A stretch of 64,000 bases of DNA from Candidatus Omnitrophota bacterium (GTDB lineage Bacteria > Omnitrophota > Gorgyraeia > DTHP01): NCBI GenBank assembly GCA_023819145.1, contig JAMWCW010000001.1, forward strand, positions 66,400 to 130,399. Reading direction: 5' to 3'. Both the position numbers and the translations under genes were made by a program. Below the pieces are notes generated by a model, which saw only the letters and a list, made by a program, of their open reading frames with translations, had not been told where the DNA came from and made no database searches. The number at the start of each line of letters is the position of its first letter. Position 1 is the stretch's first letter. Positions 1 to 64,000 of this stretch are shown here, one piece after another.

Positions 1-145
1 ATTAAGAAACCCGATGAAGTCTGGGAGTATGTATTTAACTGGAGTAAAGCGCGGGGCAAAATAACCCTTCAAGATAACCTTACGATGGGTCTTCCTTAGC
101 AATTCTTTCTTGTGAATTTTCTGTTGTTCCAGCCAGCACACATCC

Positions 146-174
146 TTGACGATAGCCGATAATTGTGGTATCTT
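146..174 (+). promoter_or_regulatory. sigma70-type promoter ccTTGACG-N17-TATCTT upstream of the 287 gene
   Basis: TTGACG at 146-151, a 17-nt spacer ending in TGg, TATCTT at 169-174. Confidence 0.4.
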
Positions 175-286
175 TAAAGAGGAAGCAATTGCAAGAATAA
201 AAATCTTGAATTGTTTTGTAAAAGTATACCCTGTTTGGGCGATTTTAAGCCGGTTATAAAATCTTTTTCTTAAAAATGGCTTAGCG

Positions 287-1210
287 GTGATGAAATTTAG
301 AAGAATGAAAATGGGGCTTGTTTTATATTTTGCTGTGGTATGGTCTTTTCTATCCGGTAGCTATCTTATCTTACCTCAAAAGAGCCAAATTATCTACGAT
401 AGGCTAAGTGCACGTAGAGTAAAAAGTGACTCTCGTTCAGATTACAATCTTACTTATTGTGCTCCTCAGTATTTTATTGATGGGATTAAAGAATTTATCC
501 CACCCTCTTATTACCCTATTGCTTGGCGGTTATATGAACATTTACGAACAGGTTATAGGGGGGAGCTGCTTTCTTCCGATTTAAGAACTGCATTTATCCA
601 ACTATTTAAGTATCATGGTATTAGGTCAATATTAGATTTGGGTTGTGGGAGGGGTAATTTTTTGTTTATGCTTCAACCTCTCGCTAAGGAAGCGGGGATA
701 GAACTGGTTGGTGTAGATTTAGAATTATCTCAAGATGTTAAAGAGAAAATGAGCAGGCTTGGTATTGAATTTTACGAGGGCGATTCCGAGGATTTAAGCG
801 AATTGGTGGGCAGGAGAAAATTTGACATTATTGTTGCGGCAGGAGTATTGGGGCAAGCTCAAATTTCTCTTTCTAAAGAAAATCTATCGCAGGCCCAAAA
901 GCAAAGCACGCATATTGCTCTTGCGGCAGTAGATGCATTAAGTAGTAATCCTTACGCAGTGTTTATTACCGCTTCAATATTCTCTTTTTTGTTTTTAGAA
1001 CGCAGTAAATTGGAAGAGATGGGTATTAGAATCGTTTATTGGAATAATGAAGAGATGAGGGTGAGAGAAGAGACGAGCTGGGATTCCATAGATGACCGCA
1101 TACGTGTTTGGTATGGGGAGAGATATTACGGGGAAGATTGTCCAAGTATTGGATTCTACAACCTATGGAACCAAAGCGCCAATGTTGCGGTTATGCAAAA
1201 ACGAAGATAG
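287..1210 (+). CDS. class I SAM-dependent methyltransferase with the N-terminal hydrophobic leader and RR motif
   Basis: Motif I is ILDLGCGRGNF, followed by VGVDLE. The start is GTG 287 or ATG 290. The leader reads GLVLYFAVVWSFLSGSYLIL, then SARRVKS with RR at nt 413-418. Confidence 0.7.
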   Translation: MMKFRRMKMGLVLYFAVVWSFLSGSYLILPQKSQIIYDRLSARRVKSDSRSDYNLTYCAPQYFIDGIKEFIPPSYYPIAWRLYEHLRTGYRGELLSSDLRTAFIQLFKYHGIRSILDLGCGRGNFLFMLQPLAKEAGIELVGVDLELSQDVKEKMSRLGIEFYEGDSEDLSELVGRRKFDIIVAAGVLGQAQISLSKENLSQAQKQSTHIALAAVDALSSNPYAVFITASIFSFLFLERSKLEEMGIRIVYWNNEEMRVREETSWDSIDDRIRVWYGERYYGEDCPSIGFYNLWNQSANVAVMQKRR

Positions 1211-1361
1211 AATCTAAAGGGAATTATTCTCTAAAAAAACATCTTAAATAGATTATGGCGTAGTTGCAGGGTTTTACTTAAAAAAAGTCTTCCCGACTAA
1301 CTGAGTTGTTGATAGTTCGTCTTTCTTAATTTTTGTTAAGATTAGAGGGGGGATTCTAACT

Positions 1362-2210
1362 TTATTTTTTGCCACGCTCGGCAAGGATTTTATCCCAGAC
1401 CTCTCTTTGATATTGAGTGAAAAGTTCGTAAAGTCTTGACTCTAAAACTTTTCTTTCCCCTTCTTCGCTCCATAGTCTATAACTTTCCGAACAGAGCTTA
1501 AAAGCAATCATTAAAAGCTCATATTTATAACCTAATACTTCTCTTAAACGCTGCTCCTCTTTTTTTAGAGATTCTTCTAATTTTTCGTAGTCAATATTTA
1601 TCGCTTCATAATCAATTAAATAACCATCCTCGCCGGTTTTAGGATTATAATTTTCTCCTTCAATCCAGTGTTTACCTACGCGTCCATCATCTGCTTGTAC
1701 TGTATCCCGCGTATAGTCTATACCCCAGCTTTTGAGCTTAGGTAAAAACGGGGGGAGGGGCCTATATTTTTCTGCTTCTCCTGTCCAGGGATTCTGTACC
1801 CATCCGGAAGGAGGAGAGTCTTCCCTTCCTTCTGCATATTGATAGATATAGCAACCATCTTGGTAAAGGGTAAGAATATAAGGGACGTTTCTTGCTGGCA
1901 CTTCTCCCGTTAAGAACCAGTATTCATTCAAAAGAGCGCAAATAAGATGAATTTTATCTCCCCCTTTTGACTTGGCAATTAACAATAAAGGAGGACTAAA
2001 TTTTACTCCTTTAAGTTCTTCTATCTCAATAAAATCAACCTGCCCAACGCGCCAATTATTTGCTGCTTCGCGTATTTCTTCGGTGGTGATAAACGAGGGA
2101 TGAGTTTTTATTCTGCGTAGAGAAGAATAAGAGAGAGGTTCTATAAAGATAAAAAGAGCGTTAAATAATAGACTAAGCAAAGATAAGAGTAATAAAATTC
2201 TTGTTCTCAT
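1362..2210 (-). CDS. hypothetical protein with the leader and RR motif
   Basis: I chose ATG 2210 because the track start at 2276 lies inside the divergent promoter. The N-terminus is MRTRILLLLSLLSLLFNALFIFIEPLSYSSLRRIKTHP, with RR at nt 2112-2117. I recognise no domain. Confidence 0.6.
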   Translation of the reverse strand: MRTRILLLLSLLSLLFNALFIFIEPLSYSSLRRIKTHPSFITTEEIREAANNWRVGQVDFIEIEELKGVKFSPPLLLIAKSKGGDKIHLICALLNEYWFLTGEVPARNVPYILTLYQDGCYIYQYAEGREDSPPSGWVQNPWTGEAEKYRPLPPFLPKLKSWGIDYTRDTVQADDGRVGKHWIEGENYNPKTGEDGYLIDYEAINIDYEKLEESLKKEEQRLREVLGYKYELLMIAFKLCSESYRLWSEEGERKVLESRLYELFTQYQREVWDKILAERGKK

Positions 2211-2226
2211 TTTTCTTCCCTGAGAA

Positions 2227-2255
2227 AATATAACACCTAATTTACCTAGCGTCAA
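2227..2255 (-). promoter_or_regulatory. minus-strand promoter cccTTGACG-N17-TATATT for the 1362-2210 gene
   Basis: The reverse complement of 2227-2258 reads cccTTGACGctaggtaaattaggtgtTATATT. The -35 is the complement of 2250-2255 and the -10 is the complement of 2227-2232. Confidence 0.5.
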
Positions 2256-2262
2256 GGGACAC

Positions 2263-2291
2263 TTGACGATTTGCAAAAAGCGTGTTATATT
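2263..2291 (+). promoter_or_regulatory. promoter TTGACG-N17-TATATT for the PGK gene (copy A of a duplicated cassette)
   Basis: TTGACG at 2263-2268 and TATATT at 2286-2291. The 29 nt at 2262-2290 are identical to 3915-3943. Confidence 0.6.
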
Positions 2292-2399
2292 TTAAACGAA
2301 ACTAAAATTCCTTTATCTAAGGATGCGGTAACTAATCTTTCCTTTAAGCTTAAATTTAGAACCCCTATAATTAAATACATAAAGAAGGTGTTTATACAA

Positions 2400-3785
2400 A
2401 TGTTATTGGTGAGGTTATTTTTGCTATTTGTTTTTGGTTTAGATGTATTATTTAATTTTTCTTCTTATTTATCTTGCCATAATTTTCTCTACGCATTACG
2501 CAGAAGTAAGCAAAGTAATATTTTTAGCTTAGGAATTGGTTCAAAGAAGACTATCGATGATTTGGGAGATATTTATGGCAAGGTTGTTTTAGTGAGGGTA
2601 GATTTTAATGTGCCTATTAAAGATGGACTTGTTTTAGACACCTATCGCTTAGAAAGAGCAAAAGAGACAATAGAAAATTTAACTAAGCGTGGTGCGAAGG
2701 TAGTTTTGATGTTTCATTTAGGCCGACCCAAAGGAAAGATTGTTCAAGAATATAGGATAGAACCGGTAATTGCTAAGTTTAGTGAAATGTTAGGCAAAGA
2801 GATTAAAATAGGTCCAGATGCCGTAGTAGGTGATGAATTAAGGGAGTTGGTTAGCAAGATGAATCCGGGGGAGGTAATTTCTTTACAGAATTTGCGTTTT
2901 CATTCCGGAGAAGAAAAACAAGATGAAGCCTTTGCGGAGGCAATTCTTAATTACACGAGGGCAGAGATTTACGTAAATGATGGGTCTGCCAATATGCACG
3001 GTAGCGACCAAGTGTCTGAAACTATCTTACCTCTCTTAATGCAGAGAAGAGGGCTTCCGACGGTTTTAGGAAAATTGGTGGTAGAAGAGTTTGGAATTCT
3101 GGAAAATTTTGTTAAGGGTGGTATAGATTTAGCCTTGTTTGGCGGTTCAAAATTTGAAAAGATTGAATCTATAAAGAATTTAGTGTCTAGTGGAAGAGTA
3201 AAAACTGTTTTTCTCTCGGGAGCAATGGCACACTTGTTCCTTAAAGCCAAAGGATTTGAATTAGGAAAGTCTAAAATTGACACAGAACTCGTGAGTGAAG
3301 CAGAAGAGATACTTGCTTTAGCCGAAAAGCGTGGCGTACGCATTGTGCTTCCTGTGGATGTGCGTTTAGATGATGGAAGTTTATTAGTTATTGCTGATAA
3401 AAAAGGAAATAAAATTGCTGATATACCGCCAGAAAGAGCCATTTGGGATATTGGAATTATTACTTTAAAAATGCTCAAAGACATGATGGAGATGATTCCT
3501 TCTTCAGGAAGAATAATTAGTAACGGCACCGCAGGATGGTTAGAAAAAGGTTTTCCTTTTGACTGGGGAACAAATGATATAAATAGAATGTTGATAAATC
3601 ATCCTGCAGAAAAATTAATTTTAGGAGGAGAAGGAGCTTTTGCTGCTTTGAATATGTTGGCTGAATATCAGGGAACACCTGAGCAGTTTAATATGACCAT
3701 TCTTACTGCAGGAGGAGCAGCACTTGCTTATCTAGCAGAAAGAGCGGATGAGCTTACGCCTTTTAATTATATTGATACGAAGTGA
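2400..3785 (+). CDS. pgk: phosphoglycerate kinase homologue with the leader and RR motif
   Basis: PGK motifs are VLVRVDFNVP and FHLGRPKG. The C-terminal motifs are divergent (LGGEGAFAA, LTAGGAALAYL). I chose ATG 2400, preceded by gaaggtg, because the track TTG 2271 lies inside the promoter. The leader is MLLVRLFLLFVFGLDVLFNF...YALRRSKQ. Confidence 0.8.
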   Translation: MLLVRLFLLFVFGLDVLFNFSSYLSCHNFLYALRRSKQSNIFSLGIGSKKTIDDLGDIYGKVVLVRVDFNVPIKDGLVLDTYRLERAKETIENLTKRGAKVVLMFHLGRPKGKIVQEYRIEPVIAKFSEMLGKEIKIGPDAVVGDELRELVSKMNPGEVISLQNLRFHSGEEKQDEAFAEAILNYTRAEIYVNDGSANMHGSDQVSETILPLLMQRRGLPTVLGKLVVEEFGILENFVKGGIDLALFGGSKFEKIESIKNLVSSGRVKTVFLSGAMAHLFLKAKGFELGKSKIDTELVSEAEEILALAEKRGVRIVLPVDVRLDDGSLLVIADKKGNKIADIPPERAIWDIGIITLKMLKDMMEMIPSSGRIISNGTAGWLEKGFPFDWGTNDINRMLINHPAEKLILGGEGAFAALNMLAEYQGTPEQFNMTILTAGGAALAYLAERADELTPFNYIDTK

Positions 3786-3793
3786 TAATGAGT

Positions 3794-3895
3794 CGTAATC
3801 CGTAAACCGTAATCGGTAATTTGTAATAAAAAATAACGAACTCAACGAAATAACCAACTAAACGAAAATAACGAAATTAACGAACACAACGAACA
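3794..3895. repeat. intergenic stuttered word array: 5 copies of NGTAAT, then about 7 copies of AACGAA
   Basis: The sequence reads cgtaat ccgtaa accgtaat cggtaat ttgtaat, then ataacgaac tcaacgaaa taaacgaaa ataacgaaa ttaacgaac acaacgaac. Confidence 0.6.
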
Positions 3896-3915
3896 AAATA
3901 TCATCAACGCAGCCC

Positions 3916-3944
3916 TTGACGATTTGCAAAAAGCGTGTTATATC
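3916..3944 (+). promoter_or_regulatory. promoter cccTTGACG-N17-TATATC (copy B), probable promoter of the 4188-18471 operon
   Basis: TTGACG at 3916-3921 and TATATC at 3939-3944. It is identical to copy A over 29 nt. Confidence 0.6.
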
Positions 3945-4187
3945 TTAATGTAGAAGAGAGGTACTTTATAAAACTTAAATTTCAATATCATAAATTAACT
4001 TTCTAGAATAAAAAGATGAGAGATTTTAATTATTTCTTTCTATTGGAAAGTGAAAAAATAGTTTCTCATTCTAAAGGGTATCAAGCCCTGATTAAAGCAT
4101 TGGAGCATGGTTTTGAAGGATTAGACAAGGAAATAGCCAAGAGGTTAATAAATTCCTATTTATATTTAAATGAAAGGAGGGAATGTA

Positions 4188-6611
4188 ATGAAAGGTTCTA
4201 AAATAAAATTTTTCTTAGTTTCTTTTTTGGTGCTTTCTTTTAGTTTTGGTTTTTCTTTTTCCGGTGATTCTTCTTTTTTATTGAGAAGACTCAGAAGTGT
4301 TCCTGTAGGTTATTTACCATCTTCAGGGATAGAAGTGGTAGATGCATTAGATGGTATGGTGAAGGTAGAGATGATTTTGCCTCAAACTTTTGAAGAGAAT
4401 CCGGCGTTAGTTCCGACATTATCGGCTTTTTTTCGTGCTTTAAGCTATAACCGCGATATAGAAATCTCAGCGATTGTATCTCCTGTTTCTGCGGAAGAGT
4501 TGGCTAGAGCCATTCAGTCAAATTATGCGTTAGGTCCGTGGAGAGGGGTTAATGTAAGTGCTGAAGGAAACACCTTAATTATAAGAGGAATGGATACAGA
4601 GGTAAGAATACCTGTTTCTACAAGTTCTACAAGATCCACCGGCGGAGCCGATGTTTCTATCTGTCTAGGAGATGTCTCCCGTGCTCCTTCGATTCTTTCC
4701 GGGAAAAGAGCGCTTTATTTTCCTGTAGGAAGCATAACAACGCAAGAAGGAATAACTGCTTTACCTGGTTCTATTGGAGAATGGGATAGTGCGGTGGTTA
4801 ATGTTTCGGAACTTACAGGTTTAGCAATAGCTTTACAAGCTCTGAGAGAAGAATTAGGAGGTTTTGGGATGGTGGGTAGAATAGATGTATTTTGTCCGGA
4901 AGGGGATATGACTATTGTGCCTTCGGCAAAAGAAGCCGATGTTTCTGATTACCTTTCTTCTTTAGGGATAACCTCCCCGGGAATGAGAGTAACTCTTCAT
5001 ACCACAAAAATATCCGGAGATATCAAAGGAGCAAGACTGGTAGGAATAGTAATTACTTTTCCCAGTAAAGTTACCAAAGAAGATTTAATAAAAATATTTG
5101 AAGCGCATCCTTTATTAGGAGTTGCTCCTGAAAAAGATTCTACTTCGGCAATGTTTACCAACCCCTATGAGACAAAACTTTTTTATCTCAATACCGGTAA
5201 GACTGTGGTAGACGAGCTAAAAGATGGTTCTACCATGATAACTCTGCGTGGTTGGGTAGGGGATTATTCTTACGCAGGAATGATGATTTCTGCCATCACT
5301 GAGGTGGGACAGCGTTTGTCGGAGTTAGGTATTCTTTCTACCCAGAAGGCAAGTGTAATCTATCCGGCAGTAGAGCATCCTAAAGTTCAAGTTCTTGCTC
5401 AACCGAAGAGAGTTATGGTCAATGGGGGAGGAGGGAGAATTGGAGTAAATATTTTGAGAAGTCTTATCGGAGATCCTAATTTTGATGTGGTGGCGGTTAA
5501 CGGAGTGCGTAGTGCCGAAGCCTTGCGTCAGGGATTACTTTATGACGAAATACTAGGTCCTACGCGGGCGGTAATAGAAACCGGCAAGCAGAAGTTATTG
5601 GACGGGAGAGAGATAGAGTTTGTGACTATAAATGGCCATAAAATATATGTGTTTAATGCCCGTGAAGATGAAGAAGTGCGTCAACTTCCGTTAGGTGATT
5701 TGGGGATTGAGTATGTTTTAGAAGCAAGTGGCAATTATACTCAAACAAAGGATTTTGAACCTTTCTTTCAAGCAGGAGCTAAATATGGCTTTATCAGCGC
5801 TCCCGCAAAAGATAAAACTACTCCAGAGATTGTTCCCGGTGTAAATCCTGAAACTTTTGTAGCGATGGCAAGAGAAGGACTATCTCAAGTGGTTTCTTTT
5901 GGTTCATGTACTACAAATAATGCTGCTCCTGCCATAAGAGCAGTGCTTGATCTTTTAGAAGCAAGAGGATTGCAAGTAGAAGAGCAATTAGAAAAAGTCA
6001 CTTTAGAGACAGTTCATGCAGTAACCCAGACCCAAGCACATCTTTTACCAATTCAAATCAGAGACCCAAATAAAGAGCCTGAGAGAGCAAGAGCAGGAGC
6101 ACTTAATATTGTAGTTTCTAGTACTGGTGCAGCTAAAGTTATTCCTAAAATCATTGAAGAAATTGACAAAATGGAGGGAATAGCTTTGCGCGTGGGCAAT
6201 CCTAATGGTTCGGAATCGCAGATTTCTTTCTATTTAGATGGTAAATCGCCCGTGACCAAGGAAGAAATAGTTGCTTATTTACAAGAAAGAGCGAGAACTG
6301 ACCTCTTTAATATTTTAAGAGTAAATACTGGAGAAAAATTAGATTCCCTAGCGATAAACGGTTCAGATATTACTTCCATTGTGGAAGCTTCAACGGTGAA
6401 AGTTACTCCTCGTTATAATGATAAAGGAGAATATGTTGGCGATATGATCGTGCTTAATACTTGGTATGATAACGAATGGAGTTATACTCAACAGTACTTA
6501 AGGGGAATTATTATGTTTACCCTATTACTGGAGAACCCTGGTTTAACCCCCGAAGAACTCTTGGTGCGTAGTGACAGATTGGGTGTACATGCCTATGCTC
6601 CTATCCCATAG
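4188..6611 (+). CDS. gap: GAPDH-like protein: leader with RR motif, an N-terminal module of about 400 aa (possibly a degenerate GAPDH catalytic-domain copy), then an intact GAPDH
   Basis: The RBS aggaggg precedes ATG 4188. The C-terminal half has NGGGGRIGVNILR (Rossmann), SCTTNNAAPA (catalytic Cys) and WYDNEWSYTQ. The leader is FFLVSFLVLSFSFGFSFSGDSSFLLRRLRS. Confidence 0.8.
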   Translation: MKGSKIKFFLVSFLVLSFSFGFSFSGDSSFLLRRLRSVPVGYLPSSGIEVVDALDGMVKVEMILPQTFEENPALVPTLSAFFRALSYNRDIEISAIVSPVSAEELARAIQSNYALGPWRGVNVSAEGNTLIIRGMDTEVRIPVSTSSTRSTGGADVSICLGDVSRAPSILSGKRALYFPVGSITTQEGITALPGSIGEWDSAVVNVSELTGLAIALQALREELGGFGMVGRIDVFCPEGDMTIVPSAKEADVSDYLSSLGITSPGMRVTLHTTKISGDIKGARLVGIVITFPSKVTKEDLIKIFEAHPLLGVAPEKDSTSAMFTNPYETKLFYLNTGKTVVDELKDGSTMITLRGWVGDYSYAGMMISAITEVGQRLSELGILSTQKASVIYPAVEHPKVQVLAQPKRVMVNGGGGRIGVNILRSLIGDPNFDVVAVNGVRSAEALRQGLLYDEILGPTRAVIETGKQKLLDGREIEFVTINGHKIYVFNAREDEEVRQLPLGDLGIEYVLEASGNYTQTKDFEPFFQAGAKYGFISAPAKDKTTPEIVPGVNPETFVAMAREGLSQVVSFGSCTTNNAAPAIRAVLDLLEARGLQVEEQLEKVTLETVHAVTQTQAHLLPIQIRDPNKEPERARAGALNIVVSSTGAAKVIPKIIEEIDKMEGIALRVGNPNGSESQISFYLDGKSPVTKEEIVAYLQERARTDLFNILRVNTGEKLDSLAINGSDITSIVEASTVKVTPRYNDKGEYVGDMIVLNTWYDNEWSYTQQYLRGIIMFTLLLENPGLTPEELLVRSDRLGVHAYAPIP

Positions 6612-6644
6612 AAAATAAGATTTATTCTCGCAAAAGGAGGAATT

Positions 6645-8798
6645 ATGCGGATAAGCAATTTAGTAAGAGTTATTTTTATTTTCTTTTCTGTTCAATTTTC
6701 TCTCTTTTCTGGTGAACTCCGGAATGGAGTAATCTTAATTTCTCGTCGGGCTAAGAATCAAGAATTTTTAATAGTGTCTCCCTTTCAAAAATTACTCTCT
6801 CTTTTAGGAAACGGATTACAAACTGGTCTTAACTTTGATGAAGGGATAGAACTTTTTCGCCAGATAGAGAGATTGCGCTTGTCTGTGGAGGAAACAGAAG
6901 ATTTTTATTCTTTTATAGCGAATAATCTTGTTGATTTTTTGGTAGTTTCAGAAAGGTCAGGAATTAGAATTGACCTTCTTGATATTCGCGACCTTTTCTC
7001 GGCAGCACAGAACTATGCTTTGGGGATAAGAAGAGATGAGTTGGGATTAAATAGGGGAGGAAGGGCTCTTTTAAATAAGATGTTAAGTGTTAAAGATATA
7101 AAAATCATTGGTGAACAGCTTTTAGAAGCACTTGACTCCTCTTTTAACAATGGCAGGATTGATAAAGCTAATTACCTGAAATATAGAGAGCGTCTTGAAA
7201 TTATTACTCTGATGGCTGGACTCTGGGCAACTTCACCAGTGAGTTCTAAGAGTATGCTTAGAGCTTTAGAAGGAGGAAATACCGCCATTATGGCCGCAAA
7301 TACCCAGATGTCGGTAAGTATTCCCGGACTTATGCTTGCTTCTTTAGAATTTGGAGCTCCCCTTATGTTTGAATCGGCAATGAGTGAAGTCAACCTGCAA
7401 GACCCAAATGACCCTGCGAAAATAGCTATTGGTTATATCGGTAGAAATCCCCAGGAATTTGCGGAAGTAGTAAGATACTATGCCTTTCTTTTAGGTTACG
7501 ACCTGCCTTATGCCATTCATGCTGACCACACCACAGTAAGTAAAGATACAGCGGAGGCAATTGACTATGCTAAAAGACTTAATCAAGCACAATTATCTGC
7601 AGGATATACCTCTTTTGCTATTGATCCTTCATCTCTTCCCGCAGTGAGAGAAGATACCCAGTTAAAAACGCTCAATGCCATGGAGGTGGAAGAGTTCTTG
7701 AGGCTTGGTTTTGATGAAAGTTTAGCAAAAACTTTAGCCGCGCGAGAATTTAAAAAATTAAAAGAACTCTCTTCTATTGAAGGAATAGACGAGAGAAAGA
7801 TCAATATTCTGATGGACTATATTGAGTCACAGATTCTAGTTGCAGTTTTGAATAAAATGGGGTATGAAGATTTGATGAGCATTCCACGTATGCCTGGAAC
7901 TATTGCCCGTGCCATTGTAGAGAACGGTCCGTTTACTTCCTTGGAAGAGCTAAAAGAAATTGATGGGCTGGGTGATGATGATATTTTCTATATTGAGGGA
8001 ATAGACAATGCGGTTCTTTTGTTTGATTATTTAAAGGCTTACTTAGATTTAAAGCGGATTATTGAGATAAATATAGAATTAGCAAAATTTATTCCTGAAG
8101 AGTTTGGTTTAGAGGTGGAAGTTGGTCATATTGGAAGAGTTGATCCACTGACGGGAGAGGCGGTGATGACTACTCCTTTAGAAGCGGTAGTTTTGATTGA
8201 AGCATTACAAAGATTTGGGATAAAACCACAGCTTTTGGCGGTAAATAATGGAACAAAACACGGAATTGTCTTCATTGGGGGTAAAGAGGTTCCTACGACT
8301 GTAGATGTAAAAAGAACCGATGAAATAGCGAGCGCTATAAGACCTTTAGGAGTTTCCCTTGCTCAGCACGGAACTACTGGTACGCCTTTTGAGGTTATAA
8401 AAGATCAACTTGCGGGAAATATCCTTAAAGCCAATGTAGGAACCGAGTGGCGGAGAACTGTTTTAAGAAGCATGCCTTTGGATTTATTCTATAGAATGGT
8501 AGAGTGGACAGTGGAAGAAGAAAAAAGGAAAGCTCCAGAGAAATTTTCTGGACTTCTTCCGGTAAGAAGTTATACACGTGAACAACTGCTAAGTTCAGAG
8601 TGTCCTTACTATGCTTTAATTATTGATCCTATAAAACGGGCAATAGGAGTTTTTAGAGCTGAAATTGATAATATTTCTGGTGAGGATTTGGATTTAATTG
8701 TAGAAACAACCCGCGAAGTAGCAAGAGAGTATTTTACTGCTTTTAATGCTCTAGAGAAAGTTTGGAAGATTGTAAAGTATTTGGGTTGGGGATGGTGA
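6645..8798 (+). CDS. fba: class II fructose/ketose-bisphosphate aldolase-like protein with the leader, the RR motif and an inserted helix-hairpin-helix module
   Basis: The RBS is aggagg. Aldolase motifs are IHADHTT, GYTSFAIDPSSLP, VEVGHIG, NNGTKHG and QHGTTGTP. The insert near aa 345-455 has LKELSSIEGIDERK and LEELKEIDGLGDDD. The leader ends ILISRRAKN. Confidence 0.7.
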   Translation: MRISNLVRVIFIFFSVQFSLFSGELRNGVILISRRAKNQEFLIVSPFQKLLSLLGNGLQTGLNFDEGIELFRQIERLRLSVEETEDFYSFIANNLVDFLVVSERSGIRIDLLDIRDLFSAAQNYALGIRRDELGLNRGGRALLNKMLSVKDIKIIGEQLLEALDSSFNNGRIDKANYLKYRERLEIITLMAGLWATSPVSSKSMLRALEGGNTAIMAANTQMSVSIPGLMLASLEFGAPLMFESAMSEVNLQDPNDPAKIAIGYIGRNPQEFAEVVRYYAFLLGYDLPYAIHADHTTVSKDTAEAIDYAKRLNQAQLSAGYTSFAIDPSSLPAVREDTQLKTLNAMEVEEFLRLGFDESLAKTLAAREFKKLKELSSIEGIDERKINILMDYIESQILVAVLNKMGYEDLMSIPRMPGTIARAIVENGPFTSLEELKEIDGLGDDDIFYIEGIDNAVLLFDYLKAYLDLKRIIEINIELAKFIPEEFGLEVEVGHIGRVDPLTGEAVMTTPLEAVVLIEALQRFGIKPQLLAVNNGTKHGIVFIGGKEVPTTVDVKRTDEIASAIRPLGVSLAQHGTTGTPFEVIKDQLAGNILKANVGTEWRRTVLRSMPLDLFYRMVEWTVEEEKRKAPEKFSGLLPVRSYTREQLLSSECPYYALIIDPIKRAIGVFRAEIDNISGEDLDLIVETTREVAREYFTAFNALEKVWKIVKYLGWGW

Positions 8799-8868
8799 GA
8801 TCTTATAATTCTTCTTAGTAATTGAAGTTGTCTAAAAATTATTTGCTACTAAAGGAGGGATTGTAGAG

Positions 8869-10407
8869 ATGAGAAAAATATTTTTAGTTCTTTCTTTTTG
8901 TTTATTGTTTTTTCTATTTTGTCCTTTAAATTATAATTCTCAAGAATATTTTTCTTTCCGTAGAATTCATCGTAATCTTTTAATCACTGACCCACAACTT
9001 TTAGATGAGGCATATTTGTTGAATATCCTCCATATTGGGGGTGGATTGGGTTCCATTGTAGTCGATGCTCGTAGCGGAGAGCATATTGCGAGATTGAGTA
9101 TCTCTGGGAAAAGAATTATTAGTCGTGATGGTTTTAGCGTGCAGGATATTTTAAAAGGGATAGAAGAAGGGCGATTCGTTACTGTTACTCATCAAGAATT
9201 AGTTCAGAGGGCTCTTGAACATAGAGAGAATTGTGTGCTTGTCTTTACAGGTGGTGGAGATTCTGCGGGTATAAATGCAGTAATCAGTTCTGCAGTCCAA
9301 GGATTAAAGAAATTGAAACCAGAAATGACTGTTTTGGGTTTAAGAAACGCAGGAGCCAGTCTGGTGGTTTCTCCGGAAGAATTTCCCGAACATCTTGTTC
9401 TGATAGATGAATTATACGCTGAAGATGTTGCGGAACAGGGCAGTACTTTTTTGGGCTCTTCAAGGTATAATCCTTTTAAGAAAGCAGAAGATATGGCAAA
9501 GACTCTGGAAAACATAAAGGGTTTTGGAGCGTGGATTTCTACAGGAGGAGATGATAATCTTAAGGTTGCCCAGAGATTATCCCAGGAAAATCCGGAAATG
9601 GTGGTTTTGGCTACTGCCAAAACCATCGATGGTGATGTGATGGTTAATGGAAGAGGAGTGCAATGTTTGGGATTTGATTCAGCAGCGAAGATGTATCGGG
9701 ACGAAATTTATTCTATTGCCCAGAGTGCCAAAGCTCATGGAGAGAAAGAACAACCGCTGGTAATTGTGGTTGAGGTGTTTGGAAGGGATTCCGGAAGGTT
9801 GGCTTTTGAATCGGCGCGCCCCGATGACTTTTCCGGATTGAATGCGGAGGAAATTCGGAGACAAGTTGACCTTGCAGGAACGATAATGATCGTTGTTCCT
9901 GAGGAGAAACATGCTGACGGGACTCAAGCGACCATTGATGAATTAGTAAAAAGGGCAGAGGAAATTATTGCCCGCGAAAATGCAGTGGTAATAGTTGTTG
10001 CTGAAGGTTATCGGCCAGGAGATATGCCGGATATTGTAAAAACTTCTTCTAAAACAGATGCCTACGGACACGTTCAACTTGCCGGCATTGGTTCCGCGCT
10101 TGTTCCGGTTTTAGAAAAAAGAATTCCTAAAGCAAAAGTAAGAACCTCTCTTCTTAACTATGAAGGAAGGGGAACGCTTCCCAGCGAATACGATGTTACA
10201 TTGGGTTATAAGATTGGTTGGGAAATGGCTGAACTAATAGCCCAAGGAGTGACGGGTGGAAGGTTTGTAGGATATTTCAATGAAATGGATGCCCGTTTTG
10301 AACTGCCGGTGGTGCTGGAATTGGTGAATATCTCTAACCAGAATACCTTAGAGCTTTATCCCCGTCAAATATTAGAGAGGAATAGGGTTTTGGTGCTTGA
10401 TAGGTAA
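8869..10407 (+). CDS. pfk: phosphofructokinase, PPi-type by sequence determinants, with the leader and RR motif
   Basis: The RBS is aggaggg. Motifs are FTGGGDSAGINAVI, TGGDDN (Asp at the position equivalent to E. coli 104) and AKTIDGD (Lys at the position equivalent to 124). The leader is IFLVLSFCLLFFLFCPL...FSFRRIHR. Confidence 0.8.
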   Translation: MRKIFLVLSFCLLFFLFCPLNYNSQEYFSFRRIHRNLLITDPQLLDEAYLLNILHIGGGLGSIVVDARSGEHIARLSISGKRIISRDGFSVQDILKGIEEGRFVTVTHQELVQRALEHRENCVLVFTGGGDSAGINAVISSAVQGLKKLKPEMTVLGLRNAGASLVVSPEEFPEHLVLIDELYAEDVAEQGSTFLGSSRYNPFKKAEDMAKTLENIKGFGAWISTGGDDNLKVAQRLSQENPEMVVLATAKTIDGDVMVNGRGVQCLGFDSAAKMYRDEIYSIAQSAKAHGEKEQPLVIVVEVFGRDSGRLAFESARPDDFSGLNAEEIRRQVDLAGTIMIVVPEEKHADGTQATIDELVKRAEEIIARENAVVIVVAEGYRPGDMPDIVKTSSKTDAYGHVQLAGIGSALVPVLEKRIPKAKVRTSLLNYEGRGTLPSEYDVTLGYKIGWEMAELIAQGVTGGRFVGYFNEMDARFELPVVLELVNISNQNTLELYPRQILERNRVLVLDR

Positions 10408-10461
10408 AGAGATAACTTATTTTATTTGGCATTTTTAAAACAAATAGGTTTCTGAGTATTT

Positions 10462-11253
10462 GTGCGATATTTAATAATAAGAAAAATAGTAATTATTTTA
10501 TTTTTTTTGGCTCTTTCTCAGACAATAGTATTTTCTCCGGTGTATGCTCGCAGAGTGAAGTGGTTTGGGGGTGAGTTATCACTTCTTCAAGAAAATAATT
10601 TTTTTGTAGGGCTGGAAGATAGTTTGAAAGAGTTTGTTATTAAATTCGAGGATGCCAGAGTAATAAAATCTATCTCTCAGCCAGAGCCATTAGAAGGGGA
10701 TGCCCCTTTTGATTCCGGAGAAAAGATAGTTACCTATAAAATTGAGGTTTTGACAGATAAAGGGGTTAGCAGTTTAGTAGTGAAATTGGTAAGTAGCAGA
10801 GAAGCAAAAAATTTCTTAACTGCTTCTTTAAGGGGTGTTTCTCCAGGTCCAGCGATTTTTGTAGAACAGGGGTGGGAGAACAGAAATGGCGTTAGCGAAG
10901 GTTATTTAATCTATCGGTTCTTTGAAGGAGTGAAGTTAAGCGAAATTTGTAATCAGGAACAGGCAATTGATATCCTAAAGAATAATCTTTGGATTATTGA
11001 AGAATTAGGTATTAAACTTGCGAATTTAAAGAAAGCAGGGGTAAAATATAGAGATTTTTTATATTATAATACGCTTATTGATTTAGAAAAGAGAGCTCTT
11101 GTGATTGTTGATTACGGTGATAGGCATTGCGCTGATCCCTTTATTCAGGTAAGAGATTGGTGGTTGCCTTTGATGTTCAATACTGAACCCGAGATATTAG
11201 AGAAAGTTATTAGTTTATTTGTAGAAGTTTATCAGAGAGAATTAAATAATTAA
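10462..11253 (+). CDS. protein-kinase-like fold protein (RIO/Kdo/APH-like) with the leader and RR motif
   Basis: YRDFLYYNTLI resembles the HRD..N catalytic loop and IVDYGD resembles DFG. The start is GTG with a weak RBS. The leader is IVIILFFLALSQTIVFSPVYARRVKW. Confidence 0.45.
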   Translation: MRYLIIRKIVIILFFLALSQTIVFSPVYARRVKWFGGELSLLQENNFFVGLEDSLKEFVIKFEDARVIKSISQPEPLEGDAPFDSGEKIVTYKIEVLTDKGVSSLVVKLVSSREAKNFLTASLRGVSPGPAIFVEQGWENRNGVSEGYLIYRFFEGVKLSEICNQEQAIDILKNNLWIIEELGIKLANLKKAGVKYRDFLYYNTLIDLEKRALVIVDYGDRHCADPFIQVRDWWLPLMFNTEPEILEKVISLFVEVYQRELNN

Positions 11254-11325
11254 TGAGATTTGCTACTCTTAAAGAAATTATCTTGCGGCGAGAAATGATC
11301 ACAATTTTAAGGGGGAGGAAGTGAT

Positions 11326-13551
11326 ATGGGTATGAGGAAAATATTCATATTTTGTTTTATTCTCATAAAATTTGCCATCTTTTCATTTTCTTTTAATTTT
11401 TCCTCTTTAGAAATTATTGCGCATCGCAGAACTAAAATTTCTCCTTTAGTAGCAAATCATGAGTCTGTAAGGAAAGTTTTAGTAGATATTTTCTACAGAG
11501 CAGCAGGATTTCAAGGGGCTTTGCGCAGCGGAACAGCACAAGAACGGCGAGATATTTTAAACCAACCTGAGGTAAAGCGCGCTGTTTCTTTGCTCCAATA
11601 TGGTTTGAGTTTAGGAAGTACAACTTTAAGAAATCAAGTGGCTTATCTTGCTGAACGTTTAGGGATAAGCGCGAATCCCGCAGTAAATATTGGAATCTAT
11701 CAGGGAGAAGCCGAAATTTTTGATATTCTGGGAAATATCTTTATGCCTGAGGGAGATGGTTTAGTCTTTTATCAAAAAGGAACTGATAATCCCGAAACTC
11801 TTTTTAAGCCTTTTTTGGCTCGCTATGGAGCCAAAATATTTGAATTTGACCCTTACTTCGTAGAGCGCAATTCTACTCCCTCCTATTCTACAGAATTAAG
11901 CGGTTTTGAAGCGCTGATTTCTTTAGCTATTCAAGAGGGACAAAATCCGCGTTTTATCTATCTTAGCGGAAAAGGTTTAACCGAAGCGCAAGCAAGAAGA
12001 ATTTATGCTTTGGCAGAAACTTACAATCTTATAATTATTGAGGATATTACCAACGCAAACCCTACAGATTATCTACTTTCTGCAAACGATTCTCAAGGGA
12101 GAGTAATTTCCATCGGAAATTTTGACAAGTATTTAGGGGCTGCAAATCCTTTAAGTTATGCCATTGCGGGAGAAGAGATTATGCGTCTTATGGAAATTGC
12201 TATTGGCGGGATAAGTCTTCATCCCAATGCTTTTATTCAGCCGATAGTCTCGGAAATTTTAGCCCAAAACGGTATACCTTTCTCGGTAAATGTTTCCTAT
12301 AAACCCATCACTCTTTCTGAGAGTGTAAAAGCAATTCTTGCTTCAACAGGTGCAGACCAGCGCTTAAAACCCTCCATCATTAGAGAAATTCTTAAAGGGG
12401 CAGTTTCGGATATGGTGCGTATGGGAGGAGGGGTTCCTGCCGAGGAGTTCTTCCCTTATGTGGAAATTGCCCAGATTATAGAAAATATGAGCCCTGAGGA
12501 ATGGGAAAAGGTAATGGCTGGGGACCCGGCGATTAATTTAGAGTTGCGCAGTGTTTTTTGCCGGTGGCTTGAAGAAAGAGGAATAAAAGCTGACCCCCGT
12601 CAGGTTTTGGTAACCAATGGGAGCCAGCAGGGTTTGGATTTATTGGGAAGATGGGTGGGAAAAGAAGGAGTTGTTTTTGCCGAATCTCCTACCTATGTAG
12701 GAATGATTACGGGAGTTGCTCCTTACGGAGGCCTTCCTTATGGTAGAAATATTCGGCATTGGGATTTACGCACACTCACTGGATTAGAGAATTTAGAGAA
12801 AGAAATTGAAGAGAACTATCGAGGTAAAAAAATTGTTTTATATGTTACACCAAACTTTGGTAATCCTCCTTCAGGGAATATGTGGACGATTAGCGAAAGA
12901 AGGAATCTTCTGGCTTTTGCCCAGAGGATGCGCTTAAAGGGATACGATTTGCATATTGTAGAAGATGATCCTTATGGAGAACTAAATTATACTGGTCAAA
13001 GAATTGTAGATATCAAAGAGTTGGATACAAACGGAACAGTAATTTATTTCAACTCCAATTCCAAAGTCTTTTCTCCGGGAATGCGTGTGGGGTACATTGT
13101 GGCTGATGAGAAAATAATTCATGAATTTGCTTCTCTTATGGATGAAGTAGGTTCTTTTGTTCCTACACTCCCCCAACTTATTATTACTAAGTTTATCGAG
13201 ACAGGAGCGATGGATAGACATATTGAATTTTTGATTGGTGAATATTCAAAACGTGCACGGGCAATGGAAGAAGCTTTAGAGGAATTTATGCCTGAAGGTG
13301 TAACCTGGACAAAACCTGAGGGAGGGTTATTTATTACTTTAACTGTTCCCTGGGATATAGATTTTATGGCCATGCTTGAGGAGGCCAAAAATTACGCGAT
13401 TCCCTTTAACTTTGTTCCGGGTATCGCCTTTAGTGTGGATGGCTCAAGTGCTCATAAAATTCGTCTTTGCTTTTCCACAGAGTCTGAAGAAAGAATAACC
13501 TTAGGTATTAAGGCTTTTGCGGAGTTGATAAAAAAACACCTTGGCCAATAG
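11326..13551 (+). CDS. tandem class I/II PLP-dependent aminotransferase-fold protein with the leader and RR motif
   Basis: The second half has LVTNGSQQGLDLL, YVTPNFGNPPSG, IVEDDPYGEL and NSNSKVFSPGMRVGY (PLP Lys). The first half parallels it (IYQGEAEIFDIL, IIIEDIT, GNFDKYLGAANPLSY). The leader ends SSLEIIAHRRTKI. Confidence 0.75.
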   Translation: MGMRKIFIFCFILIKFAIFSFSFNFSSLEIIAHRRTKISPLVANHESVRKVLVDIFYRAAGFQGALRSGTAQERRDILNQPEVKRAVSLLQYGLSLGSTTLRNQVAYLAERLGISANPAVNIGIYQGEAEIFDILGNIFMPEGDGLVFYQKGTDNPETLFKPFLARYGAKIFEFDPYFVERNSTPSYSTELSGFEALISLAIQEGQNPRFIYLSGKGLTEAQARRIYALAETYNLIIIEDITNANPTDYLLSANDSQGRVISIGNFDKYLGAANPLSYAIAGEEIMRLMEIAIGGISLHPNAFIQPIVSEILAQNGIPFSVNVSYKPITLSESVKAILASTGADQRLKPSIIREILKGAVSDMVRMGGGVPAEEFFPYVEIAQIIENMSPEEWEKVMAGDPAINLELRSVFCRWLEERGIKADPRQVLVTNGSQQGLDLLGRWVGKEGVVFAESPTYVGMITGVAPYGGLPYGRNIRHWDLRTLTGLENLEKEIEENYRGKKIVLYVTPNFGNPPSGNMWTISERRNLLAFAQRMRLKGYDLHIVEDDPYGELNYTGQRIVDIKELDTNGTVIYFNSNSKVFSPGMRVGYIVADEKIIHEFASLMDEVGSFVPTLPQLIITKFIETGAMDRHIEFLIGEYSKRARAMEEALEEFMPEGVTWTKPEGGLFITLTVPWDIDFMAMLEEAKNYAIPFNFVPGIAFSVDGSSAHKIRLCFSTESEERITLGIKAFAELIKKHLGQ

Positions 13552-13608
13552 ATTTTTTTGTAATATTTATATCTCCCTTTGGTTATAGATAATAGGGGGG
13601 CGAGAAAG

Positions 13609-14769
13609 ATGAAGAAATACTTAAGAATTAGAGGGATATTTATTTTAGTAGTATTTGTAGTATTTTTATTTACGCTTTTGATTCCTGTAAAACATTCCTT
13701 GGCTTATCCCAGGAGTTATCCTTATTTAGTTTCTAATTCATTACCAGCTTTTTCCGCGCGAGGGTTTAATGAAGCGCTCTTAGCGCGAGTTTTGCGCGAG
13801 ATTATCATTATCTATAAATTCTTGGCTCAAATCGAAAGGGTTCTTAATGAAAGAGGAGAAAATGATTTTCCATCTTTAGGTAGGGTCATCGGAGACAGAC
13901 CTCAGGAGAGAGAAAATTCCCAAAATACTCCCCCCAAAAGAAGTAATTTAAGGGAAGAACCTGCGGGTAACCGTCATCTAGACCCAGAAAATCCTTCGGC
14001 AAAACTACCAGAAGGGTCATCTTCGTCACCTGCTGGTTCTCTAGGAAAGATAAAGATTGCGATTATTGATATTGACTCTAAGCACGCCGCAGAAGTAAAG
14101 GCGGTAATGGAAGAGACAATTCGGCGTAAGAATCCCGGGGCAAAAGTAGAAATTCGTACCATTATTCTTCCTGGCAAATGGCAAAGGGATGGTTCTAAAG
14201 CGGTGGCTACCAGTGATATTTTAGACGCTTTTGCAGAAGCCAAAGCTTGGGGCGCAAAGGTAATCAATATGAGTATTGGTGCACAAGGAGGTGTAGACGG
14301 TATAGTGCTTAGTGCCTTACGCGACCTTTCTGAAAGTGGCATTCTGGTAGTAGCGGCATCAGGTAATGAAGGTAGTTATGATGCTTGGGGGCAAGCTGGC
14401 CGATATGTCTTATCAGTGGGGGTAAGAGGTGCACCTTATTCCAATACCGCTGATTTATATGTCGATTGGGGAGAGCTTCCACCTGGATTAGAAGGCACAT
14501 CTTTTGCTGCTCCGATTATTGCTGCGGAAGCGGCTTTAGCCTGGTTAGAAAACCCTTCCCTTAACTTGGCAAGTTTGCCTTCTCAATTAGGTTCACGGGA
14601 CACAGTTTATGCCCGGAGTAATCCTCCGCAAAGAAGTTCGCAGGGGTTTCACACTTCGGCAATAGAGTTTGTAAGGCCACCTGTTGTTTTTTATACGCCG
14701 GTGGAAGAAATGCCTTTTTACGAACAGAGTTTTTATTCGCCTGTTGGCTGTTTTCCGTCTTTTTGGTAA
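13609..14769 (+). CDS. membrane-anchored S8 subtilisin-like serine peptidase
   Basis: Motifs are IAIIDID (Asp), SKHAAEV (putative His), VINMSIG, VVAASGNEGS (oxyanion Asn) and GTSFAAPIIAAE (Ser). The N-terminal helix is IFILVVFVVFLFTLLI. AYPRSY occupies the position where neighbouring genes have RR. Confidence 0.7.
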   Translation: MKKYLRIRGIFILVVFVVFLFTLLIPVKHSLAYPRSYPYLVSNSLPAFSARGFNEALLARVLREIIIIYKFLAQIERVLNERGENDFPSLGRVIGDRPQERENSQNTPPKRSNLREEPAGNRHLDPENPSAKLPEGSSSSPAGSLGKIKIAIIDIDSKHAAEVKAVMEETIRRKNPGAKVEIRTIILPGKWQRDGSKAVATSDILDAFAEAKAWGAKVINMSIGAQGGVDGIVLSALRDLSESGILVVAASGNEGSYDAWGQAGRYVLSVGVRGAPYSNTADLYVDWGELPPGLEGTSFAAPIIAAEAALAWLENPSLNLASLPSQLGSRDTVYARSNPPQRSSQGFHTSAIEFVRPPVVFYTPVEEMPFYEQSFYSPVGCFPSFW

Positions 14770-14876
14770 TTTTTGTTTGTTTTCTTCTAAATAAAGGGGA
14801 CACTTACTACCGACTCTTCATTGGTTGTAAGAAAGTAAAAGATATTAAACTTGAATTCCGAGGAGGTATTATATAA

Positions 14877-16064
14877 ATGAAAAATAGTAGAGGAAAGATT
14901 TATGTTATGTTTTTGGGTTTGTTATTTTTCTTTCTTAACTCATTATTATATTTAGACTTATCTGCGGGATGCTCTTTCCGGCGAATCAAAACTCAACCTG
15001 CCAAAGAATCTGCGCTGGTGCTTTTTTTCCACGAATTAGGTAGAGAAGATATTTTTTTAGTGGGAGGAAAAGGGGCAAATTTGGGAGAACTTTCGCATAT
15101 TGCCGGGATAAGCGTTCCCGAGGGGTTTGTAGTTACCACCACCGCTTTTCAAAAATTTTTAGATGCCAACCCTGGATTACAAGATAAAATTATCAGGATT
15201 ATAAATAGTATAGATTGGGATACCCCTTCCAGTATAAACTCTGCTGCGGAAAAGATAAAAGAAGCGGTTTTGCGTGCGAACATGCCGCGAGAGATTATTG
15301 AGATGATTAAAGCAGGTTATGGCCATTTAGAAGAGATCTCCGGAATAAAGGATGTGCCCTGTGCTGTAAGAAGTTCGGGAGTTGCTGAGGATTCTCCTAA
15401 CTTTTCTTGGGCAGGTCAATTCCGCACTGAATTAAATCAGAGGGGAATATATCAGGTTTTAGAGGCGGTTAAATTAATCTGGGCAGAGTTGTATAATCCT
15501 GATGCCCTTACCTATGGACATCAGAATGGTATCGACCCGCGCAAATTTTCTATGGGAGTGGTAATTCAGCGGATGATAAATTCAGAGAAATCAGGAGTGG
15601 CTTTTGGACTGGAGTCCGATACAGGTTTTCGTGCCAATCCCGGAGGAATGGAAGGAGTTTTTTATATTGAAGGGGTTTATGGTTTAGGTGAAGGGATGGT
15701 GCAAAATATTCAAGAACCTGATGGATTTTTGGTAGTAAAGATGCCTAATGGTGAATTTAAAATTATTGAACGCATTTTCGGTTCCAAAAGAGAACAGATA
15801 GTTTATCGGTCTGGAATGAGTGGGACAGAGAAAACTTCGGTTCCCGAAGAATGGCGTCAGAGATGGGTTTTTTCAGAAGCAGAGGTGTTAGAGATTGCTC
15901 GTGCAGTTTTTGCCTTAAATAGCCACTATAATCATCCCCAGGATGTAGAATTTGCCTGGGAAGGAGGAAAACTATACATATTACAATCACGCAATGAGAC
16001 AGTTCATGCAGATAAACCAGTAGATTTAATTGAATGGAGAAAGTTTAGAATTAACCTTAAATGA
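14877..16064 (+). CDS. PEP synthase (pyruvate, water dikinase) N-terminal ATP-grasp module as a separate polypeptide, with the leader and RR motif
   Basis: VGGKGANLGELS is the PPDK_N signature. The protein ends after the nucleotide-binding domain. The leader is VMFLGLLFFFLNSLLYLDLSAGCSFRRIKTQP. Confidence 0.75.
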   Translation: MKNSRGKIYVMFLGLLFFFLNSLLYLDLSAGCSFRRIKTQPAKESALVLFFHELGREDIFLVGGKGANLGELSHIAGISVPEGFVVTTTAFQKFLDANPGLQDKIIRIINSIDWDTPSSINSAAEKIKEAVLRANMPREIIEMIKAGYGHLEEISGIKDVPCAVRSSGVAEDSPNFSWAGQFRTELNQRGIYQVLEAVKLIWAELYNPDALTYGHQNGIDPRKFSMGVVIQRMINSEKSGVAFGLESDTGFRANPGGMEGVFYIEGVYGLGEGMVQNIQEPDGFLVVKMPNGEFKIIERIFGSKREQIVYRSGMSGTEKTSVPEEWRQRWVFSEAEVLEIARAVFALNSHYNHPQDVEFAWEGGKLYILQSRNETVHADKPVDLIEWRKFRINLK

Positions 16065-16083
16065 AAAAAGGGGGAGATAAATA

Positions 16084-18471
16084 ATGAAGTGGTTACATGT
16101 TAAAATTTTTTGGAGTATTGCCTTTTTAATTATTGCCAGCCTACTTTATGTTGATAATCTTTTTATGTTTTCTTCTTTAGATTTTATTACAAGAAGAGTA
16201 TTAACTCCTTCTTATACAGATTCTCCTTCGGTTGAGGTTCCCTCCGGTTCTCCTAAAATAATTGCCCGTGGAGAAGGGGTAGGTGCTAAAGGAGCGGGGG
16301 TAGGACGAGTGGTTATCATTGATGAAAATAGTTCCATCCCTATTCGTGAGCAGGCAATGCGTGTGCGCGAAGGAGATGTACTTGTTGCTTATCGCACCGA
16401 TCCTTCTTTGGTGGATGCCATGCGCCGAGCAGGTTTGGTGATTACTGAAATTGGAGGGAAAAATTCTCATGCTGCGATTGTCGCTAGAGAATTTAATTTA
16501 AATGCGGTTATTGGTGTGCCCAATGCTACGCGTATTTTTGCTCAAGGGCAGGTAGTTACTGTTGATGCTGAGCATGGAGTCATTTATGCTGGAGCTTTGC
16601 CGCTTGAAGAAGATAGTGTTTCCTATCGCGTGAGTGAACTTCCGTCTACGAGCCCTGTAAAGATAGGGATACTTTCCTTTGATACTGCTCGGGTGAGAGC
16701 GATGTTTCCTTTGGGTTTGTATTCTGATTTTTACGGTATAGGGCTGATGCGTGCAGAGTTTGCTTTACAAAATATTGGCATCCATCCGTTAGCAATATTG
16801 GATTTTGATAGAGGTACGCTTAGAGATGCAAGGCTACAAACAGAAATTACGCAAAAAATCAAAGGCTATGCGAGTGCGCGAGACTATTACATCTCAAAAC
16901 TTTCTTCTGCAATATTTTCCAATTCGCTTATTCTACATGAGGGGCAAAAGGTTATTTACCGCACCACTGATTTTAAAACCAACGAATATGAAGATATGTT
17001 AGGAGGGGATGTTTACGAGCATAAAGAGCCCAACCCCATGATGGGCAATCGCGGTTTACAGCGAATGATTAGTCCTGAATACCGGGAAGCATTTGATATG
17101 GAACTCGAAGCATTTTTACTTGCCTGGAAAGATAATCCGGGAAAGATTTCTATCATGGTTCCTATGGTACGCACTCCCCAAGACCTTCTGACTTTTCGTC
17201 AAATTCTTGAGGGAAAAATAAGGAGTATGGGGCTCTCGGGTATGCCTGAGGTAGTAATGATGTATGAATTGCCCGCGAATGTTTTTCAGATAGAGGAATT
17301 TATTCACGCCGGTATAAATGGTATTTCCATTGGTTCAAATGACCTGACACAATTTATTCTGGCAGTAGACAGGGACAGTGGTTTATTTAGAGAAGGAGGT
17401 AGAGAAGAATATGATGCCGTAAATAGAGCAGTATTGCGTGCTATCGGCATCGGTATAACTTCTTCTAAAGCCCGCGGTGTAAAAACAGGTATTTGTGGGC
17501 AAGCGCCATCAGACCATCCAGATGTTTATCCTGCAATTCTTACTGCTTTAGGAATAGATTCTATAAGTGTTACTCCCGATGTGTTTCATAAAGTGGTAGA
17601 AGCAGTAGCCCAAGCACAACAAAATCCTTCTTTTGGGATGAGATACCTTTCGGGTTTAGATTTATTTTTAGGCTACGATACCCAGACTAATCCCAAACGA
17701 GAATTAAAGAAGATAATTAGTTCTGATGATATACTTCGGAGTATTGGCATTCATCCTTTAGCCTTACTTGCCTTTGACCGGGGAAGTAGTTTATTGAGTG
17801 ATACGGCGATAAGTAGGCAGATTGTTTCTTTTGCCGGAGAAGAAACTGCAGAACGGGCTTACTTTGACCGTGTATATAGGGCGGTAAAGAATGCTTTACT
17901 TATGGATGGAGAGGTAGTTTATAGAACAGGAAGTTTGCTCAGTACCGATTATAAAACGCTTGTGGGAGGAGATATTTTTGAAAAAGAAGAAGCAAATCCC
18001 TTATTGGGTGCGTTTGGAATGTACCGCCTGCTCAGATATGGTTCAGAAGATGGCGCTTTGAGTATGCGTGATATTTTTAACATAGAGATGGATGCAGTTT
18101 TAAAAGCTGTGCGGGATACCGGTAAAGTTATTCATTTAGAGTTAGATATGGTGCGCACTTTTGGAGAATTACAGGAGGCAGTTTCTGTGATTAATGAGGC
18201 AATACGCCGTACAGGGATTTCTCCAGATAAGGTGAAAATTGGTCTAAATGTTTCTACTCCGGCAAATGTTCTGCTTATTTCTGATTTTATTAACCAAGGG
18301 AGATTAAGTTTTGTGAGTATCGACGAAAAAAGGTTAGCCTGTTATCTTTTGGGGGTGGATTCCTTGAGTATGGTTAGCCCCGAGGCTATTGAACGAGCCC
18401 TATATATACCTCGTCAACTGGTTTATACAGCATTAGCTCAAAAGGGAATCCCTTTAGTTAACTCCCCCTAA
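16084..18471 (+). CDS. PEP synthase phospho-His swivel domain, an intact PEP/pyruvate TIM barrel and a degenerate second barrel, with the leader and RR motif
   Basis: Motifs are GGKNSHAAIVAREFNLNAVIGV, GLMRAEF, NPMMGNRG, GSNDLTQ and CGQAPSD. Residues 545-795 repeat the barrel with lost motifs (NPLLGAFG, SIDEKRLAC). The leader ends LDFITRRVLTP. Confidence 0.8.
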   Translation: MKWLHVKIFWSIAFLIIASLLYVDNLFMFSSLDFITRRVLTPSYTDSPSVEVPSGSPKIIARGEGVGAKGAGVGRVVIIDENSSIPIREQAMRVREGDVLVAYRTDPSLVDAMRRAGLVITEIGGKNSHAAIVAREFNLNAVIGVPNATRIFAQGQVVTVDAEHGVIYAGALPLEEDSVSYRVSELPSTSPVKIGILSFDTARVRAMFPLGLYSDFYGIGLMRAEFALQNIGIHPLAILDFDRGTLRDARLQTEITQKIKGYASARDYYISKLSSAIFSNSLILHEGQKVIYRTTDFKTNEYEDMLGGDVYEHKEPNPMMGNRGLQRMISPEYREAFDMELEAFLLAWKDNPGKISIMVPMVRTPQDLLTFRQILEGKIRSMGLSGMPEVVMMYELPANVFQIEEFIHAGINGISIGSNDLTQFILAVDRDSGLFREGGREEYDAVNRAVLRAIGIGITSSKARGVKTGICGQAPSDHPDVYPAILTALGIDSISVTPDVFHKVVEAVAQAQQNPSFGMRYLSGLDLFLGYDTQTNPKRELKKIISSDDILRSIGIHPLALLAFDRGSSLLSDTAISRQIVSFAGEETAERAYFDRVYRAVKNALLMDGEVVYRTGSLLSTDYKTLVGGDIFEKEEANPLLGAFGMYRLLRYGSEDGALSMRDIFNIEMDAVLKAVRDTGKVIHLELDMVRTFGELQEAVSVINEAIRRTGISPDKVKIGLNVSTPANVLLISDFINQGRLSFVSIDEKRLACYLLGVDSLSMVSPEAIERALYIPRQLVYTALAQKGIPLVNSP

Positions 18472-18480
18472 CCGGGAAAA

Positions 18481-18580
18481 ACCGACCCCACCTCGTAGGT
18501 GTCCTTTTCACTGTATTGTAAGTTGTTTTTATATGGATACTTATGTGGGACGATTTTGGCCACCTACGAGGTGGGCACGG
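18481..18580. repeat. REP-like inverted-repeat pair 1
   Basis: ACCGACCCCACCTCGTAGGTGTCC at 18481-18504 faces GGCCACCTACGAGGTGGGCACGG at 18558-18580. The cores are exact reverse complements (CCACCTCGTAGGTG and CACCTACGAGGTGG). Confidence 0.75.
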
Positions 18581-18948
18581 TTAGTTTTGGTTTGGGTGTG
18601 GGTTGAGGAAAGTAGATTTTGGGTTGAGGAGTTAGATTAAGGAAAAATAAAAAACAGAATAGAATGTTTTGAGGTGTAAAGAAAGTTTACCCCCACAATG
18701 ATAGAAGATGTCAGTGTAAGTAGATATTTATCAGTAACTTATGGATAGATGCTCTTAGAATGTAATTTTAATTTACTTTCTTATTTGCCTTATGAAAAAA
18801 GGAGGAAGATAAATTTTCTTGTTTTATAGTCGGAAAAATCTGTCTTTGGTGATTATCTAATATTCTGGCATAAATTTTGCTTACTCTAGTAACAGAAAAA
18901 ATGTCAGAATTAAAAATTGAAATAAGAAAATTTTTACCATCTCTGCCA

Positions 18949-18977
18949 TTGACGATAAGAGAAAGATGTGATATAAT
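18949..18977 (+). promoter_or_regulatory. promoter TTGACG-N17-TATAAT upstream of the 1378-aa gene
   Basis: TTGACG at 18949-18954, a 17-nt spacer ending in tgtga, TATAAT at 18972-18977. Confidence 0.55.
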
Positions 18978-19001
18978 TTATATAGAGAATAATAATAAAT
19001 A

Positions 19002-22000
19002 ATGAATAAAATAATAAAAATGATAAATATGGAAAAGAAGAGAAAATATATTCTTATCTTTTTGGGACTATTTTTGCTTATTAGTGCCTATGTAGAGGCA
19101 AAGGTGCGTACTCAAGTAATTCGCAATAGCCCCGTCCCGGAAAGAAATGTGGGAATTATTCCTGAGGCGCGTTCGGTAGAAGACTGGGCACGGGTGAGAA
19201 CTCAGGTTATAAAAGAAACAGAAAGGAGAAACCGTCAAATAGAGACCAGCCAGAATCTTCCCGATAAAATGGAAGATAGCCGGAGAGAGACAGAAGAGGA
19301 ACGCCTCAAATCCGCTTACAAAATAGAAAAAGATGCTCGGGAGATGAAACAAAAAATAGAGCAGGCTTCTCCCAATGAGGTGGTAGGAGAAAATCCCGAT
19401 GGGACAAAATGGTATCAATACTCAGGAAGATTTGACATCTTCAAGAACTGGATAAAAAACAAACTCAAAGAACTTGGCCTCTTGGATAAATGGAAGGGTG
19501 AAAGTTTTGAGGAATTAGTTCAAAAATATGGTAAAACCAATTTTGACCTCACCTTCAACAAAAAATCTTGGTCTTATTTTGGTAAGCGCTCCTCGACTCT
19601 GCAAACCACAGAATTTCAATTTAGTTTAACCAATCCCGAAGATAATTTTGAAAAATATATTCAGACGCGCTCGCGTCAATTAATCTGGGATAGCGCCAAT
19701 AATCGCGAGGCAGAAATTGTGCAACATACTATAACCGATGAGATAGAATGGGCAGGTAAGTTCTATGGCACGCCGGGAAAAACCGAACAAGGAAGGCAGA
19801 TGCTTTCTTCTCGCCAGAGAACTTGGGATGAGACCAGGGGAACTTATTCTGAGGTAAACCAGAGAAATGTCTATGAAGGGAATTTCCATATGCCCATTAA
19901 GACCATCCGCAAGGTCTTTGAATCGGGCTACGATACTAAAGGCAATTACTATGAACGCCGATACGAGATGACCCGTGAGAATATTGAATGGGCGTGGGTT
20001 GTTTCAAGTGACCCAATTTCTGGCGGAAGTTATGAAACAAAGAGCTTTGACCAGACGATGATTGATTATTCCACGCCTGATAAAAAGACAATTTCCCACC
20101 ATGAGTTTACTTATACTGATGATGGAGTTCCGGAAAGTCAATTGATTGTTAGCCGAGAAGTTGGTTTAGGGCTAAATCATATTTCAGTAAGTTTAGAAAG
20201 ATATCTTGACTACTACAAAGATGGTTCTTTGCGCCAAGGACTGAGTCTTGATCTCACTGGTGATTTTCCTGACGTATATACCGCCGTAAAAGAAGGAAGA
20301 ACTTTACAGAATTTAATCAATAATAAAGAAACAAAGTCGCAAATCGAAGCACAGTTGGGACGCAGTTTAAACTTGAACAATCCTCAAGATTTAAAAATCT
20401 ATACCGCTTATCTGAGGGAAGGATTGGGGGAAACAGCAAGAAAAATCAGTTTGAGTTTTGCCGAGAAGAAACACAATGACAAAGCATTCCTTGCCTGGGA
20501 AAAAGAGACAGTTGCCATTGAAGGAAAAGATGAAAATGGGAGCCTGATTAGTTCTAGCAGTGAAATAGAAAAAACTTATACCCAGTTCTTACCCTTTGGT
20601 CAACCCACAGAGATTGAGCAACTGATAAGAAGCGAAGCCACACCAAATGTAGAAACAAAATTAAAGATTTCTTTAAAATACAACAAGTATTGTCAGGTAA
20701 CTGAACAGAGAACCGAAACGCGAGAAACAAGCCTTGATGGCAAACTTAATAAACACACGATAAGCATAAAAGATAAAATTGTTTACAATGGTTTAGGACA
20801 GGAAATTTCCTATCGTGAGCGAGAAGAAGAATATGATATAGATGGAAAGCGCATTGGCAATCGTGAAACTTTAGTAAAAAATATTACCTATAATGAAGAT
20901 GGCTTGCAGACCGGTTACGAGATGCAGAGCATAACCAGAGGAATTGATACTCATGATGGAAGTATTTTTGAGATAATTACTGAAACAAAAGTGCGCGATA
21001 TCCGATATAATGAATTGGATATGCGTATATCCTGGAAGGAGATAAGTATAGATTTAAGCAGAAGCCCGGGATTAATTAGTGAGAGAATGTATCAGGTAAA
21101 GGCAATAGATGAATTTGGAAGAATTACGGAGATAGATATAAAAGAACACACTTATGGCACTGCTTCCGATGGAACCTCTCTAAATACTGAACGCACCATT
21201 AACCGCAAGATAAAATACAACTCTTTAGGTCAGGAAGAAGAGGCAATTGAGGAGGTAATTGAGAAGGCAAAGACCACTATCTCAACCATTAAATATGCCT
21301 ATGACCAGTATGGGAGAATTTCGCGCGAAGAAAGAAAAGTGCATGTAACGGGGAAAGATGGAGATAGCGAATTGGACTATACTTATACTCTATTGCGCTA
21401 TGGATTTGAGTACAATGATGCAGGACTTCTACAGAGATATAAGGCTAAAATCCGGAATGAATCTACAGCCGATATAGAAATAACTCAGGAGGTAGAGATT
21501 GGCTATGACAGTCTGGGAAGAGTAGATTATCAGAAGACTCAAGTCTGGGAAGATACGCGAAGCGGAGATAAGGCCTTACACAAATACACACTTACCGTAA
21601 GGGAAAACATTACCTATAATGAATTAGGATTAGAGACAGCTTATACTGAAACAGAGGAGGAATTTGATGAAGATGGAAAACGCATTGGCAATCGTAAGGT
21701 TAAGGTAAGTAACATTACTTATAATGAAGATGGTTTGCAGACTGGTTATGACATGGCGGTAATAGTAGAAGGGACTGATACCCATGACGGAAGTAGTTTT
21801 GAAACCTTTACCGAGATTAAAGTGCGCGATATTCGTTACAACAATTTAGGCATCCGCATTAGTTGGAGAGAAACCACCATAGATACAAGTAGGAGTCCAG
21901 GATTAACTACCGAAAGAAAATACGCGGTTACAGAGATAGATAGGTTTGGTAGACCTATAGAGCTTATAATCAATGAGCATGCTTATGGCTCTGCTTCTGA

Positions 22001-23138
22001 CGGGACAAGTTTAGATACCTTCCGCAAGATTACACGCCAGATAACCTACAATTCTTTAGGTCAGGAAGAGGAAATTACTGAAACCGTAGAAGAAGGGGCA
22101 AAGAAAACCACTTCCAAGATTAAGTACGAATACGATGAATGTGGCAGGATTAAATATGAAGAAAGAAATATTCATGTAGAGGGCGAAGAAGAGGGGGTTG
22201 AGTTGGATTATATTTCTACAATAAGGCGTTATGGATTTAAATACAATGATGCAGGGCTTGTACAGGGCTATACGGCAGAAATCTGGAACGAGTCCAGTCC
22301 CGACTTAGAAATAAAGCAGGAGGTAGAATTTGGCTATGACAGTCTGGGAAGAATAGACTATCAACGAAGCGAAACCTGGGAAAAGGGAATAAGTAAAAAG
22401 CGCGATAAACATGGTGAACCTACAGGCGAGGAAGAAGAGGTTGAACGGCATACAATTTCTGAGAAATATGATATCCAATATAATGAATTGGGCTTGGAAA
22501 CTTATTATAAAACCGATAGAAAAGAATACGAGGATGGAGAGTTAATCCGCGATGTTACCGAGACCACTTCGGGAATAAGGTATGATAGTAAGGGAAGAAT
22601 GACTGAATACACCACCCATAGAACTGGTCAAGAGAGATTCCTTGAAGACAGTGGAGAATATGGGGAATTAAAGAGTGTAAATATTACTACCCATATTTAC
22701 AACATTACCTATGTTGATGGTCTGGATTTAAGAAAATCCTGGAGAGAAGAAATTTCTGGTTATATAGGGGGACAGGAATTTAAGGCAAGCACCCGTCAAT
22801 ATGAAATCTTAGAATTTGACCGCTTTGGAGAAGTGGTAGATATAAATATTGAAGGAGATGGAGTGGAGGAGGAAAATTCTGCTCCTCAGATTGATACGCG
22901 GGGAACAACTTCTGGCCCAGAAGTTAATCAGACCACCAGACCTTACTCTCCGACAGGTTCAATAAAGACAACAAGTGTTCGTCGGGGACCAGTAAGAGGT
23001 TTAGGAGTGCGCGGAAAAAGTAGAACTTATGCAAAAAGACCTTCCGGAATAAGTCTTTTGAGTAGTGAATCCAGTCAGCGTAAGAAATTAGAAGAGGAAG
23101 CAGAATATATTACGCCAGATAAAGAAGAAGAAAAATAG
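19002..23138 (+). CDS. secreted YD/Rhs-type repeat protein, 1378 aa
   Basis: The signal peptide is ILIFLGLFLLISAYVEA/KV. YD-like motifs recur (ITYNEDGLQTGY, IKYAYDQYGRI, IGYDSLGRVDY, ITYNELGLETAY). The true start may be ATG 19029. Confidence 0.7.
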   Translation: MNKIIKMINMEKKRKYILIFLGLFLLISAYVEAKVRTQVIRNSPVPERNVGIIPEARSVEDWARVRTQVIKETERRNRQIETSQNLPDKMEDSRRETEEERLKSAYKIEKDAREMKQKIEQASPNEVVGENPDGTKWYQYSGRFDIFKNWIKNKLKELGLLDKWKGESFEELVQKYGKTNFDLTFNKKSWSYFGKRSSTLQTTEFQFSLTNPEDNFEKYIQTRSRQLIWDSANNREAEIVQHTITDEIEWAGKFYGTPGKTEQGRQMLSSRQRTWDETRGTYSEVNQRNVYEGNFHMPIKTIRKVFESGYDTKGNYYERRYEMTRENIEWAWVVSSDPISGGSYETKSFDQTMIDYSTPDKKTISHHEFTYTDDGVPESQLIVSREVGLGLNHISVSLERYLDYYKDGSLRQGLSLDLTGDFPDVYTAVKEGRTLQNLINNKETKSQIEAQLGRSLNLNNPQDLKIYTAYLREGLGETARKISLSFAEKKHNDKAFLAWEKETVAIEGKDENGSLISSSSEIEKTYTQFLPFGQPTEIEQLIRSEATPNVETKLKISLKYNKYCQVTEQRTETRETSLDGKLNKHTISIKDKIVYNGLGQEISYREREEEYDIDGKRIGNRETLVKNITYNEDGLQTGYEMQSITRGIDTHDGSIFEIITETKVRDIRYNELDMRISWKEISIDLSRSPGLISERMYQVKAIDEFGRITEIDIKEHTYGTASDGTSLNTERTINRKIKYNSLGQEEEAIEEVIEKAKTTISTIKYAYDQYGRISREERKVHVTGKDGDSELDYTYTLLRYGFEYNDAGLLQRYKAKIRNESTADIEITQEVEIGYDSLGRVDYQKTQVWEDTRSGDKALHKYTLTVRENITYNELGLETAYTETEEEFDEDGKRIGNRKVKVSNITYNEDGLQTGYDMAVIVEGTDTHDGSSFETFTEIKVRDIRYNNLGIRISWRETTIDTSRSPGLTTERKYAVTEIDRFGRPIELIINEHAYGSASDGTSLDTFRKITRQITYNSLGQEEEITETVEEGAKKTTSKIKYEYDECGRIKYEERNIHVEGEEEGVELDYISTIRRYGFKYNDAGLVQGYTAEIWNESSPDLEIKQEVEFGYDSLGRIDYQRSETWEKGISKKRDKHGEPTGEEEEVERHTISEKYDIQYNELGLETYYKTDRKEYEDGELIRDVTETTSGIRYDSKGRMTEYTTHRTGQERFLEDSGEYGELKSVNITTHIYNITYVDGLDLRKSWREEISGYIGGQEFKASTRQYEILEFDRFGEVVDINIEGDGVEEENSAPQIDTRGTTSGPEVNQTTRPYSPTGSIKTTSVRRGPVRGLGVRGKSRTYAKRPSGISLLSSESSQRKKLEEEAEYITPDKEEEK
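20778..22472 (+). repeat. in-frame tandem duplication inside the YD protein gene: an 831-nt unit (20778-21608), a second unit of 864 nt (21609-22472), and a decayed third copy at about 22473-22860
   Basis: gatggaaaRcgcattggcaatcgt and ataatgaagatggYttgcagacYggttaYgaSatg recur at 20841 and 21672, an offset of 831 nt. The protein units align over about 277 aa. Confidence 0.8.
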
Positions 23139-23395
23139 AAAAAAAATTACGGAGGATAACAAAAATCTTTCATTTTAAGTAATTGTAATTAAATAGTTTA
23201 AAAATTAATTTTATAAGCATGTAACTTAAGTTTACAATTATTAAACATTTTAGGGAGGAGAAAAAAGAGAGATAAAAAATGTAAATTTAATTATATTAAT
23301 TACTTATAAATGACGATGATTTTAGAGGAAAATTGGCATTAAACTTGCTTATATAAAGATGAAAAATTAAAATTTTGAAAAAAGGAGGGTAAAAA

Positions 23396-26300
23396 ATGAA
23401 AAAGACAAGATTTTTACTAAACCGGGCCGGGGGAATTTTAATACTTTTCTTAATTTTGGCTTTTACAAAGCCGGGAGAGGGATTATTTTTTACTGGTGAT
23501 GACCCTACTCAATACCATATGAGTACTGGATGCGGGATGTATGGTAATGGTTGTAATGCTTTTGGGGATCAAGAACGGCAAACTCCAGGCTTACTGAGGC
23601 AAATGAGTTCGTCACCGGCGTCTATTCAATTTAAGGACGGAATTCCAGTGACAGGGGATTCAGTGAGGTGGTCTCTTTTCGATCTGGATAATGATGGTAA
23701 TGTTGATTGTTATATAGATGAAAGTGGAAATAGATATTTAAAAACTATAACCTCAGATGGCATAATAACAGGTTATATTTTAGCAAAAAATCTTGAAAAT
23801 GGAGATTTAGATGTTCAAGTATATGGATATACTCAAACTTCAGGTTATTTTCCTATAATTCCTATAGAACCACTTGATCACACAGAACAGAATACTCAGG
23901 TAGTTGAAACACAATACCGTTTAGTGGCACATTTTAAAGTAGACCAAGCCGCTGGGCTTAATTCTTTAATAAAAGCTATTTTAGATGATACTCGCCTGCA
24001 ATCATTCCTTCAAAAATTTGATCCCAATATGAATAGTATGCTTAATGTGGGTGGCCAACAACTGAAGTTAGTTGAAAGTTTTACATATAACGATACAGAC
24101 TCTGAATGGAATAAAAATGACCAGGAGGAAAAATATTACTCCTCTATAAATGGATATTTAAAAAGGGAGGTAATTTCTGGAAAGGAATATTATTATGTCT
24201 ATAATTCCGACTATACCTTAGCTGCGCGCTATACAAAAGATACTAGTGGTGATATCACAAGCTTGACATTTATTACTCCTTCTGGAGGAGCTTTTGAGCG
24301 AGGTAAGTTAATTAGTGGGACTGAATATGAATTATCCGGGGCTTCCTTGGGGTATCTGAAGGGCTTATCGGAACTCTCGCTAAATATAAATAATATAGGT
24401 TCTTTAATGGAAAAATCTGCAATAATAGCGGGAACCTCATGGCTTAAGTTAGGCGAAAACCACTATTTTCAGCTTAAAAAAGGAACAATTGAGCAGGTAG
24501 TAACTGTAACTGTAGCAGACGATGGAAAATCTTCTTCTTTAACTTTGCAAAGGCTCAAATTGGAAGATGATAAATTGGTAGTAGTAAATGGTCAGTCAAT
24601 AACTGTTTCCAACGCGCTTTTAACTGGCAAGTTGCCAAGCGGATACTTAGATTCCTCAATTACTTCCCCTAAAGTCTTAGACCTTATTTTAAAAGGAGCC
24701 TCCATAGATTACACTCATCAGAGAATTTATTTTGATTATACAGGAAAGACTTATGCTTATGATGTTACTGGAGAAGGCTTACAGTATTATTATGTTTATT
24801 ATATGGGCGGAGGAAATACATTACCATTATTACAAATTTATGGTCCTGATACTAATATAACAACTGAAAACCCTGATTTAACTTTAACTGTGCCACAAGA
24901 ATTAAAAATCACTAATTTTACTTTTAATGTTAAAGGAACTAGCGCTACATTATCTTTCCAAGCAGATGGTAAAGAATACACATATAACCTTCCTACTAGT
25001 AAAAATGGTTCTTTTACCTTGAGTATTGATCCCCAAGCCACTGGTGCAGGGGTAATTGCACCTACTATTAAAATACTACCACCCGCATTAAGCGAGGAGC
25101 AAAAAAGATGGATTGCTAGTATTTTGGGTCTAGAAGACGATCCGGGTGGTCGAACAGCCGTACAACAATTGGATAATTTATTGGGAGATTCCCAAAATTA
25201 TTTTGTAACTGGTAATTATTTTGGGATTCAATCAGGAGAGAGTATTTTTATATTTAATACTTCCTCACTAAGTGCAGGTAGTAGATATCTTAAATTTGAT
25301 GGTAAAAATCTAATAATTAATGAGGGTACTACAACTATAACTATAGGAGATTTCGCTAAAGTTTTAAAGAGTCTAGGATTCTCTGCTTGGCTGGATGCTT
25401 TTAAATCTATGGAGGAAGATTCTCTGAGGACCCTTTTTGGACTAAATCCGAGCAATTCAGCCAATTTCACACTTGCCTTTGAGAAGATTATTACTGAGGC
25501 GCAGAAAGAGTTTTATAATTTCTCGTTTGAGAAAGACACAAGTGGTAGTAATTATTCGCCTAGGGGATATGCTAAGGCTATGTTGGATAATTCCCGATCT
25601 GTTGTTGTTGTTGAGTTTTATATTAGTGATGGGGATAGTTTCACCAAAGTTTTAGGATTTGATAGACCTACATTACTGCAAATATTAGATAGATCAGAAA
25701 CCTTTGAAGGCTTGTATGAAAAAGCTAAGGGATTTGTCAGGAATATTAGTTATGTAAAAAGGTTAGATGGAACTTATGTTTGGGTATGTAGTATAGGTAA
25801 TAAGTTTGTTCAATTTTATTCTATTGGAGGAGGAAGTGAATGGTGGGCATTGGCTGTTGATGCTACTGGTGATGTTACTGTATATGATAGCGGATGGGAG
25901 ATAAAATATACAATTGCTAAAATAGAGTTAGAATCGTCACCATCACCAAGCGTTGATTTAGTAAAAAGCCTAATTTTTGATGAGCAAACATTGCATCTTC
26001 TTCGGTTAAGTATAGAGCAAAGAGGAGACGGTGGTGTAACAGGTGTAACAATCCAAAGAAACAAAATAGAAGTGTGGGAACTGAAAAAAGCTTCGGCGAA
26101 TAGTAATGCGTTAAAGAGGATAGAAAAATTTACTTTGCTTGGAGAGGAATCTGTGGTAGCAGGAAGGGCGACCCCACTTGATCCAGAGCCAGTTATTGAA
26201 TTCGGCAGTAGAAAAATAAAGGAAATCCAATTTACCAATTTTGCGGGGATGGTAACCTTCGCTCGAGGAATTAGTTTTAAGACTCAGGGTGATAAAAGTT

Positions 26301-29300
26301 ATCTGATTTTAGGAGGAAAAATTTATGAGCTTTCTTTAGCAGAAGATGGATCAATCTTTACAATTAGCCAAACTCCTATTATTACGATTGAGCAACAAAC
26401 TTGGGAAGCAATAAGAACACTTATTGCTTACGAGCGGACAAATACTGGAAGTGTAACTGGCCCGAGTGCAATTGGCTGGGCTGATATTAGTATAGTAATA
26501 GAAAAAGAGGACAAAGTGTACTTTGAGGTGCCAGTGAAATCAATTGATGAGGGAAGATATGTATTGAGATTTGATAGTAAGGGACAATTAATTAAGAGAG
26601 ATGGTGCAGTATTGAGTTTTACTCCCACAGATTCAGATGAATCCCAAAAAGCAGAAAGCTTTAAAACATTTTTGCAAAATAATGTAGGCAATCTTCCTTT
26701 ATCTGCAGCAGGCAAAGCCTATGAGAGATTTTGTTCACAGTTGGCAATTGCTGGTGTGGCTAAAGTAGATTGGGAGATATTTCTTCGTAGCTGGAATGAA
26801 GGGGCAAAAACTCTTGAAGGCTTTAGTGACCCCGGATGGGGTGGGGGACTTAGTAGGAGCGAACTTATCGCGGCATTGGAGCTTAGTGATGAGCAGAAAC
26901 AACAGCAGTTGCGTAGAATTGAGGCTACAGATATAAATGGGTTTAATAAATATCTTTATATTGATGACAAGGGAAATATAGTTTATGTAGAAGAACTACC
27001 TGATCCCTCGAAAGGAAAATATAAAGGATATTTATTAAGGTATCAGTGGAATGATTCTGCTAATCCTCCGGAAGCGAATATTTCTGGAGTATTGGTAGGA
27101 GCTATGCAGCGTTCAACTTCACAAAATGTTTTATCACAAAATGTTTTATATGGAATAGTAGCAGAGGTTGATAATGGTGGGGGTTATGTAAAATTGAATG
27201 ATAAAGGATTTGAATTAAATTTAAATATTATATTTAAAGGTAATAACAAGGGGTATGAGAATCTTTTTGATTTTGAAACATACAAAATCGAAATCAAGGT
27301 TAGTAGAGTGGATAATACATTGACGCAGGTAGAAACAACGAATTGGGCTAATTCTAATGCGCAAAGATGGTATACGAGCTCTACCATTACTACAGTAGTA
27401 GGGCTACTGGAGGATGGGAAATTTGAAAAAAAGCGAGAAGAAAGGGTATTAAAAAATAATGAGGGGGAGCAAGAAACAATCACTTTTCCTGAATTTGATG
27501 GAAAAGGCAACCCCACTAAAAAACAGGTGCATTCTTTGAGGAAAGTCGATATTGAGGGTTGGGAATGGAGAGAGGATAATTATACAGAGACAGGAACTCT
27601 TAACAGTAATCAACAATGGGTGAGGAAAGGTTATGAACCTAATACTCAAAGGACAATTAAGCTAAGTAGAGGAAATGGGGATTATCTACAGCAGGAGTAC
27701 TCTATAGATGGAAATGGAAAAGCAATCAGATGTGTTATTGAGGAAAAAAGAGGTTCGGTAACTGCCAAAGTAGAAGAAGAAGTAGTAGGTGAAGGGGATT
27801 TATTATTCTTAGGAGAGAATACACAACTTACCTTGAATATTAATGGAGATAGGATAGATCCCAAAACAGGACAAACGGTAAGTGTAAGTGGCAATAATGT
27901 AGTAAGGTCTGTTTATGTATTTAAGGACGAAGAGGTGGCAGCACTTAAACAGCAGGGCTTAACCATAAGGGCTGGTATTCCTTATATCCTTGATAAATAT
28001 GAAGATGGTTCGTTTAGAATATATACCGCATTTGTAGAACAAACATATCTTGATGCACAAGGAAAACCTAAAGCGTATTATGTGGCTGGAGAATATGTAG
28101 GAACCCTTGGTTCAAAAAAAGCCAGTGACGGTGCCAGTGGCGGAGGCGGTGGAGGAGGTGGAGGAGGTGGAGGAGGTGGACCGGCAGGAAGTGACAAAAT
28201 TCCTCCTTCACAAATAGCTAATCAGGATACAGGAGAGATTGTTGGTGGTATGGAAGGGCAATTAGATGGTTTTGTGAAAAGAAGCTATCCTGAGAGAGTA
28301 GAGGAATTAGCTCATACTTATCGGGCAATGGGTCCGGGAATGAAGGAGAGAGCACTTTCTATAAACGATAGAGATAGTGCCAGAATATATCTATTGGGGA
28401 GATTTCTTTCCAGAGATAAAATTAAACAAGTTCTTTCGGTTCTTAAAAATAAGAATCTTTCTATTGAGGAAAAACGCGCTTTACTTAAGAAACTGGGGCT
28501 TTCGGATAAATTGCTTGACTTACTCCTTAATGGTGATGAAGAAGCATTAATTAAAGAAGCTCAAAAAATGCTCCTTAAGGATTTCGGGCTTTCTGATGAG
28601 GAGATTGAAGAATTCTTCAAGAGCAGTGATAAAAAAGGATATTTGCAGAAGAAAGGACTTTCTGATGAACGCATTGAGGCGGTAATGGAGATAACAGATT
28701 TAGAGAAGGCTCAAGAGGCAATCCTTAATCAGGAGGCAGTTTTGGAAGAGTTGCTCAGTGAGGAAGAGAAAGCACTTATGGAGGAGCTTTTTGCTTTGTT
28801 AGAGGAATATACCGGATTTATTAGTGATGAAGAGTATGCGGAATTAAGGGAGATTTTGGTAGATTTGGGGCTTTCTGAGGAGACCATAGATGATTTAATA
28901 GGTAAAAATGCGGATGAGTTTATGAATAGTCAGTTGCGGAATTGGGCAATGATGGATGAGAAAAATATTCTTGAATTGGCAAGGATGCTTTTCTTTGATG
29001 AAGACTTAAAGTTAGATAAATGGACTGCGGAGTTTATTGTAAAAGGTGATGAGTTTATGGTAAATGAGCTCTTAAGTAAAATTAGACAAGCAGTAAAAGA
29101 GTATCTTGAAGAGTATTGGGGTAAAGAGGTCAGTGAAGAAGAAGTTAAAGGTTTGGATGAGGCGACTAGAGAGAAAATTGCCGATGCTTTACTGCAAGCG
29201 ATAGGTAGAGGAGGACTTACGCTGGAAAATGCTTCTAAAAAAGTAAAGGAAATTCTTGCAGAGATTATCCCTTTGAAGGAAGCGAAAGAGGAGAAGAGCC

Positions 29301-29443
29301 CTATTCAGCCAGCACCTTCTCCGGAACCGTTACAGCCACAATCTCTTGCTGCGGTAAGTATTCAGGGTAACTGGAGGAGCAAAAATAATGATGATGATAT
29401 TCCGCGGTTGTTAAGAGAAAAAAATGAACTCAGAAGCAGATAG
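23396..29443 (+). CDS. giant secreted protein, 2015 aa: signal peptide, about 1580 aa of beta-rich region, a Gly14 hinge, then an acidic helical C-terminal domain with GLSD/E repeats
   Basis: The RBS aaggaggg precedes ATG 23396. The N-terminus is GGILILFLILAFT. I recognise no catalytic motif. Confidence 0.7.
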   Translation: MKKTRFLLNRAGGILILFLILAFTKPGEGLFFTGDDPTQYHMSTGCGMYGNGCNAFGDQERQTPGLLRQMSSSPASIQFKDGIPVTGDSVRWSLFDLDNDGNVDCYIDESGNRYLKTITSDGIITGYILAKNLENGDLDVQVYGYTQTSGYFPIIPIEPLDHTEQNTQVVETQYRLVAHFKVDQAAGLNSLIKAILDDTRLQSFLQKFDPNMNSMLNVGGQQLKLVESFTYNDTDSEWNKNDQEEKYYSSINGYLKREVISGKEYYYVYNSDYTLAARYTKDTSGDITSLTFITPSGGAFERGKLISGTEYELSGASLGYLKGLSELSLNINNIGSLMEKSAIIAGTSWLKLGENHYFQLKKGTIEQVVTVTVADDGKSSSLTLQRLKLEDDKLVVVNGQSITVSNALLTGKLPSGYLDSSITSPKVLDLILKGASIDYTHQRIYFDYTGKTYAYDVTGEGLQYYYVYYMGGGNTLPLLQIYGPDTNITTENPDLTLTVPQELKITNFTFNVKGTSATLSFQADGKEYTYNLPTSKNGSFTLSIDPQATGAGVIAPTIKILPPALSEEQKRWIASILGLEDDPGGRTAVQQLDNLLGDSQNYFVTGNYFGIQSGESIFIFNTSSLSAGSRYLKFDGKNLIINEGTTTITIGDFAKVLKSLGFSAWLDAFKSMEEDSLRTLFGLNPSNSANFTLAFEKIITEAQKEFYNFSFEKDTSGSNYSPRGYAKAMLDNSRSVVVVEFYISDGDSFTKVLGFDRPTLLQILDRSETFEGLYEKAKGFVRNISYVKRLDGTYVWVCSIGNKFVQFYSIGGGSEWWALAVDATGDVTVYDSGWEIKYTIAKIELESSPSPSVDLVKSLIFDEQTLHLLRLSIEQRGDGGVTGVTIQRNKIEVWELKKASANSNALKRIEKFTLLGEESVVAGRATPLDPEPVIEFGSRKIKEIQFTNFAGMVTFARGISFKTQGDKSYLILGGKIYELSLAEDGSIFTISQTPIITIEQQTWEAIRTLIAYERTNTGSVTGPSAIGWADISIVIEKEDKVYFEVPVKSIDEGRYVLRFDSKGQLIKRDGAVLSFTPTDSDESQKAESFKTFLQNNVGNLPLSAAGKAYERFCSQLAIAGVAKVDWEIFLRSWNEGAKTLEGFSDPGWGGGLSRSELIAALELSDEQKQQQLRRIEATDINGFNKYLYIDDKGNIVYVEELPDPSKGKYKGYLLRYQWNDSANPPEANISGVLVGAMQRSTSQNVLSQNVLYGIVAEVDNGGGYVKLNDKGFELNLNIIFKGNNKGYENLFDFETYKIEIKVSRVDNTLTQVETTNWANSNAQRWYTSSTITTVVGLLEDGKFEKKREERVLKNNEGEQETITFPEFDGKGNPTKKQVHSLRKVDIEGWEWREDNYTETGTLNSNQQWVRKGYEPNTQRTIKLSRGNGDYLQQEYSIDGNGKAIRCVIEEKRGSVTAKVEEEVVGEGDLLFLGENTQLTLNINGDRIDPKTGQTVSVSGNNVVRSVYVFKDEEVAALKQQGLTIRAGIPYILDKYEDGSFRIYTAFVEQTYLDAQGKPKAYYVAGEYVGTLGSKKASDGASGGGGGGGGGGGGGGPAGSDKIPPSQIANQDTGEIVGGMEGQLDGFVKRSYPERVEELAHTYRAMGPGMKERALSINDRDSARIYLLGRFLSRDKIKQVLSVLKNKNLSIEEKRALLKKLGLSDKLLDLLLNGDEEALIKEAQKMLLKDFGLSDEEIEEFFKSSDKKGYLQKKGLSDERIEAVMEITDLEKAQEAILNQEAVLEELLSEEEKALMEELFALLEEYTGFISDEEYAELREILVDLGLSEETIDDLIGKNADEFMNSQLRNWAMMDEKNILELARMLFFDEDLKLDKWTAEFIVKGDEFMVNELLSKIRQAVKEYLEEYWGKEVSEEEVKGLDEATREKIADALLQAIGRGGLTLENASKKVKEILAEIIPLKEAKEEKSPIQPAPSPEPLQPQSLAAVSIQGNWRSKNNDDDIPRLLREKNELRSR
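28139..28180 (+). repeat. coding GGN microsatellite encoding Gly14, with (ggtggagga) repeated about three times
   Basis: The sequence reads ggc gga ggc ggt gga gga ggt gga gga ggt gga gga ggt gga. Confidence 0.9.
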
Positions 29444-29474
29444 GTTAAACAAAAGTAATTAACCCCAAACCCCT

Positions 29475-29500
29475 GCCCACCGCGTAGGTGGGCATTTTTT
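29475..29500 (+). terminator. intrinsic terminator after the 2015-aa gene, formed by the left REP of pair 2
   Basis: The stem pairs GCCCACC (29475-29481) with GGTGGGC (29487-29493). The loop is GCGTA, followed by A and TTTTTT. Confidence 0.6.
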
Positions 29501-29501
29501 C

Positions 29502-29530
29502 TTGACATAAGCTTATAAATTTGCTATATT
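29502..29530 (+). promoter_or_regulatory. promoter TTGACA-N17-TATATT for the transposase gene, located between the two REPs of pair 2
   Basis: TTGACA at 29502-29507 and TATATT at 29525-29530. Confidence 0.55.
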
Positions 29531-29622
29531 TATTATAGAGTTTAAGGGACACCTACGCGGTGGGATAGGTTTTATTAATTATAGGAGAGTATAAAGAAGT
29601 TAACGAGAGTTAAGGAGAAAAA

Positions 29623-30276
29623 ATGAGAAAGAATTTTCTGGCAGTAGGAGAAATTTATCACGTGTTGAATAAAAGTATTGCGGGTTTTCAGATTTTTAAC
29701 GATGAAGATGAATATCAGCGAATGGCTGGGCTTTTTGCCTATTATCAAAAAGAGAATCCTCCAGTTAAGTTCTCTAAGTATTTAAATTCCAATAAAAAAG
29801 GTTCTGAGGGGGAGAATACAGGAAATAAATTAGTGGAAATTATCGCCTATTGTCTTATGCCTACCCATCTTCATCTCTTATTGAGACAGATGAAAGAAGA
29901 AGGGATTTCTCTTTTTATGGGAAATGTTTTAAATAGCTACACCCGCTATTTTAATACCCGACATAAGCGCAAAGGACCTCTCTGGGAGGGTAGATTTAAA
30001 AGAATTCAAGTAAAAACCGAGGAAAATTTATTGCACCTTACCCGCTATATCCATCTTAATCCGGTTACAGCGTATCTGGTGAACAAGCCCGAGGATTGGC
30101 TTTTTTCTTCTTATCGAGAGTATTTAGGTCAGGTTGATGGTAAGGAGAAAATTTGCAATTTTGAAGATTCTTTAGAGATAGGCCCTGACTATAAAGAATT
30201 TGTGGAAGATAGAATTTCTTACCAGAGAGAACTTGCTCAGATTAAAGATTTAATAGTTGAAAACCTCTCCACCTAA
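29623..30276 (+). CDS. REP-associated tyrosine transposase (RayT, IS200/IS605 TnpA-like Y1 HUH enzyme)
   Basis: The HUH motif is in CLMPTHLHLLLRQ. The Tyr helix is LLHLTRYIHLNPV. At 217 aa the size is typical. Confidence 0.8.
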   Translation: MRKNFLAVGEIYHVLNKSIAGFQIFNDEDEYQRMAGLFAYYQKENPPVKFSKYLNSNKKGSEGENTGNKLVEIIAYCLMPTHLHLLLRQMKEEGISLFMGNVLNSYTRYFNTRHKRKGPLWEGRFKRIQVKTEENLLHLTRYIHLNPVTAYLVNKPEDWLFSSYREYLGQVDGKEKICNFEDSLEIGPDYKEFVEDRISYQRELAQIKDLIVENLST

Positions 30277-30280
30277 ACCT

Positions 30281-30377
30281 TAGACCACCTCGTAGGTGTC
30301 CTAAATCGATGATTATAAGTGTAAGAAATTATGTAGCTTATGATGAAGGAAATAGACCACCTACGAGGTGGGTACGG
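30281..30377. repeat. REP-like inverted-repeat pair 3
   Basis: GACCACCTCGTAGGTGTCC at 30283-30301 faces GACCACCTACGAGGTGGGTACGG at 30355-30377. Confidence 0.75.
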
Positions 30378-30439
30378 TTTATAACGGTAGGAAAAGGAAG
30401 GAAGAAGAGGAAAGGTAAGTGAGAGGAGGAAAGAGGGAG

Positions 30440-30838
30440 ATGAAAAAAAGAATTCTGTTTTTGGGGATGGTTGGAGTATTATTGAGTTTTGTTTCTTGTG
30501 GAAAGGCAAAAGAGGAAGTTTACGAATCAGAGACAAAGGCAAGCGAAGAGGTGAAAATAGCTATGGTAGAGGAGGGAGAAATGGCCCAGAAACCTGAACT
30601 AAAATATGTGGAAGGAGAGCTTTTAGTAAAGTTTAAACCCGAAGTTTCTGCAGAAGAGATAATTACGATCCTCAAAGACGAATATCAATGCGAGATTATT
30701 GATATTATAAAAGGATTAGATGTTTACAGGATAAAAATGCCCAAAGGAAAAACTGTCCCCGAGATGGTGGAGTTATTGAGTAAAGATGAACGGGTGAAAT
30801 ACGCCGAACCTAACTATATCTATCGCTTACAGATGTAG
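30440..30838 (+). CDS. lipoprotein consisting only of a subtilase propeptide (I9/fervidolysin-type prodomain)-like domain
   Basis: The RBS gaggagg precedes ATG 30440. The lipobox is LLSFVSCG. GELLVKFKPEVSAEE...VKYAEPNYIYRL matches the S8 N-terminal prodomain pattern, and no protease domain follows. Confidence 0.55.
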   Translation: MKKRILFLGMVGVLLSFVSCGKAKEEVYESETKASEEVKIAMVEEGEMAQKPELKYVEGELLVKFKPEVSAEEIITILKDEYQCEIIDIIKGLDVYRIKMPKGKTVPEMVELLSKDERVKYAEPNYIYRLQM

Positions 30839-30895
30839 AGGTAAAACATGAGACGCAGTATAATCGCGAGAGATAAAGCGGAATTAGTGCGCAAA

Positions 30896-31612
30896 ATGAG
30901 GCTAAAATATTTATTTTCTTTTGGCGTAATCAGCGGGTTTGTTTTTTACTCTGGCTTGGCTTTCGCAGAGGAAAAAGCAGAAAAGCTTGAGGATTACAGC
31001 AAGTACGGTTATACCCTTAAATATAAAGACCCCAAGGTCTATACTACGCAACCGGGAGAAAAAGAATCTCCCTACCATCAGAAAGAACCCCAGCTTCCTC
31101 CCGCTTTAGAAGGCAGAACCAAATCGCCCCAATGGTCTAAACCAGAAAAGTTGCAAGAGGTTAAACCGGAAGAACTCTACATGCCTCCCTTGGAAGCAAT
31201 TTTAGGCTCATTACCACCTCCTCGCGAAGAGGAAAGCGTAGAAGAAAAGATTTTAACTAAAGAAGGGGAGATTTCCTTAGAGGCTTGGGGAGAAAAAGTA
31301 GAGTTAATGATTGAGGAAGTTCTGGGGAAAGAAGCTGAGGTGAAATTGGTAAGAGAAGGATTTTCTTTTACTACGCCGGTTACTCCCGTAGAGGAAGAAG
31401 AAGAAAAAGAAGTCCAAGAAAAACCTTCTACCTCCCTTTTCTCTGATACTTGGGAGATGCTTATCCAAGAAGGAAGGGTTACCCTTAAACCTTTAGGGAA
31501 AGTCTCACCCGAAGATTTAGAGAAAATTGCTGCTTATTTAGTAGACCTCTTAGGAAGGGGCGGAGAAATAACTAAGATAAGTCCGGAAGGAATTGAGGTT
31601 GAACTAAAATAG
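30896..31612 (+). CDS. secreted Glu/Pro-rich hypothetical protein
   Basis: The signal peptide is MRLKYLFSFGVISGFVFYSGLAFA/EE. The track start at 30848 is also possible. Confidence 0.5.
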   Translation: MRLKYLFSFGVISGFVFYSGLAFAEEKAEKLEDYSKYGYTLKYKDPKVYTTQPGEKESPYHQKEPQLPPALEGRTKSPQWSKPEKLQEVKPEELYMPPLEAILGSLPPPREEESVEEKILTKEGEISLEAWGEKVELMIEEVLGKEAEVKLVREGFSFTTPVTPVEEEEEKEVQEKPSTSLFSDTWEMLIQEGRVTLKPLGKVSPEDLEKIAAYLVDLLGRGGEITKISPEGIEVELK

Positions 31613-31762
31613 ATACTGTATCAAACCATATCAAGAAACTTTCTCGCTTATTTATTCCCAAATCTCACGAGAAAAGATAAACCGTATCAGAGCCGTGATA
31701 CGGTATTTAATTTCCTAAATTACCGAGCCACTCTCCATAAAGCAAGGGTATCAACTGTATCA
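31612..31762. promoter_or_regulatory. cluster of GATAC/GTATC half-sites upstream of the efflux operon
   Basis: GATACtGTATC is at 31612-31622. ACCGTATCA-gagccg-TGATACGGT is at 31681-31704. GGGTATCAACTGTATCA is at 31746-31762. Confidence 0.35.
31681..31715 (+). terminator. possible intrinsic terminator: a 9-bp perfect stem followed by a T-rich tail
   Basis: ACCGTATCA and TGATACGGT form the stem with a 6-nt loop, followed by atttaatttcc. It could instead be an operator. Confidence 0.3.
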
Positions 31763-31838
31763 TAATTCTTTAAAAACCCTTGCCAAAATCCCTGCCGAAA
31801 AAGATAAGAAAAAAATATAACCAAAATGATTTTTTTTC

Positions 31839-31867
31839 TTGACAAAAGTTCTTAATTATGATAAGGT
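31839..31867 (+). promoter_or_regulatory. possible promoter TTGACA-N17-TAAGGT with TGa extended -10, for the efflux operon
   Basis: TTGACA at 31839-31844. The track's TTG start codon is the -35 element. Confidence 0.3.
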
Positions 31868-31922
31868 TAAAACCCTGATACTGTTTGATATAGTTAAACC
31901 CCCTTTAAAACAGGAGGGAGAA

Positions 31923-34109
31923 ATGAAGAAAGGTTTATTAAGGAAAGGAACCTTCATCGGGTTTCTTTTTTTATTGTTCTGGACAAGTAAGGTGAAGGGA
32001 GAAAAACAGGAAAGGAGTTTGGATAGTATAGAGCTAAAAGAACGGAATGAAGGGATACGGTTGATTATCTTGACCGACCAACCAGTAGAATATTCAGTGT
32101 ATGAAACCGACCTTCCTCCACGGCTGATTGTTGACCTCATCGGTACAGATATTTATGCCCATTCTAGAGTACCTTCTCATCTTGTGGTAGATAAATCACA
32201 ACTTAGGGCGGTGAACTTGCGTTGGTATGGCAAGCCTCCAGAAAAAGAAGGAGAACGGGCAAAAGTAGATTTGATAGAGTTTTTGCTAAAGAAAAAAGTT
32301 AAATATAAAGTGCTTAAACAAAATAACCGGATTATCGTAGATTTGGATTTACCGGGTTTTGTGCCTACGAAAGAGATAACGGAGGAGAAAGAAGTAAAAA
32401 CCCCTTTAGTAAATTTAGAACCCAGATTTCTGGAAGAAACCGAGGGTTGGGAAAAATGGATGGACATTGCCCTTGCCAATTACAAACCACTCCATATCGC
32501 TTATGAACAGGTGGAACTGGCACAGATAAAGGTGCGCGAAGCAAGAAGAATGCTTTTCCCGATTACGGTGATTAAGGCTGGACGCACCCGCGGTGATACT
32601 TCCGTAAGGGATGTCAGTTTTACGGAACAATCCTTTGGGATTCAGATGGAACAACCCATTAGCCAGGGAGGAGAACTGCGTTATAAATTGGAACAGGCTC
32701 TGGTTAATATGGATATTGCTCAGCGCGAGTATGAGCGGATAAAGGCAGATTATATGCTGGAAGTGAAACGCGCCTATTACAATTTACTGATTTATATTAT
32801 GAATGCAAAAATTTATGAAGATATTTTTAAGGAAGCAAATGATTTTTTGGAAATGGCCAAAAACCACTATGAAAAGAAATTAATTACCCAGTTGGAATTC
32901 CTCAATGTCCAGTCCCTCTATAGCCAGATTAAATACCAGCTGGTGGCTGCCCAGAAAGACCGCACCTTGGCAGAGCTTACTTTCAAACAAGTGCTAAACT
33001 TAGACCCCACGGTTACGCTGGAGCTTGAAGGCTGGTTAAAATTTGAAAAGCTTAATTTACACTTAGAACGGTGCAAGGAAATTGCTTTTAAGAAGAGGCC
33101 AGAGTTATCCATTAATGAGTTGATTGTCCGCTTTAATGAGTTAGGACAGAAAGCAGCAGATTCCAAAGAGAAACTTAAAGTTAGTCTAAGCGGATATTTG
33201 GGCACTACGGGAAGTGCCTATGATACTGAAGAGTTAAAGATGAAATCTGACTGGTTTCTAGGGCTTAAACTGAGCAAGGCATTTGGAGGGAATACCTTAA
33301 ATACCTCCCTGGTCAAGGAAGAGACGGTTCCTCGGCTTTCTCTTTCCCAGGAAAAAACCGGGAGTATAAGCGCCTCTGCAGAGTTTAATCTCTTAGATGG
33401 ACTTAGTCGTTTATCAGAGAAAAAAGGAGCCAGCGTAGAATATCTGCGCGCGGTGAATGAATTGTGGGAGGTGAAAAAGACTGTGGAATCAGAAGTGGTC
33501 AGTTCTTTTAACGAGTATCAGAAAGCCCTTTATCAATTAGATAATGTCTGGGAACGTATCCAGTTTCAGAAGAAGCGCGTGGATGTGACGGAGGCGCGCT
33601 GGAAACTGAATGAGGCAGGTATTTCTGATGTGCTGGAAGCAAAGATTGCCCTTGCTTCGGAAAAAGCATATTACAATAATCTCTTAGCCAATTACTATGG
33701 GGCGTTGAGCACGCTTACAAAAGCGTGCGGTCTGTATAAATATGCGGAGTTGATTCAAGGAGCTTCTCCGGAAATATTCTGGCATCGGGTAGCGGGAACA
33801 GAGGAACTTGATTATACCCAACTGCATAAGGAAGTTTTTCTTCCTAAGGGCGAGAAAATAGTCAAAATTGAGGACCTTCCCGGAGGGAAAATTATTGCGG
33901 TAAATAACGAAAGTGGTTTTGCCATCATTAATCTCGGTCAGGACCAGGGTGTAAGAGAAGGAGCAGAGTTGTGGGTGTATCGCCGGAAGGAAAAGGTGGG
34001 AGTATTAAAAGTCAGTAAGACCAAAAATGCTACTTCTTCTTGTAGGATTGCCCGTGCGGAAGCAGGAGAGAAAATTAGATTAGGGGATGAAGTAAAGGTA
34101 ATACCTTAG
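31923..34109 (+). CDS. TolC-family outer membrane efflux protein with an N-terminal AMIN domain and a small extra C-terminal beta domain
   Basis: The RBS caggaggg precedes ATG 31923. The AMIN pattern is IRLIILTDQPVEYSVYETDLPPRLIVDLIG...NRIIVDL. A long two-repeat OEP-like helical region follows. The C-terminus reads GKIIAVNNESGFAIINLGQDQGVREGAELWVY. Confidence 0.65.
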   Translation: MKKGLLRKGTFIGFLFLLFWTSKVKGEKQERSLDSIELKERNEGIRLIILTDQPVEYSVYETDLPPRLIVDLIGTDIYAHSRVPSHLVVDKSQLRAVNLRWYGKPPEKEGERAKVDLIEFLLKKKVKYKVLKQNNRIIVDLDLPGFVPTKEITEEKEVKTPLVNLEPRFLEETEGWEKWMDIALANYKPLHIAYEQVELAQIKVREARRMLFPITVIKAGRTRGDTSVRDVSFTEQSFGIQMEQPISQGGELRYKLEQALVNMDIAQREYERIKADYMLEVKRAYYNLLIYIMNAKIYEDIFKEANDFLEMAKNHYEKKLITQLEFLNVQSLYSQIKYQLVAAQKDRTLAELTFKQVLNLDPTVTLELEGWLKFEKLNLHLERCKEIAFKKRPELSINELIVRFNELGQKAADSKEKLKVSLSGYLGTTGSAYDTEELKMKSDWFLGLKLSKAFGGNTLNTSLVKEETVPRLSLSQEKTGSISASAEFNLLDGLSRLSEKKGASVEYLRAVNELWEVKKTVESEVVSSFNEYQKALYQLDNVWERIQFQKKRVDVTEARWKLNEAGISDVLEAKIALASEKAYYNNLLANYYGALSTLTKACGLYKYAELIQGASPEIFWHRVAGTEELDYTQLHKEVFLPKGEKIVKIEDLPGGKIIAVNNESGFAIINLGQDQGVREGAELWVYRRKEKVGVLKVSKTKNATSSCRIARAEAGEKIRLGDEVKVIP

Positions 34110-34142
34110 GTAAAATCAAAAATTAGCAAAAGGAGGAGAAAA

Positions 34143-35411
34143 ATGGCAAAAATGTCTCCTAAGAATTTAAGGATTGTAATTTTGATACTTATGGTGGTGT
34201 TAGTGATGGTTTTAGCGAAGAAATTAGCCAAGCCACCTCCGCAACCCCCAAAAGGGAGGACTACTGCTACTAAGGTTAGTCCCAAACTTACGCGGGGCGC
34301 AGAAGTGAAAAAGGAAGAAAAAAAGAAGAAAAAAGAGGAAAAAGCACCTCAGATTCCTTCTGCCTTGGAACAATTGCTGATGGGCACGGGTGAGGCAGAG
34401 AAAATTCCCGTTAAAGTTTATAAAATCTCCCGCACCGATTTTCAGGATGAACTGCCCATTGTGGGAACAGTAAGGAGTATTCCGGAGATAGACCTGAAGT
34501 TTGAGATAAATGGCAGAGTGGCAGAAATCCGGTTTAAGGAAGGAGAGCGGGTGAAAAAAGGAGAGCTTATTGCCCGGTTAGACCAAAAAGATGCCCAGTT
34601 AGAACTCTCTTGGGCAGAGGCAAAATATAATGCGGCGTTAGCAGAGGCAGAAGCAGTAAAGAAACGTGCAGAGACTATTGAGAAATTGTATGAAGTAGGG
34701 GCAATTGTAGAAGCACGGGTGGAAGAAGCAAGAGCAGAAGTCAAAGCCTCAGAAGAAAGAGCCAAAGTAGCAAAGGCAGAAGTAGAATCGGCTAAATCAA
34801 GACTGGAAAAGACTAATCTCTATGCTTCTCAAAATGGGATTATGGGCCCCCGGGACCTAGATGTAGGAGAGTTTGTTACCCCCAATGAACGTTTGGGAAC
34901 GCTTTTTAGTGAAGAGAATACTTTTATTGAAGTGGGGGTGATTGAAAAAGATATAGGTAAAGTTCAGACGGGTCAGAGGGTCATTGTAAATGTTGACGCT
35001 TATCCCTATACTGATTTCTATGGAGTAGTAGAAAATATCTTTCCTAACTTAGAAGCACGTACCCGCACCTTGAATGTACGCATCAGACTTATAGAAACCA
35101 AAACGACGCTTCTTCCAGGAATGTTTGCCCGGACAAGGATTGTGGTCTATACGAAAAAGAATGCCTTGGTTGTTCCCAGCACCGCACTGTCAGTAGAAGG
35201 GAGAAGATATTTTGTTCCCGTTGTTAAGGATAATCGGGTAAGGAATAAAGAAGTGTTTACCGAGTATGCCACGTTAGACTATGCAGTGATTGCCCGTGGA
35301 TTGGAAGAAGGGGAATTGGTTATTGTTGAGACGCCGGGATTAAAGAAATTAAAAGACGGAACTCCTGTGGAGATTACCGAGACCCAAGAGAAATTGGCCT
35401 CGGGTAAATAG
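34143..35411 (+). CDS. RND efflux periplasmic adaptor (membrane fusion protein, HlyD family)
   Basis: It has an N-terminal TM, a coiled-coil hairpin (AEAKYNAALAEAEAVKKRAE...) and lipoyl/beta-barrel-like flanks. It sits between the TolC and RND genes. Confidence 0.75.
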   Translation: MAKMSPKNLRIVILILMVVLVMVLAKKLAKPPPQPPKGRTTATKVSPKLTRGAEVKKEEKKKKKEEKAPQIPSALEQLLMGTGEAEKIPVKVYKISRTDFQDELPIVGTVRSIPEIDLKFEINGRVAEIRFKEGERVKKGELIARLDQKDAQLELSWAEAKYNAALAEAEAVKKRAETIEKLYEVGAIVEARVEEARAEVKASEERAKVAKAEVESAKSRLEKTNLYASQNGIMGPRDLDVGEFVTPNERLGTLFSEENTFIEVGVIEKDIGKVQTGQRVIVNVDAYPYTDFYGVVENIFPNLEARTRTLNVRIRLIETKTTLLPGMFARTRIVVYTKKNALVVPSTALSVEGRRYFVPVVKDNRVRNKEVFTEYATLDYAVIARGLEEGELVIVETPGLKKLKDGTPVEITETQEKLASGK

Positions 35412-35470
35412 TATTTTTGGTTAAATAGTTAAATTGGTTAGATGGGTAAATAGTTAAAAGGTTAAATAGT
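35403..35470. repeat. intergenic stutter of four GGT(T)AAATAGT words
   Basis: The words are gggtaaatagt, ggttaaatagt, gggtaaatagt and ggttaaatagt, starting near 35403, 35419, 35445 and 35460. Confidence 0.6.
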
Positions 35471-35495
35471 CAATTAGTTGATTTAATTTGCGAAG

Positions 35496-38400
35496 ATGAG
35501 ATTACCTGAGTTTTCAGTAAGAAAGCCGGTTACGGTAACCATGATTTTTCTGGGAGTGGCGCTTTTAGGATACATTTCCTGGACAAGACTTCCCCAAGCA
35601 CTTTTTCCTGCCATTACTTATCCCCAGATTACAGTAGTTACCGTTTACGAAAACGCTGCTCCCGAAGAGGTAGAGATTCTTATCACCAAAGTTATTGAAG
35701 AGGTGGTAGGTACTGTACCTAATCTTAAACGCATTTCTTCTATCTCCAAAGAGGGTCTTTCCACAATTATTCTAGAATTTAACTGGGGAACCAATATGGA
35801 TTTGGCTTCTTTGGCAGTGCGGGAGAAAATTGATTTAATTAAAGAAAGACTTCCCTTAGGCGCGCAAGACCCGATTGTAATGAAATATAATCCTTTTGAA
35901 CTTCCGGTAGTGATTCTTTCGGTTACCGGACCAATCAGCCCTCTGGAATTACGCGAGGTCTGCCGTAAGGTAATCAAAGATGAAATAGAAAAAATTGAGG
36001 GTGTTGCCTCCGCAAACATTACCGGAGGATGGGAAAGGGAAATCATCGTGGAAGTTGACCAAGGAAGACTTTCCGCAAACGGAATTCCTATTTTGCGCAT
36101 TGTTAATGCCTTGAAGGAAACAAATTTTTCTTTTCCTGCAGGGACAATAAAGGAGACATTTTTTGAGTATCTGATTCGCACCATGGGAGAATTCGAAAGG
36201 GTTAATGAAGTAAAGAGTGTGGTAATCGAAGCAATGGAACCCAACCCACCAAAGACTCGTTACGAAATGTTCTTGCAGGAAAGAGAGAAGAAAGAAAAAG
36301 ATAGACGCCTGATTTCTCTTTCCGATTTAGCCACGGTAAGAGATGCTTGGAAGGAACAAACCTCCATCTCCCGCTACAACGGCAAAGACAATGTGACGGT
36401 TTCGGTAATGAAACAGGCGGATGCCAATGTTGTGCTTACCGCACGTAAGGTAAGAGAGGTTTTGGAGAAGATTAAAGATAGAATTCCTAAACAATTGAAT
36501 GTAGAAGTTATCTATGACCAGTCGGAATTTATCCGCGCTTCCATCCAGGATTTAAAGACAAATGCCTGGCAGGGAGGCGTGCTTGCCTTTTTAGTACTTT
36601 TGTTATTCTTGCGCGAGTTCCGTAGTTCTTTGATTATCAGTCTCTCCATACCTGTTTCCATTATGGCTGCGCTGTGCATGATGTATTTTCAGGGCATAAG
36701 TATCAATATGATGTCCCTAGGAGGATTGGCTTTAGGAGTGGGAATGATTGTAGATAATTCCATCGTTGTTTTGGAAAACATTTATCGTTATCGCAAACAG
36801 TATGGCAAAGGATTTAGGGAAGCAGTTATTTTGGGAGCAACCGAGATGGGCTCGGCAATTACCGGTTCGACATTGACTACCGTTGTCGTTTTTGTTCCCC
36901 TAATCTATGTGGTGGGAATTGCCGGGCAACTTTTCCGAGAAATGGCTTTGACCATTACCTACTCTTTGCTTATTTCTTTGGTTGTTGCTTTGACGCTTGT
37001 TCCTCGTCTGGCAGCAATAGGTAGCGAAAAAAAAGAGATAGAGATTAGTAAAGAGGTAAGGAAAAAAGAGCCAAAATTCTTCTTAAAGATCGGTAATGCC
37101 TATGCAAGACTAATTGCTATTTTTTTAAAATTTCGTTTTATAGGTCTTTTTCTCATTGGACTTGTTTTTATTTTGAGTATTGGGATGCTTGCTAAATCGG
37201 ACCGAGAATTGTTGCCCAAAATTGATGAGAGGCAGTTTGTTCTGAAATTAGAGATGCAGACCGGAACAAAATTAGAAGTAACCGACCGAATATGCCGAGA
37301 GGTGGAGAAAGCACTTTTAAGTATTCCCGATATAGAAGGCGTAAGTTTGGCTATCGGTTCTACACGTGAGGAAAGAACCGGTGAAGTGGTGGAGACGATG
37401 GGTTCGCACCAAGCACGCTTTGTTGTGAATTTAAAGAAAGTGAATCGCCGGGACCCTGGTTATCGCTCGACGCAAGAGATAATTAATGTTTTCCAGGAGG
37501 AATTGGCGCATGCAAATTTGGAAGGAGCGCGTCTGGAGTATATTTTGCAAGAAAGTGTGTTCAAGATGGCTTTTCAGGCAGGTAAACCCATAAGTTTAGA
37601 AATAAAAGGGCATGATTTAAAAACTCTGGAAGCAATTTCCAAAGATATGGAGAAAATGTTGCAAGGAATTTCTGGGGTTTATGGAGTTACTTCCTCACTC
37701 GCTCCTCCCCATCCTGAAACAAAAGTCAATGTTTTAAAAGATAAGGCAGCTTACTATAATCTCTCGGTAAACGATATCGCTATGTCTGCCCAAGTGGCTA
37801 TCAAAGGACATGTCGCCACCAAGTTTAAAGAAATGGGGCAGGAATATGATATAAGAGTGCGATTGAGGGAAGAGGACAGGAATGAGATGAATAAACTAAG
37901 GCAGATATTGATTCATTCTAATGCGCTTGATGTGGATATTCCGCTTTCTGATGTTGCCTATATTGTTTCCGGAACCGGTCCAAGTCAGATTGAAAGATTA
38001 GACCAGCAGAGAGTAATCGTCCTTTCTGCTAATATTTATAAACGTGGATTTGATAAAGTGGCGAAGGACATTGAATCTGCTTTATCCCGCTACAGGATAC
38101 CCGAGGGATTTACTATAAAGTTGGGAGGCGAGCGTAAGGATATGGAAGAATCTTTTAAATCATTGCGTTTTGCCCTTATCCTTTCACTTATTCTCAACTA
38201 TATGGTTATGGCTTCGGAATTCGAATCTTTATGGCAACCGTTTATTATTATGTTCAATCTTCCTCTATCAATAATCGGTGTTGCCTTGGCAATATTTTTC
38301 ACCCGTACCACTTTAAATTCGGTGGTGATTTTAGGAACGATTATGTTGGGAGGAATTGTGGTTAATAATGGAATTGTTTTAATCGAGACGATAAACAGCC

Positions 38401-39026
38401 TCCGTAAGGAAGGGATGGTTGTAGAGAAGGCTTTAATCCAGGCAGGATTACAGAGGGTGCGTCCGATTATGATGACCTCGTTGACTACAATATTGGGACT
38501 ACTTCCGCTTGCTTTGGGTTTAGGAGAGGGAGCTGAATTGCGTGCGCCGATGGCAATTACGGTTATTGGAGGGCTATTATCCGGAACATTCTTGACCCTT
38601 TTGGTGATTCCAGCTCTCTATTTAATCGTGTTTAGATTCTTTGCCCTCTTTAGAAAGAAGGAGGTTTTAGTAGAGATTGAGCCGCCGGAAATAATTCACG
38701 AAGGCGTAAAGCCCATTCCTGTAGAAATAACCCCGGAGGTAAAAATACTACCTGAGAAAGAAACAGTTCCTCAAATTTCCGGCATTCCTTTTGCCGAAGA
38801 GAAACTTCCTTTAGTGGAAGAGGAGAAACTCGGCGGATTGAACGAACGTCAGAAAAAGTTTTTAGCAGAGTTAAAGACAAAAATTCGTCTTACACGCAAA
38901 GATTATATTAAATTATTTAATGTTTCTATGCCCACTGCTGCACGGGATATTAAGATTTTGGTAGAAAAAGGTTTTATCCGTGCTAAAGGTCCTGCAGGAC
39001 CGGGGAGATGGTATGAACTGACATAA
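35496..39026 (+). CDS. RND (AcrB/HAE-type) efflux permease with a C-terminal linker and winged-HTH extension
   Basis: It has the typical RND N-terminus (FSVRKPVTVTMIFLGVALLG), 12-TM topology and two large loops. The extra tail at aa 1115-1176 reads LNERQKKFLAELKTKIRLTRKDYIKLFNVSMPTAARDIKILVEKGFIRAKG. Confidence 0.8.
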   Translation: MRLPEFSVRKPVTVTMIFLGVALLGYISWTRLPQALFPAITYPQITVVTVYENAAPEEVEILITKVIEEVVGTVPNLKRISSISKEGLSTIILEFNWGTNMDLASLAVREKIDLIKERLPLGAQDPIVMKYNPFELPVVILSVTGPISPLELREVCRKVIKDEIEKIEGVASANITGGWEREIIVEVDQGRLSANGIPILRIVNALKETNFSFPAGTIKETFFEYLIRTMGEFERVNEVKSVVIEAMEPNPPKTRYEMFLQEREKKEKDRRLISLSDLATVRDAWKEQTSISRYNGKDNVTVSVMKQADANVVLTARKVREVLEKIKDRIPKQLNVEVIYDQSEFIRASIQDLKTNAWQGGVLAFLVLLLFLREFRSSLIISLSIPVSIMAALCMMYFQGISINMMSLGGLALGVGMIVDNSIVVLENIYRYRKQYGKGFREAVILGATEMGSAITGSTLTTVVVFVPLIYVVGIAGQLFREMALTITYSLLISLVVALTLVPRLAAIGSEKKEIEISKEVRKKEPKFFLKIGNAYARLIAIFLKFRFIGLFLIGLVFILSIGMLAKSDRELLPKIDERQFVLKLEMQTGTKLEVTDRICREVEKALLSIPDIEGVSLAIGSTREERTGEVVETMGSHQARFVVNLKKVNRRDPGYRSTQEIINVFQEELAHANLEGARLEYILQESVFKMAFQAGKPISLEIKGHDLKTLEAISKDMEKMLQGISGVYGVTSSLAPPHPETKVNVLKDKAAYYNLSVNDIAMSAQVAIKGHVATKFKEMGQEYDIRVRLREEDRNEMNKLRQILIHSNALDVDIPLSDVAYIVSGTGPSQIERLDQQRVIVLSANIYKRGFDKVAKDIESALSRYRIPEGFTIKLGGERKDMEESFKSLRFALILSLILNYMVMASEFESLWQPFIIMFNLPLSIIGVALAIFFTRTTLNSVVILGTIMLGGIVVNNGIVLIETINSLRKEGMVVEKALIQAGLQRVRPIMMTSLTTILGLLPLALGLGEGAELRAPMAITVIGGLLSGTFLTLLVIPALYLIVFRFFALFRKKEVLVEIEPPEIIHEGVKPIPVEITPEVKILPEKETVPQISGIPFAEEKLPLVEEEKLGGLNERQKKFLAELKTKIRLTRKDYIKLFNVSMPTAARDIKILVEKGFIRAKGPAGPGRWYELT

Positions 39027-39096
39027 ATTCGAAGCACGAAATCCGAAGCTTGAAACAGGAAATTTAAAACTAGAAACTCTCGTTCCTTTGGGGCGA

Positions 39097-39172
39097 TGTA
39101 ATTTGTAAATCGTAAACCGTAATTCAGGAAAACGAACCCGAAGAACAGAACTGACTGAACGAGCTAACGAAC
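39097..39172. repeat. intergenic stutter sharing words with 3794-3895 (GTAAT/GTAAA array, then AACGAAC words)
   Basis: The sequence reads tgtaatttgtaaatcgtaaaccgtaattc, then aaacgaaccc, ctgaacgagctaacgaacc. The word cgtaaaccgtaat occurs in both arrays. Confidence 0.55.
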
Positions 39173-39196
39173 CAAAGGGAGTTAACATTAAGTAAA

Positions 39197-42100
39197 ATGA
39201 ATCTGCCAAAATTATCCATTCATCGGCCAGTTACTTTTACCATGGTTTTCTGGGGAATAATTCTTGTAGGCATAGTTTCCCTACAGCGTTTGCCTGTAGA
39301 GATGATGCCCAATGTAGCTTTTGAAGATATCTCCATAATTATTCAGATTCGAGGAGGAATTCCTCCTTCTGATGTAGAGATGCTGGTTACTAAGCCAGTG
39401 GAAGAGGCGGTTGGTGGTGTGAGTCACTTAAGGGAAATTATTTCTATCTCTGAGGAGGGAGAGTCGCGGGTGGTTTTAAGGTTTGAGCCCGGAACCAATA
39501 TGGATTTTGCCGCATTAGAGGTGAGAGAAAAATTTTCACGTATTGTTGATAAACTTCCCCGAGAAATTGAAAAGCCAGTGATTGCAAAATATCAAAAGAC
39601 TGATGTTCCAATAGTTATTCTTGCCGTTACCGGAATAGGTTATACTCCGGAAATTTTAAGACGCTTGGTAGATGAGAAGATAAAAGAGCGTTTTCAGCGT
39701 TTGGAAGGGGTGGCTAATGTGGAAGTAGTGGGAGGGAGAGAAAGGAAAATTCTCATTGAGGCAAGACAAGATGACTTACAGAGATACGGGATTCCCTTAG
39801 GCCGTGTGCTTAATATTTTAAATTTGAACAATCTTAATCTTCTGGCGGGAGAGATAAAGAGGGAAAGAGATAAATTTCTTATTCGCACGATGGGACAATA
39901 TGAAAATATTTCTGATATTGAGAATTTGGGAGTGGGGGTTTCTCATCAGGGTTCAGTAATCAGACTTAGAGATGTTGCTTTTGTGAAGGACTCTTTTCTT
40001 GAACCCATAGATTTGGCACGTGTGGATATCCAGCCGGTAGTTTCTTTGTATCTCCAGAAAGAATCAACTGCTAATACCGTTAAGGTAGTTGAATCGATAA
40101 AAAAAGAAATTGAAGAAACCCGCTTCATTATTCCTAAGGATATTGTAATGAAACTGACTTACAATCAAGCGGAGGCAATTCGTGATGCTATTTCTGCGGT
40201 AAAGAGTTCACTTTTCTGGGGAGGTATTTTGGCGATTATAGTACTTTTCTTTTTCTTGTGGGATTTGAAATCAACTTTAATTATTGGTATTTCTATTCCG
40301 GTTTCTGTCATCGCTACTTTTGCTTTTATGTTTTTTGCTAAACTTACTTTGAATGTTATGACTTTGAGTGGGCTTGCTTTAGGCATAGGGATGTTGGTGG
40401 ATAATTCTGTCGTGGTTTTGGATAATATTTTTAAAAAAAGAGAAGTCGGCCTTTCGCAGAAAAAGGCTGCAGAAGAGGGCAGTTCTGAAGTAACTTTGGC
40501 GATAACTGCTTCTACCCTTACCACGATCGTAGTTTTTTTGCCGATTGTTTTTGTAAATAAAGAGATTAGACTTCTGTATGTAGGGCTTTCCTTAACGGTG
40601 GTTTTTTCCCTGCTTGCCTCGTTGTTTGTGGCAATATCTTTTATACCGCTTTTGGGTTCGCGTTTAGTGATGCGTTCATACGGAAGGAAGATAGAAAATG
40701 TTCCCCGTGCGAGGAGATATTTTATAAAAATAAAGAAATTTTATCGAAACGCTTTAGCTAAAGCTCTCCATTTTCGTTATGCAATAGTGCTCGTTGCCTT
40801 CCTGCTTTTTATTTTTGCTCTCAAGATGGGGAAAAATTTAAAAACCGAGTTTATCGGAGTAACAGAACAAAATGAATTCACCATCCATGTGCAATTACCG
40901 GTGGGAGCGAAATTGGATGTTTCGGATAAGTGCGTAGAGCAGATAGAAAGGGTAGCCAAGGAGCTTCCTGAAGTCAGAACAATTTCTTCGCGCATTGAGC
41001 GCTGGTCTTCAAAAATATATGTAAGACTCTATCCTTTAGCCCAACGTGCAAGGTCTACCCAGGAGATTATTAATGAACTCCGTCCCAGAACTGAGGAGAT
41101 TGAACGTTACTATGATGCCTTCATCTATTTTGAAGAACCTCAGGAAGTAGGGACACGGGAAGTTTTTTTAGATGTGTTTGGTTATGATTATGAAGTATTG
41201 AAGAATCTTGCCATTGCTATGGCAAGTAAACTCCAGACAGTAAAAGGAATGACCGATGTCAAGATAAGAATGCGCGAAGGACGGCCAGAACTGCGATTAT
41301 TTATTGATAAAGAAAAAGCAGCTTCATTTGGGTTAAATATCGAAGATATTTCTACCACCATTCATGGACAGATGCGTGGTTTGCGTGCTACCTATTACCA
41401 TACGGAAGCAAAAGAGGTGGAAATAGTAGTGCGTCTTCATGAAGACGACCGTCGGCGGTTTAAAGATTTACATCGTCTTATTCTTACCTCTCGCGATGGA
41501 AATAGTGTTTATCTTAACCAGATTGCGAATTTTCGTTTTGATATCGGTCCGAGTGAAATCTGGCGCAAGAATAAACAGAGGATGGTTCAGGTGAGTGGAA
41601 GCAGAGGTTCTATGTCTTTGAAAGAAGCGGGTGAGAAAATTAAAGAGGCCTTAAAGAGCGTGGAATTTCCCAAAGACTATTTTTATCGCTTTGGTGGTGA
41701 TTATGAGAAAATGTTGAAAAATCAGAAAGAATTTACTTTTGCTATATTTTTAACTTTATTTTTGGTATACTTAGTAATGGCTTGTTTATTTGAGTCATAT
41801 GCTCAACCGTTAATTATTATGATGACAGTTCCTTTGGCAGCGATTGGTGTGGTTTCTATAATGCGAATTACGGATACTTCTATAAATATTGGCGCGCTGA
41901 TTGGATTTATGATGTTAGGGGGAATTGTGGTGAACAACGCCATAGTTTTAATTGATTTTATTAATTTAAAATTGCAAAATAAGAAGCATAAAAGGTATAA
42001 TTTACTCAAAGCTTTGATTTTTGCGGGAGAGGATAGGTTGCGTCCGATACTTATGACTACCATTACTACTTTATTGGGACTTACGCCGATGGCCCTTGAC

Positions 42101-42295
42101 CGTTCGGAGTCCGCAAGTCTCTGGTCTCCTCTAGCGATTACCGTTATGGGAGGTTTGACAAGTTCTACTTTTTTGACCCTTTTTATTATTCCCAGCTTAT
42201 TCTTGATTTTTGAAGACATAAAGAAATTTATATTGGCAGTTGTAATTGAAAGAAAGCCTTTGCTGAGTCTGAAACTTCTGCGAAGGACTACATAA
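39197..42295 (+). CDS. second RND efflux permease
   Basis: The N-terminus is LSIHRPVTFTMVFWGIILVG. The architecture is the RND 12-TM type, at 1032 aa. Confidence 0.8.
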   Translation: MNLPKLSIHRPVTFTMVFWGIILVGIVSLQRLPVEMMPNVAFEDISIIIQIRGGIPPSDVEMLVTKPVEEAVGGVSHLREIISISEEGESRVVLRFEPGTNMDFAALEVREKFSRIVDKLPREIEKPVIAKYQKTDVPIVILAVTGIGYTPEILRRLVDEKIKERFQRLEGVANVEVVGGRERKILIEARQDDLQRYGIPLGRVLNILNLNNLNLLAGEIKRERDKFLIRTMGQYENISDIENLGVGVSHQGSVIRLRDVAFVKDSFLEPIDLARVDIQPVVSLYLQKESTANTVKVVESIKKEIEETRFIIPKDIVMKLTYNQAEAIRDAISAVKSSLFWGGILAIIVLFFFLWDLKSTLIIGISIPVSVIATFAFMFFAKLTLNVMTLSGLALGIGMLVDNSVVVLDNIFKKREVGLSQKKAAEEGSSEVTLAITASTLTTIVVFLPIVFVNKEIRLLYVGLSLTVVFSLLASLFVAISFIPLLGSRLVMRSYGRKIENVPRARRYFIKIKKFYRNALAKALHFRYAIVLVAFLLFIFALKMGKNLKTEFIGVTEQNEFTIHVQLPVGAKLDVSDKCVEQIERVAKELPEVRTISSRIERWSSKIYVRLYPLAQRARSTQEIINELRPRTEEIERYYDAFIYFEEPQEVGTREVFLDVFGYDYEVLKNLAIAMASKLQTVKGMTDVKIRMREGRPELRLFIDKEKAASFGLNIEDISTTIHGQMRGLRATYYHTEAKEVEIVVRLHEDDRRRFKDLHRLILTSRDGNSVYLNQIANFRFDIGPSEIWRKNKQRMVQVSGSRGSMSLKEAGEKIKEALKSVEFPKDYFYRFGGDYEKMLKNQKEFTFAIFLTLFLVYLVMACLFESYAQPLIIMMTVPLAAIGVVSIMRITDTSINIGALIGFMMLGGIVVNNAIVLIDFINLKLQNKKHKRYNLLKALIFAGEDRLRPILMTTITTLLGLTPMALDRSESASLWSPLAITVMGGLTSSTFLTLFIIPSLFLIFEDIKKFILAVVIERKPLLSLKLLRRTT

Positions 42296-42349
42296 TAAAT
42301 AACAATAGTTTAAATATATAACAATTTAGCAGTTTAACAATTTAAGACG

Positions 42350-43564
42350 ATGAGGCAAATTTTTCGCACACTCTTAACTGCGGTGTTTGTGCTTTTACTT
42401 TTTGTAATGGCTATTGCCTTATTTTATCTTGCTTCGGAAAAAAGAAAAATTACCAATCAATATAATAAAGACCGTGAATTGTGGACCATTAGAAATAACG
42501 CCTTACGGGAGAGCCTTAAGAAGAGTGAGGAAGATATCTTGAATTTAAAGAAAGAGTTGGAAGGTTTAAATGTTGAGTTAAAAAAGGCTAACGATGAATT
42601 AAGTGCATTGAGGTTGAGTTATGAAAATTTGAACAAAGAAAATCTTTCGCTCAATCAGAAAATCAATGTTTATTCGAGAGAAAGGGAAGGGCTTCTGCAA
42701 AAAATTGCACGTCTAGAACAGGATTTACGCATGGTTCAAAACACAAAAGCCCCACAAGAGGAATCTTGGGCGACTCTTTTGAAAGAAAAGGTTGATTTAC
42801 AGATGCGCATAAATGAGGTAGAAGAAAAACTTAAAAATAACCGTTTATTGATTACCCAATTGGAGACAGAACGGAGGAAGTTGGGAGAGCGTTTAAGCGG
42901 GGTTCAACTGGATAAGATTGGCATAGAGAAGAATCTTGGAAGTGGTGGGACTACCAAATCAACTTCTCCCCGTGATATATTGAAGGCAAATTTAGAAAAA
43001 GAAAATATGGAGCAGAAGTTAGCAGACTTGGCAATAGAGAAGGATAATTTGGAAGAGCGGATTATTTCCTTAAAAGAAGAAGTAGATAAAGCCGATGCAG
43101 AGAGAGATGTCCTTAATACCCAGATAGAACGTATAAATCAATTATTGGAAGAGAAGTTAAGCCAGATAAATAAAGTAAGAGAAGAATTGGAAAGTGCGCT
43201 TAAGGAAGCAAAACGCATAGCTCTTGCAGGAACTTCTCCTGTAGAACTCCCTCCGGTGGTAGTAAAGAAAGGAATAGCAGAAGGGACTCAGAAATTACCT
43301 CCGCCACCACGCATTCCTCCTCCCAGAACCGAACAGGCGAATATAGTTTTAGTTAACGAAAAATACAATTTCGTGATTATAAATGTGGGTAAAAGCGAAG
43401 GGGTTGTAGAAGGTATGCTTTTTGACCTCTATGAAAATAAAGAGAACATTGGGCAGATAAAGATAAAAGAAGTCAGAGAAAGACTTTCTGCAGGTGAGAT
43501 TGTAGAATTGAAAAAAGGTAAGAGCATAAAATCTGAAACCACTCTGGCAATATACTCTCCTTGA
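42350..43564 (+). CDS. membrane-anchored coiled-coil protein with the same small C-terminal beta domain as the TolC-like protein
   Basis: It has an N-terminal TM (LLTAVFVLLLFVMAIALFYLAS) and heptad-rich E/K/L sequence. The C-terminus ANIVLVNEKYNFVIINVGKSEGVVEGMLFDLY parallels the end of the 31923 protein. Confidence 0.6.
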   Translation: MRQIFRTLLTAVFVLLLFVMAIALFYLASEKRKITNQYNKDRELWTIRNNALRESLKKSEEDILNLKKELEGLNVELKKANDELSALRLSYENLNKENLSLNQKINVYSREREGLLQKIARLEQDLRMVQNTKAPQEESWATLLKEKVDLQMRINEVEEKLKNNRLLITQLETERRKLGERLSGVQLDKIGIEKNLGSGGTTKSTSPRDILKANLEKENMEQKLADLAIEKDNLEERIISLKEEVDKADAERDVLNTQIERINQLLEEKLSQINKVREELESALKEAKRIALAGTSPVELPPVVVKKGIAEGTQKLPPPPRIPPPRTEQANIVLVNEKYNFVIINVGKSEGVVEGMLFDLYENKENIGQIKIKEVRERLSAGEIVELKKGKSIKSETTLAIYSP

Positions 43565-43700
43565 TATTCTCTTCTGTAACCCGAAATAATGCAAAGAGTT
43601 ATATTTTCTTGCTATTATACGCGTTTTTAATCTAATAAAATTTTTGCAATCAATTTCTTCATCTACCGTTATAAATTTGGAGCACAATTACAATAATTAC

Positions 43701-43728
43701 TTGACAAATATAGAAATTTCAAGATAAT
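43701..43728 (+). promoter_or_regulatory. promoter TTGACA-N16-GATAAT upstream of the MscS gene
   Basis: TTGACA at 43701-43706 and GATAAT at 43723-43728. Confidence 0.5.
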
Positions 43729-43824
43729 CCCTTTTAAGGAAGGGATAATTTATTAGAATAAGCTGTTGTAAAGAATAGTAATACTGTTTCCACCAGATGT
43801 TTTCTTTTGGTTTAGTAAAGGGAG

Positions 43825-44865
43825 GTGATTATTTTGCAGAAGACATATGAGGTTTTATTGCCGGTAGTTATTTTCTTTTTTATCTTTATTCTTGGTTACA
43901 TCGTCAGGAAGTTAATCTTAAATAGATTGACCAAGTGGACAGAAAAGACCAGAACCAGCATCGATGATATTATCGTTTCTTCTATTAAAGGGCCGTTTAT
44001 TATCTGGTGCATTATGTTGGCAGTTTATTCAGCGTTCAAATTTTCTCATTTCTCAGACGAGGTAGTAACTTTTATCGGTAAGGCGCTTCTTTCTTTAGGG
44101 ATTTTATCAGTAACGCTGGTTATCGCAGGTATTGCGACGCGGATAATTAAGCAATATTCTTCAGAAAAAGAAGGAGGATTACCTCTTCCTTCACTTACAG
44201 AGAATATTGTGCGGATAGTAATCTTAGGGATAGGCATACTTGTAATATTGAACAATCTTGGGATATCGATTACCCCGCTTCTTACTGCTTTGGGTATTGG
44301 GGGGCTCGCAGTTGCTTTAGCGCTTCAGGACACACTTTCCAATCTCTTTGCGGGATTTTACATTTCTTTTACTCACCAGATTAGCGTTGGAGATTTTGTA
44401 AAATTGGAATCAGGTGATGAGGGTTATGTCTTAGATATTGGCTGGCGTGCCACAAGAATAAGAATGCTACCCAATAATGTAATTATTATTCCCAATAGTA
44501 AACTGGCGCAGTCTATAATTACCAATTATTATCTTCCGGATAAAGAAATGGCAGTGTTAGTTCCTGTAGGTGTGCATTATAGTAGCGACTTAGATAAGGT
44601 AGAAGAGATAACTATTGAAGTAGCCAAGGAGGTAATGCGTGAAGTAGAGGGAGGGGTTCCAGAGTTTGAACCTTTTATAAGGTATCATACTTTTAATGAT
44701 TTCAGTATAAATTTCAATGTAATCTTAAGAACAAAAGAGGTTGTAAATCAGCATTTAATTAGACATGAATTTATTAAAAGATTGCACAAACGATATAAAA
44801 AAGAGAAAATTGTAATTCCCTATCCCATAAGGGCAATAAATTACGAACAGGAAAAAACAGGGTAA
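43825..44865 (+). CDS. mechanosensitive ion channel, MscS family
   Basis: The pore helix and beta domain read ALQDTLSNLFAGFYISFTHQISVGDFV. The real start may be TTG 43834, 8 nt after agggagg. Confidence 0.75.
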   Translation: MIILQKTYEVLLPVVIFFFIFILGYIVRKLILNRLTKWTEKTRTSIDDIIVSSIKGPFIIWCIMLAVYSAFKFSHFSDEVVTFIGKALLSLGILSVTLVIAGIATRIIKQYSSEKEGGLPLPSLTENIVRIVILGIGILVILNNLGISITPLLTALGIGGLAVALALQDTLSNLFAGFYISFTHQISVGDFVKLESGDEGYVLDIGWRATRIRMLPNNVIIIPNSKLAQSIITNYYLPDKEMAVLVPVGVHYSSDLDKVEEITIEVAKEVMREVEGGVPEFEPFIRYHTFNDFSINFNVILRTKEVVNQHLIRHEFIKRLHKRYKKEKIVIPYPIRAINYEQEKTG

Positions 44866-44882
44866 TAAGGAAAGAAAACATT

Positions 44883-46358
44883 ATGTGGACAAAAGAGAGT
44901 TTAGAAGAGTTGATTAAGACGCGACTGGAAGATTATCTTTTGATTGTAGTTTCTAATCGTGAACCCTATGTGCATACTCTGAAAAAAGGAAAAGTTGTTT
45001 GTCAGAAAGGTGCCGGAGGAGTGATCACTGCTTTAGACCCCGTCATGCGGACATGTAAAGGAATCTGGATTGCCCAAGCCTCTGGTGAAGCCGATAGGAA
45101 AGTAGCCGATAGAGAAGGGAAAGTTAAAGTTCCTCCCGAAGAACCTTTGTATGAATTAAAAAGAGTCTGGTTAAGCAAGGAAGAAGATGAGGGATATTAT
45201 TATGGTTTTTCTAATGAAGCCCTCTGGCCCCTTTGCCATATGGCTTTTATCCGACCTATCTTTAGAGAATCAGATTGGGAGTATTACAAGAAAGTTAATG
45301 AGAAATTTGCCAAAGCAGTACTTGAAGAGACAAAGGGTAAAAAAGCATTTGTTTGGATTCAGGATTATCATCTGGCACTTTTACCTAAATATCTTAAAGA
45401 GGCGCAGTCTAACATTATTACAGCACACTTCTGGCATATCCCTTGGCCCGGTCCTGATGTTTTTAGAATTGCTCCTCACCGTCAGGAGATATTAGAGGGA
45501 CTGCTTGCCAATGACCTCCTCGGTTTCCATATTCGTTATAATTGCGATAATTTCTTGGGTTGTGTAGATAGAGAGCTGGAAGCAAAGATTGACCGTGAAA
45601 GATATTCGGTAATTAAAGGTGGACACGAAACCCTTATAAGACCTTATCCCATAAGCGTAGATTTTCTTGATATTGCCCGAAAAGCTGATTTCCAAGAAGT
45701 GCAGGAACTAATAGGACAACTGCGGGAAGAATTTTCACTTAATTATGAGTTTGTCTGTTTGGGACTTGATCGGATAGATTATACAAAAGGGATTCCTGAA
45801 AGATTACAAGCGGTGGGAAGATTTCTGGATAAATATCCCCAGTATCGGGAAAGGTTTGTCTTTATACAAATGGGAGAAATTTCCCGTTTGCATATTCCCC
45901 AATATAAGCTCCTGAATGATGAACTTAATGCTTTGGTAGAGAAGATAAACTGGAAATATGCTACTGAATATTGGTCACCTATCGTTTTAGTAAGAAGACA
46001 TTTAAGCTATCCGGAACTGCTCGCTTTTTATCGTTTAGGTAACCTCTGTATTGTTTCCTCCTTGCATGATGGGATGAATTTAGTTTCTAAGGAATTTGTA
46101 TCCGCAAGAGTTGATTTGGATGGGGTTTTACTCTTAAGTCAATTTACGGGAGCAGCCAGAGAACTTACAGATAGTATTTTAATCAATCCCTACGATACCG
46201 AAGAATTTGCCGATAAAATCTATCAAGCAGTTAATTTATCTCGGGAGGAGAGAGAAAAAAGAATGTTAAAGATGCGTAAAATTGTAGAGTTTAATAATAT
46301 CTATCGCTGGGCAGGGAAAGTGATTTCTGAACTTTTAAAATTTGAGTTTAAGGAATGA
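44883..46358 (+). CDS. otsA: alpha,alpha-trehalose-phosphate synthase (GT20)
   Basis: Motifs are YYYGFSNEALWPLCH and WIQDYHL, followed by LGLDRIDYTKGI. Confidence 0.85.
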   Translation: MWTKESLEELIKTRLEDYLLIVVSNREPYVHTLKKGKVVCQKGAGGVITALDPVMRTCKGIWIAQASGEADRKVADREGKVKVPPEEPLYELKRVWLSKEEDEGYYYGFSNEALWPLCHMAFIRPIFRESDWEYYKKVNEKFAKAVLEETKGKKAFVWIQDYHLALLPKYLKEAQSNIITAHFWHIPWPGPDVFRIAPHRQEILEGLLANDLLGFHIRYNCDNFLGCVDRELEAKIDRERYSVIKGGHETLIRPYPISVDFLDIARKADFQEVQELIGQLREEFSLNYEFVCLGLDRIDYTKGIPERLQAVGRFLDKYPQYRERFVFIQMGEISRLHIPQYKLLNDELNALVEKINWKYATEYWSPIVLVRRHLSYPELLAFYRLGNLCIVSSLHDGMNLVSKEFVSARVDLDGVLLLSQFTGAARELTDSILINPYDTEEFADKIYQAVNLSREEREKRMLKMRKIVEFNNIYRWAGKVISELLKFEFKE

Positions 46359-47131
46359 AACATTTGGTTAGACACTGGGAAGAGATAAGAGGGATAATAA
46401 AGGACAAAAAGGTTTTTATTTTTCTTGACTACGACGGCACGCTTGCTCCTATTGTAAATACTCCTCAAGAAGCAAAATTGTCTTTGGAAATCAGGGCATC
46501 GCTCCTTAAATTAGTTAAAAAATCCAATTTTAGTCTGGCGGTTATTAGCGGAAGAGAATTGAGGGAAATAAAACAGAGAGTGAATATAAAAGGAATAGTT
46601 TATGCCGGGAATCACGGATTAGAGATAGAAGGGAAGGGAGTAAATTTTAAAGGTTTGGTTTCAGATGATTACCGAAAACTCTTGAAAGAGATTAAGCGGC
46701 GTTTATTAAAAATATTTGCCTCTTTTAAAGGGGTAATAGTTGAAGATAAAGGATTGAGTATAAGTATCCATTATCGCCTTGCAGAGAAGAGTAGAATACC
46801 TTTAATAAAGAAAGAAATTGAGCGGGTTGTAAAGCGATTAAAGGCAAGAAGGAATGTAGAGTTAAAAGAAGGGAAGATGGTTAAAGAGATAATGCCAAAG
46901 GTTAAATGGGATAAAGGCAAGGCAGTTAAGTGGATTCTTGCTAATAAAAAGGGTAATTACTTTCCGATTTATATTGGCGATGATAAAACCGACGAAGATG
47001 CTTTTCGGGTAGTTAGAAAAAAGGGAATTTCTATTTATGTAGGAAAGCCCAAAAGGAGTTTTGCGGAGTATTTTCTATACGATACCCAAGAAGTAAATAA
47101 ATTTTTGAATAAACTTTTATGGTTGAACTAA
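46355..47131 (+). CDS. otsB: trehalose-phosphate phosphatase (HAD family)
   Basis: Motifs are FLDYDGTLAPI, SGR and GDDKTDEDAF. There is a 4-nt ATGA overlap with otsA. Confidence 0.8.
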   Translation: MKHLVRHWEEIRGIIKDKKVFIFLDYDGTLAPIVNTPQEAKLSLEIRASLLKLVKKSNFSLAVISGRELREIKQRVNIKGIVYAGNHGLEIEGKGVNFKGLVSDDYRKLLKEIKRRLLKIFASFKGVIVEDKGLSISIHYRLAEKSRIPLIKKEIERVVKRLKARRNVELKEGKMVKEIMPKVKWDKGKAVKWILANKKGNYFPIYIGDDKTDEDAFRVVRKKGISIYVGKPKRSFAEYFLYDTQEVNKFLNKLLWLN

Positions 47132-47790
47132 CGAGAGCAAAAGAACCATTTAGATTCTATACACGTTTGCATCTGACGGAACTTACTGGTTTTAGGGCGG
47201 TGAACCTTTCACAATTATTAGAGTTGATTAAAGAAATCCCAGGTTCTGCTATCTATCATCATACCCATAGATTCCTGCAACAACATCTTTATCTCTCTCC
47301 CGAACCACCTAATGATTTTGCATACTGGGTGAGAGAATTTCTGGGAGAGGATGAATTAGGAGAAAAACTTGCGAGCATCGATACCTTAGAATTTTCTACC
47401 ATCCGTGCTTTAAGAGAGAAGATAATAGAAATGGTTGAAGTTTATCTTAAGGAGAAACCACGTGCAAGATTGAAGTTTGCTAATGAGGGAGAAGAATTTC
47501 ATTTTGTTAAATCCGTAAGTTTCATCCTCCCTACTCCTTACATTGCCTATGACCTTAAAGAATTTGTAGAAATTATAAAGAAAATTACTATAGATTCCAT
47601 ATACTTTCATATTTTTGAAGCACGTTTACGTCTGGAGAAGGGCAGAAACGATTTTTCTTACTGGATAGAGACCTCGTTGGGAGATAGAGAATTAGCTGAA
47701 GAGATTTCTCAATTTGATCCTTATACAAGGACTCTTGAAGAATTAAGAAAAACTCTCATAAGGATAATTGAAAAGAGAATTAAAATTTAG
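47119..47790 (+). CDS. conserved hypothetical protein made of two repeats of about 100 aa
   Basis: The internal repeat pairs ...IPGSAIYHHTHRF...NDFAYWVREFLGEDELGEKLASID with ...ITIDSIYFHIFEA...NDFSYWIETSLGDRELAEEISQFD. It overlaps otsB by 13 nt. Confidence 0.55.
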   Translation: MVELTRAKEPFRFYTRLHLTELTGFRAVNLSQLLELIKEIPGSAIYHHTHRFLQQHLYLSPEPPNDFAYWVREFLGEDELGEKLASIDTLEFSTIRALREKIIEMVEVYLKEKPRARLKFANEGEEFHFVKSVSFILPTPYIAYDLKEFVEIIKKITIDSIYFHIFEARLRLEKGRNDFSYWIETSLGDRELAEEISQFDPYTRTLEELRKTLIRIIEKRIKI

Positions 47791-47807
47791 AGTTTAGTAT
47801 TTTATAA

Positions 47808-49025
47808 ATGGCAATGGAAAAATTAGAAGCATATATTCCTATTGTGGGAGAATCGGTAATCAATGACCTGCGTCTTCTTGCCAAAAGTCTTAAAGGGAGA
47901 GTTATCCAGAACATAAATTCTACTGCTGTTGGAGGAGGAGTAGCAGAAATTTTAACGCGGATGGTACCTCTTTTGAAGGAGCTCGGCATAGATGCACGAT
48001 GGGATTTAATAAAAGGAGGAGAAGATTTTTTTACCGTAACCAAGAAATTTCACAATGTCTTGCATGGAAGAAAAGAAGAGGTTACCGACAGAGATTTTGA
48101 GATTTTCCTTAAGACAAGTGAAGAAAACATTAAAGAGGTTAATATTGATGGAGACATTATCTTTATTCACGACCCTCAGCCAATTGCCTTGGTAGAGAAG
48201 AAAGGAAATAATAAGTGGCTTTGGCGTTGTCATATTGATGTCTCGCGCCCTGACCTTAAAGTCTGGGATTTTTTAAAAAGATATATTGTAAATTATGACG
48301 CCTGTATTTTTTCTGCTCCTGCTTTTTCCCAGCCTTTGCCTATACGACAATTTCTCATTGCACCCTCTATTGATCCTTTAAGCGATAAAAATAAGGATTT
48401 GCCTCAAGAAATAATTGATTCGGTTCTGAGAAAATATAACATTCCTCAGGATAAGCCGATAATTACCCAGATTTCTCGTTTCGACCGTTTAAAAGACCCT
48501 TTGGGAGTTATTGAGGCATATAGACTGGTTAAAAAATATAATGAGTGTAGACTTATTTTAGCCGGAGGTTTGGCTACCGATGATCCGGAAGGATTGAAAG
48601 TTTATGATGAGCTAAAAGAAAAAGCAGGCAAAGACCCATGTATCCATATTTTGCTTTTGCCTCATTCGGATATCACGGTGAACGCTCTACAAAGGGCTTC
48701 TGACATAATTATTCAAAAATCTCTCCGGGAAGGATTTGGTTTAACAGTAGCCGAGGCGCTTTGGAAAGCAAAGCCAACAGTTGCTTCAGCGGTAGGAGGT
48801 ATTCCTTTACAGATTAAACATAAATATTCTGGTCTTTTGTGCCATTCTGTAGAAGGTGCAGCTTTTGCTCTGAAACAACTATTGAATAGTCCTGATTATG
48901 CAAAGAAACTGGGAGAAAATGGGAAGGAGCATATAAGACAGAATTTTCTTTTGACTCGTCATCTACGCGACTATATGTTGCTTTTTCTTTCGCTTTATCA
49001 TCAGGAAGACATCGTTTATCTTTAA
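47808..49025 (+). CDS. GT4 glycosyltransferase, TreT (trehalose glycosyltransferring synthase)-like
   Basis: The N-terminus NSTAVGGGVAEILTRMVPLLKELGIDARW and FFTVTKKFHNVLHG recall TreT. The C-terminal GT-B motif is SLREGFGLTVAEALWK. Confidence 0.55.
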   Translation: MAMEKLEAYIPIVGESVINDLRLLAKSLKGRVIQNINSTAVGGGVAEILTRMVPLLKELGIDARWDLIKGGEDFFTVTKKFHNVLHGRKEEVTDRDFEIFLKTSEENIKEVNIDGDIIFIHDPQPIALVEKKGNNKWLWRCHIDVSRPDLKVWDFLKRYIVNYDACIFSAPAFSQPLPIRQFLIAPSIDPLSDKNKDLPQEIIDSVLRKYNIPQDKPIITQISRFDRLKDPLGVIEAYRLVKKYNECRLILAGGLATDDPEGLKVYDELKEKAGKDPCIHILLLPHSDITVNALQRASDIIIQKSLREGFGLTVAEALWKAKPTVASAVGGIPLQIKHKYSGLLCHSVEGAAFALKQLLNSPDYAKKLGENGKEHIRQNFLLTRHLRDYMLLFLSLYHQEDIVYL

Positions 49026-49152
49026 AAATTACACTCATCGGTAAAAAATCGGTTTTTTCGTAATTGTTTAGCAAAGTTTATTAGGCAATAACCAATAGGA
49101 CTAAGCTAACATGCTAAACAAACGAACGTACTTATAAAATTTATAATTTTTC

Positions 49153-49180
49153 TTGACATATACATAAAATTATTGATAAT
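49153..49180 (+). promoter_or_regulatory. promoter TTGACA-N16-GATAAT
   Basis: TTGACA at 49153-49158 and GATAAT at 49175-49180. Confidence 0.5.
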
Positions 49181-49206
49181 TAATACTGCCCAAGAAAGGA
49201 GGAGAG

Positions 49207-49659
49207 ATGAAGAATTGTATAATGCTGATAGTGGTAGCTGGTTTTTTATTCTCAGGTTGTGCCACCTCTTCTAAACAAATGGATTTAGAAACGCAGAGAT
49301 TACGGACCCAGATTGGAACACTTGAACAACAGCTTAAAGATAGTGAGAAAGAAATCGAAATTTTGGAGATCCAGTTAGAAAGAGAGAGACAGACGCGAAG
49401 AAATTTAGAAAGGCAGATATTAGCGGAGAAGTCAAAGTTAGCGGATTTTCAGACTTTACCCCGACCTTCGGTGAGAAATATTCAAGAGGCATTACGCAAA
49501 GCAGGTTTTTATGATGGGGCGGTGGATGGGAAATTGGGCCCTAAGACCAAAGAGGCGATTAAGAATTTTCAGAGAAGTAGAGGATTGCAAGTAGATGGCA
49601 TCGTAGGGAAAGCAACTTGGAGAGAATTAGCAAAATATTTAACTGATAAACAGAAATAA
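49207..49659 (+). CDS. lipoprotein with a coiled coil and a C-terminal peptidoglycan-binding (PG_binding_1) domain
   Basis: The RBS is aggagg and the lipobox is LFSGC. The PG-binding region reads ALRKAGFYDGAVDGKLGPKTKEAIKNFQRSRGLQVDGIVG. Confidence 0.7.
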   Translation: MKNCIMLIVVAGFLFSGCATSSKQMDLETQRLRTQIGTLEQQLKDSEKEIEILEIQLERERQTRRNLERQILAEKSKLADFQTLPRPSVRNIQEALRKAGFYDGAVDGKLGPKTKEAIKNFQRSRGLQVDGIVGKATWRELAKYLTDKQK

Positions 49660-49744
49660 CCCCCTGTTATTCCTTTCTATCATCCTTCCATTTTAATTGC
49701 TAAGAGCACTCTCTTTTGTTATATTATTTTTCGCAAAAAGGCAA

Positions 49745-50758
49745 ATGAAAACTAAGCTCTTCAAGATAAACCCTCGTAAGATAGAAATTGATAAAATTAG
49801 AAAAGCAGCCCAGATAATAAAAAAAGGAGGTCTGGTTGCTTTTCCTACAGAGACTGTTTATGGTTTGGGTGCGGATGCTTTTAATAAGCAAGCGATAACC
49901 AAAATTTTTAGAGTAAAGAAACGTCCTTTTAATGACCCGCTGATCGTGCATATTGCAGATAAAAAAGATGTTTTTAAAGTTGCTGATAAAATAGATAAAA
50001 CAGTCTGTAAGATTATAGAGCAATTCTGGCCGGGGCCATTAACGGTAATTTTAAAGAAAGCCAAAGATATTCCCAAAATAGCCACTGCAAACTTAGAGAC
50101 AATAGCTATAAGAATGCCTGCTCATTCAGTTGCTTTGAGTTTGATAAAAGAAGCAAAGACTCCTCTAGTTGCTCCCAGCGCTAATCTCTTTGGAAAGCTT
50201 TCACCTACAACAGCAGAAGATGTTTTGGAAGATTTGAGAGGGAAAATAGACTTAGTCCTTGATGCGGGAAAAACGGTTGTGGGGATAGAGTCCACTATTT
50301 TAGACCTCACGCGGCGACCTTTTTCCGTATTACGTTTCGGAGGAGTTTCTTTAGAAGAACTTAAAAGAGTAATTCCTGAATTTAGGTTGTATAAAGAAAA
50401 AGAGATTCTTGCTCCGGGGATGTTTATACGCCATTATTCCCCTCGGGCAAAGTTGATTGTGGTAGAGGAAGGCAAAGGACAAATAGGGAAGGTTAAGAAA
50501 ATGGTTTATAAATTTTTGCGGGAAAGGAAGAAAGTAGGGATAATGGCGAAGGCAGAACACCGGTCTCAATATCGCAACTTTAAAGTAAAATTTCTGGGAA
50601 GAGGCAATGATTTTTCTTCCTGCGCAAGCAATCTTTTTGCTCTATTGCGTGAGTTTGATAGAGAGAAATTTGAGATAATTATTGCCGAAGGCGTTAAAGA
50701 AAAGGGTTTGGGCAGGGCAATTATGGAGAGATTAAGAAAGGCTCAAGGAGATGGTTAA
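49745..50758 (+). CDS. tsaC: L-threonylcarbamoyladenylate synthase (YrdC domain plus Sua5 C-terminal domain)
   Basis: Motifs are GGLVAFPTETVYGLGADA and PSANLFG, with a Sua5-type tail. I prefer ATG 49745 over the TTG at 49697. Confidence 0.8.
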   Translation: MKTKLFKINPRKIEIDKIRKAAQIIKKGGLVAFPTETVYGLGADAFNKQAITKIFRVKKRPFNDPLIVHIADKKDVFKVADKIDKTVCKIIEQFWPGPLTVILKKAKDIPKIATANLETIAIRMPAHSVALSLIKEAKTPLVAPSANLFGKLSPTTAEDVLEDLRGKIDLVLDAGKTVVGIESTILDLTRRPFSVLRFGGVSLEELKRVIPEFRLYKEKEILAPGMFIRHYSPRAKLIVVEEGKGQIGKVKKMVYKFLRERKKVGIMAKAEHRSQYRNFKVKFLGRGNDFSSCASNLFALLREFDREKFEIIIAEGVKEKGLGRAIMERLRKAQGDG

Positions 50759-51431
50759 TCTTTTTTTATTTTTAACGATTTTTTTCTTTAGTACCGATAT
50801 TAATGCCGAAGATTTTTCCTTAGCAAGAGAAAGAATGGTTAAAGAGCAGATTGAAATAAGAGGAATAAAAAACCCTCGACTTTTGGAGGTAATGCGTAAA
50901 GTAGAAAGACACCTTTTTGTTCCTTCTTCCTATAGAATGTTTGCTTATGAAGATAGCCCCCTTCCCATCGGTTTTGGACAAACTATTTCTCAGCCGTATA
51001 TTGTGGCTTTAATGACAGAATTATTGGATTTAAAGGGTACGGAAAAGGTCTTAGAAATTGGGACTGGATCCGGTTATCAGGCAGCAATTTTAGCAGAGCT
51101 CGCCAAAGAAGTTTACACCATAGAAATCATCAAACCCTTGGCAGAGAAAGCAGAGGAGTTGCTTAAAGATTTGGGTTACGCTAATATCTTTGTAAAATAT
51201 GGAGACGGATTTTTAGGTTGGCCAGATAAAGCCCCTTTTGAGGCAATAATTGTAACCTGTGCACCTCCAGAGATTCCTCCTCCTCTAATTGAGCAGTTAG
51301 TGGAAGGAGGAAGATTGGTTATTCCCGTTGGAGAAGACTGGCAGATTTTAAAGCGCGTAGAAAAGAGAGAAGGGAAGGTTTTTATAAAGGATATTATCCC
51401 GGTGATTTTTGTTCCCATGATGAGAGATTGA
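50751..51431 (+). CDS. pcm: protein-L-isoaspartate O-methyltransferase, with a possible signal peptide
   Basis: Motifs are QTISQPYIVALM and VLEIGTGSGYQAAILAEL. The N-terminus MVNLFLFLTIFFFSTDINAE is hydrophobic. Confidence 0.8.
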   Translation: MVNLFLFLTIFFFSTDINAEDFSLARERMVKEQIEIRGIKNPRLLEVMRKVERHLFVPSSYRMFAYEDSPLPIGFGQTISQPYIVALMTELLDLKGTEKVLEIGTGSGYQAAILAELAKEVYTIEIIKPLAEKAEELLKDLGYANIFVKYGDGFLGWPDKAPFEAIIVTCAPPEIPPPLIEQLVEGGRLVIPVGEDWQILKRVEKREGKVFIKDIIPVIFVPMMRD

Positions 51432-53686
51432 TGAAAAAGAAATTGATTCTTTCTTTAATGGTGTTGGGTTTAAGCGGAATAATAGCCGAAGTTTTACTTT
51501 TGCGGGAACTTTTGATAATTTTTTATGGTAATGAGTTAACCATTGGAATAATTCTAGCTAACTGGTTAATTCTTGAGGCGATAGGAGCATACTTACTGGG
51601 TAAGAACATAGAGCATATTTTGCGAAAATTAGAAGGCTTTGTGGGGTTGGAGGTTATTTTTTCTCTCTCTTTTCCTTGGGCTATTTATCTTACGCGCATT
51701 ATCAGAGATGTTTTTGGAATTGTTCCGGGTGTTGGGCTGGGTTTGGGTCCAGTTTTTTTGTTTTCTTTTTTGGTACTTTTCCCTGTTAGCGTGTCTCACG
51801 GAGCGCTTTTTACCTTCGGGTGTAGAATTTTTTCTCTGCATGTGCAGCCGGAAGCGAAAGGAATCGGGAGAGTTTATGTTTATGAAACGATAGGAACTAT
51901 TCTTGGCGGTTTGATTTTTACCTATTTTTTAATTCCTTATCTACATTCTTTTCAGATTGCGTTCAGTATAACTTTAATAAATTTTTTGCTCTGTGTTTTA
52001 CTATTAGGAAAATTCTGGGATAAAGGTAGGACTTTAACGAGTAAAACTTTAGGGTTAGTTGTTGCCATTTTATGTTTTATCAATATTATCTTATTTACAG
52101 GAGAGGTGGAAAAGATTCATCGTTATTCTATCCGCAGACAATGGAAGGAGTATGAAGTTAAATATTATCAAAATACATTCTTTGGTAATATAGTGGTGGC
52201 AGAAAAGGAAAATGCGCTTACTTTCTTTTTTAACGGTTTACCTCTGGTTGACTTATCATCTCCGGATGTTTATTCGGTGGAGGAGTTTGCACATTTTTCT
52301 CTGCTTTCTCACGAGGCACCAAGGGATGTTCTGGTTATTGGTAAAGGAGCAGGAGGATTAATTAATGAGTTACTTAAACATTCAGTCAAAAGTATTGATT
52401 ACGTAGAGATTGACCCCCTATTTTTAAAGGCTCTTAAGAAATTTTCTAATTCGCTTATTGCAGAAGAACTTAATAATCCTCGAGTAAATATTATCTCTCT
52501 CGATGGCAGATTTTTTATTAAGAGAACAGATAAAAAATATGATTTGATTCTTGTGGGTATTATTAATCCCTGGGACTTACAGAGCAATCGTTATTTTACC
52601 CAAGAATTTTTCTCTTTGGCAAAGCGGAGTTTAAAAGATAAAGGTATTTTAGCCTTTCGTCTTCCCAGCTTGCCCCGGGCGATTTTAAATTTGAAAGAAC
52701 TCAGGGAACTCAATGGTTCAATTCTCTTTGCCTTAGAGAAGGTATATAGATGCACAAGAGTAATTCCCGGTGATGGGAATAATCTTTTTCTTGCTTCGAC
52801 GAGTAAAGAGATTACGTTGATTGATTCTAAATTGTTTATAGAGAGGATGAAGGATAGAAGAATTGCCACTTCGTTGCTTATCCCTCCCTATGTTGAATAT
52901 AGATTAGAGCCATGGTGGTATAATAATTTCTTTAATTCTCTTAAGGATGCTCCTCTTAATCTTAACAAGGACTTTAAACCCATAGCTACATTTTATAGCC
53001 TTGCCTACTGGAATGCGCTTTTTTCACCCTATTTATTAGGAATTTCACGGGGAATAGATAAAACAATTCTTTTTACGGGAATCTTTCTTCTTTGTTCTTT
53101 TGTGGTGGTATTACTATCCAGAAGAATTCGTTTAAGCATTCCCTATTCTGTTTTAACTACTGGTTTTTCGGGAATGCTTTTTAATTTAGTCTTGATTTTC
53201 GTCTTTCAGATAGTCTACGGATATGTCTTTCACTGGATAGGTTTTTTAATCACTTCTTTCATGGGAGGTGTAGCGTTTGGAGGTTTTCTTATGACAGAAA
53301 ATTTAGAAAAGATTAAAAGAGACCGTTTCTGGTTTCTGAATACAGAACTATCTCTTATCTTATTTTCAATAATCCTTCCTTTTATTTTCTTTATTATCCA
53401 CAATTTTTCAAATAATCCATTTGTTTTTCTTCTTACCGCTTTCCTTGCGGGGATATTTATCGGAGTGCAGTTTCCTTTAGCTAATAAGATCTATCTGAAT
53501 AATTGTCCTGATTTGAGTAAGACCGCTGGTTTACTTTATGGTGCGGATTTAGTAGGAGGTTGGTTTGCAGGAATATGTGGGGGGATTTTAATCTTACCTC
53601 TTTTGGGAGTTTATGGGACCTTTATGGTAATTTTTATACTTAAATTAGCTAGCTTCACTATATTCTTCTTTAGCCGGAGGTTTTGA
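51428..53686 (+). CDS. polytopic membrane protein fused to a spermidine synthase-like (aminopropyltransferase fold) domain
   Basis: It has multiple TM helices at both ends. The central region reads VLVIGKGAGGLINELLKH..VKSIDYVEIDP...YDLILVG. Confidence 0.65.
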   Translation: MMKKKLILSLMVLGLSGIIAEVLLLRELLIIFYGNELTIGIILANWLILEAIGAYLLGKNIEHILRKLEGFVGLEVIFSLSFPWAIYLTRIIRDVFGIVPGVGLGLGPVFLFSFLVLFPVSVSHGALFTFGCRIFSLHVQPEAKGIGRVYVYETIGTILGGLIFTYFLIPYLHSFQIAFSITLINFLLCVLLLGKFWDKGRTLTSKTLGLVVAILCFINIILFTGEVEKIHRYSIRRQWKEYEVKYYQNTFFGNIVVAEKENALTFFFNGLPLVDLSSPDVYSVEEFAHFSLLSHEAPRDVLVIGKGAGGLINELLKHSVKSIDYVEIDPLFLKALKKFSNSLIAEELNNPRVNIISLDGRFFIKRTDKKYDLILVGIINPWDLQSNRYFTQEFFSLAKRSLKDKGILAFRLPSLPRAILNLKELRELNGSILFALEKVYRCTRVIPGDGNNLFLASTSKEITLIDSKLFIERMKDRRIATSLLIPPYVEYRLEPWWYNNFFNSLKDAPLNLNKDFKPIATFYSLAYWNALFSPYLLGISRGIDKTILFTGIFLLCSFVVVLLSRRIRLSIPYSVLTTGFSGMLFNLVLIFVFQIVYGYVFHWIGFLITSFMGGVAFGGFLMTENLEKIKRDRFWFLNTELSLILFSIILPFIFFIIHNFSNNPFVFLLTAFLAGIFIGVQFPLANKIYLNNCPDLSKTAGLLYGADLVGGWFAGICGGILILPLLGVYGTFMVIFILKLASFTIFFFSRRF

Positions 53687-53687
53687 T

Positions 53688-54602
53688 TTGTTTAGAAAAA
53701 AAATAAAACTTTTTTCTTTAATCATCTTCTTTTCAGCGGTTATTTATTTTTCATACCTTACCTATACTAAAATCGAGCGCATAATAAGAGAAAAAGAACT
53801 GTTTAGAAAAAGGGAACTCGCCTGGACAGAACTAAGAAAAGATTTAGGAAATAAATTGAAAGAGTTCAAAGGAAAGGTAGGGATATTGATCAAAGATTTA
53901 GAGACAAACTGGGTAATTTCTTTTAATGAGGAACTTTCTTTTCCTGCAGCAAGTTTGATAAAAGTGCCCATTATGCTTGCCTGTTTTTCTGCGGTTGAAG
54001 AAGGAAGAATGAAATTTGAAGATACTGTAAAATTAAAAAATTCTGATAAAACTTCCGGCTCGGGAATATTAAAAAACTTACCCGCGGGAAAAATCTTTAA
54101 TATTGAACGCCTCGTTGAACTTATGATTACCGTGAGTGATAATACAGCTACTAATATACTGATAGAGAAATTAGGTTTTGAATACTTAAACAATTATTTT
54201 AATAAAATTGGGTTAAGAAACACTACTCTTGTACGGAGGATGATGGATTTTCGCGAGCGTAAAAAAGGAGTAGATAACTTTACTACCGCAAAAGATATGG
54301 CTTGTGTTTTTGAAAAGATTTATCGTAAACAGAAGGTAAAGGCAAATTTTGCCGATAAATCTCTTGGTTTTCTGGAGGCGCAGAAATATCGTGATCGCAT
54401 TCCTTCAAAACTACCTCCCGAAATAAAAGTAGCGCATAAAACAGGGTTAGAACGAGGTGTATGTCATGATACAGGGATAGTTTTTGGACCTAAAGGAGAT
54501 TTTCTTATTGTAGTTTTGACAGAAGGTGCAGAGGCAAAGAATGCTAAGGAATTTATTGCCGATGTCTCTTTTCGTGTCTACAGCTATTACCTTAAATTTT
54601 AG
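53688..54602 (+). CDS. class A beta-lactamase-related serine hydrolase
   Basis: The SxxK motif is in FPAASLIKVP, SDN is in VSDNTATN and KTG is in HKTGL. The start is TTG, 7 nt after ggagg. Confidence 0.7.
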   Translation: MFRKKIKLFSLIIFFSAVIYFSYLTYTKIERIIREKELFRKRELAWTELRKDLGNKLKEFKGKVGILIKDLETNWVISFNEELSFPAASLIKVPIMLACFSAVEEGRMKFEDTVKLKNSDKTSGSGILKNLPAGKIFNIERLVELMITVSDNTATNILIEKLGFEYLNNYFNKIGLRNTTLVRRMMDFRERKKGVDNFTTAKDMACVFEKIYRKQKVKANFADKSLGFLEAQKYRDRIPSKLPPEIKVAHKTGLERGVCHDTGIVFGPKGDFLIVVLTEGAEAKNAKEFIADVSFRVYSYYLKF

Positions 54603-54625
54603 AATTTAAATATGGAAAATAAAAC

Positions 54626-54654
54626 TTGACAAAAACAATTGAATAAAATAAAAT
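54626..54654 (+). promoter_or_regulatory. promoter TTGACA-N17-TAAAAT
   Basis: TTGACA at 54626-54631 and TAAAAT at 54649-54654. Confidence 0.45.
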
Positions 54655-54697
54655 AATTTTATAAAATCCTTTAAAATTATAAAAGGAGGGAAGAATA

Positions 54698-55969
54698 ATG
54701 GAGAGAAAATTTATTTTTCTTTTAATTTTATGTTTTTTTATAATTGGTTGCGGAAAGAAAGAGACAAGAGAATCTATACCCACCATTAAAGTAGCCTTTT
54801 GGGGTACTCCTGAAGAGGTAGAGATTATAGAGAATATCATTCTACCTTGGCAAAAGGAGCATCCGCAAATAAAAGTAGAATTACAACACTCCCCTTTTGC
54901 CGGTTATGTGAATAAGATTCTAACACGGATTGCTGGTGGCGCTCCACCTGATGTGATATGTGCCGAGGCAAATCTTTTTGTAAGTTTATGGAATAAAGGG
55001 ATATTTTTAAATCTTAGTCCTTTTCTCGAGAAAGAAATAGGCTTTTCTATAAAAGATTTCTTTCCCGAAGTAGTCAATCGTTTTACTGTGGAGGGGAAGG
55101 TCTATGGTATTCCTCGGGACACCGCTCCCTTTGCTTGCGTTTATTACAACAAGAAGATTTTTGACGAGAAGAATGTTTCCTATCCTACTGATGATTGGAG
55201 TTGGCAGGATTTATTAGAAAAAGCAAAAGCCCTTACTGAATATGATGAACAAGGGAGAGCCCTCTGTTATGGTTTTTACGGCTGGGCTTGGCAGAATTTT
55301 ATCTATTCTAACGGAGGTGCTCTTGTAGATAATGTAGAAAAACCTACTCTTTGTCTTCTGGACCGTCCTGAATCTATTGAGGGTTTAGAATTTTATGTCG
55401 ATTTAATTCATAAGTATAAAGTTTCTCCTACACCTACTGCTCTCATAAACTTGGGGATGGGGGTCCAGATGATGTTTATGACCGGAAGGCTAGCAATGTT
55501 TTCTTCAGGAATCTGGGAGACCCCTATTTTAAGAAAAGCAAAAGATTTTGATTGGGATGTGGTAATGTTTCCCAAAGGGCCAAAAGGCATCAGGGGGTTT
55601 GGAACAGGAGGGAGTGCCTATGGAATTTTGAAAACAACGAAATATCCTAAAGAAGCTTGGGAGGTAGTAAAGGCACTTACTAATGAAAGAGCCCAGACAA
55701 TTCTCGCAGATTCCGGACTCGCTCAGCCGGCGAATCGGAAAATAGCAGAGAGTGAACATTTTGCTTTGGATGAGAAGTTACCAAAGAATAAGAAAATGCT
55801 TAACGAAGCAGTAAAATATATTTCTTACGAACCTTTTCATGGCCGTTGGAGGGAGATTAATGAGTTGTATATTGTGCCTGAACTTGATATGGTTTTTAAT
55901 GGACAGAAGAGTGTACGGGAAGCGATTGCTAAGATTGTTCCCGATATAAATAAGTTATTGAAACAATAA
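54698..55969 (+). CDS. ABC transporter extracellular solute (sugar)-binding lipoprotein
   Basis: The RBS is aggaggg and the lipobox is FFIIGCG. The N-terminus is family-1 SBP-like (IKVAFWGTPEEVE...WQKEHPQIKVE). Confidence 0.7.
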   Translation: MERKFIFLLILCFFIIGCGKKETRESIPTIKVAFWGTPEEVEIIENIILPWQKEHPQIKVELQHSPFAGYVNKILTRIAGGAPPDVICAEANLFVSLWNKGIFLNLSPFLEKEIGFSIKDFFPEVVNRFTVEGKVYGIPRDTAPFACVYYNKKIFDEKNVSYPTDDWSWQDLLEKAKALTEYDEQGRALCYGFYGWAWQNFIYSNGGALVDNVEKPTLCLLDRPESIEGLEFYVDLIHKYKVSPTPTALINLGMGVQMMFMTGRLAMFSSGIWETPILRKAKDFDWDVVMFPKGPKGIRGFGTGGSAYGILKTTKYPKEAWEVVKALTNERAQTILADSGLAQPANRKIAESEHFALDEKLPKNKKMLNEAVKYISYEPFHGRWREINELYIVPELDMVFNGQKSVREAIAKIVPDINKLLKQ

Positions 55970-55987
55970 AAAAGAGGAGGTGGGAAA

Positions 55988-57190
55988 ATGGCGGAAGAAA
56001 TTTTTGGTGAAGAAATAATGAGCGACCGTGAAAGGAAGAACTGGGTAATTCTGGATTTGATTCGGCGTAAGGGACCAATTACCCGAACCGAAATTTCTAA
56101 GGAAACACAGCTTAATATAGTGACAGTTTCCAACTATATTAATAGTTATATTCAAAAAGGATTGGTTTTAGAAGGGGGGCTTGATGTTTCCAGCGGTGGT
56201 CGAAGACCGGTGATGGTAGAGCTTAATCCCAAGGCGGGATTTGTTGTTGGTGTCGGTCTTGACCTTTTTAATATTATAGGGCTTACTACTGATCTTCAGG
56301 CAAATGTCTTGGTTAAGGTAAAGAAACCTCGTCCTGTTGGTTCCGAGGATATGGTTATAGACAATATCGTAGATTTGGTAGATGAGTTAATGAAGAAATC
56401 TGAATTGGAACCCTCCAAGATTAAGGGTTTAGGAGTAGGCATTCCCGGAATAATAGACCGCCGAGTAGGGACAATTCGCTGGCCAAATCAGATGGGAAGT
56501 ATTTATATTTCTACTTTGAAGAGTCTATTGGAACAGAAATTTGGCATTCCTACCTTTATCGAGAATGATGCCACTGTTGCCGCCTGCGGAGAAAGAGAAC
56601 TGGAATTGGAAACAGGAGTCCAGAATCTTATATTTATGTATTCGGGAGTAGGTTCGGGGATTATTATTAATGGTCAGGTTTACCGTGGAGCAAGTGGATG
56701 TGCGGGAGAACTGGGGATTGCTAATTTTACCGAAGATGAGAAACATAAATGGGGTGGTATGGCACGTTGGGAAGCAGATTTGGGCTTAACAACGCGGGCA
56801 ATAGAAGCGATTAAGAAAGGAGAAAAGACACGGATTTTTGATCTGGCCAATGGAGATGTAAATAAGATTACCATGAAAACCGTGGTGGAAGCAGCCAAAG
56901 AAGGCGATGCATTAGCTGATAAATTGGTAGAAGAGGCGGGTATAGAACTGGGTATACGTATTGCCTACTTGGTTAACTTTCTCAATCCTGAAGTAGTGGT
57001 AATCGGAGGAGGGATTGAACGTGCGGGGGCAGTGCTTCTCGATGCTATAAAACGCACGGTGAGAGCAAGAGCGTTTGAAGAAATGGCAAATGTTGTGCGT
57101 ATTGTCCCTACCCAGTTGGGAGAAGATTCGGTTGCTATGGGTGCAGTAAGTTTGGTAATTCAAGAAATCTTTACCCATGTGATGCTTTAA
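55988..57190 (+). CDS. ROK family transcriptional regulator (wHTH plus sugar-kinase fold)
   Basis: The N-terminal HTH reads ILDLIRRKGPITRTEISKETQLNIVTVSNYI. ROK motifs are GVGIPGIID, ENDATVAACGE and GSGIIINGQVYRGASGCAGELG. Confidence 0.75.
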   Translation: MAEEIFGEEIMSDRERKNWVILDLIRRKGPITRTEISKETQLNIVTVSNYINSYIQKGLVLEGGLDVSSGGRRPVMVELNPKAGFVVGVGLDLFNIIGLTTDLQANVLVKVKKPRPVGSEDMVIDNIVDLVDELMKKSELEPSKIKGLGVGIPGIIDRRVGTIRWPNQMGSIYISTLKSLLEQKFGIPTFIENDATVAACGERELELETGVQNLIFMYSGVGSGIIINGQVYRGASGCAGELGIANFTEDEKHKWGGMARWEADLGLTTRAIEAIKKGEKTRIFDLANGDVNKITMKTVVEAAKEGDALADKLVEEAGIELGIRIAYLVNFLNPEVVVIGGGIERAGAVLLDAIKRTVRARAFEEMANVVRIVPTQLGEDSVAMGAVSLVIQEIFTHVML

Positions 57191-57230
57191 ATTCTAAAAG
57201 AATAAAGACACATAGAGAAGAAACAAAAGA

Positions 57231-57425
57231 ATGGAATGTACCCAAAAGAAAAATTTGGATTTTTGCACTTGCACTTACGAACCCTGTCCTCGTAAAGGCA
57301 AGTGCTGTGAATGTATAATCTATCATCGAAACAAGGGGCAACTTCCCGGATGTCTTTTCCCACCCCAGGCAGAGAAATCTTACGACCGTTCTCTGAAAGC
57401 ATTCATCTCTGCGTTTAAGAAATAG
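57231..57425 (+). CDS. small Cys-rich protein, 64 aa
   Basis: The Cys pattern is C-x8-CxC-x4-C-x5-CCxC...C (MECTQKKNLDFCTCTYEPCPRKGKCCECIIYH). The RBS is weak. Confidence 0.45.
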   Translation: MECTQKKNLDFCTCTYEPCPRKGKCCECIIYHRNKGQLPGCLFPPQAEKSYDRSLKAFISAFKK

Positions 57426-57434
57426 AGGGGAATT

Positions 57435-57854
57435 ATGGAAAGCAAAGATAATGGTTTAATTGAAATGGAACTTTTTAGAATCCAGATAGATGAAAATAGA
57501 GGAGAACAGGTGATTGTTCTCAAGGAAAAAAATGGCACACGCACTATGCCCATTGTTATTGGCATTGTGGAAGCTACAGCCATAAAGATGAAAATCGGTG
57601 GTTTTTCGCCTCCTCGTCCTTTGACGCACGATTTACTTAATAATACTATTAAGGAACTGGATGCCCATTTAGAACGGATTGTGGTAGAAAAACTTGAGGA
57701 TAATATTTTTTATGCTAAGCTTGTAATCCGAGATTATGTGGGTAATTTTAGAGAAGTTGATGCCCGTCCATCCGACTCTATTGCTTTAGCCCTCCGTGCC
57801 AATGCTCCTATCTTTGTACGCAACGAAGTTTTAGAAAAATTGAAGCTTACATGA
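57435..57854 (+). CDS. bifunctional nuclease (BFN/DUF151) family protein
   Basis: Motifs are MPIVIGIVEATAI, PPRPLTHDLL and DARPSDSIALALR. Confidence 0.7.
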   Translation: MESKDNGLIEMELFRIQIDENRGEQVIVLKEKNGTRTMPIVIGIVEATAIKMKIGGFSPPRPLTHDLLNNTIKELDAHLERIVVEKLEDNIFYAKLVIRDYVGNFREVDARPSDSIALALRANAPIFVRNEVLEKLKLT

Positions 57855-58897
57855 ACACCTTTGAATTTCAAGCTACAGGTATTGGGAGTTTAGGACACGT
57901 TAATTACCAGGAAGCGGTTTCTTTTGTATTAGACCTTTTTCCCGAAATTCCTTTTTGGGTTCAGCTTCCCCAGCGCTGTTTCCGAGAGAATATGTATGTT
58001 CAATTTAGTGAAGGTATTCCTGGTATTGTAGTTAAGGAAGAAGAGAGGAAGGTCTATGTTGATACACGGAAAATAACTGAAGAGGACTTGTCCAATATCT
58101 ACGAGCATTATCTTGGAGGCAAGAATGATTTTTTTGGGATAAGCAAAGAATACGCGGAGGGATTTTATGAGTTTATTGAACAGCTAAGAGCAAAAAAGAT
58201 TTCTTGCTCTTTCCTAAAAGGTCAGATTATCGGACCGATTAGTTTTATGCTTACGGTCACCGACGATTCTAAAAAACCGCTTATCTATCAGGAACAAATT
58301 GCAGACTCAATTCTTAAAATTCTTACAATGAAAGCCAGATGGCAAGTAAGAAGATTAAAAGAGATTGCTCAAAGGGTAATTATTTTCGTTGATGAGCCGT
58401 ATTTAGTTTCTCTCGGTTCAGGTTATGTGAATTTAGACTTTCGGGATGTTTTGAAGAATCTTGATGAAATGATTGAGGGTATTCGGCAGGAAAATGCCTT
58501 GGTGGGGATTCACTGCTGTGGGAATACCGATTGGGGATTGTTAACTCAGACAAAAACTGATATCATAAGTTTCGATGCTTATAATTTTAGCGAATCAATT
58601 TTAGTGTATTCTGAAGCGATAAATATTTTTATGAAACGAGGGGGGGTAATTGCTTGGGGAATAGTTCCTACGGACTCTGACGTGGAAAAACTCAGCTCTA
58701 AGGAGTTATTTAAGAAATTTATGGAAACAGTAGAAATACTTGTTTCCAAGGGATTAAATAGAGAGTTGATTTATAAGCAGTCAATAATTACTCCCGGCTG
58801 TGGTTTAGGAAGCTTTTCCTCAGAGAAAGGAGAGGTTGTTCTCCGCGCTACTTGTGAATTATCTCGTAAGTTAAGAAAAGAATTGTTTTTCAGGTAG
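57851..58897 (+). CDS. cobalamin-independent methionine synthase catalytic-domain-like (MetE-C/URO-D superfamily) protein
   Basis: IFVDEPYL, IHCCGN and ITPGCGLG resemble the MetE C-terminal Zn/substrate motifs. There is a 4-nt overlap with the upstream gene. Confidence 0.45.
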   Translation: MNTFEFQATGIGSLGHVNYQEAVSFVLDLFPEIPFWVQLPQRCFRENMYVQFSEGIPGIVVKEEERKVYVDTRKITEEDLSNIYEHYLGGKNDFFGISKEYAEGFYEFIEQLRAKKISCSFLKGQIIGPISFMLTVTDDSKKPLIYQEQIADSILKILTMKARWQVRRLKEIAQRVIIFVDEPYLVSLGSGYVNLDFRDVLKNLDEMIEGIRQENALVGIHCCGNTDWGLLTQTKTDIISFDAYNFSESILVYSEAINIFMKRGGVIAWGIVPTDSDVEKLSSKELFKKFMETVEILVSKGLNRELIYKQSIITPGCGLGSFSSEKGEVVLRATCELSRKLRKELFFR

Positions 58898-58899
58898 TT

Positions 58900-60069
58900 A
58901 TGAAATTTAATAAGCCTCTTACGCGCAGAAACTTCATAAAAAAAACCTGCCTCTTTTGCTTAAGTTTGGGGTTTTCCGGTCTCATAAAGTCTCTCCTCAA
59001 AGAAAAATTTGTCTTTGGAGATATCCTGCTTCGTCAGGGAATGCGGGAGGCAATGTTTTATGATGTTATAGATACGGAGACGGTGCAGTGTCATTTATGT
59101 CCACGTAATTGCACATTGACAAACGGTCAGCGCAGTTTCTGTCGTGTAAGGGAACCCGAGAAGGGTAAACTTTATAGTTTAGTTTATGGGCTTGCTTGTG
59201 CGGTGCATGTTGACCCGATAGAGAAAAAACCCATATTTCATATGCTTCCCGGAACGAGTTCCTTTTCTATAGCTACGGTAGGTTGCAATCTCCGTTGTAA
59301 GTTCTGTCAGAACTGGACAATTTCGCAGGTTAAGCCAGAGGAAGTTGACTACCTATATTTACCGCCACTGGAGGTTATTAAAATGGCTGAGGAAAAAAAA
59401 TGTGCATCCATTGCCTATACTTATACAGAACCAACTATCTTCTATGAGTATATGCTTGATACCGCAAAACTCGCTAAAGAAAAAAATATAAAAAATATTT
59501 ATGTCACCGCTGGCTATATTAATCCCCAGCCCGCAAGACTTTTAGCTAAATATATTGATGCGGCAAACATTGACCTTAAGGCATATGATGATGAGTATCT
59601 CCAAAATATCTGTGCCCAGAGACTCGAGCCTCTTCTTGAAGCAATAAAGTTGTTTAAGGATTTAGGAGGCTGGGTAGAGATTACTAACTTAATTCTTCCC
59701 ACATTGAATGACAAAATGGAAAAAATTCGCCAAATGTGCTACTGGATAAAGAAGAATTTAGGTGCGGATACCCCTATACATTTTTCAAGATTTTCTCCAA
59801 TGTATAAGATGGTTCATTTACCTTCTACACCAGTTTCTACCTTGGAGGAGGCAAGAAGGGTAGCCATGGAGGTTGGGCTTAACTATGTTTATATCGGAAA
59901 TGCTCCCGGACATCCCGGAGAACATACCTACTGTCCGGGATGTAAAAAAATACTTATCGAAAGAAAAGGATTTTTTCTAACCCAATATAATTTAAATAAA
60001 AATAGATGTAAATATTGCAAGTGCGAGATTGCCGGAATCTGGCCTGAAAAATATTCTTTAGTTGATTAG
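58900..60069 (+). CDS. amrS: AmmeMemoRadiSam system radical SAM enzyme with a Tat-type N-terminus
   Basis: Motifs are CHLCPRNCTLTNGQRSFCRVR, DPIEKKPIFH and GCNLRCKFCQNW. The N-terminus is LTRRNFIKKTCLFCLSLGFSG. Confidence 0.8.
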   Translation: MKFNKPLTRRNFIKKTCLFCLSLGFSGLIKSLLKEKFVFGDILLRQGMREAMFYDVIDTETVQCHLCPRNCTLTNGQRSFCRVREPEKGKLYSLVYGLACAVHVDPIEKKPIFHMLPGTSSFSIATVGCNLRCKFCQNWTISQVKPEEVDYLYLPPLEVIKMAEEKKCASIAYTYTEPTIFYEYMLDTAKLAKEKNIKNIYVTAGYINPQPARLLAKYIDAANIDLKAYDDEYLQNICAQRLEPLLEAIKLFKDLGGWVEITNLILPTLNDKMEKIRQMCYWIKKNLGADTPIHFSRFSPMYKMVHLPSTPVSTLEEARRVAMEVGLNYVYIGNAPGHPGEHTYCPGCKKILIERKGFFLTQYNLNKNRCKYCKCEIAGIWPEKYSLVD

Positions 60070-60080
60070 AGGTTCATCCC

Positions 60081-60109
60081 TTGACGCTCTCCTAAGAATA
60101 TGCTATCTT
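60081..60109 (+). promoter_or_regulatory. promoter cccTTGACG-N17-TATCTT for the 60162 gene
   Basis: TTGACG at 60081-60086 and TATCTT at 60104-60109. Confidence 0.5.
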
Positions 60110-60161
60110 TTATATTAGAGAGATTAAATTACTTTTTAAATTAAAATAAAAAGGTGTTTTT

Positions 60162-61886
60162 ATGATGAATAAGAAAAAATTATGTATCACAATTGTATTT
60201 TTAACTTTATTCTTATCAGCTGGAGATATCTGTTTTGCCCGTCGAATACCCTCATATTTTAGTCTTTCGCAAATTCTTAACGCGGCGTATGTTCGAGGAT
60301 ATCTTACCCCAGAAGAGATAACTGCCCTGTATCGAAGATCTTCCGGAAAGGCAGATTTAACAGATATGCAAGGTGAGGTCAAACTTGCCATCTTACTTGA
60401 TGGGAGGTCTCTTCCTGTCAGGGTTTATGGCGGATATATCGATGTGGGACAAGACAGATTCGTTATTCAGATTAAAGGGGAAGAAGAAACAGGTTTATAT
60501 AATGAAATTATTTTCCAAGAAGGAAATGCAGGAAAACCTTTTGTTATAAATCTAAGGACCGGCGGGACCATCAGCATGGAAGAGAAAGACGAAAAAAGAG
60601 GAACAGCAAGAGATGGGCTTAAATCAGAATTACCATATATCCAGGTTGGTTCTACGAGGTGGGATTCCAGCCAGATTGGCGGAGAAGAACTGCTTACCTT
60701 AGTAAATTGTGTTTCACGGGTATTGGATTTAGGTATGGTTCCTTTGATTACGCATGGGACTGATACGATGGAGATCACCGCATTTATTCTCAGTCTTTTG
60801 TTTCCTAATAGATTTATGGTTATGACCGGTGCTTTTGATGCTGCCAACACTCCCGGAGGAGACGCTCCTATTAATTTTAGGTCTTCCCAGCAATTAGCCG
60901 AAAGTGGTAATGTTCCAGCACATCTCTATGTAGTGATGAACAATAAAATTCATTTGGGCTCACGGCTGGTGAAAGTAGGGACGTCTAAAGAATATGGATT
61001 TTTAAGTTATGGTGGCCATATTGGAGAAATAGATGAAAACGGTGTGATTCGGTTTAATAACTCTTTTCTGGTTGAAGAAAAGAGTTTTTCCTCCACTATA
61101 CTTGACCCCACAAAATACGGAATTTCTGATACGGTGTTATTTTATAGTAACGCTTACTTACCACTTATTGCTATCAAGACACTAACCACACAATTAATCA
61201 CCAAAAAGGAATCTGGTGGAAGACCGGGTTTAGTTATAGAAGGAAGTCTCCCCCCAGGAAGCGAACCTTTCTTGGATATGCTTTTTCAGAGAGGTATTCC
61301 CGTATTTGTAGAGGATGTTAATCAGGAAATTACAGGCGTTTTTAAAATCCCCGATTGGCTTAGTCCTTTGCAGGCTTGGGCAAAACTCAGTTTATTGCTC
61401 AATCAATTTGAGAACGAGGTGATACCAGATTTAATGCTTTTAGATATAGCTGGAGAAAAGGTTTATCACGATTATCTGTGGATAAAAAAGGCAGAAGAAG
61501 TGTCTCGACCTTACAGTGAAAGGATTCCTCGTCAGAAAATCAGCGGAAATTTCTATTCTAATGCAGGGAGAGCAGTGAGTTTTGTTTTGACCTTTCCTGG
61601 CTCAATGTCAAAAGCAGTTTTGAAATCAGAGATAGATAGACTTTTGGCAACACCTGCCCAAGAAAAGATTCTTGTAATTGAAGGCGCAGGAAATGGTAAT
61701 GTTGACTTGCAGTTAAACGATTTGCTAAGCTTTGCGCTGAATAAAGGTATTAAAGTTGTAGTAATTGCCCGTCCAGTTACAGGCAGAGCAGATCTAAGCT
61801 ATGATGTAGCACTTAAATTAGATTCCCGCTGTATACATGCGGATGGTTTGGGTAGGGACTATTTGTTGAGCTTACTTGAGCCATAG
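60162..61886 (+). CDS. L-asparaginase/glutaminase-fold protein with extra C-terminal asparaginase-C-like modules, the leader and the RR motif
   Basis: Motifs are TGGTIS, LITHGTDTME, MVMTGAFD and later VIEGAGNGNV...GIKVVVIARPVTGRAD. The leader is LCITIVFLTLFLSAGDICFARRIPS, with RR at nt 60240-60245. Confidence 0.65.
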   Translation: MMNKKKLCITIVFLTLFLSAGDICFARRIPSYFSLSQILNAAYVRGYLTPEEITALYRRSSGKADLTDMQGEVKLAILLDGRSLPVRVYGGYIDVGQDRFVIQIKGEEETGLYNEIIFQEGNAGKPFVINLRTGGTISMEEKDEKRGTARDGLKSELPYIQVGSTRWDSSQIGGEELLTLVNCVSRVLDLGMVPLITHGTDTMEITAFILSLLFPNRFMVMTGAFDAANTPGGDAPINFRSSQQLAESGNVPAHLYVVMNNKIHLGSRLVKVGTSKEYGFLSYGGHIGEIDENGVIRFNNSFLVEEKSFSSTILDPTKYGISDTVLFYSNAYLPLIAIKTLTTQLITKKESGGRPGLVIEGSLPPGSEPFLDMLFQRGIPVFVEDVNQEITGVFKIPDWLSPLQAWAKLSLLLNQFENEVIPDLMLLDIAGEKVYHDYLWIKKAEEVSRPYSERIPRQKISGNFYSNAGRAVSFVLTFPGSMSKAVLKSEIDRLLATPAQEKILVIEGAGNGNVDLQLNDLLSFALNKGIKVVVIARPVTGRADLSYDVALKLDSRCIHADGLGRDYLLSLLEP

Positions 61887-62010
61887 GGAATTAAAATCCT
61901 TCTAATTACTTTTTCATTGCTTATTATCCCACGGAGTGAACCTCTGATTCTTTTCTAGATTTTAGATAAATTTGTACGGAATTAGTAGAGAACTATTAAA
62001 TTTAATTTCC

Positions 62011-62039
62011 TTGACAAGCAGTCAGATAAGTTCTAAAAT
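62011..62039 (+). promoter_or_regulatory. promoter TTGACA-N17-TAAAAT
   Basis: TTGACA at 62011-62016 and TAAAAT at 62034-62039. Confidence 0.45.
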
Positions 62040-62078
62040 ATTCCCCAATTATTGTGAAAAAAATCACAAATTTATAAA

Positions 62079-63134
62079 ATGCCTCTATACTATTTCCCCA
62101 GAGCCAAGTGTTTAGAATTCTTATCTCTTTTAGAGAAAGAATATGAGCTTTATCTCCCTTCGGTAATAGAAGGTAAAGGTATATCTTGCGAATTCGGTTA
62201 CAATTTACCGATAACCGATTTCACACTGGTGAAATACTCATCTTCTAAAGAATCCGATTTATTCTTTAATTCTTATCGAACCGTAGAGCCTTTAAAAACA
62301 TTTTTTACTTTTCCTAAAGAAAAACTTGTTTCTAAGAAAGAAAAATTTGCCATTTTGGGAGTTAAAAATTGCGATTTATTCTCTTTAAAAATTCAGGATT
62401 ATGTTTTTTTAGAAGGAATAGTTTCTGACCCTTTCTACCGAGCGAGGAGAGAAAACTCTTTAATTATCTCTGGAGATTGCACTGCTTTTAAAGAAGTATG
62501 TTTCTGTTTGTCTTTGGAAATAAATCCCTATCCTGGGGATGGTTTTGATATAAACCTCTCTCCTTTAGAAGACGGTTTTTTGGTAGAGGCGGGTTCTTTA
62601 AAAGGTGAAGAGATAATTAAGAAAGGTAAAGGCATTTTTTCCTTAGCGCAAAATGAACAGATTGCCAAACGGATTGAAAACAGAGAGGCTTTTAAGAAGA
62701 GTTTGGATAAACATATTCAATTCCATAATATTCCTAAAAAAGAGGTTCTGCAAAAAATAGTCAAAGATGGATTTAGTTCTTCTTTATGGCAGGAAGAAGC
62801 TCTCCGTTGTGTAGAATGTGGAGGATGTAATTTATCTTGTCCCACTTGTCACTGTTTTTTACTGGCTGAAGATAGATTTGGTAATGCGCACGAAAAGGTG
62901 CGCCTCTGGGATGCCTGTCTTTATGCCAATTTTGCTAGGGTAGCAGGGGGAGCTAACCCTTTGCGTTATCGTTATCAACGTTTGCGTAATCGCTATTTGA
63001 AAAAATTTGATTTTTTCCCGGAGAATATTTCTTTGTTTGCCTGTTCTGGCTGTGGAAGGTGTATTGAGGTTTGTCCGGCAAAGATTGACATCAGGAAAAA
63101 TCTAAAAGAATTAAGTGTAAGGTGTAAAGTATAA
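62079..63134 (+). CDS. 4Fe-4S dicluster protein, AsrA / sulfhydrogenase-beta-like
   Basis: The cluster motifs are CVECGGCNLSCPTCHC and CSGCGRCIEVCP. Confidence 0.6.
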   Translation: MPLYYFPRAKCLEFLSLLEKEYELYLPSVIEGKGISCEFGYNLPITDFTLVKYSSSKESDLFFNSYRTVEPLKTFFTFPKEKLVSKKEKFAILGVKNCDLFSLKIQDYVFLEGIVSDPFYRARRENSLIISGDCTAFKEVCFCLSLEINPYPGDGFDINLSPLEDGFLVEAGSLKGEEIIKKGKGIFSLAQNEQIAKRIENREAFKKSLDKHIQFHNIPKKEVLQKIVKDGFSSSLWQEEALRCVECGGCNLSCPTCHCFLLAEDRFGNAHEKVRLWDACLYANFARVAGGANPLRYRYQRLRNRYLKKFDFFPENISLFACSGCGRCIEVCPAKIDIRKNLKELSVRCKV

Positions 63135-63203
63135 AGTATGTATGATTTTTTTTGAATAAGCGGGAATTTATATCCTGTATATTTCATATTGAATAATACT
63201 AAG

Positions 63204-64000
63204 ATGGATAATCCTTATCAACCTCTAAAAGCAACTTTAGAAACGATAATCACGGAAACGCCGAATATTAAAACTTTTGTGATGAAACCGGAAAAAGATT
63301 TTTCTTTTAAAACAGGGCAGTTTATTGAAGTTTCTTTTCCTGGTTTTGGAGAGGGACCTTTTACTCCCTCCTCTGACCCAGAGGTTAAGAATAGATTAGA
63401 AGTAACAATTATGAATGTCGGGAGACTTACTTCTAAACTCCATAGCCTTAGTGGGGGAGAGGTATTGGGGATACGTGGACCATATGGCAAAGGTTATCCT
63501 TTGGATAAATTTGTGGATAAGGACGTTTTAATAGTTGGTGGAGGAGTGGGACTTGCTCCTTTACGCTCTCTGCTTTTTGCCCTTTTTTCTGATATTAAGA
63601 GGTATAATAAAGTCATCTTGCGTTACGGAGCCCGTTCTCCCCAAGATATTGTTTATAAAAATTCTCTTCCCGAATGGGGCAAAAGAGAAAAAGTAGATGT
63701 TTTGGTTACTGTAGATGTCGGAGATAATAGTTGGAAAGGGAATGTGGGTTTGGTCACTTCTATCCTCAAAGATTTGCCTTTGGAGATAAGTAGGGCGGTA
63801 GCGGTTGTTTGTGGGCCACCGATAATGATGAAGTTTGTTACCTTGAAATTAGTGGATTTGGGTTTTGGTGCTCAGGATATCTATCTTTCAATGGAAAAGA
63901 ATATGTCCTGTGGTTTGGGAAAATGTGGGCATTGTCGACTGGGAAAATACTATGTCTGTCGCGATGGTCCGGTGTTTACCTATCAAGAGATGAAGGATAT
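63204..64000 (+). CDS. FAD/NAD(P)-binding plus 2Fe-2S oxidoreductase subunit (AsrB / PyrK / sulfhydrogenase-gamma-like), 3' end cut by the window
   Basis: ATG 63204 opens a frame that runs to the window end. It encodes FKTGQFIEVSFPGFGEGPF, LIVGGGVGLAPL and CGLGKCGHCRLGKYYVCRDGPVF. It is missing from the ORF track because it has no stop codon. Confidence 0.7.
   Translation, partial: MDNPYQPLKATLETIITETPNIKTFVMKPEKDFSFKTGQFIEVSFPGFGEGPFTPSSDPEVKNRLEVTIMNVGRLTSKLHSLSGGEVLGIRGPYGKGYPLDKFVDKDVLIVGGGVGLAPLRSLLFALFSDIKRYNKVILRYGARSPQDIVYKNSLPEWGKREKVDVLVTVDVGDNSWKGNVGLVTSILKDLPLEISRAVAVVCGPPIMMKFVTLKLVDLGFGAQDIYLSMEKNMSCGLGKCGHCRLGKYYVCRDGPVFTYQEMKD

Follow-up and report, generated by a model that had tools for sequence, protein, structure and literature searches.

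Giant proteins from the Omnitrophota, described in two preprints as 'Archaeovorins' (bioRxiv 10.1101/2023.11.21.568195) and as 'multi-enzyme metabolic clusters' (bioRxiv 10.64898/2026.06.07.730766), come from the same phylum as the DNA analysed here. According to these preprints, both of which flagged the enzyme domains as possibly extracellular, the enzymes of the giant proteins include FBA, FBPase, TPI, PGI and PEP/pyruvate dikinase; PFK is added by the present analysis. The TPI, PGI, FBPase, PGM, FBA and PPDK domains were predicted to be extracellular, and S8 and C39 peptidases were proposed to cleave the giant proteins (West-Roberts et al. 2023, bioRxiv 10.1101/2023.11.21.568195). The window, by which we mean the whole stretch of 64,000 nucleotides that was analysed, resembles these systems in that unusual enzyme families are attached to hydrophobic segments, with the same question of inside versus outside, and in that an S8 subtilase is proposed as processing enzyme. 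In addition, some giant ORFs include the PFK clade and the 282-aa protein of the window as actual domains. Unlike the giant proteins, however, the window enzymes are encoded by separate genes (260-810 aa) whose products each start with a leader of their own; a giant ORF is absent, as are SSSP[V/I] delimiters between enzymes. The leader with its invariant RR motif is described in neither preprint. In each window protein the hydrophobic segment is single and N-terminal, which makes the topology question far cleaner than in the giant proteins.

Tagged central metabolism is also found in the glycosomes of kinetoplastids, reportedly described in 1977 and in later work, where the glycolytic enzymes up to PGK, FBPase and pyruvate/PEP dikinase are tagged and PGM, enolase and pyruvate kinase are untagged. 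Similarly, the tagged set of the window and its relatives comprises PFK/FBPase, FBA, TPI, GAPDH, PGK and PEP synthase. This is an analogy only, because glycosomes are eukaryotic, peroxisome-derived organelles with PTS1/PTS2, whereas in the window a hydrophobic, Sec-like leader serves as the tag; we know of no organelle in Omnitrophota. Ignicoccus hospitalis is said, in work from 2010, 2012 and 2021, to have a metabolically active intermembrane compartment. In this organism, ATP is made and carbon-metabolism enzymes are active outside the inner (cytoplasmic) membrane, so cofactor-dependent metabolism outside the cytoplasm is possible. Unlike the Omnitrophota, Ignicoccus is an archaeon, to our knowledge without a shared targeting leader, and we know of no such compartment in Omnitrophota. 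The leader itself combines a hydrophobic N-terminal signal with a short and strictly conserved Arg-containing motif, as do Tat signals, Kex2/furin prepro-leaders, PEXEL and RxLR, in all of which the motif is read by a dedicated machine. PEXEL and RxLR sit a short spacer after the signal peptide, and S8-family proteases such as kexin and furin cut at dibasic sites. The RR of Tat signals stands ahead of the hydrophobic region and that of the window leaders behind it; kexin, PEXEL and RxLR belong to eukaryotes, and RR cleavage in the window is a proposal only.

The leader is common to 11 genes of the window (287-18471 and 60162-61886). Pfam matches identified PGK, GAPDH, class II FBA, a PPi-type PFK and a split PEP synthase, the set named in the first-pass annotation, which was also right that the leader system is broader than glycolysis. 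On the plus strand, a SAM-methyltransferase-fold protein (287..1210; Pfam Methyltransf_31/12/25; RR codons 413-418) has the leader MKFRRMK-...-LSARRVKS. The 282-aa protein (1362..2210; RR codons 2112-2117) is a core member and the module's only minus-strand gene; Pfam and NCBIfam searches returned no family match for it, and leader-bearing orthologues occur in the related loci L003/L008 and L087. The remaining genes, all on the plus strand, start with PGK (2400..3785; Pfam PGK, E 1.5e-76; RR codons 2499-2504), GAPDH (4188..6611; Pfam GAPDH N and C domains, aa 414-745; RR codons 4284-4289), FBA with an HhH insert (6645..8798; Pfam F_bP_aldolase 7e-22, HHH_3; RR codons 6744-6749) and PFK (8869..10407; Pfam PFK, E 1e-38; RR codons 8959-8964). 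These are followed by a small, Bud32-like protein-kinase-fold protein (10462..11253; RR codons 10549-10554), which has a weak NCBIfam Bud32 match (4.9e-4) and contains YRDxxxxN and DYG motifs, and by a tandem class I/II aminotransferase (11332..13551, or 11326-13551 in the Pfam assignment; Pfam Aminotran_1_2, aa 399-725; RR codons 11425-11430). The nucleotide-binding N-terminal half of PEP synthase (14877..16064; Pfam PPDK_N 2.4e-91; RR codons 14979-14984) and its C-terminal half (16084..18471; RR codons 16192-16197) each have their own leader. The asparaginase-like gene (60162..61886; Pfam Asparaginase 6e-24; RR codons 60240-60245) sits directly upstream of a Fer4_22 gene, which in relatives heads a membrane-bound hydrogenase cluster; the product of 62079-63134 corresponds to the Fer4_22 gene of L001 (45% identity, E 1e-86).

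In its layout, the leader has a basic tip, a hydrophobic core of 15-19 aa, a polar/acidic spacer of ~10 aa and the invariant RR-[VIA]-[KRH]-[ST], with the RR preceded by hydrophobic-x-hydrophobic. No Pfam or NCBIfam model matched it. Among 46 leaders from the window and related loci, the tip has a net charge of ~+2, with 1-3 basic residues in every leader, and 20-36 residues lead to the RR, which is located at aa 26-49. The leader has no AXA site ahead of the RR, which together with the long core sets it apart from classical cleavable signal peptides. Past the core, three conserved basic residues fall within ~10-13 aa, and the charges flanking the core are about balanced (+2 vs +2), so the positive-inside rule does not settle the orientation. 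Moreover, a periplasmic adaptor protein in the window (34143), used as a control, has KKLAK straight after its N-terminal anchor, and basic residues behind a helix therefore need not mean a cytoplasmic domain. Orthologues keep the leader and the RR down to ~33% identity, which points to a specific partner of the RR and not to anchoring alone.

Every motif quoted in the first-pass annotation was present in the translations and occupied catalytic positions in alignments to solved structures: GGDD and KTIDGD in PFK, SCTTN and WYDNEW in GAPDH, RVDFNVP, HLGRPKG and GGEG in PGK, HADH and HGTTG in FBA, and GGKGANLGE, NSHAAIVARE, NPMMGNRG, GSNDLTQ and CGQ in PEP synthase. In PFK, alignment to PDB entries recovered GGDS, Arg72, GGDD, AKTIDGD, Arg162, VVAEG and NYEGRG, with the catalytic positions invariant in 8 orthologues. 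The catalytic residues of PFK and GAPDH were invariant in orthologues down to ~33% and ~44% identity, respectively, in agreement with the proposed retention of catalytic signatures. PPi-dependent phosphofructokinases have reportedly been characterized in work of 2000 and 2002. Like these, the window PFK has GGDD and K-T-I-D-G-D (the Asp104/Lys124 equivalents, as had been suggested) and Y-E-G-R replacing H-I-Q-R; unlike these, it scores under every NCBIfam PFK/PFP cut-off and has a membrane leader and an extra N-domain of ~80 aa. The tagged GAPDH consists of a degenerate GAPDH-fold N-domain (~aa 60-390) and a catalytic GAPDH (~aa 408-800) in which Gly replaces the NAD-specific Asp32. PDB alignment of PGK showed intact N-domain motifs and, as noticed earlier, a diverged C-domain (GGGDS to GGEGA), with the Mg-binding Asp shifted or lost. 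The profile-to-PDB alignment of FBA retained HxDH, an ExGxIG-type motif, xHG and QHGTTG. For PEP synthase, the N-half corresponds to positions 2-341 of the 798 in the NCBIfam model, and the C-half (Pfam PEP-utilizers 6.8e-22; PEP-utilizers_C 1.4e-57 over two stretches) comprises the phospho-His swivel domain, the PEP-binding barrel and a second, degenerate barrel homologous to the first (hhalign probability 91.8%); the phospho-His and Cys motifs are kept. Judged by these residues, the tagged enzymes look catalytically intact. Pseudo-dimers recur in GAPDH, in the PEP synthase C-half and in the aminotransferase, whose N-half is homologous to its C-half (hhalign probability 96.8%, E 2.8e-10), and FBA is fused to PFK in some relatives, all of which fits enzymes obliged to assemble after export.

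All tagged enzymes score far under the NCBIfam equivalog cut-offs. In Ca. Saelkia tenebricola, tagged PFK and GAPDH exist beside a complete canonical leaderless pathway (PfkA, Pfp, Gap, Pgk, Tpi, Eno and Pyk), and they are therefore extra paralogues. This agrees with the earlier suggestion that the tagged copies are divergent paralogues and shows that they are not the only glycolytic genes in that organism. TPI, PGM and enolase are indeed absent from the window; one relative (L009) has a tagged TPI. The description as a glycolytic module held for the enzymes themselves and not for the direction of the pathway: the exchange of PFK for GlpX FBPase, which replaces or accompanies it in relatives, together with a GAPDH lacking Asp32 and with PEP synthase, points to a reversible trunk able to run gluconeogenically. 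One Omnitrophota branch, represented here by an uncultured bacterium, carries an operon for a second, highly divergent set of trunk enzymes from the middle of glycolysis/gluconeogenesis.

The window's PFK clade was also found as a domain inside giant Omnitrophota polyproteins. The 282-aa protein is weakly homologous (E 3e-6) to the domain behind PFK in the giant polyprotein of L023. Domains that look cytoplasmic, namely a GerE-type HTH, a glutamate dehydrogenase and a PGI that is highly canonical, are also present in the giant polyprotein with the homologous PFK. Among representatives of the PFK clade, 26/41 complete proteins >900 aa had basic and hydrophobic leaders, mostly with canonical AXA sites, and the same filter passed 2/80 canonical PFKs of <=450 aa, both spurious. 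Named members of the clade come from Omnitrophota and one Elusimicrobia MAG, and the nearest leaderless relatives of the PFK from CPR bacteria and 'Altiarchaeota'-labelled MAGs.

Part of the central metabolism thus tagged appears to be located at the cell membrane or outside it, and a non-cytoplasmic location of the tagged enzymes is our best reading, one that we hold with about even confidence. A hydrophobic core between a basic tip and an acidic/polar cap, as in the 46 leaders, is typical of N-in Sec signals, and N-out anchors usually lack N-terminal basic residues. The leader would be a Sec/SRP-type signal anchor inserted N-in, so that the enzyme domain would lie across the inner membrane, away from the cytoplasm. 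At ~10 residues from the membrane on that outer side, the RR motif would then be a recognition or processing site, for which the best candidate cutter is the co-encoded exported S8 subtilase (Arg at P4, Lys/Arg at P1). The enzymes would end up in the envelope or on the surface of the cell, also the predicted site of the homologous domains in the giant 'Archaeovorin' proteins. There they would convert hexose phosphates, triose phosphates and pyruvate/PEP into one another, with PPi, NAD(P) and ADP/ATP at hand only if the envelope has a specialised space or upon attachment to a leaking host/prey. The homologous PFK-containing proteins with cleavable signal peptides and the co-encoded S8 subtilase provide support for this predicted location. 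The earlier call of a non-cytoplasmic module is thus backed by these two features and by the Sec-like leader, and it remains a prediction only, with the AXA site absent and the charges balanced. Against the non-cytoplasmic reading are also the cytoplasmic-looking domains beside PFK in the giant polyprotein and the dependence of the enzymes on PPi, NAD(P), ADP/ATP, SAM and PLP, none of which we know from the bacterial periplasm. Furthermore, the tagged genes repeatedly adjoin the cluster of a membrane-bound hydrogenase, in which the NAD(P)H-side modules point towards the cytoplasm.

[quoted passage not shown] Such a membrane-tethered metabolon would be the unfused equivalent of the covalent fusion in the giant polyproteins; it could channel sugar phosphates and pass NAD(P)H, PPi or ATP to a Mbh-type hydrogenase or an H+/Na+-pyrophosphatase. 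It removes the cofactor problem wholly and accommodates the conserved basic residues behind the core, the balanced charges and the missing AXA site, and a leader on both halves of PEP synthase would hold them together on the surface. It also agrees with the giant ORFs that fuse the PFK clade and the 282-aa domain to PGI, glutamate dehydrogenase, HD and GerE-HTH with few hydrophobic segments, with the Fer4_22/Mbh-type cluster adjoining tagged genes in the window, L001 and L006, and with the HppA and Mbh/Mrp encoded by Omnitrophota of this group (Williams 2021). However, the leaders always have N-terminal basic residues, unlike usual N-out anchors, an acidic/polar cap immediately adjoining the core on its far end is a typical trans-side feature, and anchoring does not need an invariant Arg-Arg over any other basic pair. 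The large homologous PFK proteins of sister lineages with classical AXA signal peptides and the co-encoded exported S8 protease likewise speak for the far side.

We consider it unlikely that the tagged proteins are effectors delivered into an attached host or prey, with the leader and RR as a PEXEL/RxLR-like export or host-targeting signal. There the enzymes, kinase and methyltransferase would redirect carbon flow with all cofactors present, and the order of signal, short spacer and Arg motif, the company of a kinase and a methyltransferase with cytoplasmic-type enzymes, the fast evolution of the paralogues, the large secreted repeat proteins nearby and the predatory or episymbiotic lifestyle inferred for Omnitrophota in the literature would all suit this role. 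Yet the loci examined showed no secretion or injection machinery in linkage with the module, a run of five or six successive pathway steps would be unusually coherent for effectors, and the hydrophobic cores are long enough to stay in the producer's own membrane. It is quite improbable that the tagged copies are pseudo-enzymes serving as envelope adhesins or scaffold parts. Very low family-model bit scores, degenerate duplicated domains in several proteins, the altered Mg-binding Asp of PGK and the barely recognisable PEP-utilizer homologues of L001 and L032 point that way, but PFK, GAPDH and FBA keep their catalytic residues and PEP synthase its phospho-His/Cys motifs, an intact copy accompanies each degenerate one, and consecutive steps are covered with PFK and FBPase swapped in the same slot. 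Finally, the idea that the leaders stem from mis-called starts or chance hydrophobic N-termini, for which the only support found was that PGK, GAPDH and the aminotransferase have alternative start codons, is effectively refuted. AGGAGG-type ribosome-binding sites lie 5-10 nt ahead of the leader ATGs, which confirms the start codons and the translation of the leader. The leader protein sequence is conserved across loci, and a loose leader filter matched 56/122 ORFs in loci of this clade vs 11/1204 in other loci, where the 11 matches look different.

Returning to the non-cytoplasmic reading, its candidate RR-leader-processing enzyme is the exported S8 subtilase (13609..14769, plus strand; Pfam Peptidase_S8), which carries an ordinary signal peptide (HSLA|YP) and lacks the RR motif. 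Its oxyanion Asn and catalytic Ser align with those of subtilases. Orthologues are restricted to close relatives and always adjoin RR-tagged genes, with the S8 gene inside or beside such genes in three lineages. Against processing by S8, no S8 gene turned up within 10 kb on either side of the module in L001, L006 or L087. The subtilase could equally serve the neighbouring secreted repeat protein of 1378 aa (19002..23138, plus strand), which has an ordinary signal peptide (YVEA|KVRTQVIRNSP) and a sub-threshold Pfam match only. This pair of an S8 gene and a gene for a ~1400-aa protein recurs in L003/L008 and L089.

The genes that share the leader occupy positions 287-18471 of the window, with one further member, an asparaginase-like gene (Pfam), at 60162, and they are separate ORFs of 260-810 aa, not one giant ORF. 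According to Pfam, the set opens with a methyltransferase and contains a PGK, a GAPDH with an N-terminal extension of ~400 aa (locus tag NC818_00220), a class II FBA with an HhH insert (6645-8798; 7e-22), a PFK (1e-38), a 740-aa aminotransferase and a PEP synthase split over two genes, one for the nucleotide-binding part (14877-16064) and one for the phospho-His domain and two PEP-binding barrels. A small protein weakly related to Bud32 kinases (NCBIfam) and a 282-aa protein on the minus strand without family match complete the list; among these genes lies that of an S8 subtilase with an ordinary signal peptide in place of the leader (13609-14769; Pfam). Nearly all window genes lie on the plus strand, with a positive GC skew from end to end and an even GC content of 35-42%. 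A mobile-element origin was rejected on account of this uniform composition and of the different housekeeping flanks found in different lineages (hydrogenase maturation and Mbh genes in the relatives' locus L001, mreBCD-rodA and acyl-CoA dehydrogenase/ETF in L087); since the flanking genes differ by lineage, the module moves as a unit.

Eleven window proteins carry the leader, and these include, as the first-pass annotation had noticed, the methyltransferase, the kinase-fold protein, the aminotransferase and the asparaginase-like protein; each PEP synthase half-gene has a leader of its own. The leader starts with 1-3 Lys/Arg, followed by a hydrophobic core of 15-19 residues, usually an Asp, Glu, Asn, Pro or Gly, and a semi-polar spacer of ~10 residues. 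It ends with hydrophobic-x-hydrophobic-R-R-[V/I/A]-[K/R/H]-[S/T], often with a Pro two or three residues on. Shine-Dalgarno sequences precede the leader ATGs, and a loose leader filter matched 56/122 ORFs in tagged-clade loci versus 11/1204 in the other fetched loci, where the 11 matches were unlike the true leaders. That the leaders are an artefact is effectively excluded. Neither the leader nor the 282-aa protein was matched by any Pfam or NCBIfam model, and the same was true of several tagged proteins of relatives; literature searches for tagged glycolysis in Omnitrophota gave no account of an RR leader.

We compared the leader with the established classes of targeting signal. Its n- and h-regions fit Sec, while positions -3/-1 before the RR are hydrophobic (L/F/C) rather than AXA; other proteins encoded in the window, and in the operon itself, do have AXA signal peptides, the S8 protease and a 1378-aa protein among them. 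The Tat motif, S/T-R-R-x-F-L-K, stands before the hydrophobic region. A Tat signal was rejected because the RR lies 20-36 residues past the basic tip and after the core, with no hydrophobic stretch following. Lipoprotein (L-[AS]-[GA]-C) and prepilin (G↓F-x-x-x-E) signals were likewise rejected, as their motifs were absent apart from a lone LSAGC directly before FRRIK in the leader of the N-terminal PEP synthase half (14877-16064, aa 29-33). This lipobox-like match occurs in no other leader and is therefore probably coincidental; the true lipoboxes of the window lie in other genes, at 49207 and 54698. Kexin/furin-type processing would call for a basic P4/P1 site and a dedicated exported S8 protease; the invariant R-R-x-[K/R/H] of the leaders is a candidate site, and a gene for an S8 protein with an ordinary signal peptide is adjacent in three lineages.

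The catalytic motifs quoted in the first-pass annotation were all recovered in the translations, and alignment with solved structures places them at catalytic residues. In the PFK, GGDS, Arg72, GGDD, AKTIDGD, Arg162, VVAEG and NYEGRG occupy such positions; the equivalents of GGD, Arg72, Asp127/129, Arg162, Glu222 and Arg252 are retained, and these columns are invariant in 8 orthologues. Asp104 and Lys124 (E. coli PFK numbering) are the rule for PPi-type PFKs. The GGDD/AKTIDGD of the window protein aligns with the GGDG/PGTIDND of ATP-PFKs, and by this residue signature the enzyme would be of the PPi type, as had been proposed; it scored below the curated NCBIfam equivalog and subfamily models (best PFK_mixed, 157 bits versus a cut-off of 430). 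The GAPDH, aligned to 1DBV/1GD1, has Cys149, His176, the Arg195/Arg231 phosphate sites and WYDNE, all invariant in 9 long-form orthologues. It is without the NAD-specific Asp32, with an invariant Gly in its place (VVAVNG) in the orthologue alignment, and its best PDB matches include a D32G NADP-switch mutant and chloroplast GapA/B. In the PGK, the N-domain 3-PG site is intact (RVDFNVP, HLGRPKG), and the divergence described earlier for the C-domain, which in PGKs carries the nucleotide/Mg site (GGGD), was borne out by the PDB alignment (GGGDS to GGEGA), together with GGAK to GGSK and NGPMGVFE to NGTAGWLE.

The FBA is very divergent (TIGR01859, 40 bits versus a cut-off of 343). A PDB search with the single sequence gave no match and a 5-sequence profile reached class II aldolase weakly, but in the alignment with 8q58 the motifs HADH (HxDH), xHG and QHGTTG are matched, and the other two His that bind the metal are kept. 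Its HhH insert (aa ~400-445 of 6645-8798) is conserved in L087 12413-14509 and in the homologous protein P0085; it is HHH_3 in Pfam, with PsbU and ComEA as best NCBIfam matches. PsbU and ComEA are extracytoplasmic, but because HHH_3 is also found in cytoplasmic proteins, the insert is only a hint of an extracytoplasmic site. The split PEP synthase proved complete across its two genes, with motifs in the nucleotide-binding, phospho-His swivel and PEP-binding barrel domains, and its C-terminal half has an extra, degenerate second barrel (hhalign probability 91.8%). The aminotransferase, too, consists of a tandemly duplicated unit (hhalign probability 96.8%, E 3e-10), so that in both cases normally homo-oligomeric enzymes have become single-chain pseudo-dimers.

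The same tagged genes with the same leader were found in other Omnitrophota, namely in L003/L008 (PFK 72% identical), L087/L088 (GAPDH 71% identical), L006/L010 (PFK 46% identical) and, with a PFK ~36% identical, L001/L002 and L011, the last from Ca. Saelkia tenebricola; L007, L009, L030 and L032 also have tagged genes and the leader. Their composition varies: L087 has a GlpX FBPase in the place of the PFK, L006 has a 1430-aa GlpX protein in addition to a PFK, in L009 a TPI is tagged and FBA and PFK are fused into one tagged protein, and the same fusion occurs with an RR leader in Ca. Kaelpia aquatica. The presence of PFK, FBA, GAPDH, PGK and PEP synthase upholds the glycolytic module of the first-pass annotation as far as its enzymes go, although the module is not specifically glycolytic. 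Given the PEP synthase and the reversible PPi-PFK, a reversible trunk, F6P <-> FBP <-> triose-P <-> 1,3-BPG <-> 3-PG plus pyruvate <-> PEP, describes it best, and it can also run in the gluconeogenic direction.

All tagged enzymes scored far under NCBIfam equivalog cut-offs, in agreement with the suspicion that they are divergent paralogues. An inventory of genes with and without the leader was made on the published gene table of a relative, Ca. Saelkia tenebricola. Table S5 of Williams et al. 2021 lists a long PFK (Ga0374944_490801_20059_21807) and a long GAPDH (490801_22317_24785), which are exactly the tagged genes of L011, and, on other contigs, canonical PfkA, Pfp, Gap, Pgk-Tpi, ApgM, Eno, Pyk and Glk. 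With this canonical set beside them, the tagged copies are shown to be additional divergent paralogues in Saelkia, and we infer the same for the genome of the window. The nearest leaderless kin of the tagged PFK clade are not canonical Omnitrophota PFKs; they belong to CPR bacteria (Peregrinibacteria, Peribacteria and Gracilibacteria; L012-L022, L024-L027, L029, L031) and to MAGs labelled 'Altiarchaeota' (L015, L018, L019, L034, L038), a distribution that may reflect horizontal transfer. Like the tagged PFKs, these kin have an N-domain of ~80 aa, and the CPR proteins have GGNG where the window protein has GGDD. In L004, the neighbors of the leaderless copy are housekeeping genes (shikimate, RF1 and RadA).

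When the tagged PFKs served as query in an exhaustive profile search (E <= 1e-30), 62 representatives were retrieved, of which only 3-4 had the hydrophobic segment and RR and many were domains of 900-7400-aa proteins. Leaders, mostly with AXA, were present on 26/41 complete PFK-containing relatives >900 aa, including those of Ca. Aadella gelida and other Omnitrophota, as against 2/80 ordinary PFKs, both spurious. In nine of these large Omnitrophota proteins (P0096, P0099, P0101, P0102, P0124, P0139, P0159, P0160 and P0195; examples are HDTLATPLVSEL and GNANLAPAVISS), the AXA signal peptide is followed ~10 residues on by [T/N]-L-A-[T/P]. Since this stands at the position of the RR motif, it suggests that the two are lineage-specific post-signal sorting motifs.

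Three loci of GTDB Omnitrophota genomes are stop-free in the PFK frame and each is part of a giant polyprotein: L023 (JBAXLM010000004.1, 1-21458; 21.4 kb), L033 (CAZFPS010000002.1, 1-13514; 13.5 kb) and L028 (JBDRLN010000077.1, 1-5308; 5.3 kb). The L023 polyprotein contains PGI (762 bits), HD, starch-synthase-like GT5 and HAD domains, two PFKs, a domain related to the 282-aa protein of the window, a Glu/Leu dehydrogenase and a GerE HTH. Between the domains, about every 300 aa, lies the motif SSSP[V/I/L], which occurs 23, 14 and 6 times in L023, L033 and L028, respectively, whereas fewer than 0.4 occurrences are expected per locus (0.3 for L023). The motif may serve as a linker or be a signal for cleavage, and it is not described in the giant-gene preprints (West-Roberts et al. 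2023, bioRxiv 10.1101/2023.11.21.568195; bioRxiv 10.64898/2026.06.07.730766), and neither preprint mentions the RR leader. The idea that each giant-protein domain has its own hydrophobic segment and RR was discarded, as it is SSSP[V/I] linkers that precede the internal PFKs. The window genes share homologous PFK and 282-aa domains with these stop-free loci; they differ from Archaeovorin-type giants, in which a single ORF of thousands to >30,000 aa encodes many enzyme domains, in being separate.

The location of the giants' sugar-phosphate domains, inside or outside, was left open in both preprints. West-Roberts et al. predicted TPI, PGI, FBPase, PGM, FBA and PPDK domains to be extracellular, while cautioning that a transmembrane helix might have been missed, and proposed that S8 and C39 peptidases cut the giant proteins. 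For the tagged enzymes, the first-pass prediction of a non-cytoplasmic site is favored by the Sec-like leader and the AXA-bearing homologues and weakened by balanced charges on the leader flanks. We give roughly even chances to a position in the envelope or at the cell surface, a reading that includes RR-directed processing as a presumed step. In its favor, the leader resembles N-in Sec signals in its basic tip, its hydrophobic core and its acidic cap, large PFK-containing relatives have leaders, and an exported S8 subtilase is encoded in or beside the tagged genes. The strict invariance of Arg-Arg implies a reader protein, for which this subtilase is a candidate: a P4 Arg and a P1 Lys/Arg would fit an enzyme of this family, in which the S4 and S1 pockets dominate specificity. 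Against an outside position, there is no AXA at the RR, the enzymes require PPi, NAD(P), adenine nucleotides, SAM and PLP, the giant polyprotein has cytoplasmic-looking domains, the tagged genes recur beside an Mbh-type hydrogenase cluster (L001, L006 and the window), and no S8 gene was seen within 10 kb of the module in L001, L006 or L087. A tether at the cytoplasmic face is the second most probable reading, somewhat less likely than an outside position. Basic residues after the helix are no argument for it, since KKLAK also stands immediately behind the anchor of a bona fide periplasmic adaptor encoded in the window.

If the enzymes are outside, the tagged trunk could form a bacterial counterpart of the glycosome, a real pathway in an extracytoplasmic space, separate from the canonical cytoplasmic one. 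The dedicated leader would send a duplicated F6P-to-3PG trunk (PPi-PFK/FBPase, FBA, TPI, GAPDH and PGK), the PEP/pyruvate dikinase and accessory enzymes into this space, and might be matured by the kexin-like S8 protease. The space, perhaps an enlarged periplasm or a predator-prey junction, would contain separate pools of adenine nucleotides, NAD(P) and PPi, and we consider such an arrangement unlikely. Delivery of the enzymes into a host seems more unlikely still. A non-catalytic role of the tagged copies, for which the diverged PGK C-domain speaks and against which the retained catalytic residues of PFK and GAPDH speak, is the least probable of these readings.

The enzyme families were already known, and the puzzle of membrane-associated sugar-phosphate enzymes had been raised for the Omnitrophota giant proteins. 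New are the operon of stand-alone paralogues with an invariant leader of hydrophobic segment and RR, the PFK/FBPase exchange, the tagged TPI, the pseudo-dimeric architectures and the demonstrated coexistence with the canonical pathway. For the giants, localisation rests on transmembrane-helix counts over tens of thousands of residues; with one N-terminal hydrophobic segment per stand-alone gene, the question becomes directly answerable. With the RR motif and, in the giants, the SSSP[V/I] delimiters, there are now concrete candidates for sites of recognition or cleavage, the lack of which had been named as a gap in the giant-protein literature. Should the enzymes be active beyond the cytoplasm, no earlier bacterial example would exist of a whole stretch of central carbon metabolism being relocated by a shared targeting signal, and the finding would be relevant to the way in which ultra-small, host-dependent Omnitrophota exploit other cells for food. 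Under a cytoplasmic-face tether, they would form an unusual, genetically encoded membrane-bound metabolon of single-chain pseudo-dimeric enzymes.

In three lineages the S8 subtilase gene lies within or beside tagged genes, and it occurs in this branch only. It belongs to a conserved trio, always beside RR-tagged genes, with a secreted protein of ~1400 aa and a protein of 1300-2000 aa (13609-14769, 19002-23138 and 23396-29443 in the window; also in L003/L008 and L089). The ~1400-aa protein has an internal duplication of ~290 aa, with KVRTQVIRNSP directly past the signal-peptide cleavage site and a near-copy, RVRTQVIKE, ~30 aa further. The third window protein (2015 aa) gave no significant Pfam family; it has ~14 consecutive Gly near aa 1480, followed by a long Glu/Lys/Leu-rich C-terminal region, and shares an SSSSPA/SSSPA motif with the S8 protein. 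Between these large secreted proteins and an efflux operon is a 217-aa ORF (29623-30276) that reads like an IS200/REP-type tyrosine transposase (HLHLLL ... YIHLNPV). Finally, RR-tagged genes are repeatedly found directly upstream of a Fer4_22-type gene (window 60162-63134, L001 11858-16612, L006 9716-12271), which is 45% identical between the window and L001 and in L001 heads a cluster of FAD/NAD-binding and Mbh/Ech-type [NiFe] hydrogenase genes.

What the first reader, a model, noticed from the sequence alone, without database searches (positions are those of the whole stretch)
4188..18471. A recurrent architecture: an intact catalytic copy fused to a degenerate copy of the same fold (single-chain pseudo-dimers)
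There are three clear cases and one weaker one. (1) In PpsA-C, residues 215-505 form a TIM barrel with an intact NPMMGNRG, GSNDLTQ and CGQ. Residues 545-795 (nt 17716-18468) repeat it (IGIHPLALLAFDRG, VVYRTGSLLSTDYKTLVGGD), but the motifs have decayed to NPLLGAFG and SIDEKRLAC. (2) The aminotransferase has an N-terminal half (about nt 11443-12316) parallel to the canonical C-terminal half. (3) The GAPDH-like protein has an N-terminal module of about 400 aa whose end (ITLRGWVGDYSYAGMMISAI) mimics the GAPDH C-terminal WYDNEWGYS helix. A DVSICLGDVSRAP segment mimics SCTTNCLAP. This case is the less certain of the three. (4) The asparaginase-like protein has two asparaginase-C-like modules. All of these folds normally work as homodimers or oligomers. 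Fusing an active and an inactive protomer would guarantee assembly where partner concentration is low, for example after export. That is inference.
Basis: partly seen in the sequence, partly recalled or inferred. Interest (0 to 1): 0.55.

Follow-up and report, generated by a model that had tools for sequence, protein, structure and literature searches.

The report
Enzymes fused to dead copies of themselves
In one gene cluster of an uncultivated Omnitrophota bacterium, three central-metabolism enzymes (a GAPDH, an aminotransferase and PEP synthase) each carry a conserved, catalytically dead copy of their own fold, most likely a built-in partner subunit.

Summary
The core observation holds for three of the four cases.

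- **PEP synthase.** The C-terminal ORF has a second PEP-binding barrel. Self-alignment gives z=41, and the barrel matches solved PEP synthase 2OLS at E=8e-15. All catalytic residues are lost.
- **Aminotransferase.** The N-half is a degenerate aminotransferase large domain. hhalign of N against C gives E=3e-7, and the N-half profile against PDB gives 1e-16.
- **GAPDH-like protein.** The ~350-aa N-module shows no significant pairwise similarity to GAPDH. Its AlphaFold model matches only GAPDH structures (E~1e-18, TM 0.64-0.70).
- **Asparaginase-like protein.** It lies outside the stated interval, at 60162-61886. Its second C-like module is not significant.

The dead copies are conserved in 5-8 orthologs each, all from Omnitrophota apart from some distant two-barrel PEP synthases.

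The best support for a single-chain pseudo-dimer is a reciprocal pattern in the aminotransferase. The C-half keeps every residue that acts within its own subunit but has lost Tyr74 and Leu293, which the partner subunit supplies in human KAT II. The N-half shows the opposite pattern.

The "after export" rationale is not supported. A leaderless Desulforudis PEP synthase has the same two barrels. PFK and aldolase carry the same leader without a dead copy.

This is a new variant of a known kind.

The parts
4170..6611 (+). GAPDH-like ORF (813 aa; the likely true start is 4188, as in orthologs). Order: leader, degenerate GAPDH module, 18-aa linker, intact GAPDH module.
   Evidence: There are 6 orthologs with the same architecture (L004, L005, P0157-P0160).
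4317..5354 (+). Degenerate GAPDH module (aa 50-395). The glycine loop is replaced by VVDALDG. Cys149 position is E214. His176 position is Asp/Asn.
   Evidence: Pfam Gp_dh_N E=0.0027. Profile against PDB has GAPDH on top. AF2 pLDDT 77.7. Foldseek top 50 are all GAPDH, E 1e-17 to 1e-18, TM 0.64-0.70. Identity to orthologs is 39-68%.
5409..6539 (+). Intact GAPDH module (aa 414-790): NGGGGRIG loop, Cys580, His616, WYDNEW.
   Evidence: Pfam Gp_dh_N and Gp_dh_C. TIGR01534 gives 194 bits, below its 367-bit cut-off.
11326..13551 (+). Aminotransferase ORF (741 aa). Order: leader, degenerate large domain, intact KAT II/MocR-like aminotransferase.
   Evidence: Orthologs are P0122-P0125 and L008:7758-9896. 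P0121 is 100% identical to the window protein (the source MAG's own record), not an independent ortholog.
11461..12315 (+). Degenerate aminotransferase module (aa 46-330). It keeps Tyr92 (LQYG, = hKAT II Tyr74*) and Leu298 (SLHPN, = Leu293*). The PLP-Lys position is not conserved (K/R/S/H/K/Q).
   Evidence: hhalign against the C-half E=3.4e-7. Profile against PDB 1e-16. Foldseek on a low-confidence model has aminotransferases on top. Residue table.
12361..13548 (+). Intact aminotransferase module (aa 346-741). All cis residues are present (Lys580, Asp547, Arg713 and others). The Tyr74 position is Gly399 and the Leu293 position is Ser.
   Evidence: Pfam Aminotran_1_2. Alignment to canonical homologs. 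Residue table.
14877..16064 (+). PEP synthase N-terminal ORF (PPDK_N nucleotide-binding domain) with its own leader.
   Evidence: Pfam 2.4e-91. It is fused to the next ORF in orthologs P0001-P0004.
16084..18471 (+). PEP synthase C-terminal ORF (795 aa). Order: new 52-aa leader, mobile His domain (His129), intact barrel, degenerate barrel.
16696..17628 (+). Intact PEP-binding TIM barrel (aa 205-515): GLMRAEF, YRTTD, NPMMGNR323G, MYELP, GSN419DLTQ, C471GQ.
   Evidence: Pfam PEP-utilizers_C 1.4e-57. Alignment.
17716..18468 (+). Degenerate, C-terminally truncated PEP-binding barrel (aa 545-795). Arg is replaced by Phe644, Asn-Asp by Lys-Arg, and Glu by Ser. The CGQ segment is missing. The NPxLG motif is kept.
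   Evidence: z=41 against barrel 1. Pfam 40.4 bits. PDB 2OLS 8e-15. The same losses occur in all 8 homologs. Identity to orthologs is 31-65%.

Best explanation
The window comes from a Candidatus Omnitrophota genome. In a co-directional cluster of leader-bearing central-carbon enzymes, three proteins are tandem fusions of a catalytically intact module and a diverged, catalytically dead copy of the same fold. They are a GAPDH-like protein, a KAT II/MocR-type aminotransferase, and the C-terminal part of a split PEP synthase.

The dead copies are under purifying selection. They most likely sit where the second subunit of the ancestral homo-oligomer sat. Each chain would then be a self-contained pseudo-heterodimer with one active site.

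Shown: same-fold duplication, loss of catalytic residues in one copy, and conservation across orthologs. In the aminotransferase the functional residues are also divided reciprocally. The C-half keeps every residue that acts within its own subunit. The N-half keeps the two residues that a partner subunit donates to the active site in human KAT II.

Inferred: the two copies actually pack through the canonical dimer interface. The inference is strongest for the aminotransferase and weaker for GAPDH and PpsA.
For: - Duplication is shown (PpsA; aminotransferase; GAPDH).
- Catalytic decay of one copy only is shown.
- The dead modules are conserved across orthologs: 39-68% (GAPDH N), 52-73% (aminotransferase N) and 31-65% (barrel 2). 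The live modules show 51-81%, 53-83% and 43-80%. The orthologs come from independent JGI, ENA, Logan and NCBI assemblies.
- Reciprocal complementation in the aminotransferase. All six C-halves keep S117, Q118, Y142, N202, D230, Y233, S260, S262, K263, R270 and R399. They have lost Y74 in 5 of 6 by the automatic alignment (4 clear; P0125 is ambiguous) and L293 in 6 of 6. All six N-halves keep Y74 and L293 and have lost the cis set.
- In hKAT II, Tyr74 and Leu293 come from the subunit opposite to the one supplying Tyr142, Asn202 and Arg399 (PMC6629613; PMC6313367). A C:C homodimer in the window's clade would therefore lack both trans residues.
- Barrel 2 keeps the NPx(L/M)G motif in all 8 homologs while losing the Arg two residues later. 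EI Gly356 is described as lying in the EIC dimer interface (PMC13598208). That Gly356 is the Gly of this motif is my recollection of the EI sequence, so this is a lead and not a test.
- The S-loop position of the GAPDH N-module (PxGDxxIxP) is invariant yet has low confidence in the isolated model (pLDDT<50 at model residues 195-200). This would fit an interface loop, but it is weak evidence.
- A relative's FBPase_3 (1039 aa) also contains two FBPase_3-like modules.
Against: - No geometric test of the interface was possible.
- The aminotransferase N-half model is poor (pLDDT 56).
- The two deepest aminotransferase orthologs keep, or may keep, Tyr in the C-half as well: L008 clearly and P0125 ambiguously. 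Loss of the trans residue is therefore clade-specific.
- In hKAT II the N-terminal arm residues I19, R20, G39 and L40 are also donated in trans. Here they are best conserved in the C-half, not the N-half. This does not fit a strictly KAT II-like swapped arrangement.
- GAPDH is a tetramer, so a pseudo-dimer alone does not define the assembly.
- The alignments are shallow (5-8 sequences).
Confidence: 0.6

Rival explanations
1. The dead copies are regulatory, ligand-sensing or scaffold modules that do not replace the partner subunit. This would resemble the regulatory half of hexokinase I or of eukaryotic PFK. The live modules would still homo-oligomerise (C:C and N:N), giving larger head-to-head assemblies or a multi-enzyme metabolon.
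For: - The dead modules are conserved, which any function would explain.
- GAPDH is normally a tetramer, so higher-order assembly is expected anyway.
- The deepest aminotransferase orthologs still keep the trans Tyr in the C-half.
- The cluster enzymes are co-encoded and share one leader type, which is compatible with a membrane-associated complex.
Against: In the window's clade a C:C aminotransferase dimer would lack both Tyr74* and Leu293*, while every cis residue is kept. The ligand-binding residues of all three dead modules are gone, which argues against a sensor for the same ligands.
Confidence: 0.25
2. The fusions would have evolved because the enzymes are exported or diluted, so that a fused partner guarantees assembly.
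For: All three fusion proteins and their Omnitrophota orthologs carry an N-terminal hydrophobic leader followed by an RR[IV]K-like motif.
Against: - The two-barrel PpsA of Ca. Desulforudis audaxviator (P0007, 1115 aa) has no leader.
- PFK and class II aldolase are oligomeric and carry the same leader, but have no dead copy.
- Undoubted exported proteins in the window (TolC-like protein, lipoproteins) lack the RR motif.
- Charge is balanced on both flanks, so topology is ambiguous.
- The enzymes need ATP or NAD (established biochemistry).
Confidence: 0.12
3. The extra modules are decaying remnants, assembly artefacts or chance resemblances with no function.
For: Pairwise similarity is nil for GAPDH (z=1.0) and marginal for the aminotransferase (z=4.3).
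Against: The same architectures appear in independent assemblies from four sources, with open frames and 31-73% identity in the dead modules. Profile and fold evidence is strong.
Confidence: 0.03

Closest known systems
Mammalian PRMT7 (two PRMT core folds in one chain forming an intramolecular pseudo-dimer)
   Same: It is a tandem copy of an obligate-dimer fold within one polypeptide, and the copies interact as the homodimer would (PMC8226133).
   Different: The fold is different and the protein is eukaryotic. Here three unrelated enzyme folds in one bacterial gene cluster show the pattern, and packing is not demonstrated.
Plant DJ-1 homologs (tandem DJ-1 domains, proposed single-chain pseudo-dimers)
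   Same: Domain duplication occurs in homologs of homodimeric proteins. Some carry organelle-targeting N-terminal extensions (PMC3160306).
   Different: The fold is different, and both DJ-1 domains may remain functional. Here one copy is clearly dead.
Trypanosomatid 'prozymes' (e.g. PRMT1 ENZ/PRO)
   Same: A catalytically dead paralog is required as the partner of the live enzyme (PMC8226133).
   Different: Those are separate polypeptides. Here the dead paralog is fused in cis.
Hexokinase I and eukaryotic PFK (tandem duplicated halves, one turned regulatory). Cited from general knowledge, not tested here.
   Same: An ancestral enzyme was duplicated and fused, and the two halves then diverged in function.
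   Different: In those enzymes the extra half binds effectors. The window's own PFK (8869-10407) shows no internal duplication.
Human KAT II / Pyrococcus PH0207 / LysN-type class I aminotransferases (PDB 2R2N, 1X0M, 3AOV)
   Same: Both halves of the window protein match this subfamily. The active-site residue set is the same.
   Different: These are homodimers with two composite sites. The window protein divides the cis and trans residues between two fused, non-identical copies.
Canonical PEP synthase (PDB 2OLS; TIGR01418) and type I GAPDH (TIGR01534)
   Same: The live modules carry all family motifs.
   Different: They score below the NCBIfam equivalog cut-offs. There is an extra dead barrel or dead GAPDH module and an N-terminal leader. 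ppsA is split into two ORFs in this genome.

Membership tests
Type I GAPDH (live C-module, aa 414-790) | Rossmann GxGxxG loop, catalytic Cys149 and His176, and Pfam Gp_dh_N + Gp_dh_C above the gathering score | tested here: met
   NGGGGRIG, Cys580 and His616 are present. Pfam scores are 65.9 and 64.6 bits against cut-offs of 31.7 and 24.4.
Type I GAPDH (live C-module) | NCBIfam equivalog score (TIGR01534 cut-off 367 bits) | tested here: not met
   194.3 bits. It is a divergent member, and its substrate specificity is not established.
GAPDH fold (dead N-module, aa 50-395) | Full two-domain GAPDH fold | tested here: met
   Foldseek top 50 are all GAPDH, E down to 2e-18, TM 0.64-0.70, about 360 aligned columns. 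The model has pLDDT 77.7.
GAPDH fold (dead N-module) | NAD-binding glycine loop and the Cys/His catalytic pair | tested here: not met
   VVDALDG replaces the loop. The Cys position is E214 and the His position is D/N.
Class I/II aminotransferase, KAT II/MocR-like (live C-half) | PLP Lys plus the cis set (S117, Q118, Y142, N202, D230, Y233, S260, S262, R270, R399 in hKAT II numbering) | tested here: met
   All are present in 6 of 6 orthologs. Pfam gives 69.3 bits against a cut-off of 19.7.
Class I/II aminotransferase (live C-half) | Trans-acting Tyr74 and Leu293 contributed to the partner's site | tested here: not met
   The window has Gly399 and Ser at these positions. Tyr is lost in 4-5 of 6 orthologs and Leu in 6 of 6.
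Fold-type I aminotransferase large domain (dead N-half) | Profile-level homology to solved aminotransferases | tested here: met
   1x0m and 3aov at 1e-16 over 229 positions. hhalign against the C-half gives E=3.4e-7.
Fold-type I aminotransferase (dead N-half) | Conserved PLP-binding Lys and Arg | tested here: not met
   The Lys position is K/R/S/H/K/Q. The R270 position is Pro in five orthologs and Lys in one.
PEP-utilizers_C barrel (copy 2, aa 545-795) | Pfam score above the gathering threshold | tested here: met
   40.4 bits against 22.8. PDB 2OLS at 8e-15.
PEP-utilizers_C barrel (copy 2) | Catalytic Arg/Arg/Arg, Glu, Asn-Asp and Cys | tested here: not met
   The Arg of the NPxxGxRG motif, Glu, Asn-Asp and the Cys segment are lost in all 8 two-barrel homologs. 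The Arg of the YRT motif is kept in the window and some orthologs.
Intramolecular pseudo-dimer (PRMT7-like architecture) | Two copies of one oligomer-forming fold in a single chain, one of them inactive | tested here: met
Intramolecular pseudo-dimer | The two copies pack through the canonical subunit interface | not testable with these tools
The only indirect support is the cis/trans complementation in the aminotransferase.
   Pfam finds one N domain and one C domain and nothing in aa 301-470. Self-alignment gives z about 2 and hhalign P=0.022. No orthologs were found.

The most novel reading that the evidence does not exclude
A clade of Omnitrophota has rebuilt part of glycolysis/gluconeogenesis as a membrane-tethered or extracytoplasmic set of enzymes.

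- Each enzyme is targeted by a lineage-specific leader, a hydrophobic segment followed by RR[IV]K at residues ~27-43.
- The leader is possibly matured by the co-encoded S8 protease.
- Enzymes whose active sites need a partner subunit have been re-engineered as single-chain pseudo-oligomers, so that one tether corresponds to one functional unit.
- PEP synthase has even been split into two separately targeted chains.
Probability: 0.12. Interest if true: 0.85.

Novelty: new variant of a known kind. Interest (0 to 1): 0.55.

Why it matters
Active/dead tandem fusions are a known route of enzyme evolution. Finding them in three unrelated folds within a single bacterial gene cluster is unusual, and a relative's FBPase_3 would make four.

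- **Rarity.** The GAPDH case has only 4 cluster representatives among 1.84 billion proteins. One homolog is annotated only as 'hypothetical protein'.
- **A clean natural example.** The aminotransferase shows how a homodimer with two composite sites can turn into a single-site pseudo-heterodimer. This is useful for understanding pseudoenzymes and for designing single-chain PLP enzymes.
- **Open question on location.** All these enzymes share an undescribed leader type. This bears on where central metabolism takes place in these ultra-small, possibly host-dependent bacteria.

Tried and rejected
- **Self-BLAST.** blastp of each protein against itself returned nothing, even for PpsA-C. I replaced it with Smith-Waterman plus shuffles.
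- **Word-indexed homolog search.** A search with the GAPDH N-module found nothing. The exhaustive HMMER search then found 4 representatives.
- **Exact look-up.** The GAPDH-like protein is not on record.
- **Genome and metagenome scans.** Scans with PpsA-C and with the asparaginase-like protein found no relatives.
- **GAPDH N against C.** hhalign was not convincing (P=0.024). The case rests on the fold search.
- **PFK.** No internal duplication was found.
- **Class II aldolase.** It has a ~170-aa N-extension plus a helix-hairpin-helix insert, not a second barrel.
- **PGK and the S8 peptidase.** Neither has a self-similarity signal. PGK is a monomeric enzyme.
- **GlpX (538 aa, L004).** The extra N-terminal 217 aa have no family match.
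- **Structure limits.** The afdb50 library was unavailable.
- **NCBIfam.** It has no model matching the leader.
- **Literature.** Searches found no description of these architectures in Omnitrophota. The searches were limited, so this is not proof of absence.
Full report
**Context**

The interval 2271-18471 holds a run of co-directional genes:

| Gene | Length |
|---|---|
| PGK | 504 aa |
| GAPDH-like protein | 813 aa |
| Class II FBP aldolase | 717 aa |
| PFK | 512 aa |
| Unknown protein | 263 aa |
| Class I aminotransferase | 741 aa |
| S8 peptidase | 396 aa |
| PPDK_N (PEP synthase N-part) | 395 aa |
| Rest of PEP synthase | 795 aa |

The aminotransferase is 100% identical to an NCBI protein from a 221-kb contig of a Candidatus Omnitrophota MAG. 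Orthologous clusters occur on contigs from JGI, ENA, Logan and NCBI. One GAPDH homolog comes from Ca. Kaelpia aquatica, phylum Omnitrophota, and is annotated as a hypothetical protein. All the enzymes score well below NCBIfam equivalog cut-offs, so this is a very divergent set.

**Case 1: PEP synthase**

- Residues 196-520 and 521-795 of the 795-aa ORF align with a Smith-Waterman score of 261, against 34+/-5.5 for shuffles (z=41).
- Copy 2 alone passes the Pfam PEP-utilizers_C threshold.
- Copy 2 hits ordinary PpsA barrels at 1e-14 to 1e-18 and the solved Neisseria PpsA 2OLS at 8e-15.
- Barrel 1 keeps every family motif: GLMRAEF, YRTTD, NPMMGNRG, MYELP, GSNDLTQ and CGQ.
- Barrel 2 has lost the first Arg, the Arg of NPxxGxRG (Phe644), the Glu and the Asn-Asp pair (Lys-Arg). 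It ends before the Cys-bearing segment.

The same losses occur in all eight two-barrel homologs. Four of these are Omnitrophota-type proteins of 1057-1157 aa. Three are more distant, including the 1115-aa 'phosphoenolpyruvate synthase' of Ca. Desulforudis audaxviator. Barrel 2 is 31-65% identical across them, against 43-80% for barrel 1.

In this genome the gene is split exactly at the linker between PPDK_N and the mobile His domain. The second ORF begins with 52 inserted residues that form a new leader.

**Case 2: aminotransferase**

- Pairwise N against C similarity is marginal (z=4.3) but colinear.
- With five orthologs, hhalign of the N-half against the C-half gives 93% probability and E=3.4e-7 over 197 columns.
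- The N-half profile hits solved KAT II-type aminotransferases 1x0m and 3aov at 1e-16.
- The AF2 model of the isolated N-half is poor (pLDDT 56), but still retrieves aminotransferases first.

The N-half covers the region from the LQYG motif through the PLP-lysine strand and the following helix. It lacks the small domain.

I aligned N-halves, C-halves, canonical homologs and human KAT II. I recalled the KAT II sequence from memory and validated it at 23 published residue identities. The result is reciprocal:

| Module | Cis residues (S117, Q118, Y142, N202, D230, Y233, S260, S262, K263, R270, R399) | Trans residues (Tyr74*, Leu293*) |
|---|---|---|
| C-halves (6 orthologs) | All kept in 6 of 6 | Tyr74 position is Gly/Gly/Gly/Gly/Pro, kept only in the most distant ortholog. 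Leu293 position is Ser x5 and Val |
| N-halves (6 orthologs) | Lost. The Lys263 position is K/R/S/H/K/Q, R270 is Pro in five and Lys in one, and N202 and Y233 are deleted | Tyr74 kept (LQYG, 6 of 6). Leu293 kept ([ST]L[HC][PT]N, 6 of 6) |

In hKAT II crystal structures Tyr74 and Leu293 belong to the subunit opposite the one providing Tyr142, Asn202 and Arg399 (PMC6629613; PMC6313367). One complete active site can therefore be assembled only from the C-half plus the N-half. This is the pattern expected of an intramolecular pseudo-heterodimer, and it argues against C:C pairing in this clade.

There are two caveats:
- The N-terminal arm residues I19, R20, G39 and L40 are also trans in hKAT II. 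Here they are best conserved in the C-half.
- The deepest orthologs still have, or may have, Tyr in the C-half.

**Case 3: GAPDH-like protein**

The ~350-aa N-module shows no significant pairwise similarity to the C-module (z=1.0; hhalign P=0.024). A word-indexed search found no homologs. The exhaustive HMMER search of 1.84 billion representatives found four. With two neighbours from fetched contigs, that gives seven sequences.

- Pfam gives a weak Gp_dh_N hit (E=0.0027).
- In the profile search against PDB, 11 of the top 20 hits are GAPDH, including the top six (best E=0.0019). The alignment is colinear over GAPDH residues 20-180.
- An AF2 model built from five sequences has pLDDT 77.7 and pTM 0.83.
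- Its 50 best Foldseek hits in the PDB are all GAPDH, at E 1e-17 to 2e-18, TM 0.64-0.70, 12-17% identity, over the full length.

The module lacks the glycine loop (VVDALDG), the catalytic Cys (Glu214) and the catalytic His (Asp/Asn). The C-module has NGGGGRIG, Cys580, His616 and WYDNEW.

The equivalence of DVSICLGD with SCTTNCLAP does not hold. That segment aligns with the 'vDvVvEaTG' strand, and the Cys helix is VSELTGLAIAL.

**Case 4: asparaginase-like protein**

No asparaginase lies in the stated interval. I first suspected PFK, which shows no internal duplication. The asparaginase-like ORF is at 60162-61886 and also carries the leader.

It has one N domain (aa 125-298) and one C domain (aa ~470-574), separated by ~200 extra residues. 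Those residues show motif parallels to the C domain (FYSNA, LVIEG, GIPVFV). The statistics are weak: z about 2, hhalign P=0.022 and no Pfam hit. No orthologs could be retrieved. This case is inconclusive.

**How general the pattern is**

- A relative's FBPase_3 (1039 aa, L001) matches overlapping parts of the Pfam profile twice, so it also has two modules.
- PFK and class II aldolase are oligomeric enzymes in the same cluster with the same leader. Neither has a dead copy.
- The pattern is therefore recurrent but not universal.

**Mechanism**

Three things are shown: duplication, one-sided catalytic decay, and purifying selection on the dead copies. What I infer is that the dead copy occupies the partner-subunit position.

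- For the aminotransferase, the cis/trans split makes this likely.
- For PpsA, barrel 2 keeps the NPx(L/M)G turn in all homologs while losing the adjacent catalytic Arg. EI Gly356 is reported to lie in the EIC dimer interface (PMC13598208). My mapping of Gly356 onto this motif is from memory.
- For GAPDH, the invariant PxGDxxIxP at the S-loop position has low confidence in the isolated model. That would fit an interface loop, but it is weak evidence.

This is not supported.

- The Desulforudis two-barrel PpsA has no leader.
- Leader-bearing PFK and aldolase lack dead copies.
- Proteins that are certainly exported in this window lack the RR motif.
- Charges on the two flanks of the hydrophobic segment are balanced, so topology is unresolved.

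**Comparison with known systems, and novelty**

Intramolecular pseudo-dimers are known in PRMT7 (PMC8226133) and proposed for plant DJ-1 (PMC3160306). Dead-paralog partners are known as trypanosome prozymes.

I found no description of a double GAPDH, a double class I aminotransferase or a two-barrel PEP synthase, though my literature searches were limited. Public annotations call these proteins simply 'aminotransferase', 'phosphoenolpyruvate synthase' or 'hypothetical protein'.

I rate this a new variant of a known kind, of moderate interest. The associated leader class and the split ppsA are the more open-ended leads.

Noticed in passing
window 287-18471 and 60162-61886; also L001, L003, L004, L005, L006, L008: Eleven of 36 ORFs start with a hydrophobic segment followed by RR[IVLATS][KRHLP] at residue 27-43 (e.g. 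FRRIK, ARRVK). They include every gene of the block 287-18471 except the S8 peptidase, and orthologs keep the motif. The TolC-like protein and the lipoproteins in the window lack it. The proteins that carry it are normally cytoplasmic enzymes. Net charge is similar on both flanks, so it could be an export signal or a membrane anchor.
   Followed up: partly
window 14877-16064 and 16084-18471: ppsA is split at the linker between PPDK_N and the mobile domain. The second ORF has gained a 52-aa leader of the same type. Orthologs P0001-P0004 are single fused proteins of about 1150 aa.
   Followed up: yes
window 13579-14769; L001:10272-11495; L006:13269-14393: A membrane-anchored S8 subtilase without the RR motif recurs inside or next to the enzyme cluster. 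It could be the protease that processes the dibasic leader motif. This is speculation and was not tested.
   Followed up: no
window 60162-61886: An asparaginase-like protein (574 aa) carries the RR leader, a ~100-aa N-extension and a ~200-aa insert between the N and C domains. The insert faintly resembles the C domain. Asparaginase active sites are built between the N domain of one subunit and the C domain of the neighbour (general knowledge), so an extra C-like module would fit the same logic.
   Followed up: partly
window 6645-8798: The class II FBP aldolase has a ComEA-like helix-hairpin-helix module (aa ~400-445) inserted inside the barrel and a ~170-aa helical N-extension of unknown origin. 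Both are conserved in orthologs.
   Followed up: partly
L001:1019-4138: A relative encodes a 1039-aa FBPase_3 (FBP aldolase/phosphatase family, normally about 360-400 aa). Two regions match overlapping parts of the Pfam profile, so it has two modules. It also carries the leader (AEARRVKG). L004 has a 538-aa GlpX with an unexplained 217-aa N-terminal part.
   Followed up: partly
window 10462-11253: A 263-aa leader-bearing protein in the middle of the cluster has only a weak Bud32/RIO-type kinase match (E=5e-4).
   Followed up: no
window 2271-18471: All cluster enzymes score far below NCBIfam equivalog cut-offs (e.g. GAPDH 194 against 367 bits, PFK 157 against 431). They may be a second, specialised set rather than the housekeeping pathway. 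The rest of the genome was not available to check.
   Followed up: no
window 19002-23138 and 23396-29443: Two very large ORFs (1378 and 2015 aa) have signal-like N-termini and no significant Pfam domain. The first has repeated 'VRTQVI(R/K)' near its N-terminus. Downstream are an IS200-like transposase (29623-30276) and a TolC-like/HlyD/2xAcrB efflux set (31839-42295).
   Followed up: no
window 44883-49025: A trehalose gene set: OtsA-like GT20, trehalose phosphatase, DUF5752 and TreT-like synthase.
   Followed up: no

Follow-up and report, generated by a model that had tools for sequence, protein, structure and literature searches.

A compact S8 subtilase among RR-tagged enzymes of an Omnitrophota bacterium, a candidate processing protease

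In a window of 64,000 nucleotides from a Candidatus Omnitrophota bacterium (the whole stretch of DNA that was analysed), eleven proteins carry a hydrophobic leader followed by two arginines, the leader-RR tag. The only gene of the operon without this tag, as the initial annotation had noticed and a leader census confirms, encodes a subtilase of family S8 (S8 hereafter), which reads AYPRSY at the corresponding position and has leader genes on both sides. The question that this locus raises is whether S8 processes the RR tag of its neighbours. The leader genes were said to begin at 3916, whereas the census puts the first of them at 287; those upstream of S8 (287 to 13551) were assigned by the leader census and by Pfam and NCBIfam matches. 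The two halves of PPDK are encoded separately in the window, while in locus L004 PPDK is a single fused protein of 1154 aa with one leader.

287-1210, + strand: leader-RR methyltransferase
1362-2276, - strand: leader-RR protein of 304 aa, unknown
2271-3785, + strand: leader-RR PGK
4170-6611, + strand: leader-RR GAPDH
6645-8798, + strand: leader-RR FBA
8869-10407, + strand: leader-RR PFK
10462-11253, + strand: leader-RR kinase-like protein
11326-13551, + strand: leader-RR aminotransferase
13609-14769, + strand: compact S8 subtilase gene, 386 aa, stop codon included
14877-16064, + strand: leader-RR PPDK, N-terminal half with its own leader
16084-18471, + strand: leader-RR PEP-utilizer half of PPDK, with its own leader
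60162-61886, + strand: leader-RR asparaginase-like protein, a distant eleventh, reading ...DICFA-RR-IPS

The open reading frame of S8 runs from 13579 or 13609 to 14769 on the + strand, and the start at 13609 given initially is right, because AGGGGGG precedes this ATG and all homologues begin with MKK, MRK or MNK. The product is 100% identical to the NCBI entry 'S8 family serine peptidase [Candidatus Omnitrophica bacterium]'. It matches Pfam PF00082 above the cutoff (E 3.9e-10, 40 bits vs 21.8), over profile positions 89-175 only, and in phmmer alignments with PDB sequences its GTSFAAP pairs with GTSMATP and its AASGNEG with AAAGNSG. In Foldseek the best match of the S8 model is subtilisin BPN' (E 1.6e-8). 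The protein is thus an S8 subtilase with the subtilisin alpha/beta fold, in agreement with its first assignment.

14044-14592, + strand: catalytic core aa 146-328, a subtilisin fold without the Asp-His loop and strand 2
14068-14085, + strand: Asp154-Ile-Asp156-Ser-Lys-His159, catalytic Asp and His 5 residues apart (alignments, AF2)
14365-14370, + strand: oxyanion-hole Asn253 and Glu254, corresponding to BPN' N155 and E156 (hhalign vs BPN')
14500-14502, + strand: catalytic Ser298 in GTSFAAP (phmmer, hhalign, MAFFT)

All four motifs named initially are present, and their catalytic codons could be located: Asp154 in IAIIDID (14068-14070), His159 in SKHAAEV (14083-14085), Asn253 in AASGNEG (14365-14367) and Ser298 in GTSFAAP (14500-14502). 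These four residues are unchanged in 9/9 relatives (alignments A1 and A2), and in a MAFFT alignment with BPN' and with intermediate compact forms, which retain the HG motif, they share columns with D32, H64, N155 and S221. Asp156, between the catalytic Asp and His, is invariant in both A1 and A2 and specific to the compact family, and residue 254 is Glu or Asp in every relative, acidic like E156 of BPN'. The close spacing of the putative catalytic His, about 5 residues past the Asp, is borne out as well: compared with BPN', 25-28 columns are missing in the MAFFT alignment, leaving D-x4-H. The segment of some 30 or more residues with strand 2 that usually separates Asp and His in S8 proteases is absent from both the alignment and the AF2 model, in which a strand (148-154) is followed by no strand at 154-157 and then by a helix (157-174); the core is modelled with pLDDT mostly 83-96. 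In this model His159 would lie at the N-terminal end of the helix, as it does in subtilisin.

Such a short link could mean that the triad cannot form and that S8 is a non-catalytic pseudoprotease. The spacing of 5 residues is unmatched among the solved subtilases retrieved, and there is a weak match to the model of the pseudoprotease CspC (15 bits vs a cutoff of 675). However, the four catalytic residues are invariant over lineages of 35-60% identity, and related compact forms with spacings of 6, 8 and 13 keep the arrangement. In subtilisin, moreover, the Asp ends strand 1 and the His starts helix C, and as the two are neighbours in space, a short link between them is feasible. I therefore find a pseudoprotease hardly credible; judged by these alignments S8 is probably a catalytically competent, active protease. 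The missing segment is a variant feature that leaves the S8 membership standing, and the compact form, with D-x4-H and a core of ~180 aa, is a new variant of subtilase. In the Omnitrophota literature consulted, no description of this protease, or of the RR leader, was found.

13609-13704, + strand: N-terminal signal peptide or anchor aa 1-32, MKKYLRIRG...HSLA↓YP (AF2, charge, homologues)
13756-13854, + strand: conserved helix aa 50-82 at the usual place of a prodomain (AF2 pLDDT ~60, alignment A1)
13855-14043, + strand: disordered, poorly conserved linker aa 83-145 (pLDDT ~31-34)
14593-14766, + strand: C-terminal tail aa 329-386, predicted disordered, ending ...SFYSPVGCFPSFW
30419/30440-30838, + strand: stand-alone Fervidolysin-N-pro-like lipoprotein (PF22148 E 2e-16, lipobox)

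Outside the core, S8 starts with a conserved pattern of the Sec type (an MKK n-region, an h-region and S-L-A↓Y), modelled by AF2 as a helix at 2-28, with an N flank charge of +4. Small residues at -1 and -3 are kept in the homologues ([S/I/V]-[F/L]-A↓Y), resembling a site for signal peptidase I. As a whole the N-terminus resembles a Sec signal peptide, which may be removed by cleavage; of the claim that S8 is membrane-anchored, the hydrophobic N-terminus stands, while the conserved signal-peptidase-I-like site makes the anchoring uncertain. No prodomain is recognisable in cis, as had been stated: Pfam gives no match to I9/Inhibitor_I9 or to anything else in aa 1-145, the helix at 50-82 included, and AF2 shows a lone helix followed by disorder. 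The linker varies in length and is much longer in P0010, P0011 and the L149 protein. The tail ends in SP..P..[FILV]W-COOH, which is common to P0002, P0003, P0005, P0006, P0010, P0011, the L149 protein and the distant P0013. S-A-R-G at about aa 48-51 was considered as a pseudo-substrate or autoprocessing site and rejected, as it is not kept in P0003, P0005 and P0006.

With a dibasic motif in the leaders, no prodomain in S8 and a prodomain-like lipoprotein elsewhere in the window, S8 could be a dibasic convertase of the kexin/furin type (S8B), served in trans by the lipoprotein at 30419 as chaperone or inhibitor. The lipoprotein does exist, with both its PF22148 match and its lipobox. However, it lies 15.6 kb from S8 behind an IS200-like gene and heads an efflux cluster (OEP, HlyD and two RND genes come next); in other genomes the 10 kb on either side of S8 hold none of its homologues, and it was rejected as a trans prodomain. 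Dedicated subtilases without any prodomain are also known, PatA being an example. As to the enzyme itself, the kexin P (homo-B) domain is absent: PF00082 is the only Pfam match, and disorder is predicted for the tail at aa 329-386. Structural comparison does not single out furin as a neighbour of S8, and the profiles show no preferential similarity and no family match to kexins. Candidates for acidic S1, S2 and S4 pockets were mapped by sequence alignment: Asp156 and Glu/Asp254 are conserved, while Asp258 is replaced by Ser in P0011 and in the protein of L149, and as its BPN' equivalent differs between the MAFFT and the hhalign alignment, an acidic S1 pocket by way of Asp258 was discarded. In furin, the acidic residue close to the catalytic Asp is Asp154, to which Asp156 of the compact S8 can be likened. 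Kexin/furin membership is largely refuted, and the convertase with a trans prodomain is very unlikely.

The tag itself is found in 34 proteins across independent assemblies, a pattern far beyond chance. After the hydrophobic segment the consensus is RR[V/I][K/R] with invariant RR, or more fully [S/I/L]-[L/A/F]-R-R-[V/I]-[K/R], and its enzyme carriers include PGK, GAPDH, FBA, PFK, PPDK, FBPase and others. In 34/34 leaders the RR stands ~12 residues past the h-region, which is ~16 aa long on average, and the mean charges are +2.4 for the N flank and +1.4 for the C flank. The twin-arginine of a Tat signal (S/T-R-R-x-F-L-K) belongs before the hydrophobic region, not after it, and a Tat signal was dismissed for this reason. 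The leaders are predicted to be N-in and of the export type, which would put the RR on the trans side, the same side on which an exported S8 would act. In the AF2 model of PFK, residues 17-37, including R31 and R32, have a pLDDT <50 and the fold begins at ~41; the RR of PFK is thus predicted to sit in an exposed, disordered linker.

From these elements the following route can be proposed. S8, transcribed within the leader-RR operon, would be exported via Sec as a minimal subtilase with its core on a long flexible linker, and the leader-bearing enzymes would pass through the cytoplasmic membrane or become inserted in it. By limited proteolysis S8 would then cut their exposed linker at or next to [S/I/L]-[L/A/F]-R-R-[V/I]-[K/R], and this cut would free the enzymes from a signal-like anchor that cannot otherwise be cleaved. 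That S8 is the processing enzyme of the RR-tagged proteins I regard as the most likely of its possible roles, although one with less than an even chance. The related idea that S8 is shielded from self-cleavage by its own lack of RR finds no support, as all ordinary secreted proteins of the window lack RR too.

How S8 and the leader are distributed bears directly on this proposal. The S8 family counts 5 clusters at E <1e-30 (among 1.84 billion representatives), and a metagenome scan gives at least 2 true members; the leader-type PFK family is similarly narrow, with 9 clusters, all of the Omnitrophota type. In 8/8 distinct loci S8 is located at the 3' end of a string of leader-RR genes, with the leaders directly seen in five (the window, L001, L003, L004 and L010), as contig ends cut the upstream ORFs in L006, L013 and L149. 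The gap between the upstream gene and S8 is 55-102 bp in six loci, 163 bp in L004 and 236 bp in L010. The co-occurrence of the two, proposed at the outset as a check, is upheld in part: S8 and the leader are restricted to the same narrow Omnitrophota clade, and leader-bearing genes adjoin S8 wherever the flank is readable. However, the leader operons of L007 (JGI 3300033149), L008 (GCA_964562345.1) and L072 (Ca. Saelkia tenebricola), which are Saelkia-type, have no S8 within 10 kb. They retain RR, with hydrogenase genes coming next, and neither protein search gave an additional S8-family member from these assemblies; L007 falls inside the divergence range of the S8-bearing lineages. P0013, a distant relative of the same architecture, adjoins signal peptidase I at a locus without RR proteins, where GAPDH is normal and leaderless.

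These exceptions could be taken to mean that S8 is a general housekeeping or nutritional protease of the periplasm or surface, and that the RR is never cleaved, being a topogenic, retention or receptor signal that could, for instance, hold the enzymes on the membrane. More distant compact S8s with short spacing indeed occur outside a leader context (P0013, P0015, P0017 and P0124), lineages without S8 keep the RR motif, and a preprint on Omnitrophota takes metabolic enzyme domains as membrane-anchored (10.64898/2026.06.07.730766). Yet the clade with D-x4-H has a very narrow distribution and strict synteny, which points to a dedicated role, and it is invariably RR, not any K/R, that is kept, which points to specific recognition by a protein. 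The flank charges moreover disfavour an N-out/C-in anchor with the RR as its positive-inside signal, as positive charge is higher on the N flank. A general protease next to an uncleaved RR is unlikely.

18489-18501, + strand: terminator-like hairpin just past the last leader gene (consensus scan only)
18949-18977, + strand: sigma-70-like promoter TTGACG-17-TATAAT with TG extension, the best in 10000-19200
19002-23138, + strand: w19002, secreted repeat protein of 1378 aa without Pfam family, candidate substrate

Alternatively, S8 might mature the downstream protein w19002, and perhaps w23396 too, so that its location at the 3' end of the leader genes would be positional and it would be without RR for being an ordinary Sec substrate. 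In five loci, L001, L003, L006, L013 and L149, the gene right after S8 encodes a homologue of w19002 (39-74% identity), and both families are tiny, at 7 clusters for w19002 and 5-8 for S8, with the same phyletic pattern in the same set of assemblies. The leader operons without S8 lack w19002 also. As the N-termini of both proteins look like classical signal peptides, they would share a compartment. However, in the window w19002 is two genes away from S8, with two leader genes, the hairpin and the strong promoter in between, and this promoter suggests that gene 19002 is a transcription unit of its own. Three of the five directly adjacent loci have gaps of 348-528 bp. In JGI sample 3300045950, S8 stands with leader genes (L004) and the homologue of w19002 sits on a different contig with unrelated neighbours; the two contigs match in composition, with GC contents of 44.1% and 43.5% and a tetranucleotide r of 0.93. 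A conserved motif that could serve as a cleavage site was not found in w19002. That its maturation is the task of S8 is conceivable, if somewhat doubtful.

Returning to the processing of the RR leader, this proposal is favoured by the operon position of S8, by the clade-restricted co-occurrence and by a family as narrow as that of the leader-type PFK; the predicted same-side topology and the exposed RR linker speak for it as well. Weaker hints are the profile matches, with PagA and PatA at the top, the invariant Asp156 and the acidic residue 254. It is undermined by the leader operons without a nearby S8 and by the comparable linkage of w19002 to S8. The lack of specificity features of the kexin type and the P0013 locus also count against it, and the export of ATP- and NAD-dependent glycolytic enzymes would be biologically awkward; should the enzyme domains remain in the cytoplasm, an exported S8 would have no access to the RR. 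A bolder form, which I consider rather improbable, is that one Omnitrophota clade has a protein-sorting route not described before, with S8 as its dedicated maturase. In this route a whole set of glycolytic and gluconeogenic enzymes would be exported by the leader and clipped at RR[V/I][K/R], in an arrangement like that of PEXEL/TEXEL, and would end up in a host, at the cell surface or in an extracytoplasmic compartment. The module of a hydrophobic helix plus an enzyme might also underlie the giant 'multi-enzyme' proteins of the phylum, for which roughly one TM helix is predicted per 1000 aa.

If S8 removes the RR leader, a short motif together with a single small enzyme would make it possible to approach by experiment a sorting signal borne by a complete set of enzymes that are normally cytoplasmic, in uncultured nanobacteria that are probably host-dependent, and the final location of these enzymes would alter the reading of Omnitrophota cell biology and metabolism. 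Should S8 instead serve to mature w19002, it would be an accessory protease of an ordinary kind, and its interest would be modest. In addition, a subtilase can evidently retain all its catalytic residues with 4 residues between Asp and His and a core of ~180 aa, which is relevant to protease evolution and engineering.

With classical subtilisins (S8A, BPN'/E), S8 has in common the D-H-S order, the oxyanion Asn, GTS(M/F)A(S/A)P and GNEG. It differs from them in lacking ~27 residues between Asp and His (strand 2) and the I9 prodomain, in a core of ~180 aa instead of 275, and in two additions, a linker that is long and disordered and a conserved tail that ends in Trp. With kexin/furin (S8B) and the kexin-like ASP of the bacterium Aeromonas it shares the S8 core, and a dibasic motif is the proposed target here too. 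SphB1/FhaB and MycP/EspB, like S8 and w19002, pair an exported or membrane-tethered subtilase with a very large secreted protein; in contrast to these systems, genes for type VII or two-partner secretion are absent from the neighbourhood of S8, and w19002 belongs to no recognised family. The mycosin model (TIGR03921) gives S8 only 37 bits vs a cutoff of 278.75, and no ESX genes are among the window ORFs.

The best profile matches among solved structures are PagA (E 2e-15) and PatA (2e-14), with subtilisins at 1e-13. The cyanobactin leader proteases PatA/PagA and the leader-peptide subtilases LanP, NisP, EpiP and QhpE resemble S8 in having no classical prodomain, and they share an operon with their leader-bearing targets, as proposed for S8. 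However, their targets are small RiPP precursors and they are cytoplasmic, whereas the candidate targets of S8 are whole enzymes of 260-800 aa and S8 is predicted to be exported. S8 falls far below the family cutoffs of PatA/PatG (TIGR03895, 30.2 bits vs 421) and QhpE (NF049966, 19.8 bits vs 165); no qhp genes are nearby, and nothing usable on Asp-His spacing was found in the QhpE literature. A likeness in architecture to the leader-RR tag is offered by the host-targeting PEXEL/TEXEL signals of Apicomplexa, in which a signal-like hydrophobic segment is followed 10-20 residues later by a short Arg motif (RRLxx in TEXEL). These signals are read on the trans side and cut by dedicated membrane-associated proteases, plasmepsin V and ASP5. 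Those proteases are aspartic and eukaryotic, whereas the compact S8 is a bacterial serine protease, with a glycolytic enzyme set as its candidate cargo.

The gene of the S8 subtilase (window 13579/13609-14769, + strand) has a Shine-Dalgarno-like run, AGGGGGG, ahead of the ATG at 13609, and this start agrees with the MKK, MRK or MNK of all homologues. Its 386-aa product is 100% identical to the NCBI entry 'S8 family serine peptidase [Candidatus Omnitrophica bacterium]', encoded on a contig of 221 kb. The Pfam Peptidase_S8 match (E 3.9e-10, 40 bits against a cutoff of 21.8) covers profile positions 89-175 only, and in a sequence search against the PDB GTSFAAP pairs with GTSMATP and AASGNEG with AAAGNSG, in agreement with the initial annotation, which had recognised a subtilase by these motifs among others. 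The best profile matches are the leader peptidases PagA and PatA, and the NCBIfam matches to mycosin, PatA, QhpE and CspC all lie far below threshold. In family terms S8 is simply a divergent S8A-like subtilase, an unusually compact and new form of a known kind of enzyme.

Six sequences went into an AF2 model whose confident part is residues 148-326 (pLDDT mostly 83-96); its further parts are:

aa 2-28, N-terminal hydrophobic helix
aa 50-82, lone helix
aa 83-145, disordered linker
aa 329-386, disordered C-terminal tail

Neither an I9 prodomain nor a P-domain is found in S8 by Pfam or in the model; the former bears out the earlier statement that an N-terminal prodomain is missing, while the latter defeats the kexin/furin analogy as a matter of family membership. 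Asp154, Asp156, His159, Asn253 and Ser298 are invariant among the six closest S8 proteins, in an eight-member core alignment to which P0010 and P0011 were added, and in an extra member at locus L149. The Asp/His region was left unaligned by pairwise profile methods; in a MAFFT alignment that takes in more distant compact S8 proteins with the HG motif (P0013 DYFGFNGH, P0017 DSTYSNH, P0124 DSTYDRH), D154/H159/N253/S298 share invariant columns with D32/H64/N155/S221 of BPN', with an Asp-to-His gap of 25-28 columns relative to BPN'. In the model, strand 148-154 runs straight into helix 157-174, which has His159 at its N-terminal end; the two elements match strand 1 and helix C in subtilisin, whose strand 2 is missing in S8. 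The proposed Asp, His, Asn and Ser, and the Asp-His spacing of about 5 residues, are thus upheld, and because the residues are invariant and aligned with those of BPN' and the modelled topology fits, the enzyme is very probably active.

In eleven proteins of the window, RR follows a hydrophobic segment at the N-terminus: a methyltransferase, a 304-aa unknown protein, PGK, GAPDH, class II FBA, PFK, a Bud32-like protein, an aminotransferase, both halves of a split PPDK and an asparaginase-like protein. In this way a near-complete enzyme set of the glycolysis/gluconeogenesis type (window 287-18471 and 60162-61886) is tagged with the leader and an invariant RR[V/I][K/R]. Many tagged enzymes have an additional N-terminal domain of 100-400 aa (GAPDH 813 aa, FBA 717 aa, aminotransferase 741 aa). 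Automatic detection gave 34 leader-RR proteins in the window and related loci, and with two added by hand the motif is [S/I/L]-[L/A/F/S]-R-R-[V/I/A]-[K/R/H], located about 12 residues beyond an h-region of on average 16 aa. Positive charge is higher on the N flank than on the C flank (+2.4 against +1.4), which by the positive-inside rule predicts an N-in, export-type orientation and not an N-out cytoplasmic anchor. A Tat signal is excluded, as RR comes after the hydrophobic region, and so is a standard signal peptidase I site at RR, since about half of the proteins have Leu or Phe at position -1. AF2 modelling of the PFK with its leader gives pLDDT <50 for residues 17-37, R31 and R32 among them, and a fold that begins near residue 41, which places the motif in a predicted exposed linker.

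The PPDK of the window consists of two ORFs (14877-16064 and 16084-18471), each with its own leader-RR, whereas its orthologue in L004 (3945-7409, 65% identical) is one fused protein of 1154 aa that has only one leader, so the leader behaves like a targeting signal per polypeptide. The closest leaderless relatives of the leader-type PFK (L073-L093) belong to Altiarchaeota and to the CPR bacteria Gracilibacteria, Peribacteria and Peregrinibacteria, a hint that this PFK type was transferred horizontally or arose in an unusual way. In the Omnitrophota literature searched, the leader is undescribed.

The S8 family is as narrow as that of w19002, a secreted repeat protein encoded nearby (seven clusters, from the same assemblies). 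A word-indexed search of 5.8 billion proteins returned five relatives (35-60% identity), and when 1.84 billion cluster representatives were scanned exhaustively with HMMER, only five of the 39,145 generic S8 matches had E <=1e-30, after which the scores fall directly to 5e-25; no new lineage appeared among the matches listed from the metagenome scan. All members have IDIDxxHA and a C-terminal tail ending in SP..P..[FILV]W; this tail (window 14593-14766; P0002-P0013) matches no family model and may be a sorting or docking signal. It is also present in the distant relative P0013, which is built from the same parts in the same order (signal peptide, helix, linker, compact core, Trp tail), with a core 34% identical to S8 and D-x7-H spacing. 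The P0013 gene (L011 9324-11188) lies directly downstream of a signal peptidase I gene (S26, Peptidase_S26), in a 21-kb locus without RR leaders and with a normal GAPDH of 340 aa, so that the short Asp-His spacing pre-dates, or exists outside, the leader system. P0010 (L010 8867-10666, 599 aa) carries in its N-terminal region a degenerate partial duplicate of the S8-domain start (IRVAIIANDEKEFSAVNAAV...), without the catalytic Asp and His.

Eight distinct S8 loci were recovered.

Gene order at the S8 loci
Window: ...aminotransferase, S8, PPDK_N, PEP-utilizer
L001/L002/L014: 1069-aa protein (SLRRAKD), 270-aa protein (CLRRIRL), S8, w19002-like, second large protein (window 23396-like)
L003/L069: 801-aa protein, FBA, PFK, aminotransferase, kinase-like (all RR), S8, w19002-like
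L004/L005: enolase, FBPase_3 (AEARRVKG), PPDK (TFRRIKS), small leader proteins, S8, ParE module
L006: FBA C-terminus, S8, w19002-like
L010/L015: FBPase_3, PPDK, HEAT protein (all RR), S8, contig end
L013: HEAT, S8, w19002-like
L149: fragment, S8, w19002-like

S8 is therefore always located at the border of a run of leader genes and, in most cases, the gene of a large secreted protein. I tentatively propose that S8 is exported as a dedicated processing protease of the leader-RR proteins and would cut the exposed linker at or beside RR, because it belongs to the operon, is the only untagged member there, shares the clade restriction of the leader, is predicted on the same side of the membrane as an accessible motif, and mildly resembles the leader peptidases PagA and PatA. 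Processing of the RR tag, as first suggested, is retained in this weaker form, without its kexin-like mechanism. Protection of S8 from self-cleavage is an unnecessary assumption: S8 itself and the ordinary secreted proteins and lipoproteins 19002, 23396, 30419 and 54698 all have N-termini of the classical signal-peptide pattern, without RR.

The main rival, which I regard as only slightly less likely, is that S8 matures w19002 (window 19002-23138, + strand). A w19002 homologue follows S8 in five other loci, and a 23396 homologue in L001. The gap from S8 to its upstream gene is 55-102 bp in six loci; before w19002 it measures 348-528 bp at three loci and about 80 bp at two others. In the window, the operon is set apart from gene 19002 by a terminator-like hairpin (18489-18501) and, 5' of 19002, by the region's best promoter-like site (18949-18977, 11/12 matches plus a TG extension), both by consensus match only. 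In JGI 3300045950, the contigs of S8 (L004) and w19002 (L148) are alike in composition (GC 44.1% vs 43.5%, tetranucleotide r = 0.93) and the neighbours of the two genes are unrelated; in this lineage S8 is kept with leader genes, not with w19002. Neither large secreted protein matches a Pfam family; by eye, 19002-23138 (1378 aa) has YD/Rhs-like repeats, and 23396-29443 (2015 aa) a stretch of poly-Gly and a C-terminus that is acidic and helical.

The leader operons of L007, L008/L071 and L072 (Ca. Saelkia tenebricola), with the order GAPDH-PFK-PEP-utilizer and then hydrogenase genes, have no S8 within 10 kb, and no S8 or w19002 member from these assemblies was among the matches listed in the database searches. 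As the L007 GAPDH is 52% identical to that of the window and the S8-bearing L010 is more distant (PPDK 33%), the absence, if real and not due to MAG incompleteness, would represent loss within the clade, with the RR motif kept without S8. That S8 is a general exported protease and the RR signal stays uncleaved seems to me unlikely.

The suggestion that a stand-alone prodomain lipoprotein (window 30419/30440-30838, + strand; PF22148) acts on S8 in trans finds no support in genomic context: it sits behind an IS200-like gene at the head of an OEP-HlyD-RND-RND cluster, and no homologue occurs near S8 at other loci. The IS200/Y1-transposase-like gene (29623-30276, PF01797 E 3.8e-8) separates the large secreted proteins from this cluster. 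The AcrB-type RND pump at 35496-39026 extends about 130 residues past the ACR_tran match (aa 1045-1176), in a tail resembling by eye a helix-turn-helix or winged-helix domain. Apart from 1362-2276, the + strand carries all large ORFs of window 1-64000, an extreme co-orientation, and each 2-kb bin has positive GC skew, so the window lies wholly on the leading strand of one replichore.

Giant 'multi-enzyme metabolic' proteins of Omnitrophota, reported to average one predicted TM helix in roughly 1000 aa (147 in 147,155 aa; bioRxiv 10.64898/2026.06.07.730766), might be concatenated leader-plus-enzyme modules that are separate genes here. The most striking biology is the leader, as a whole glycolytic set is predicted to be exported, and S8 offers the most obvious experimental entry point. 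The function proposed for S8 would be new, if true. Apicomplexan parasites combine a signal sequence with a PEXEL/TEXEL motif, and this arrangement is the closest functional analogue of the proposed leader-RR processing.
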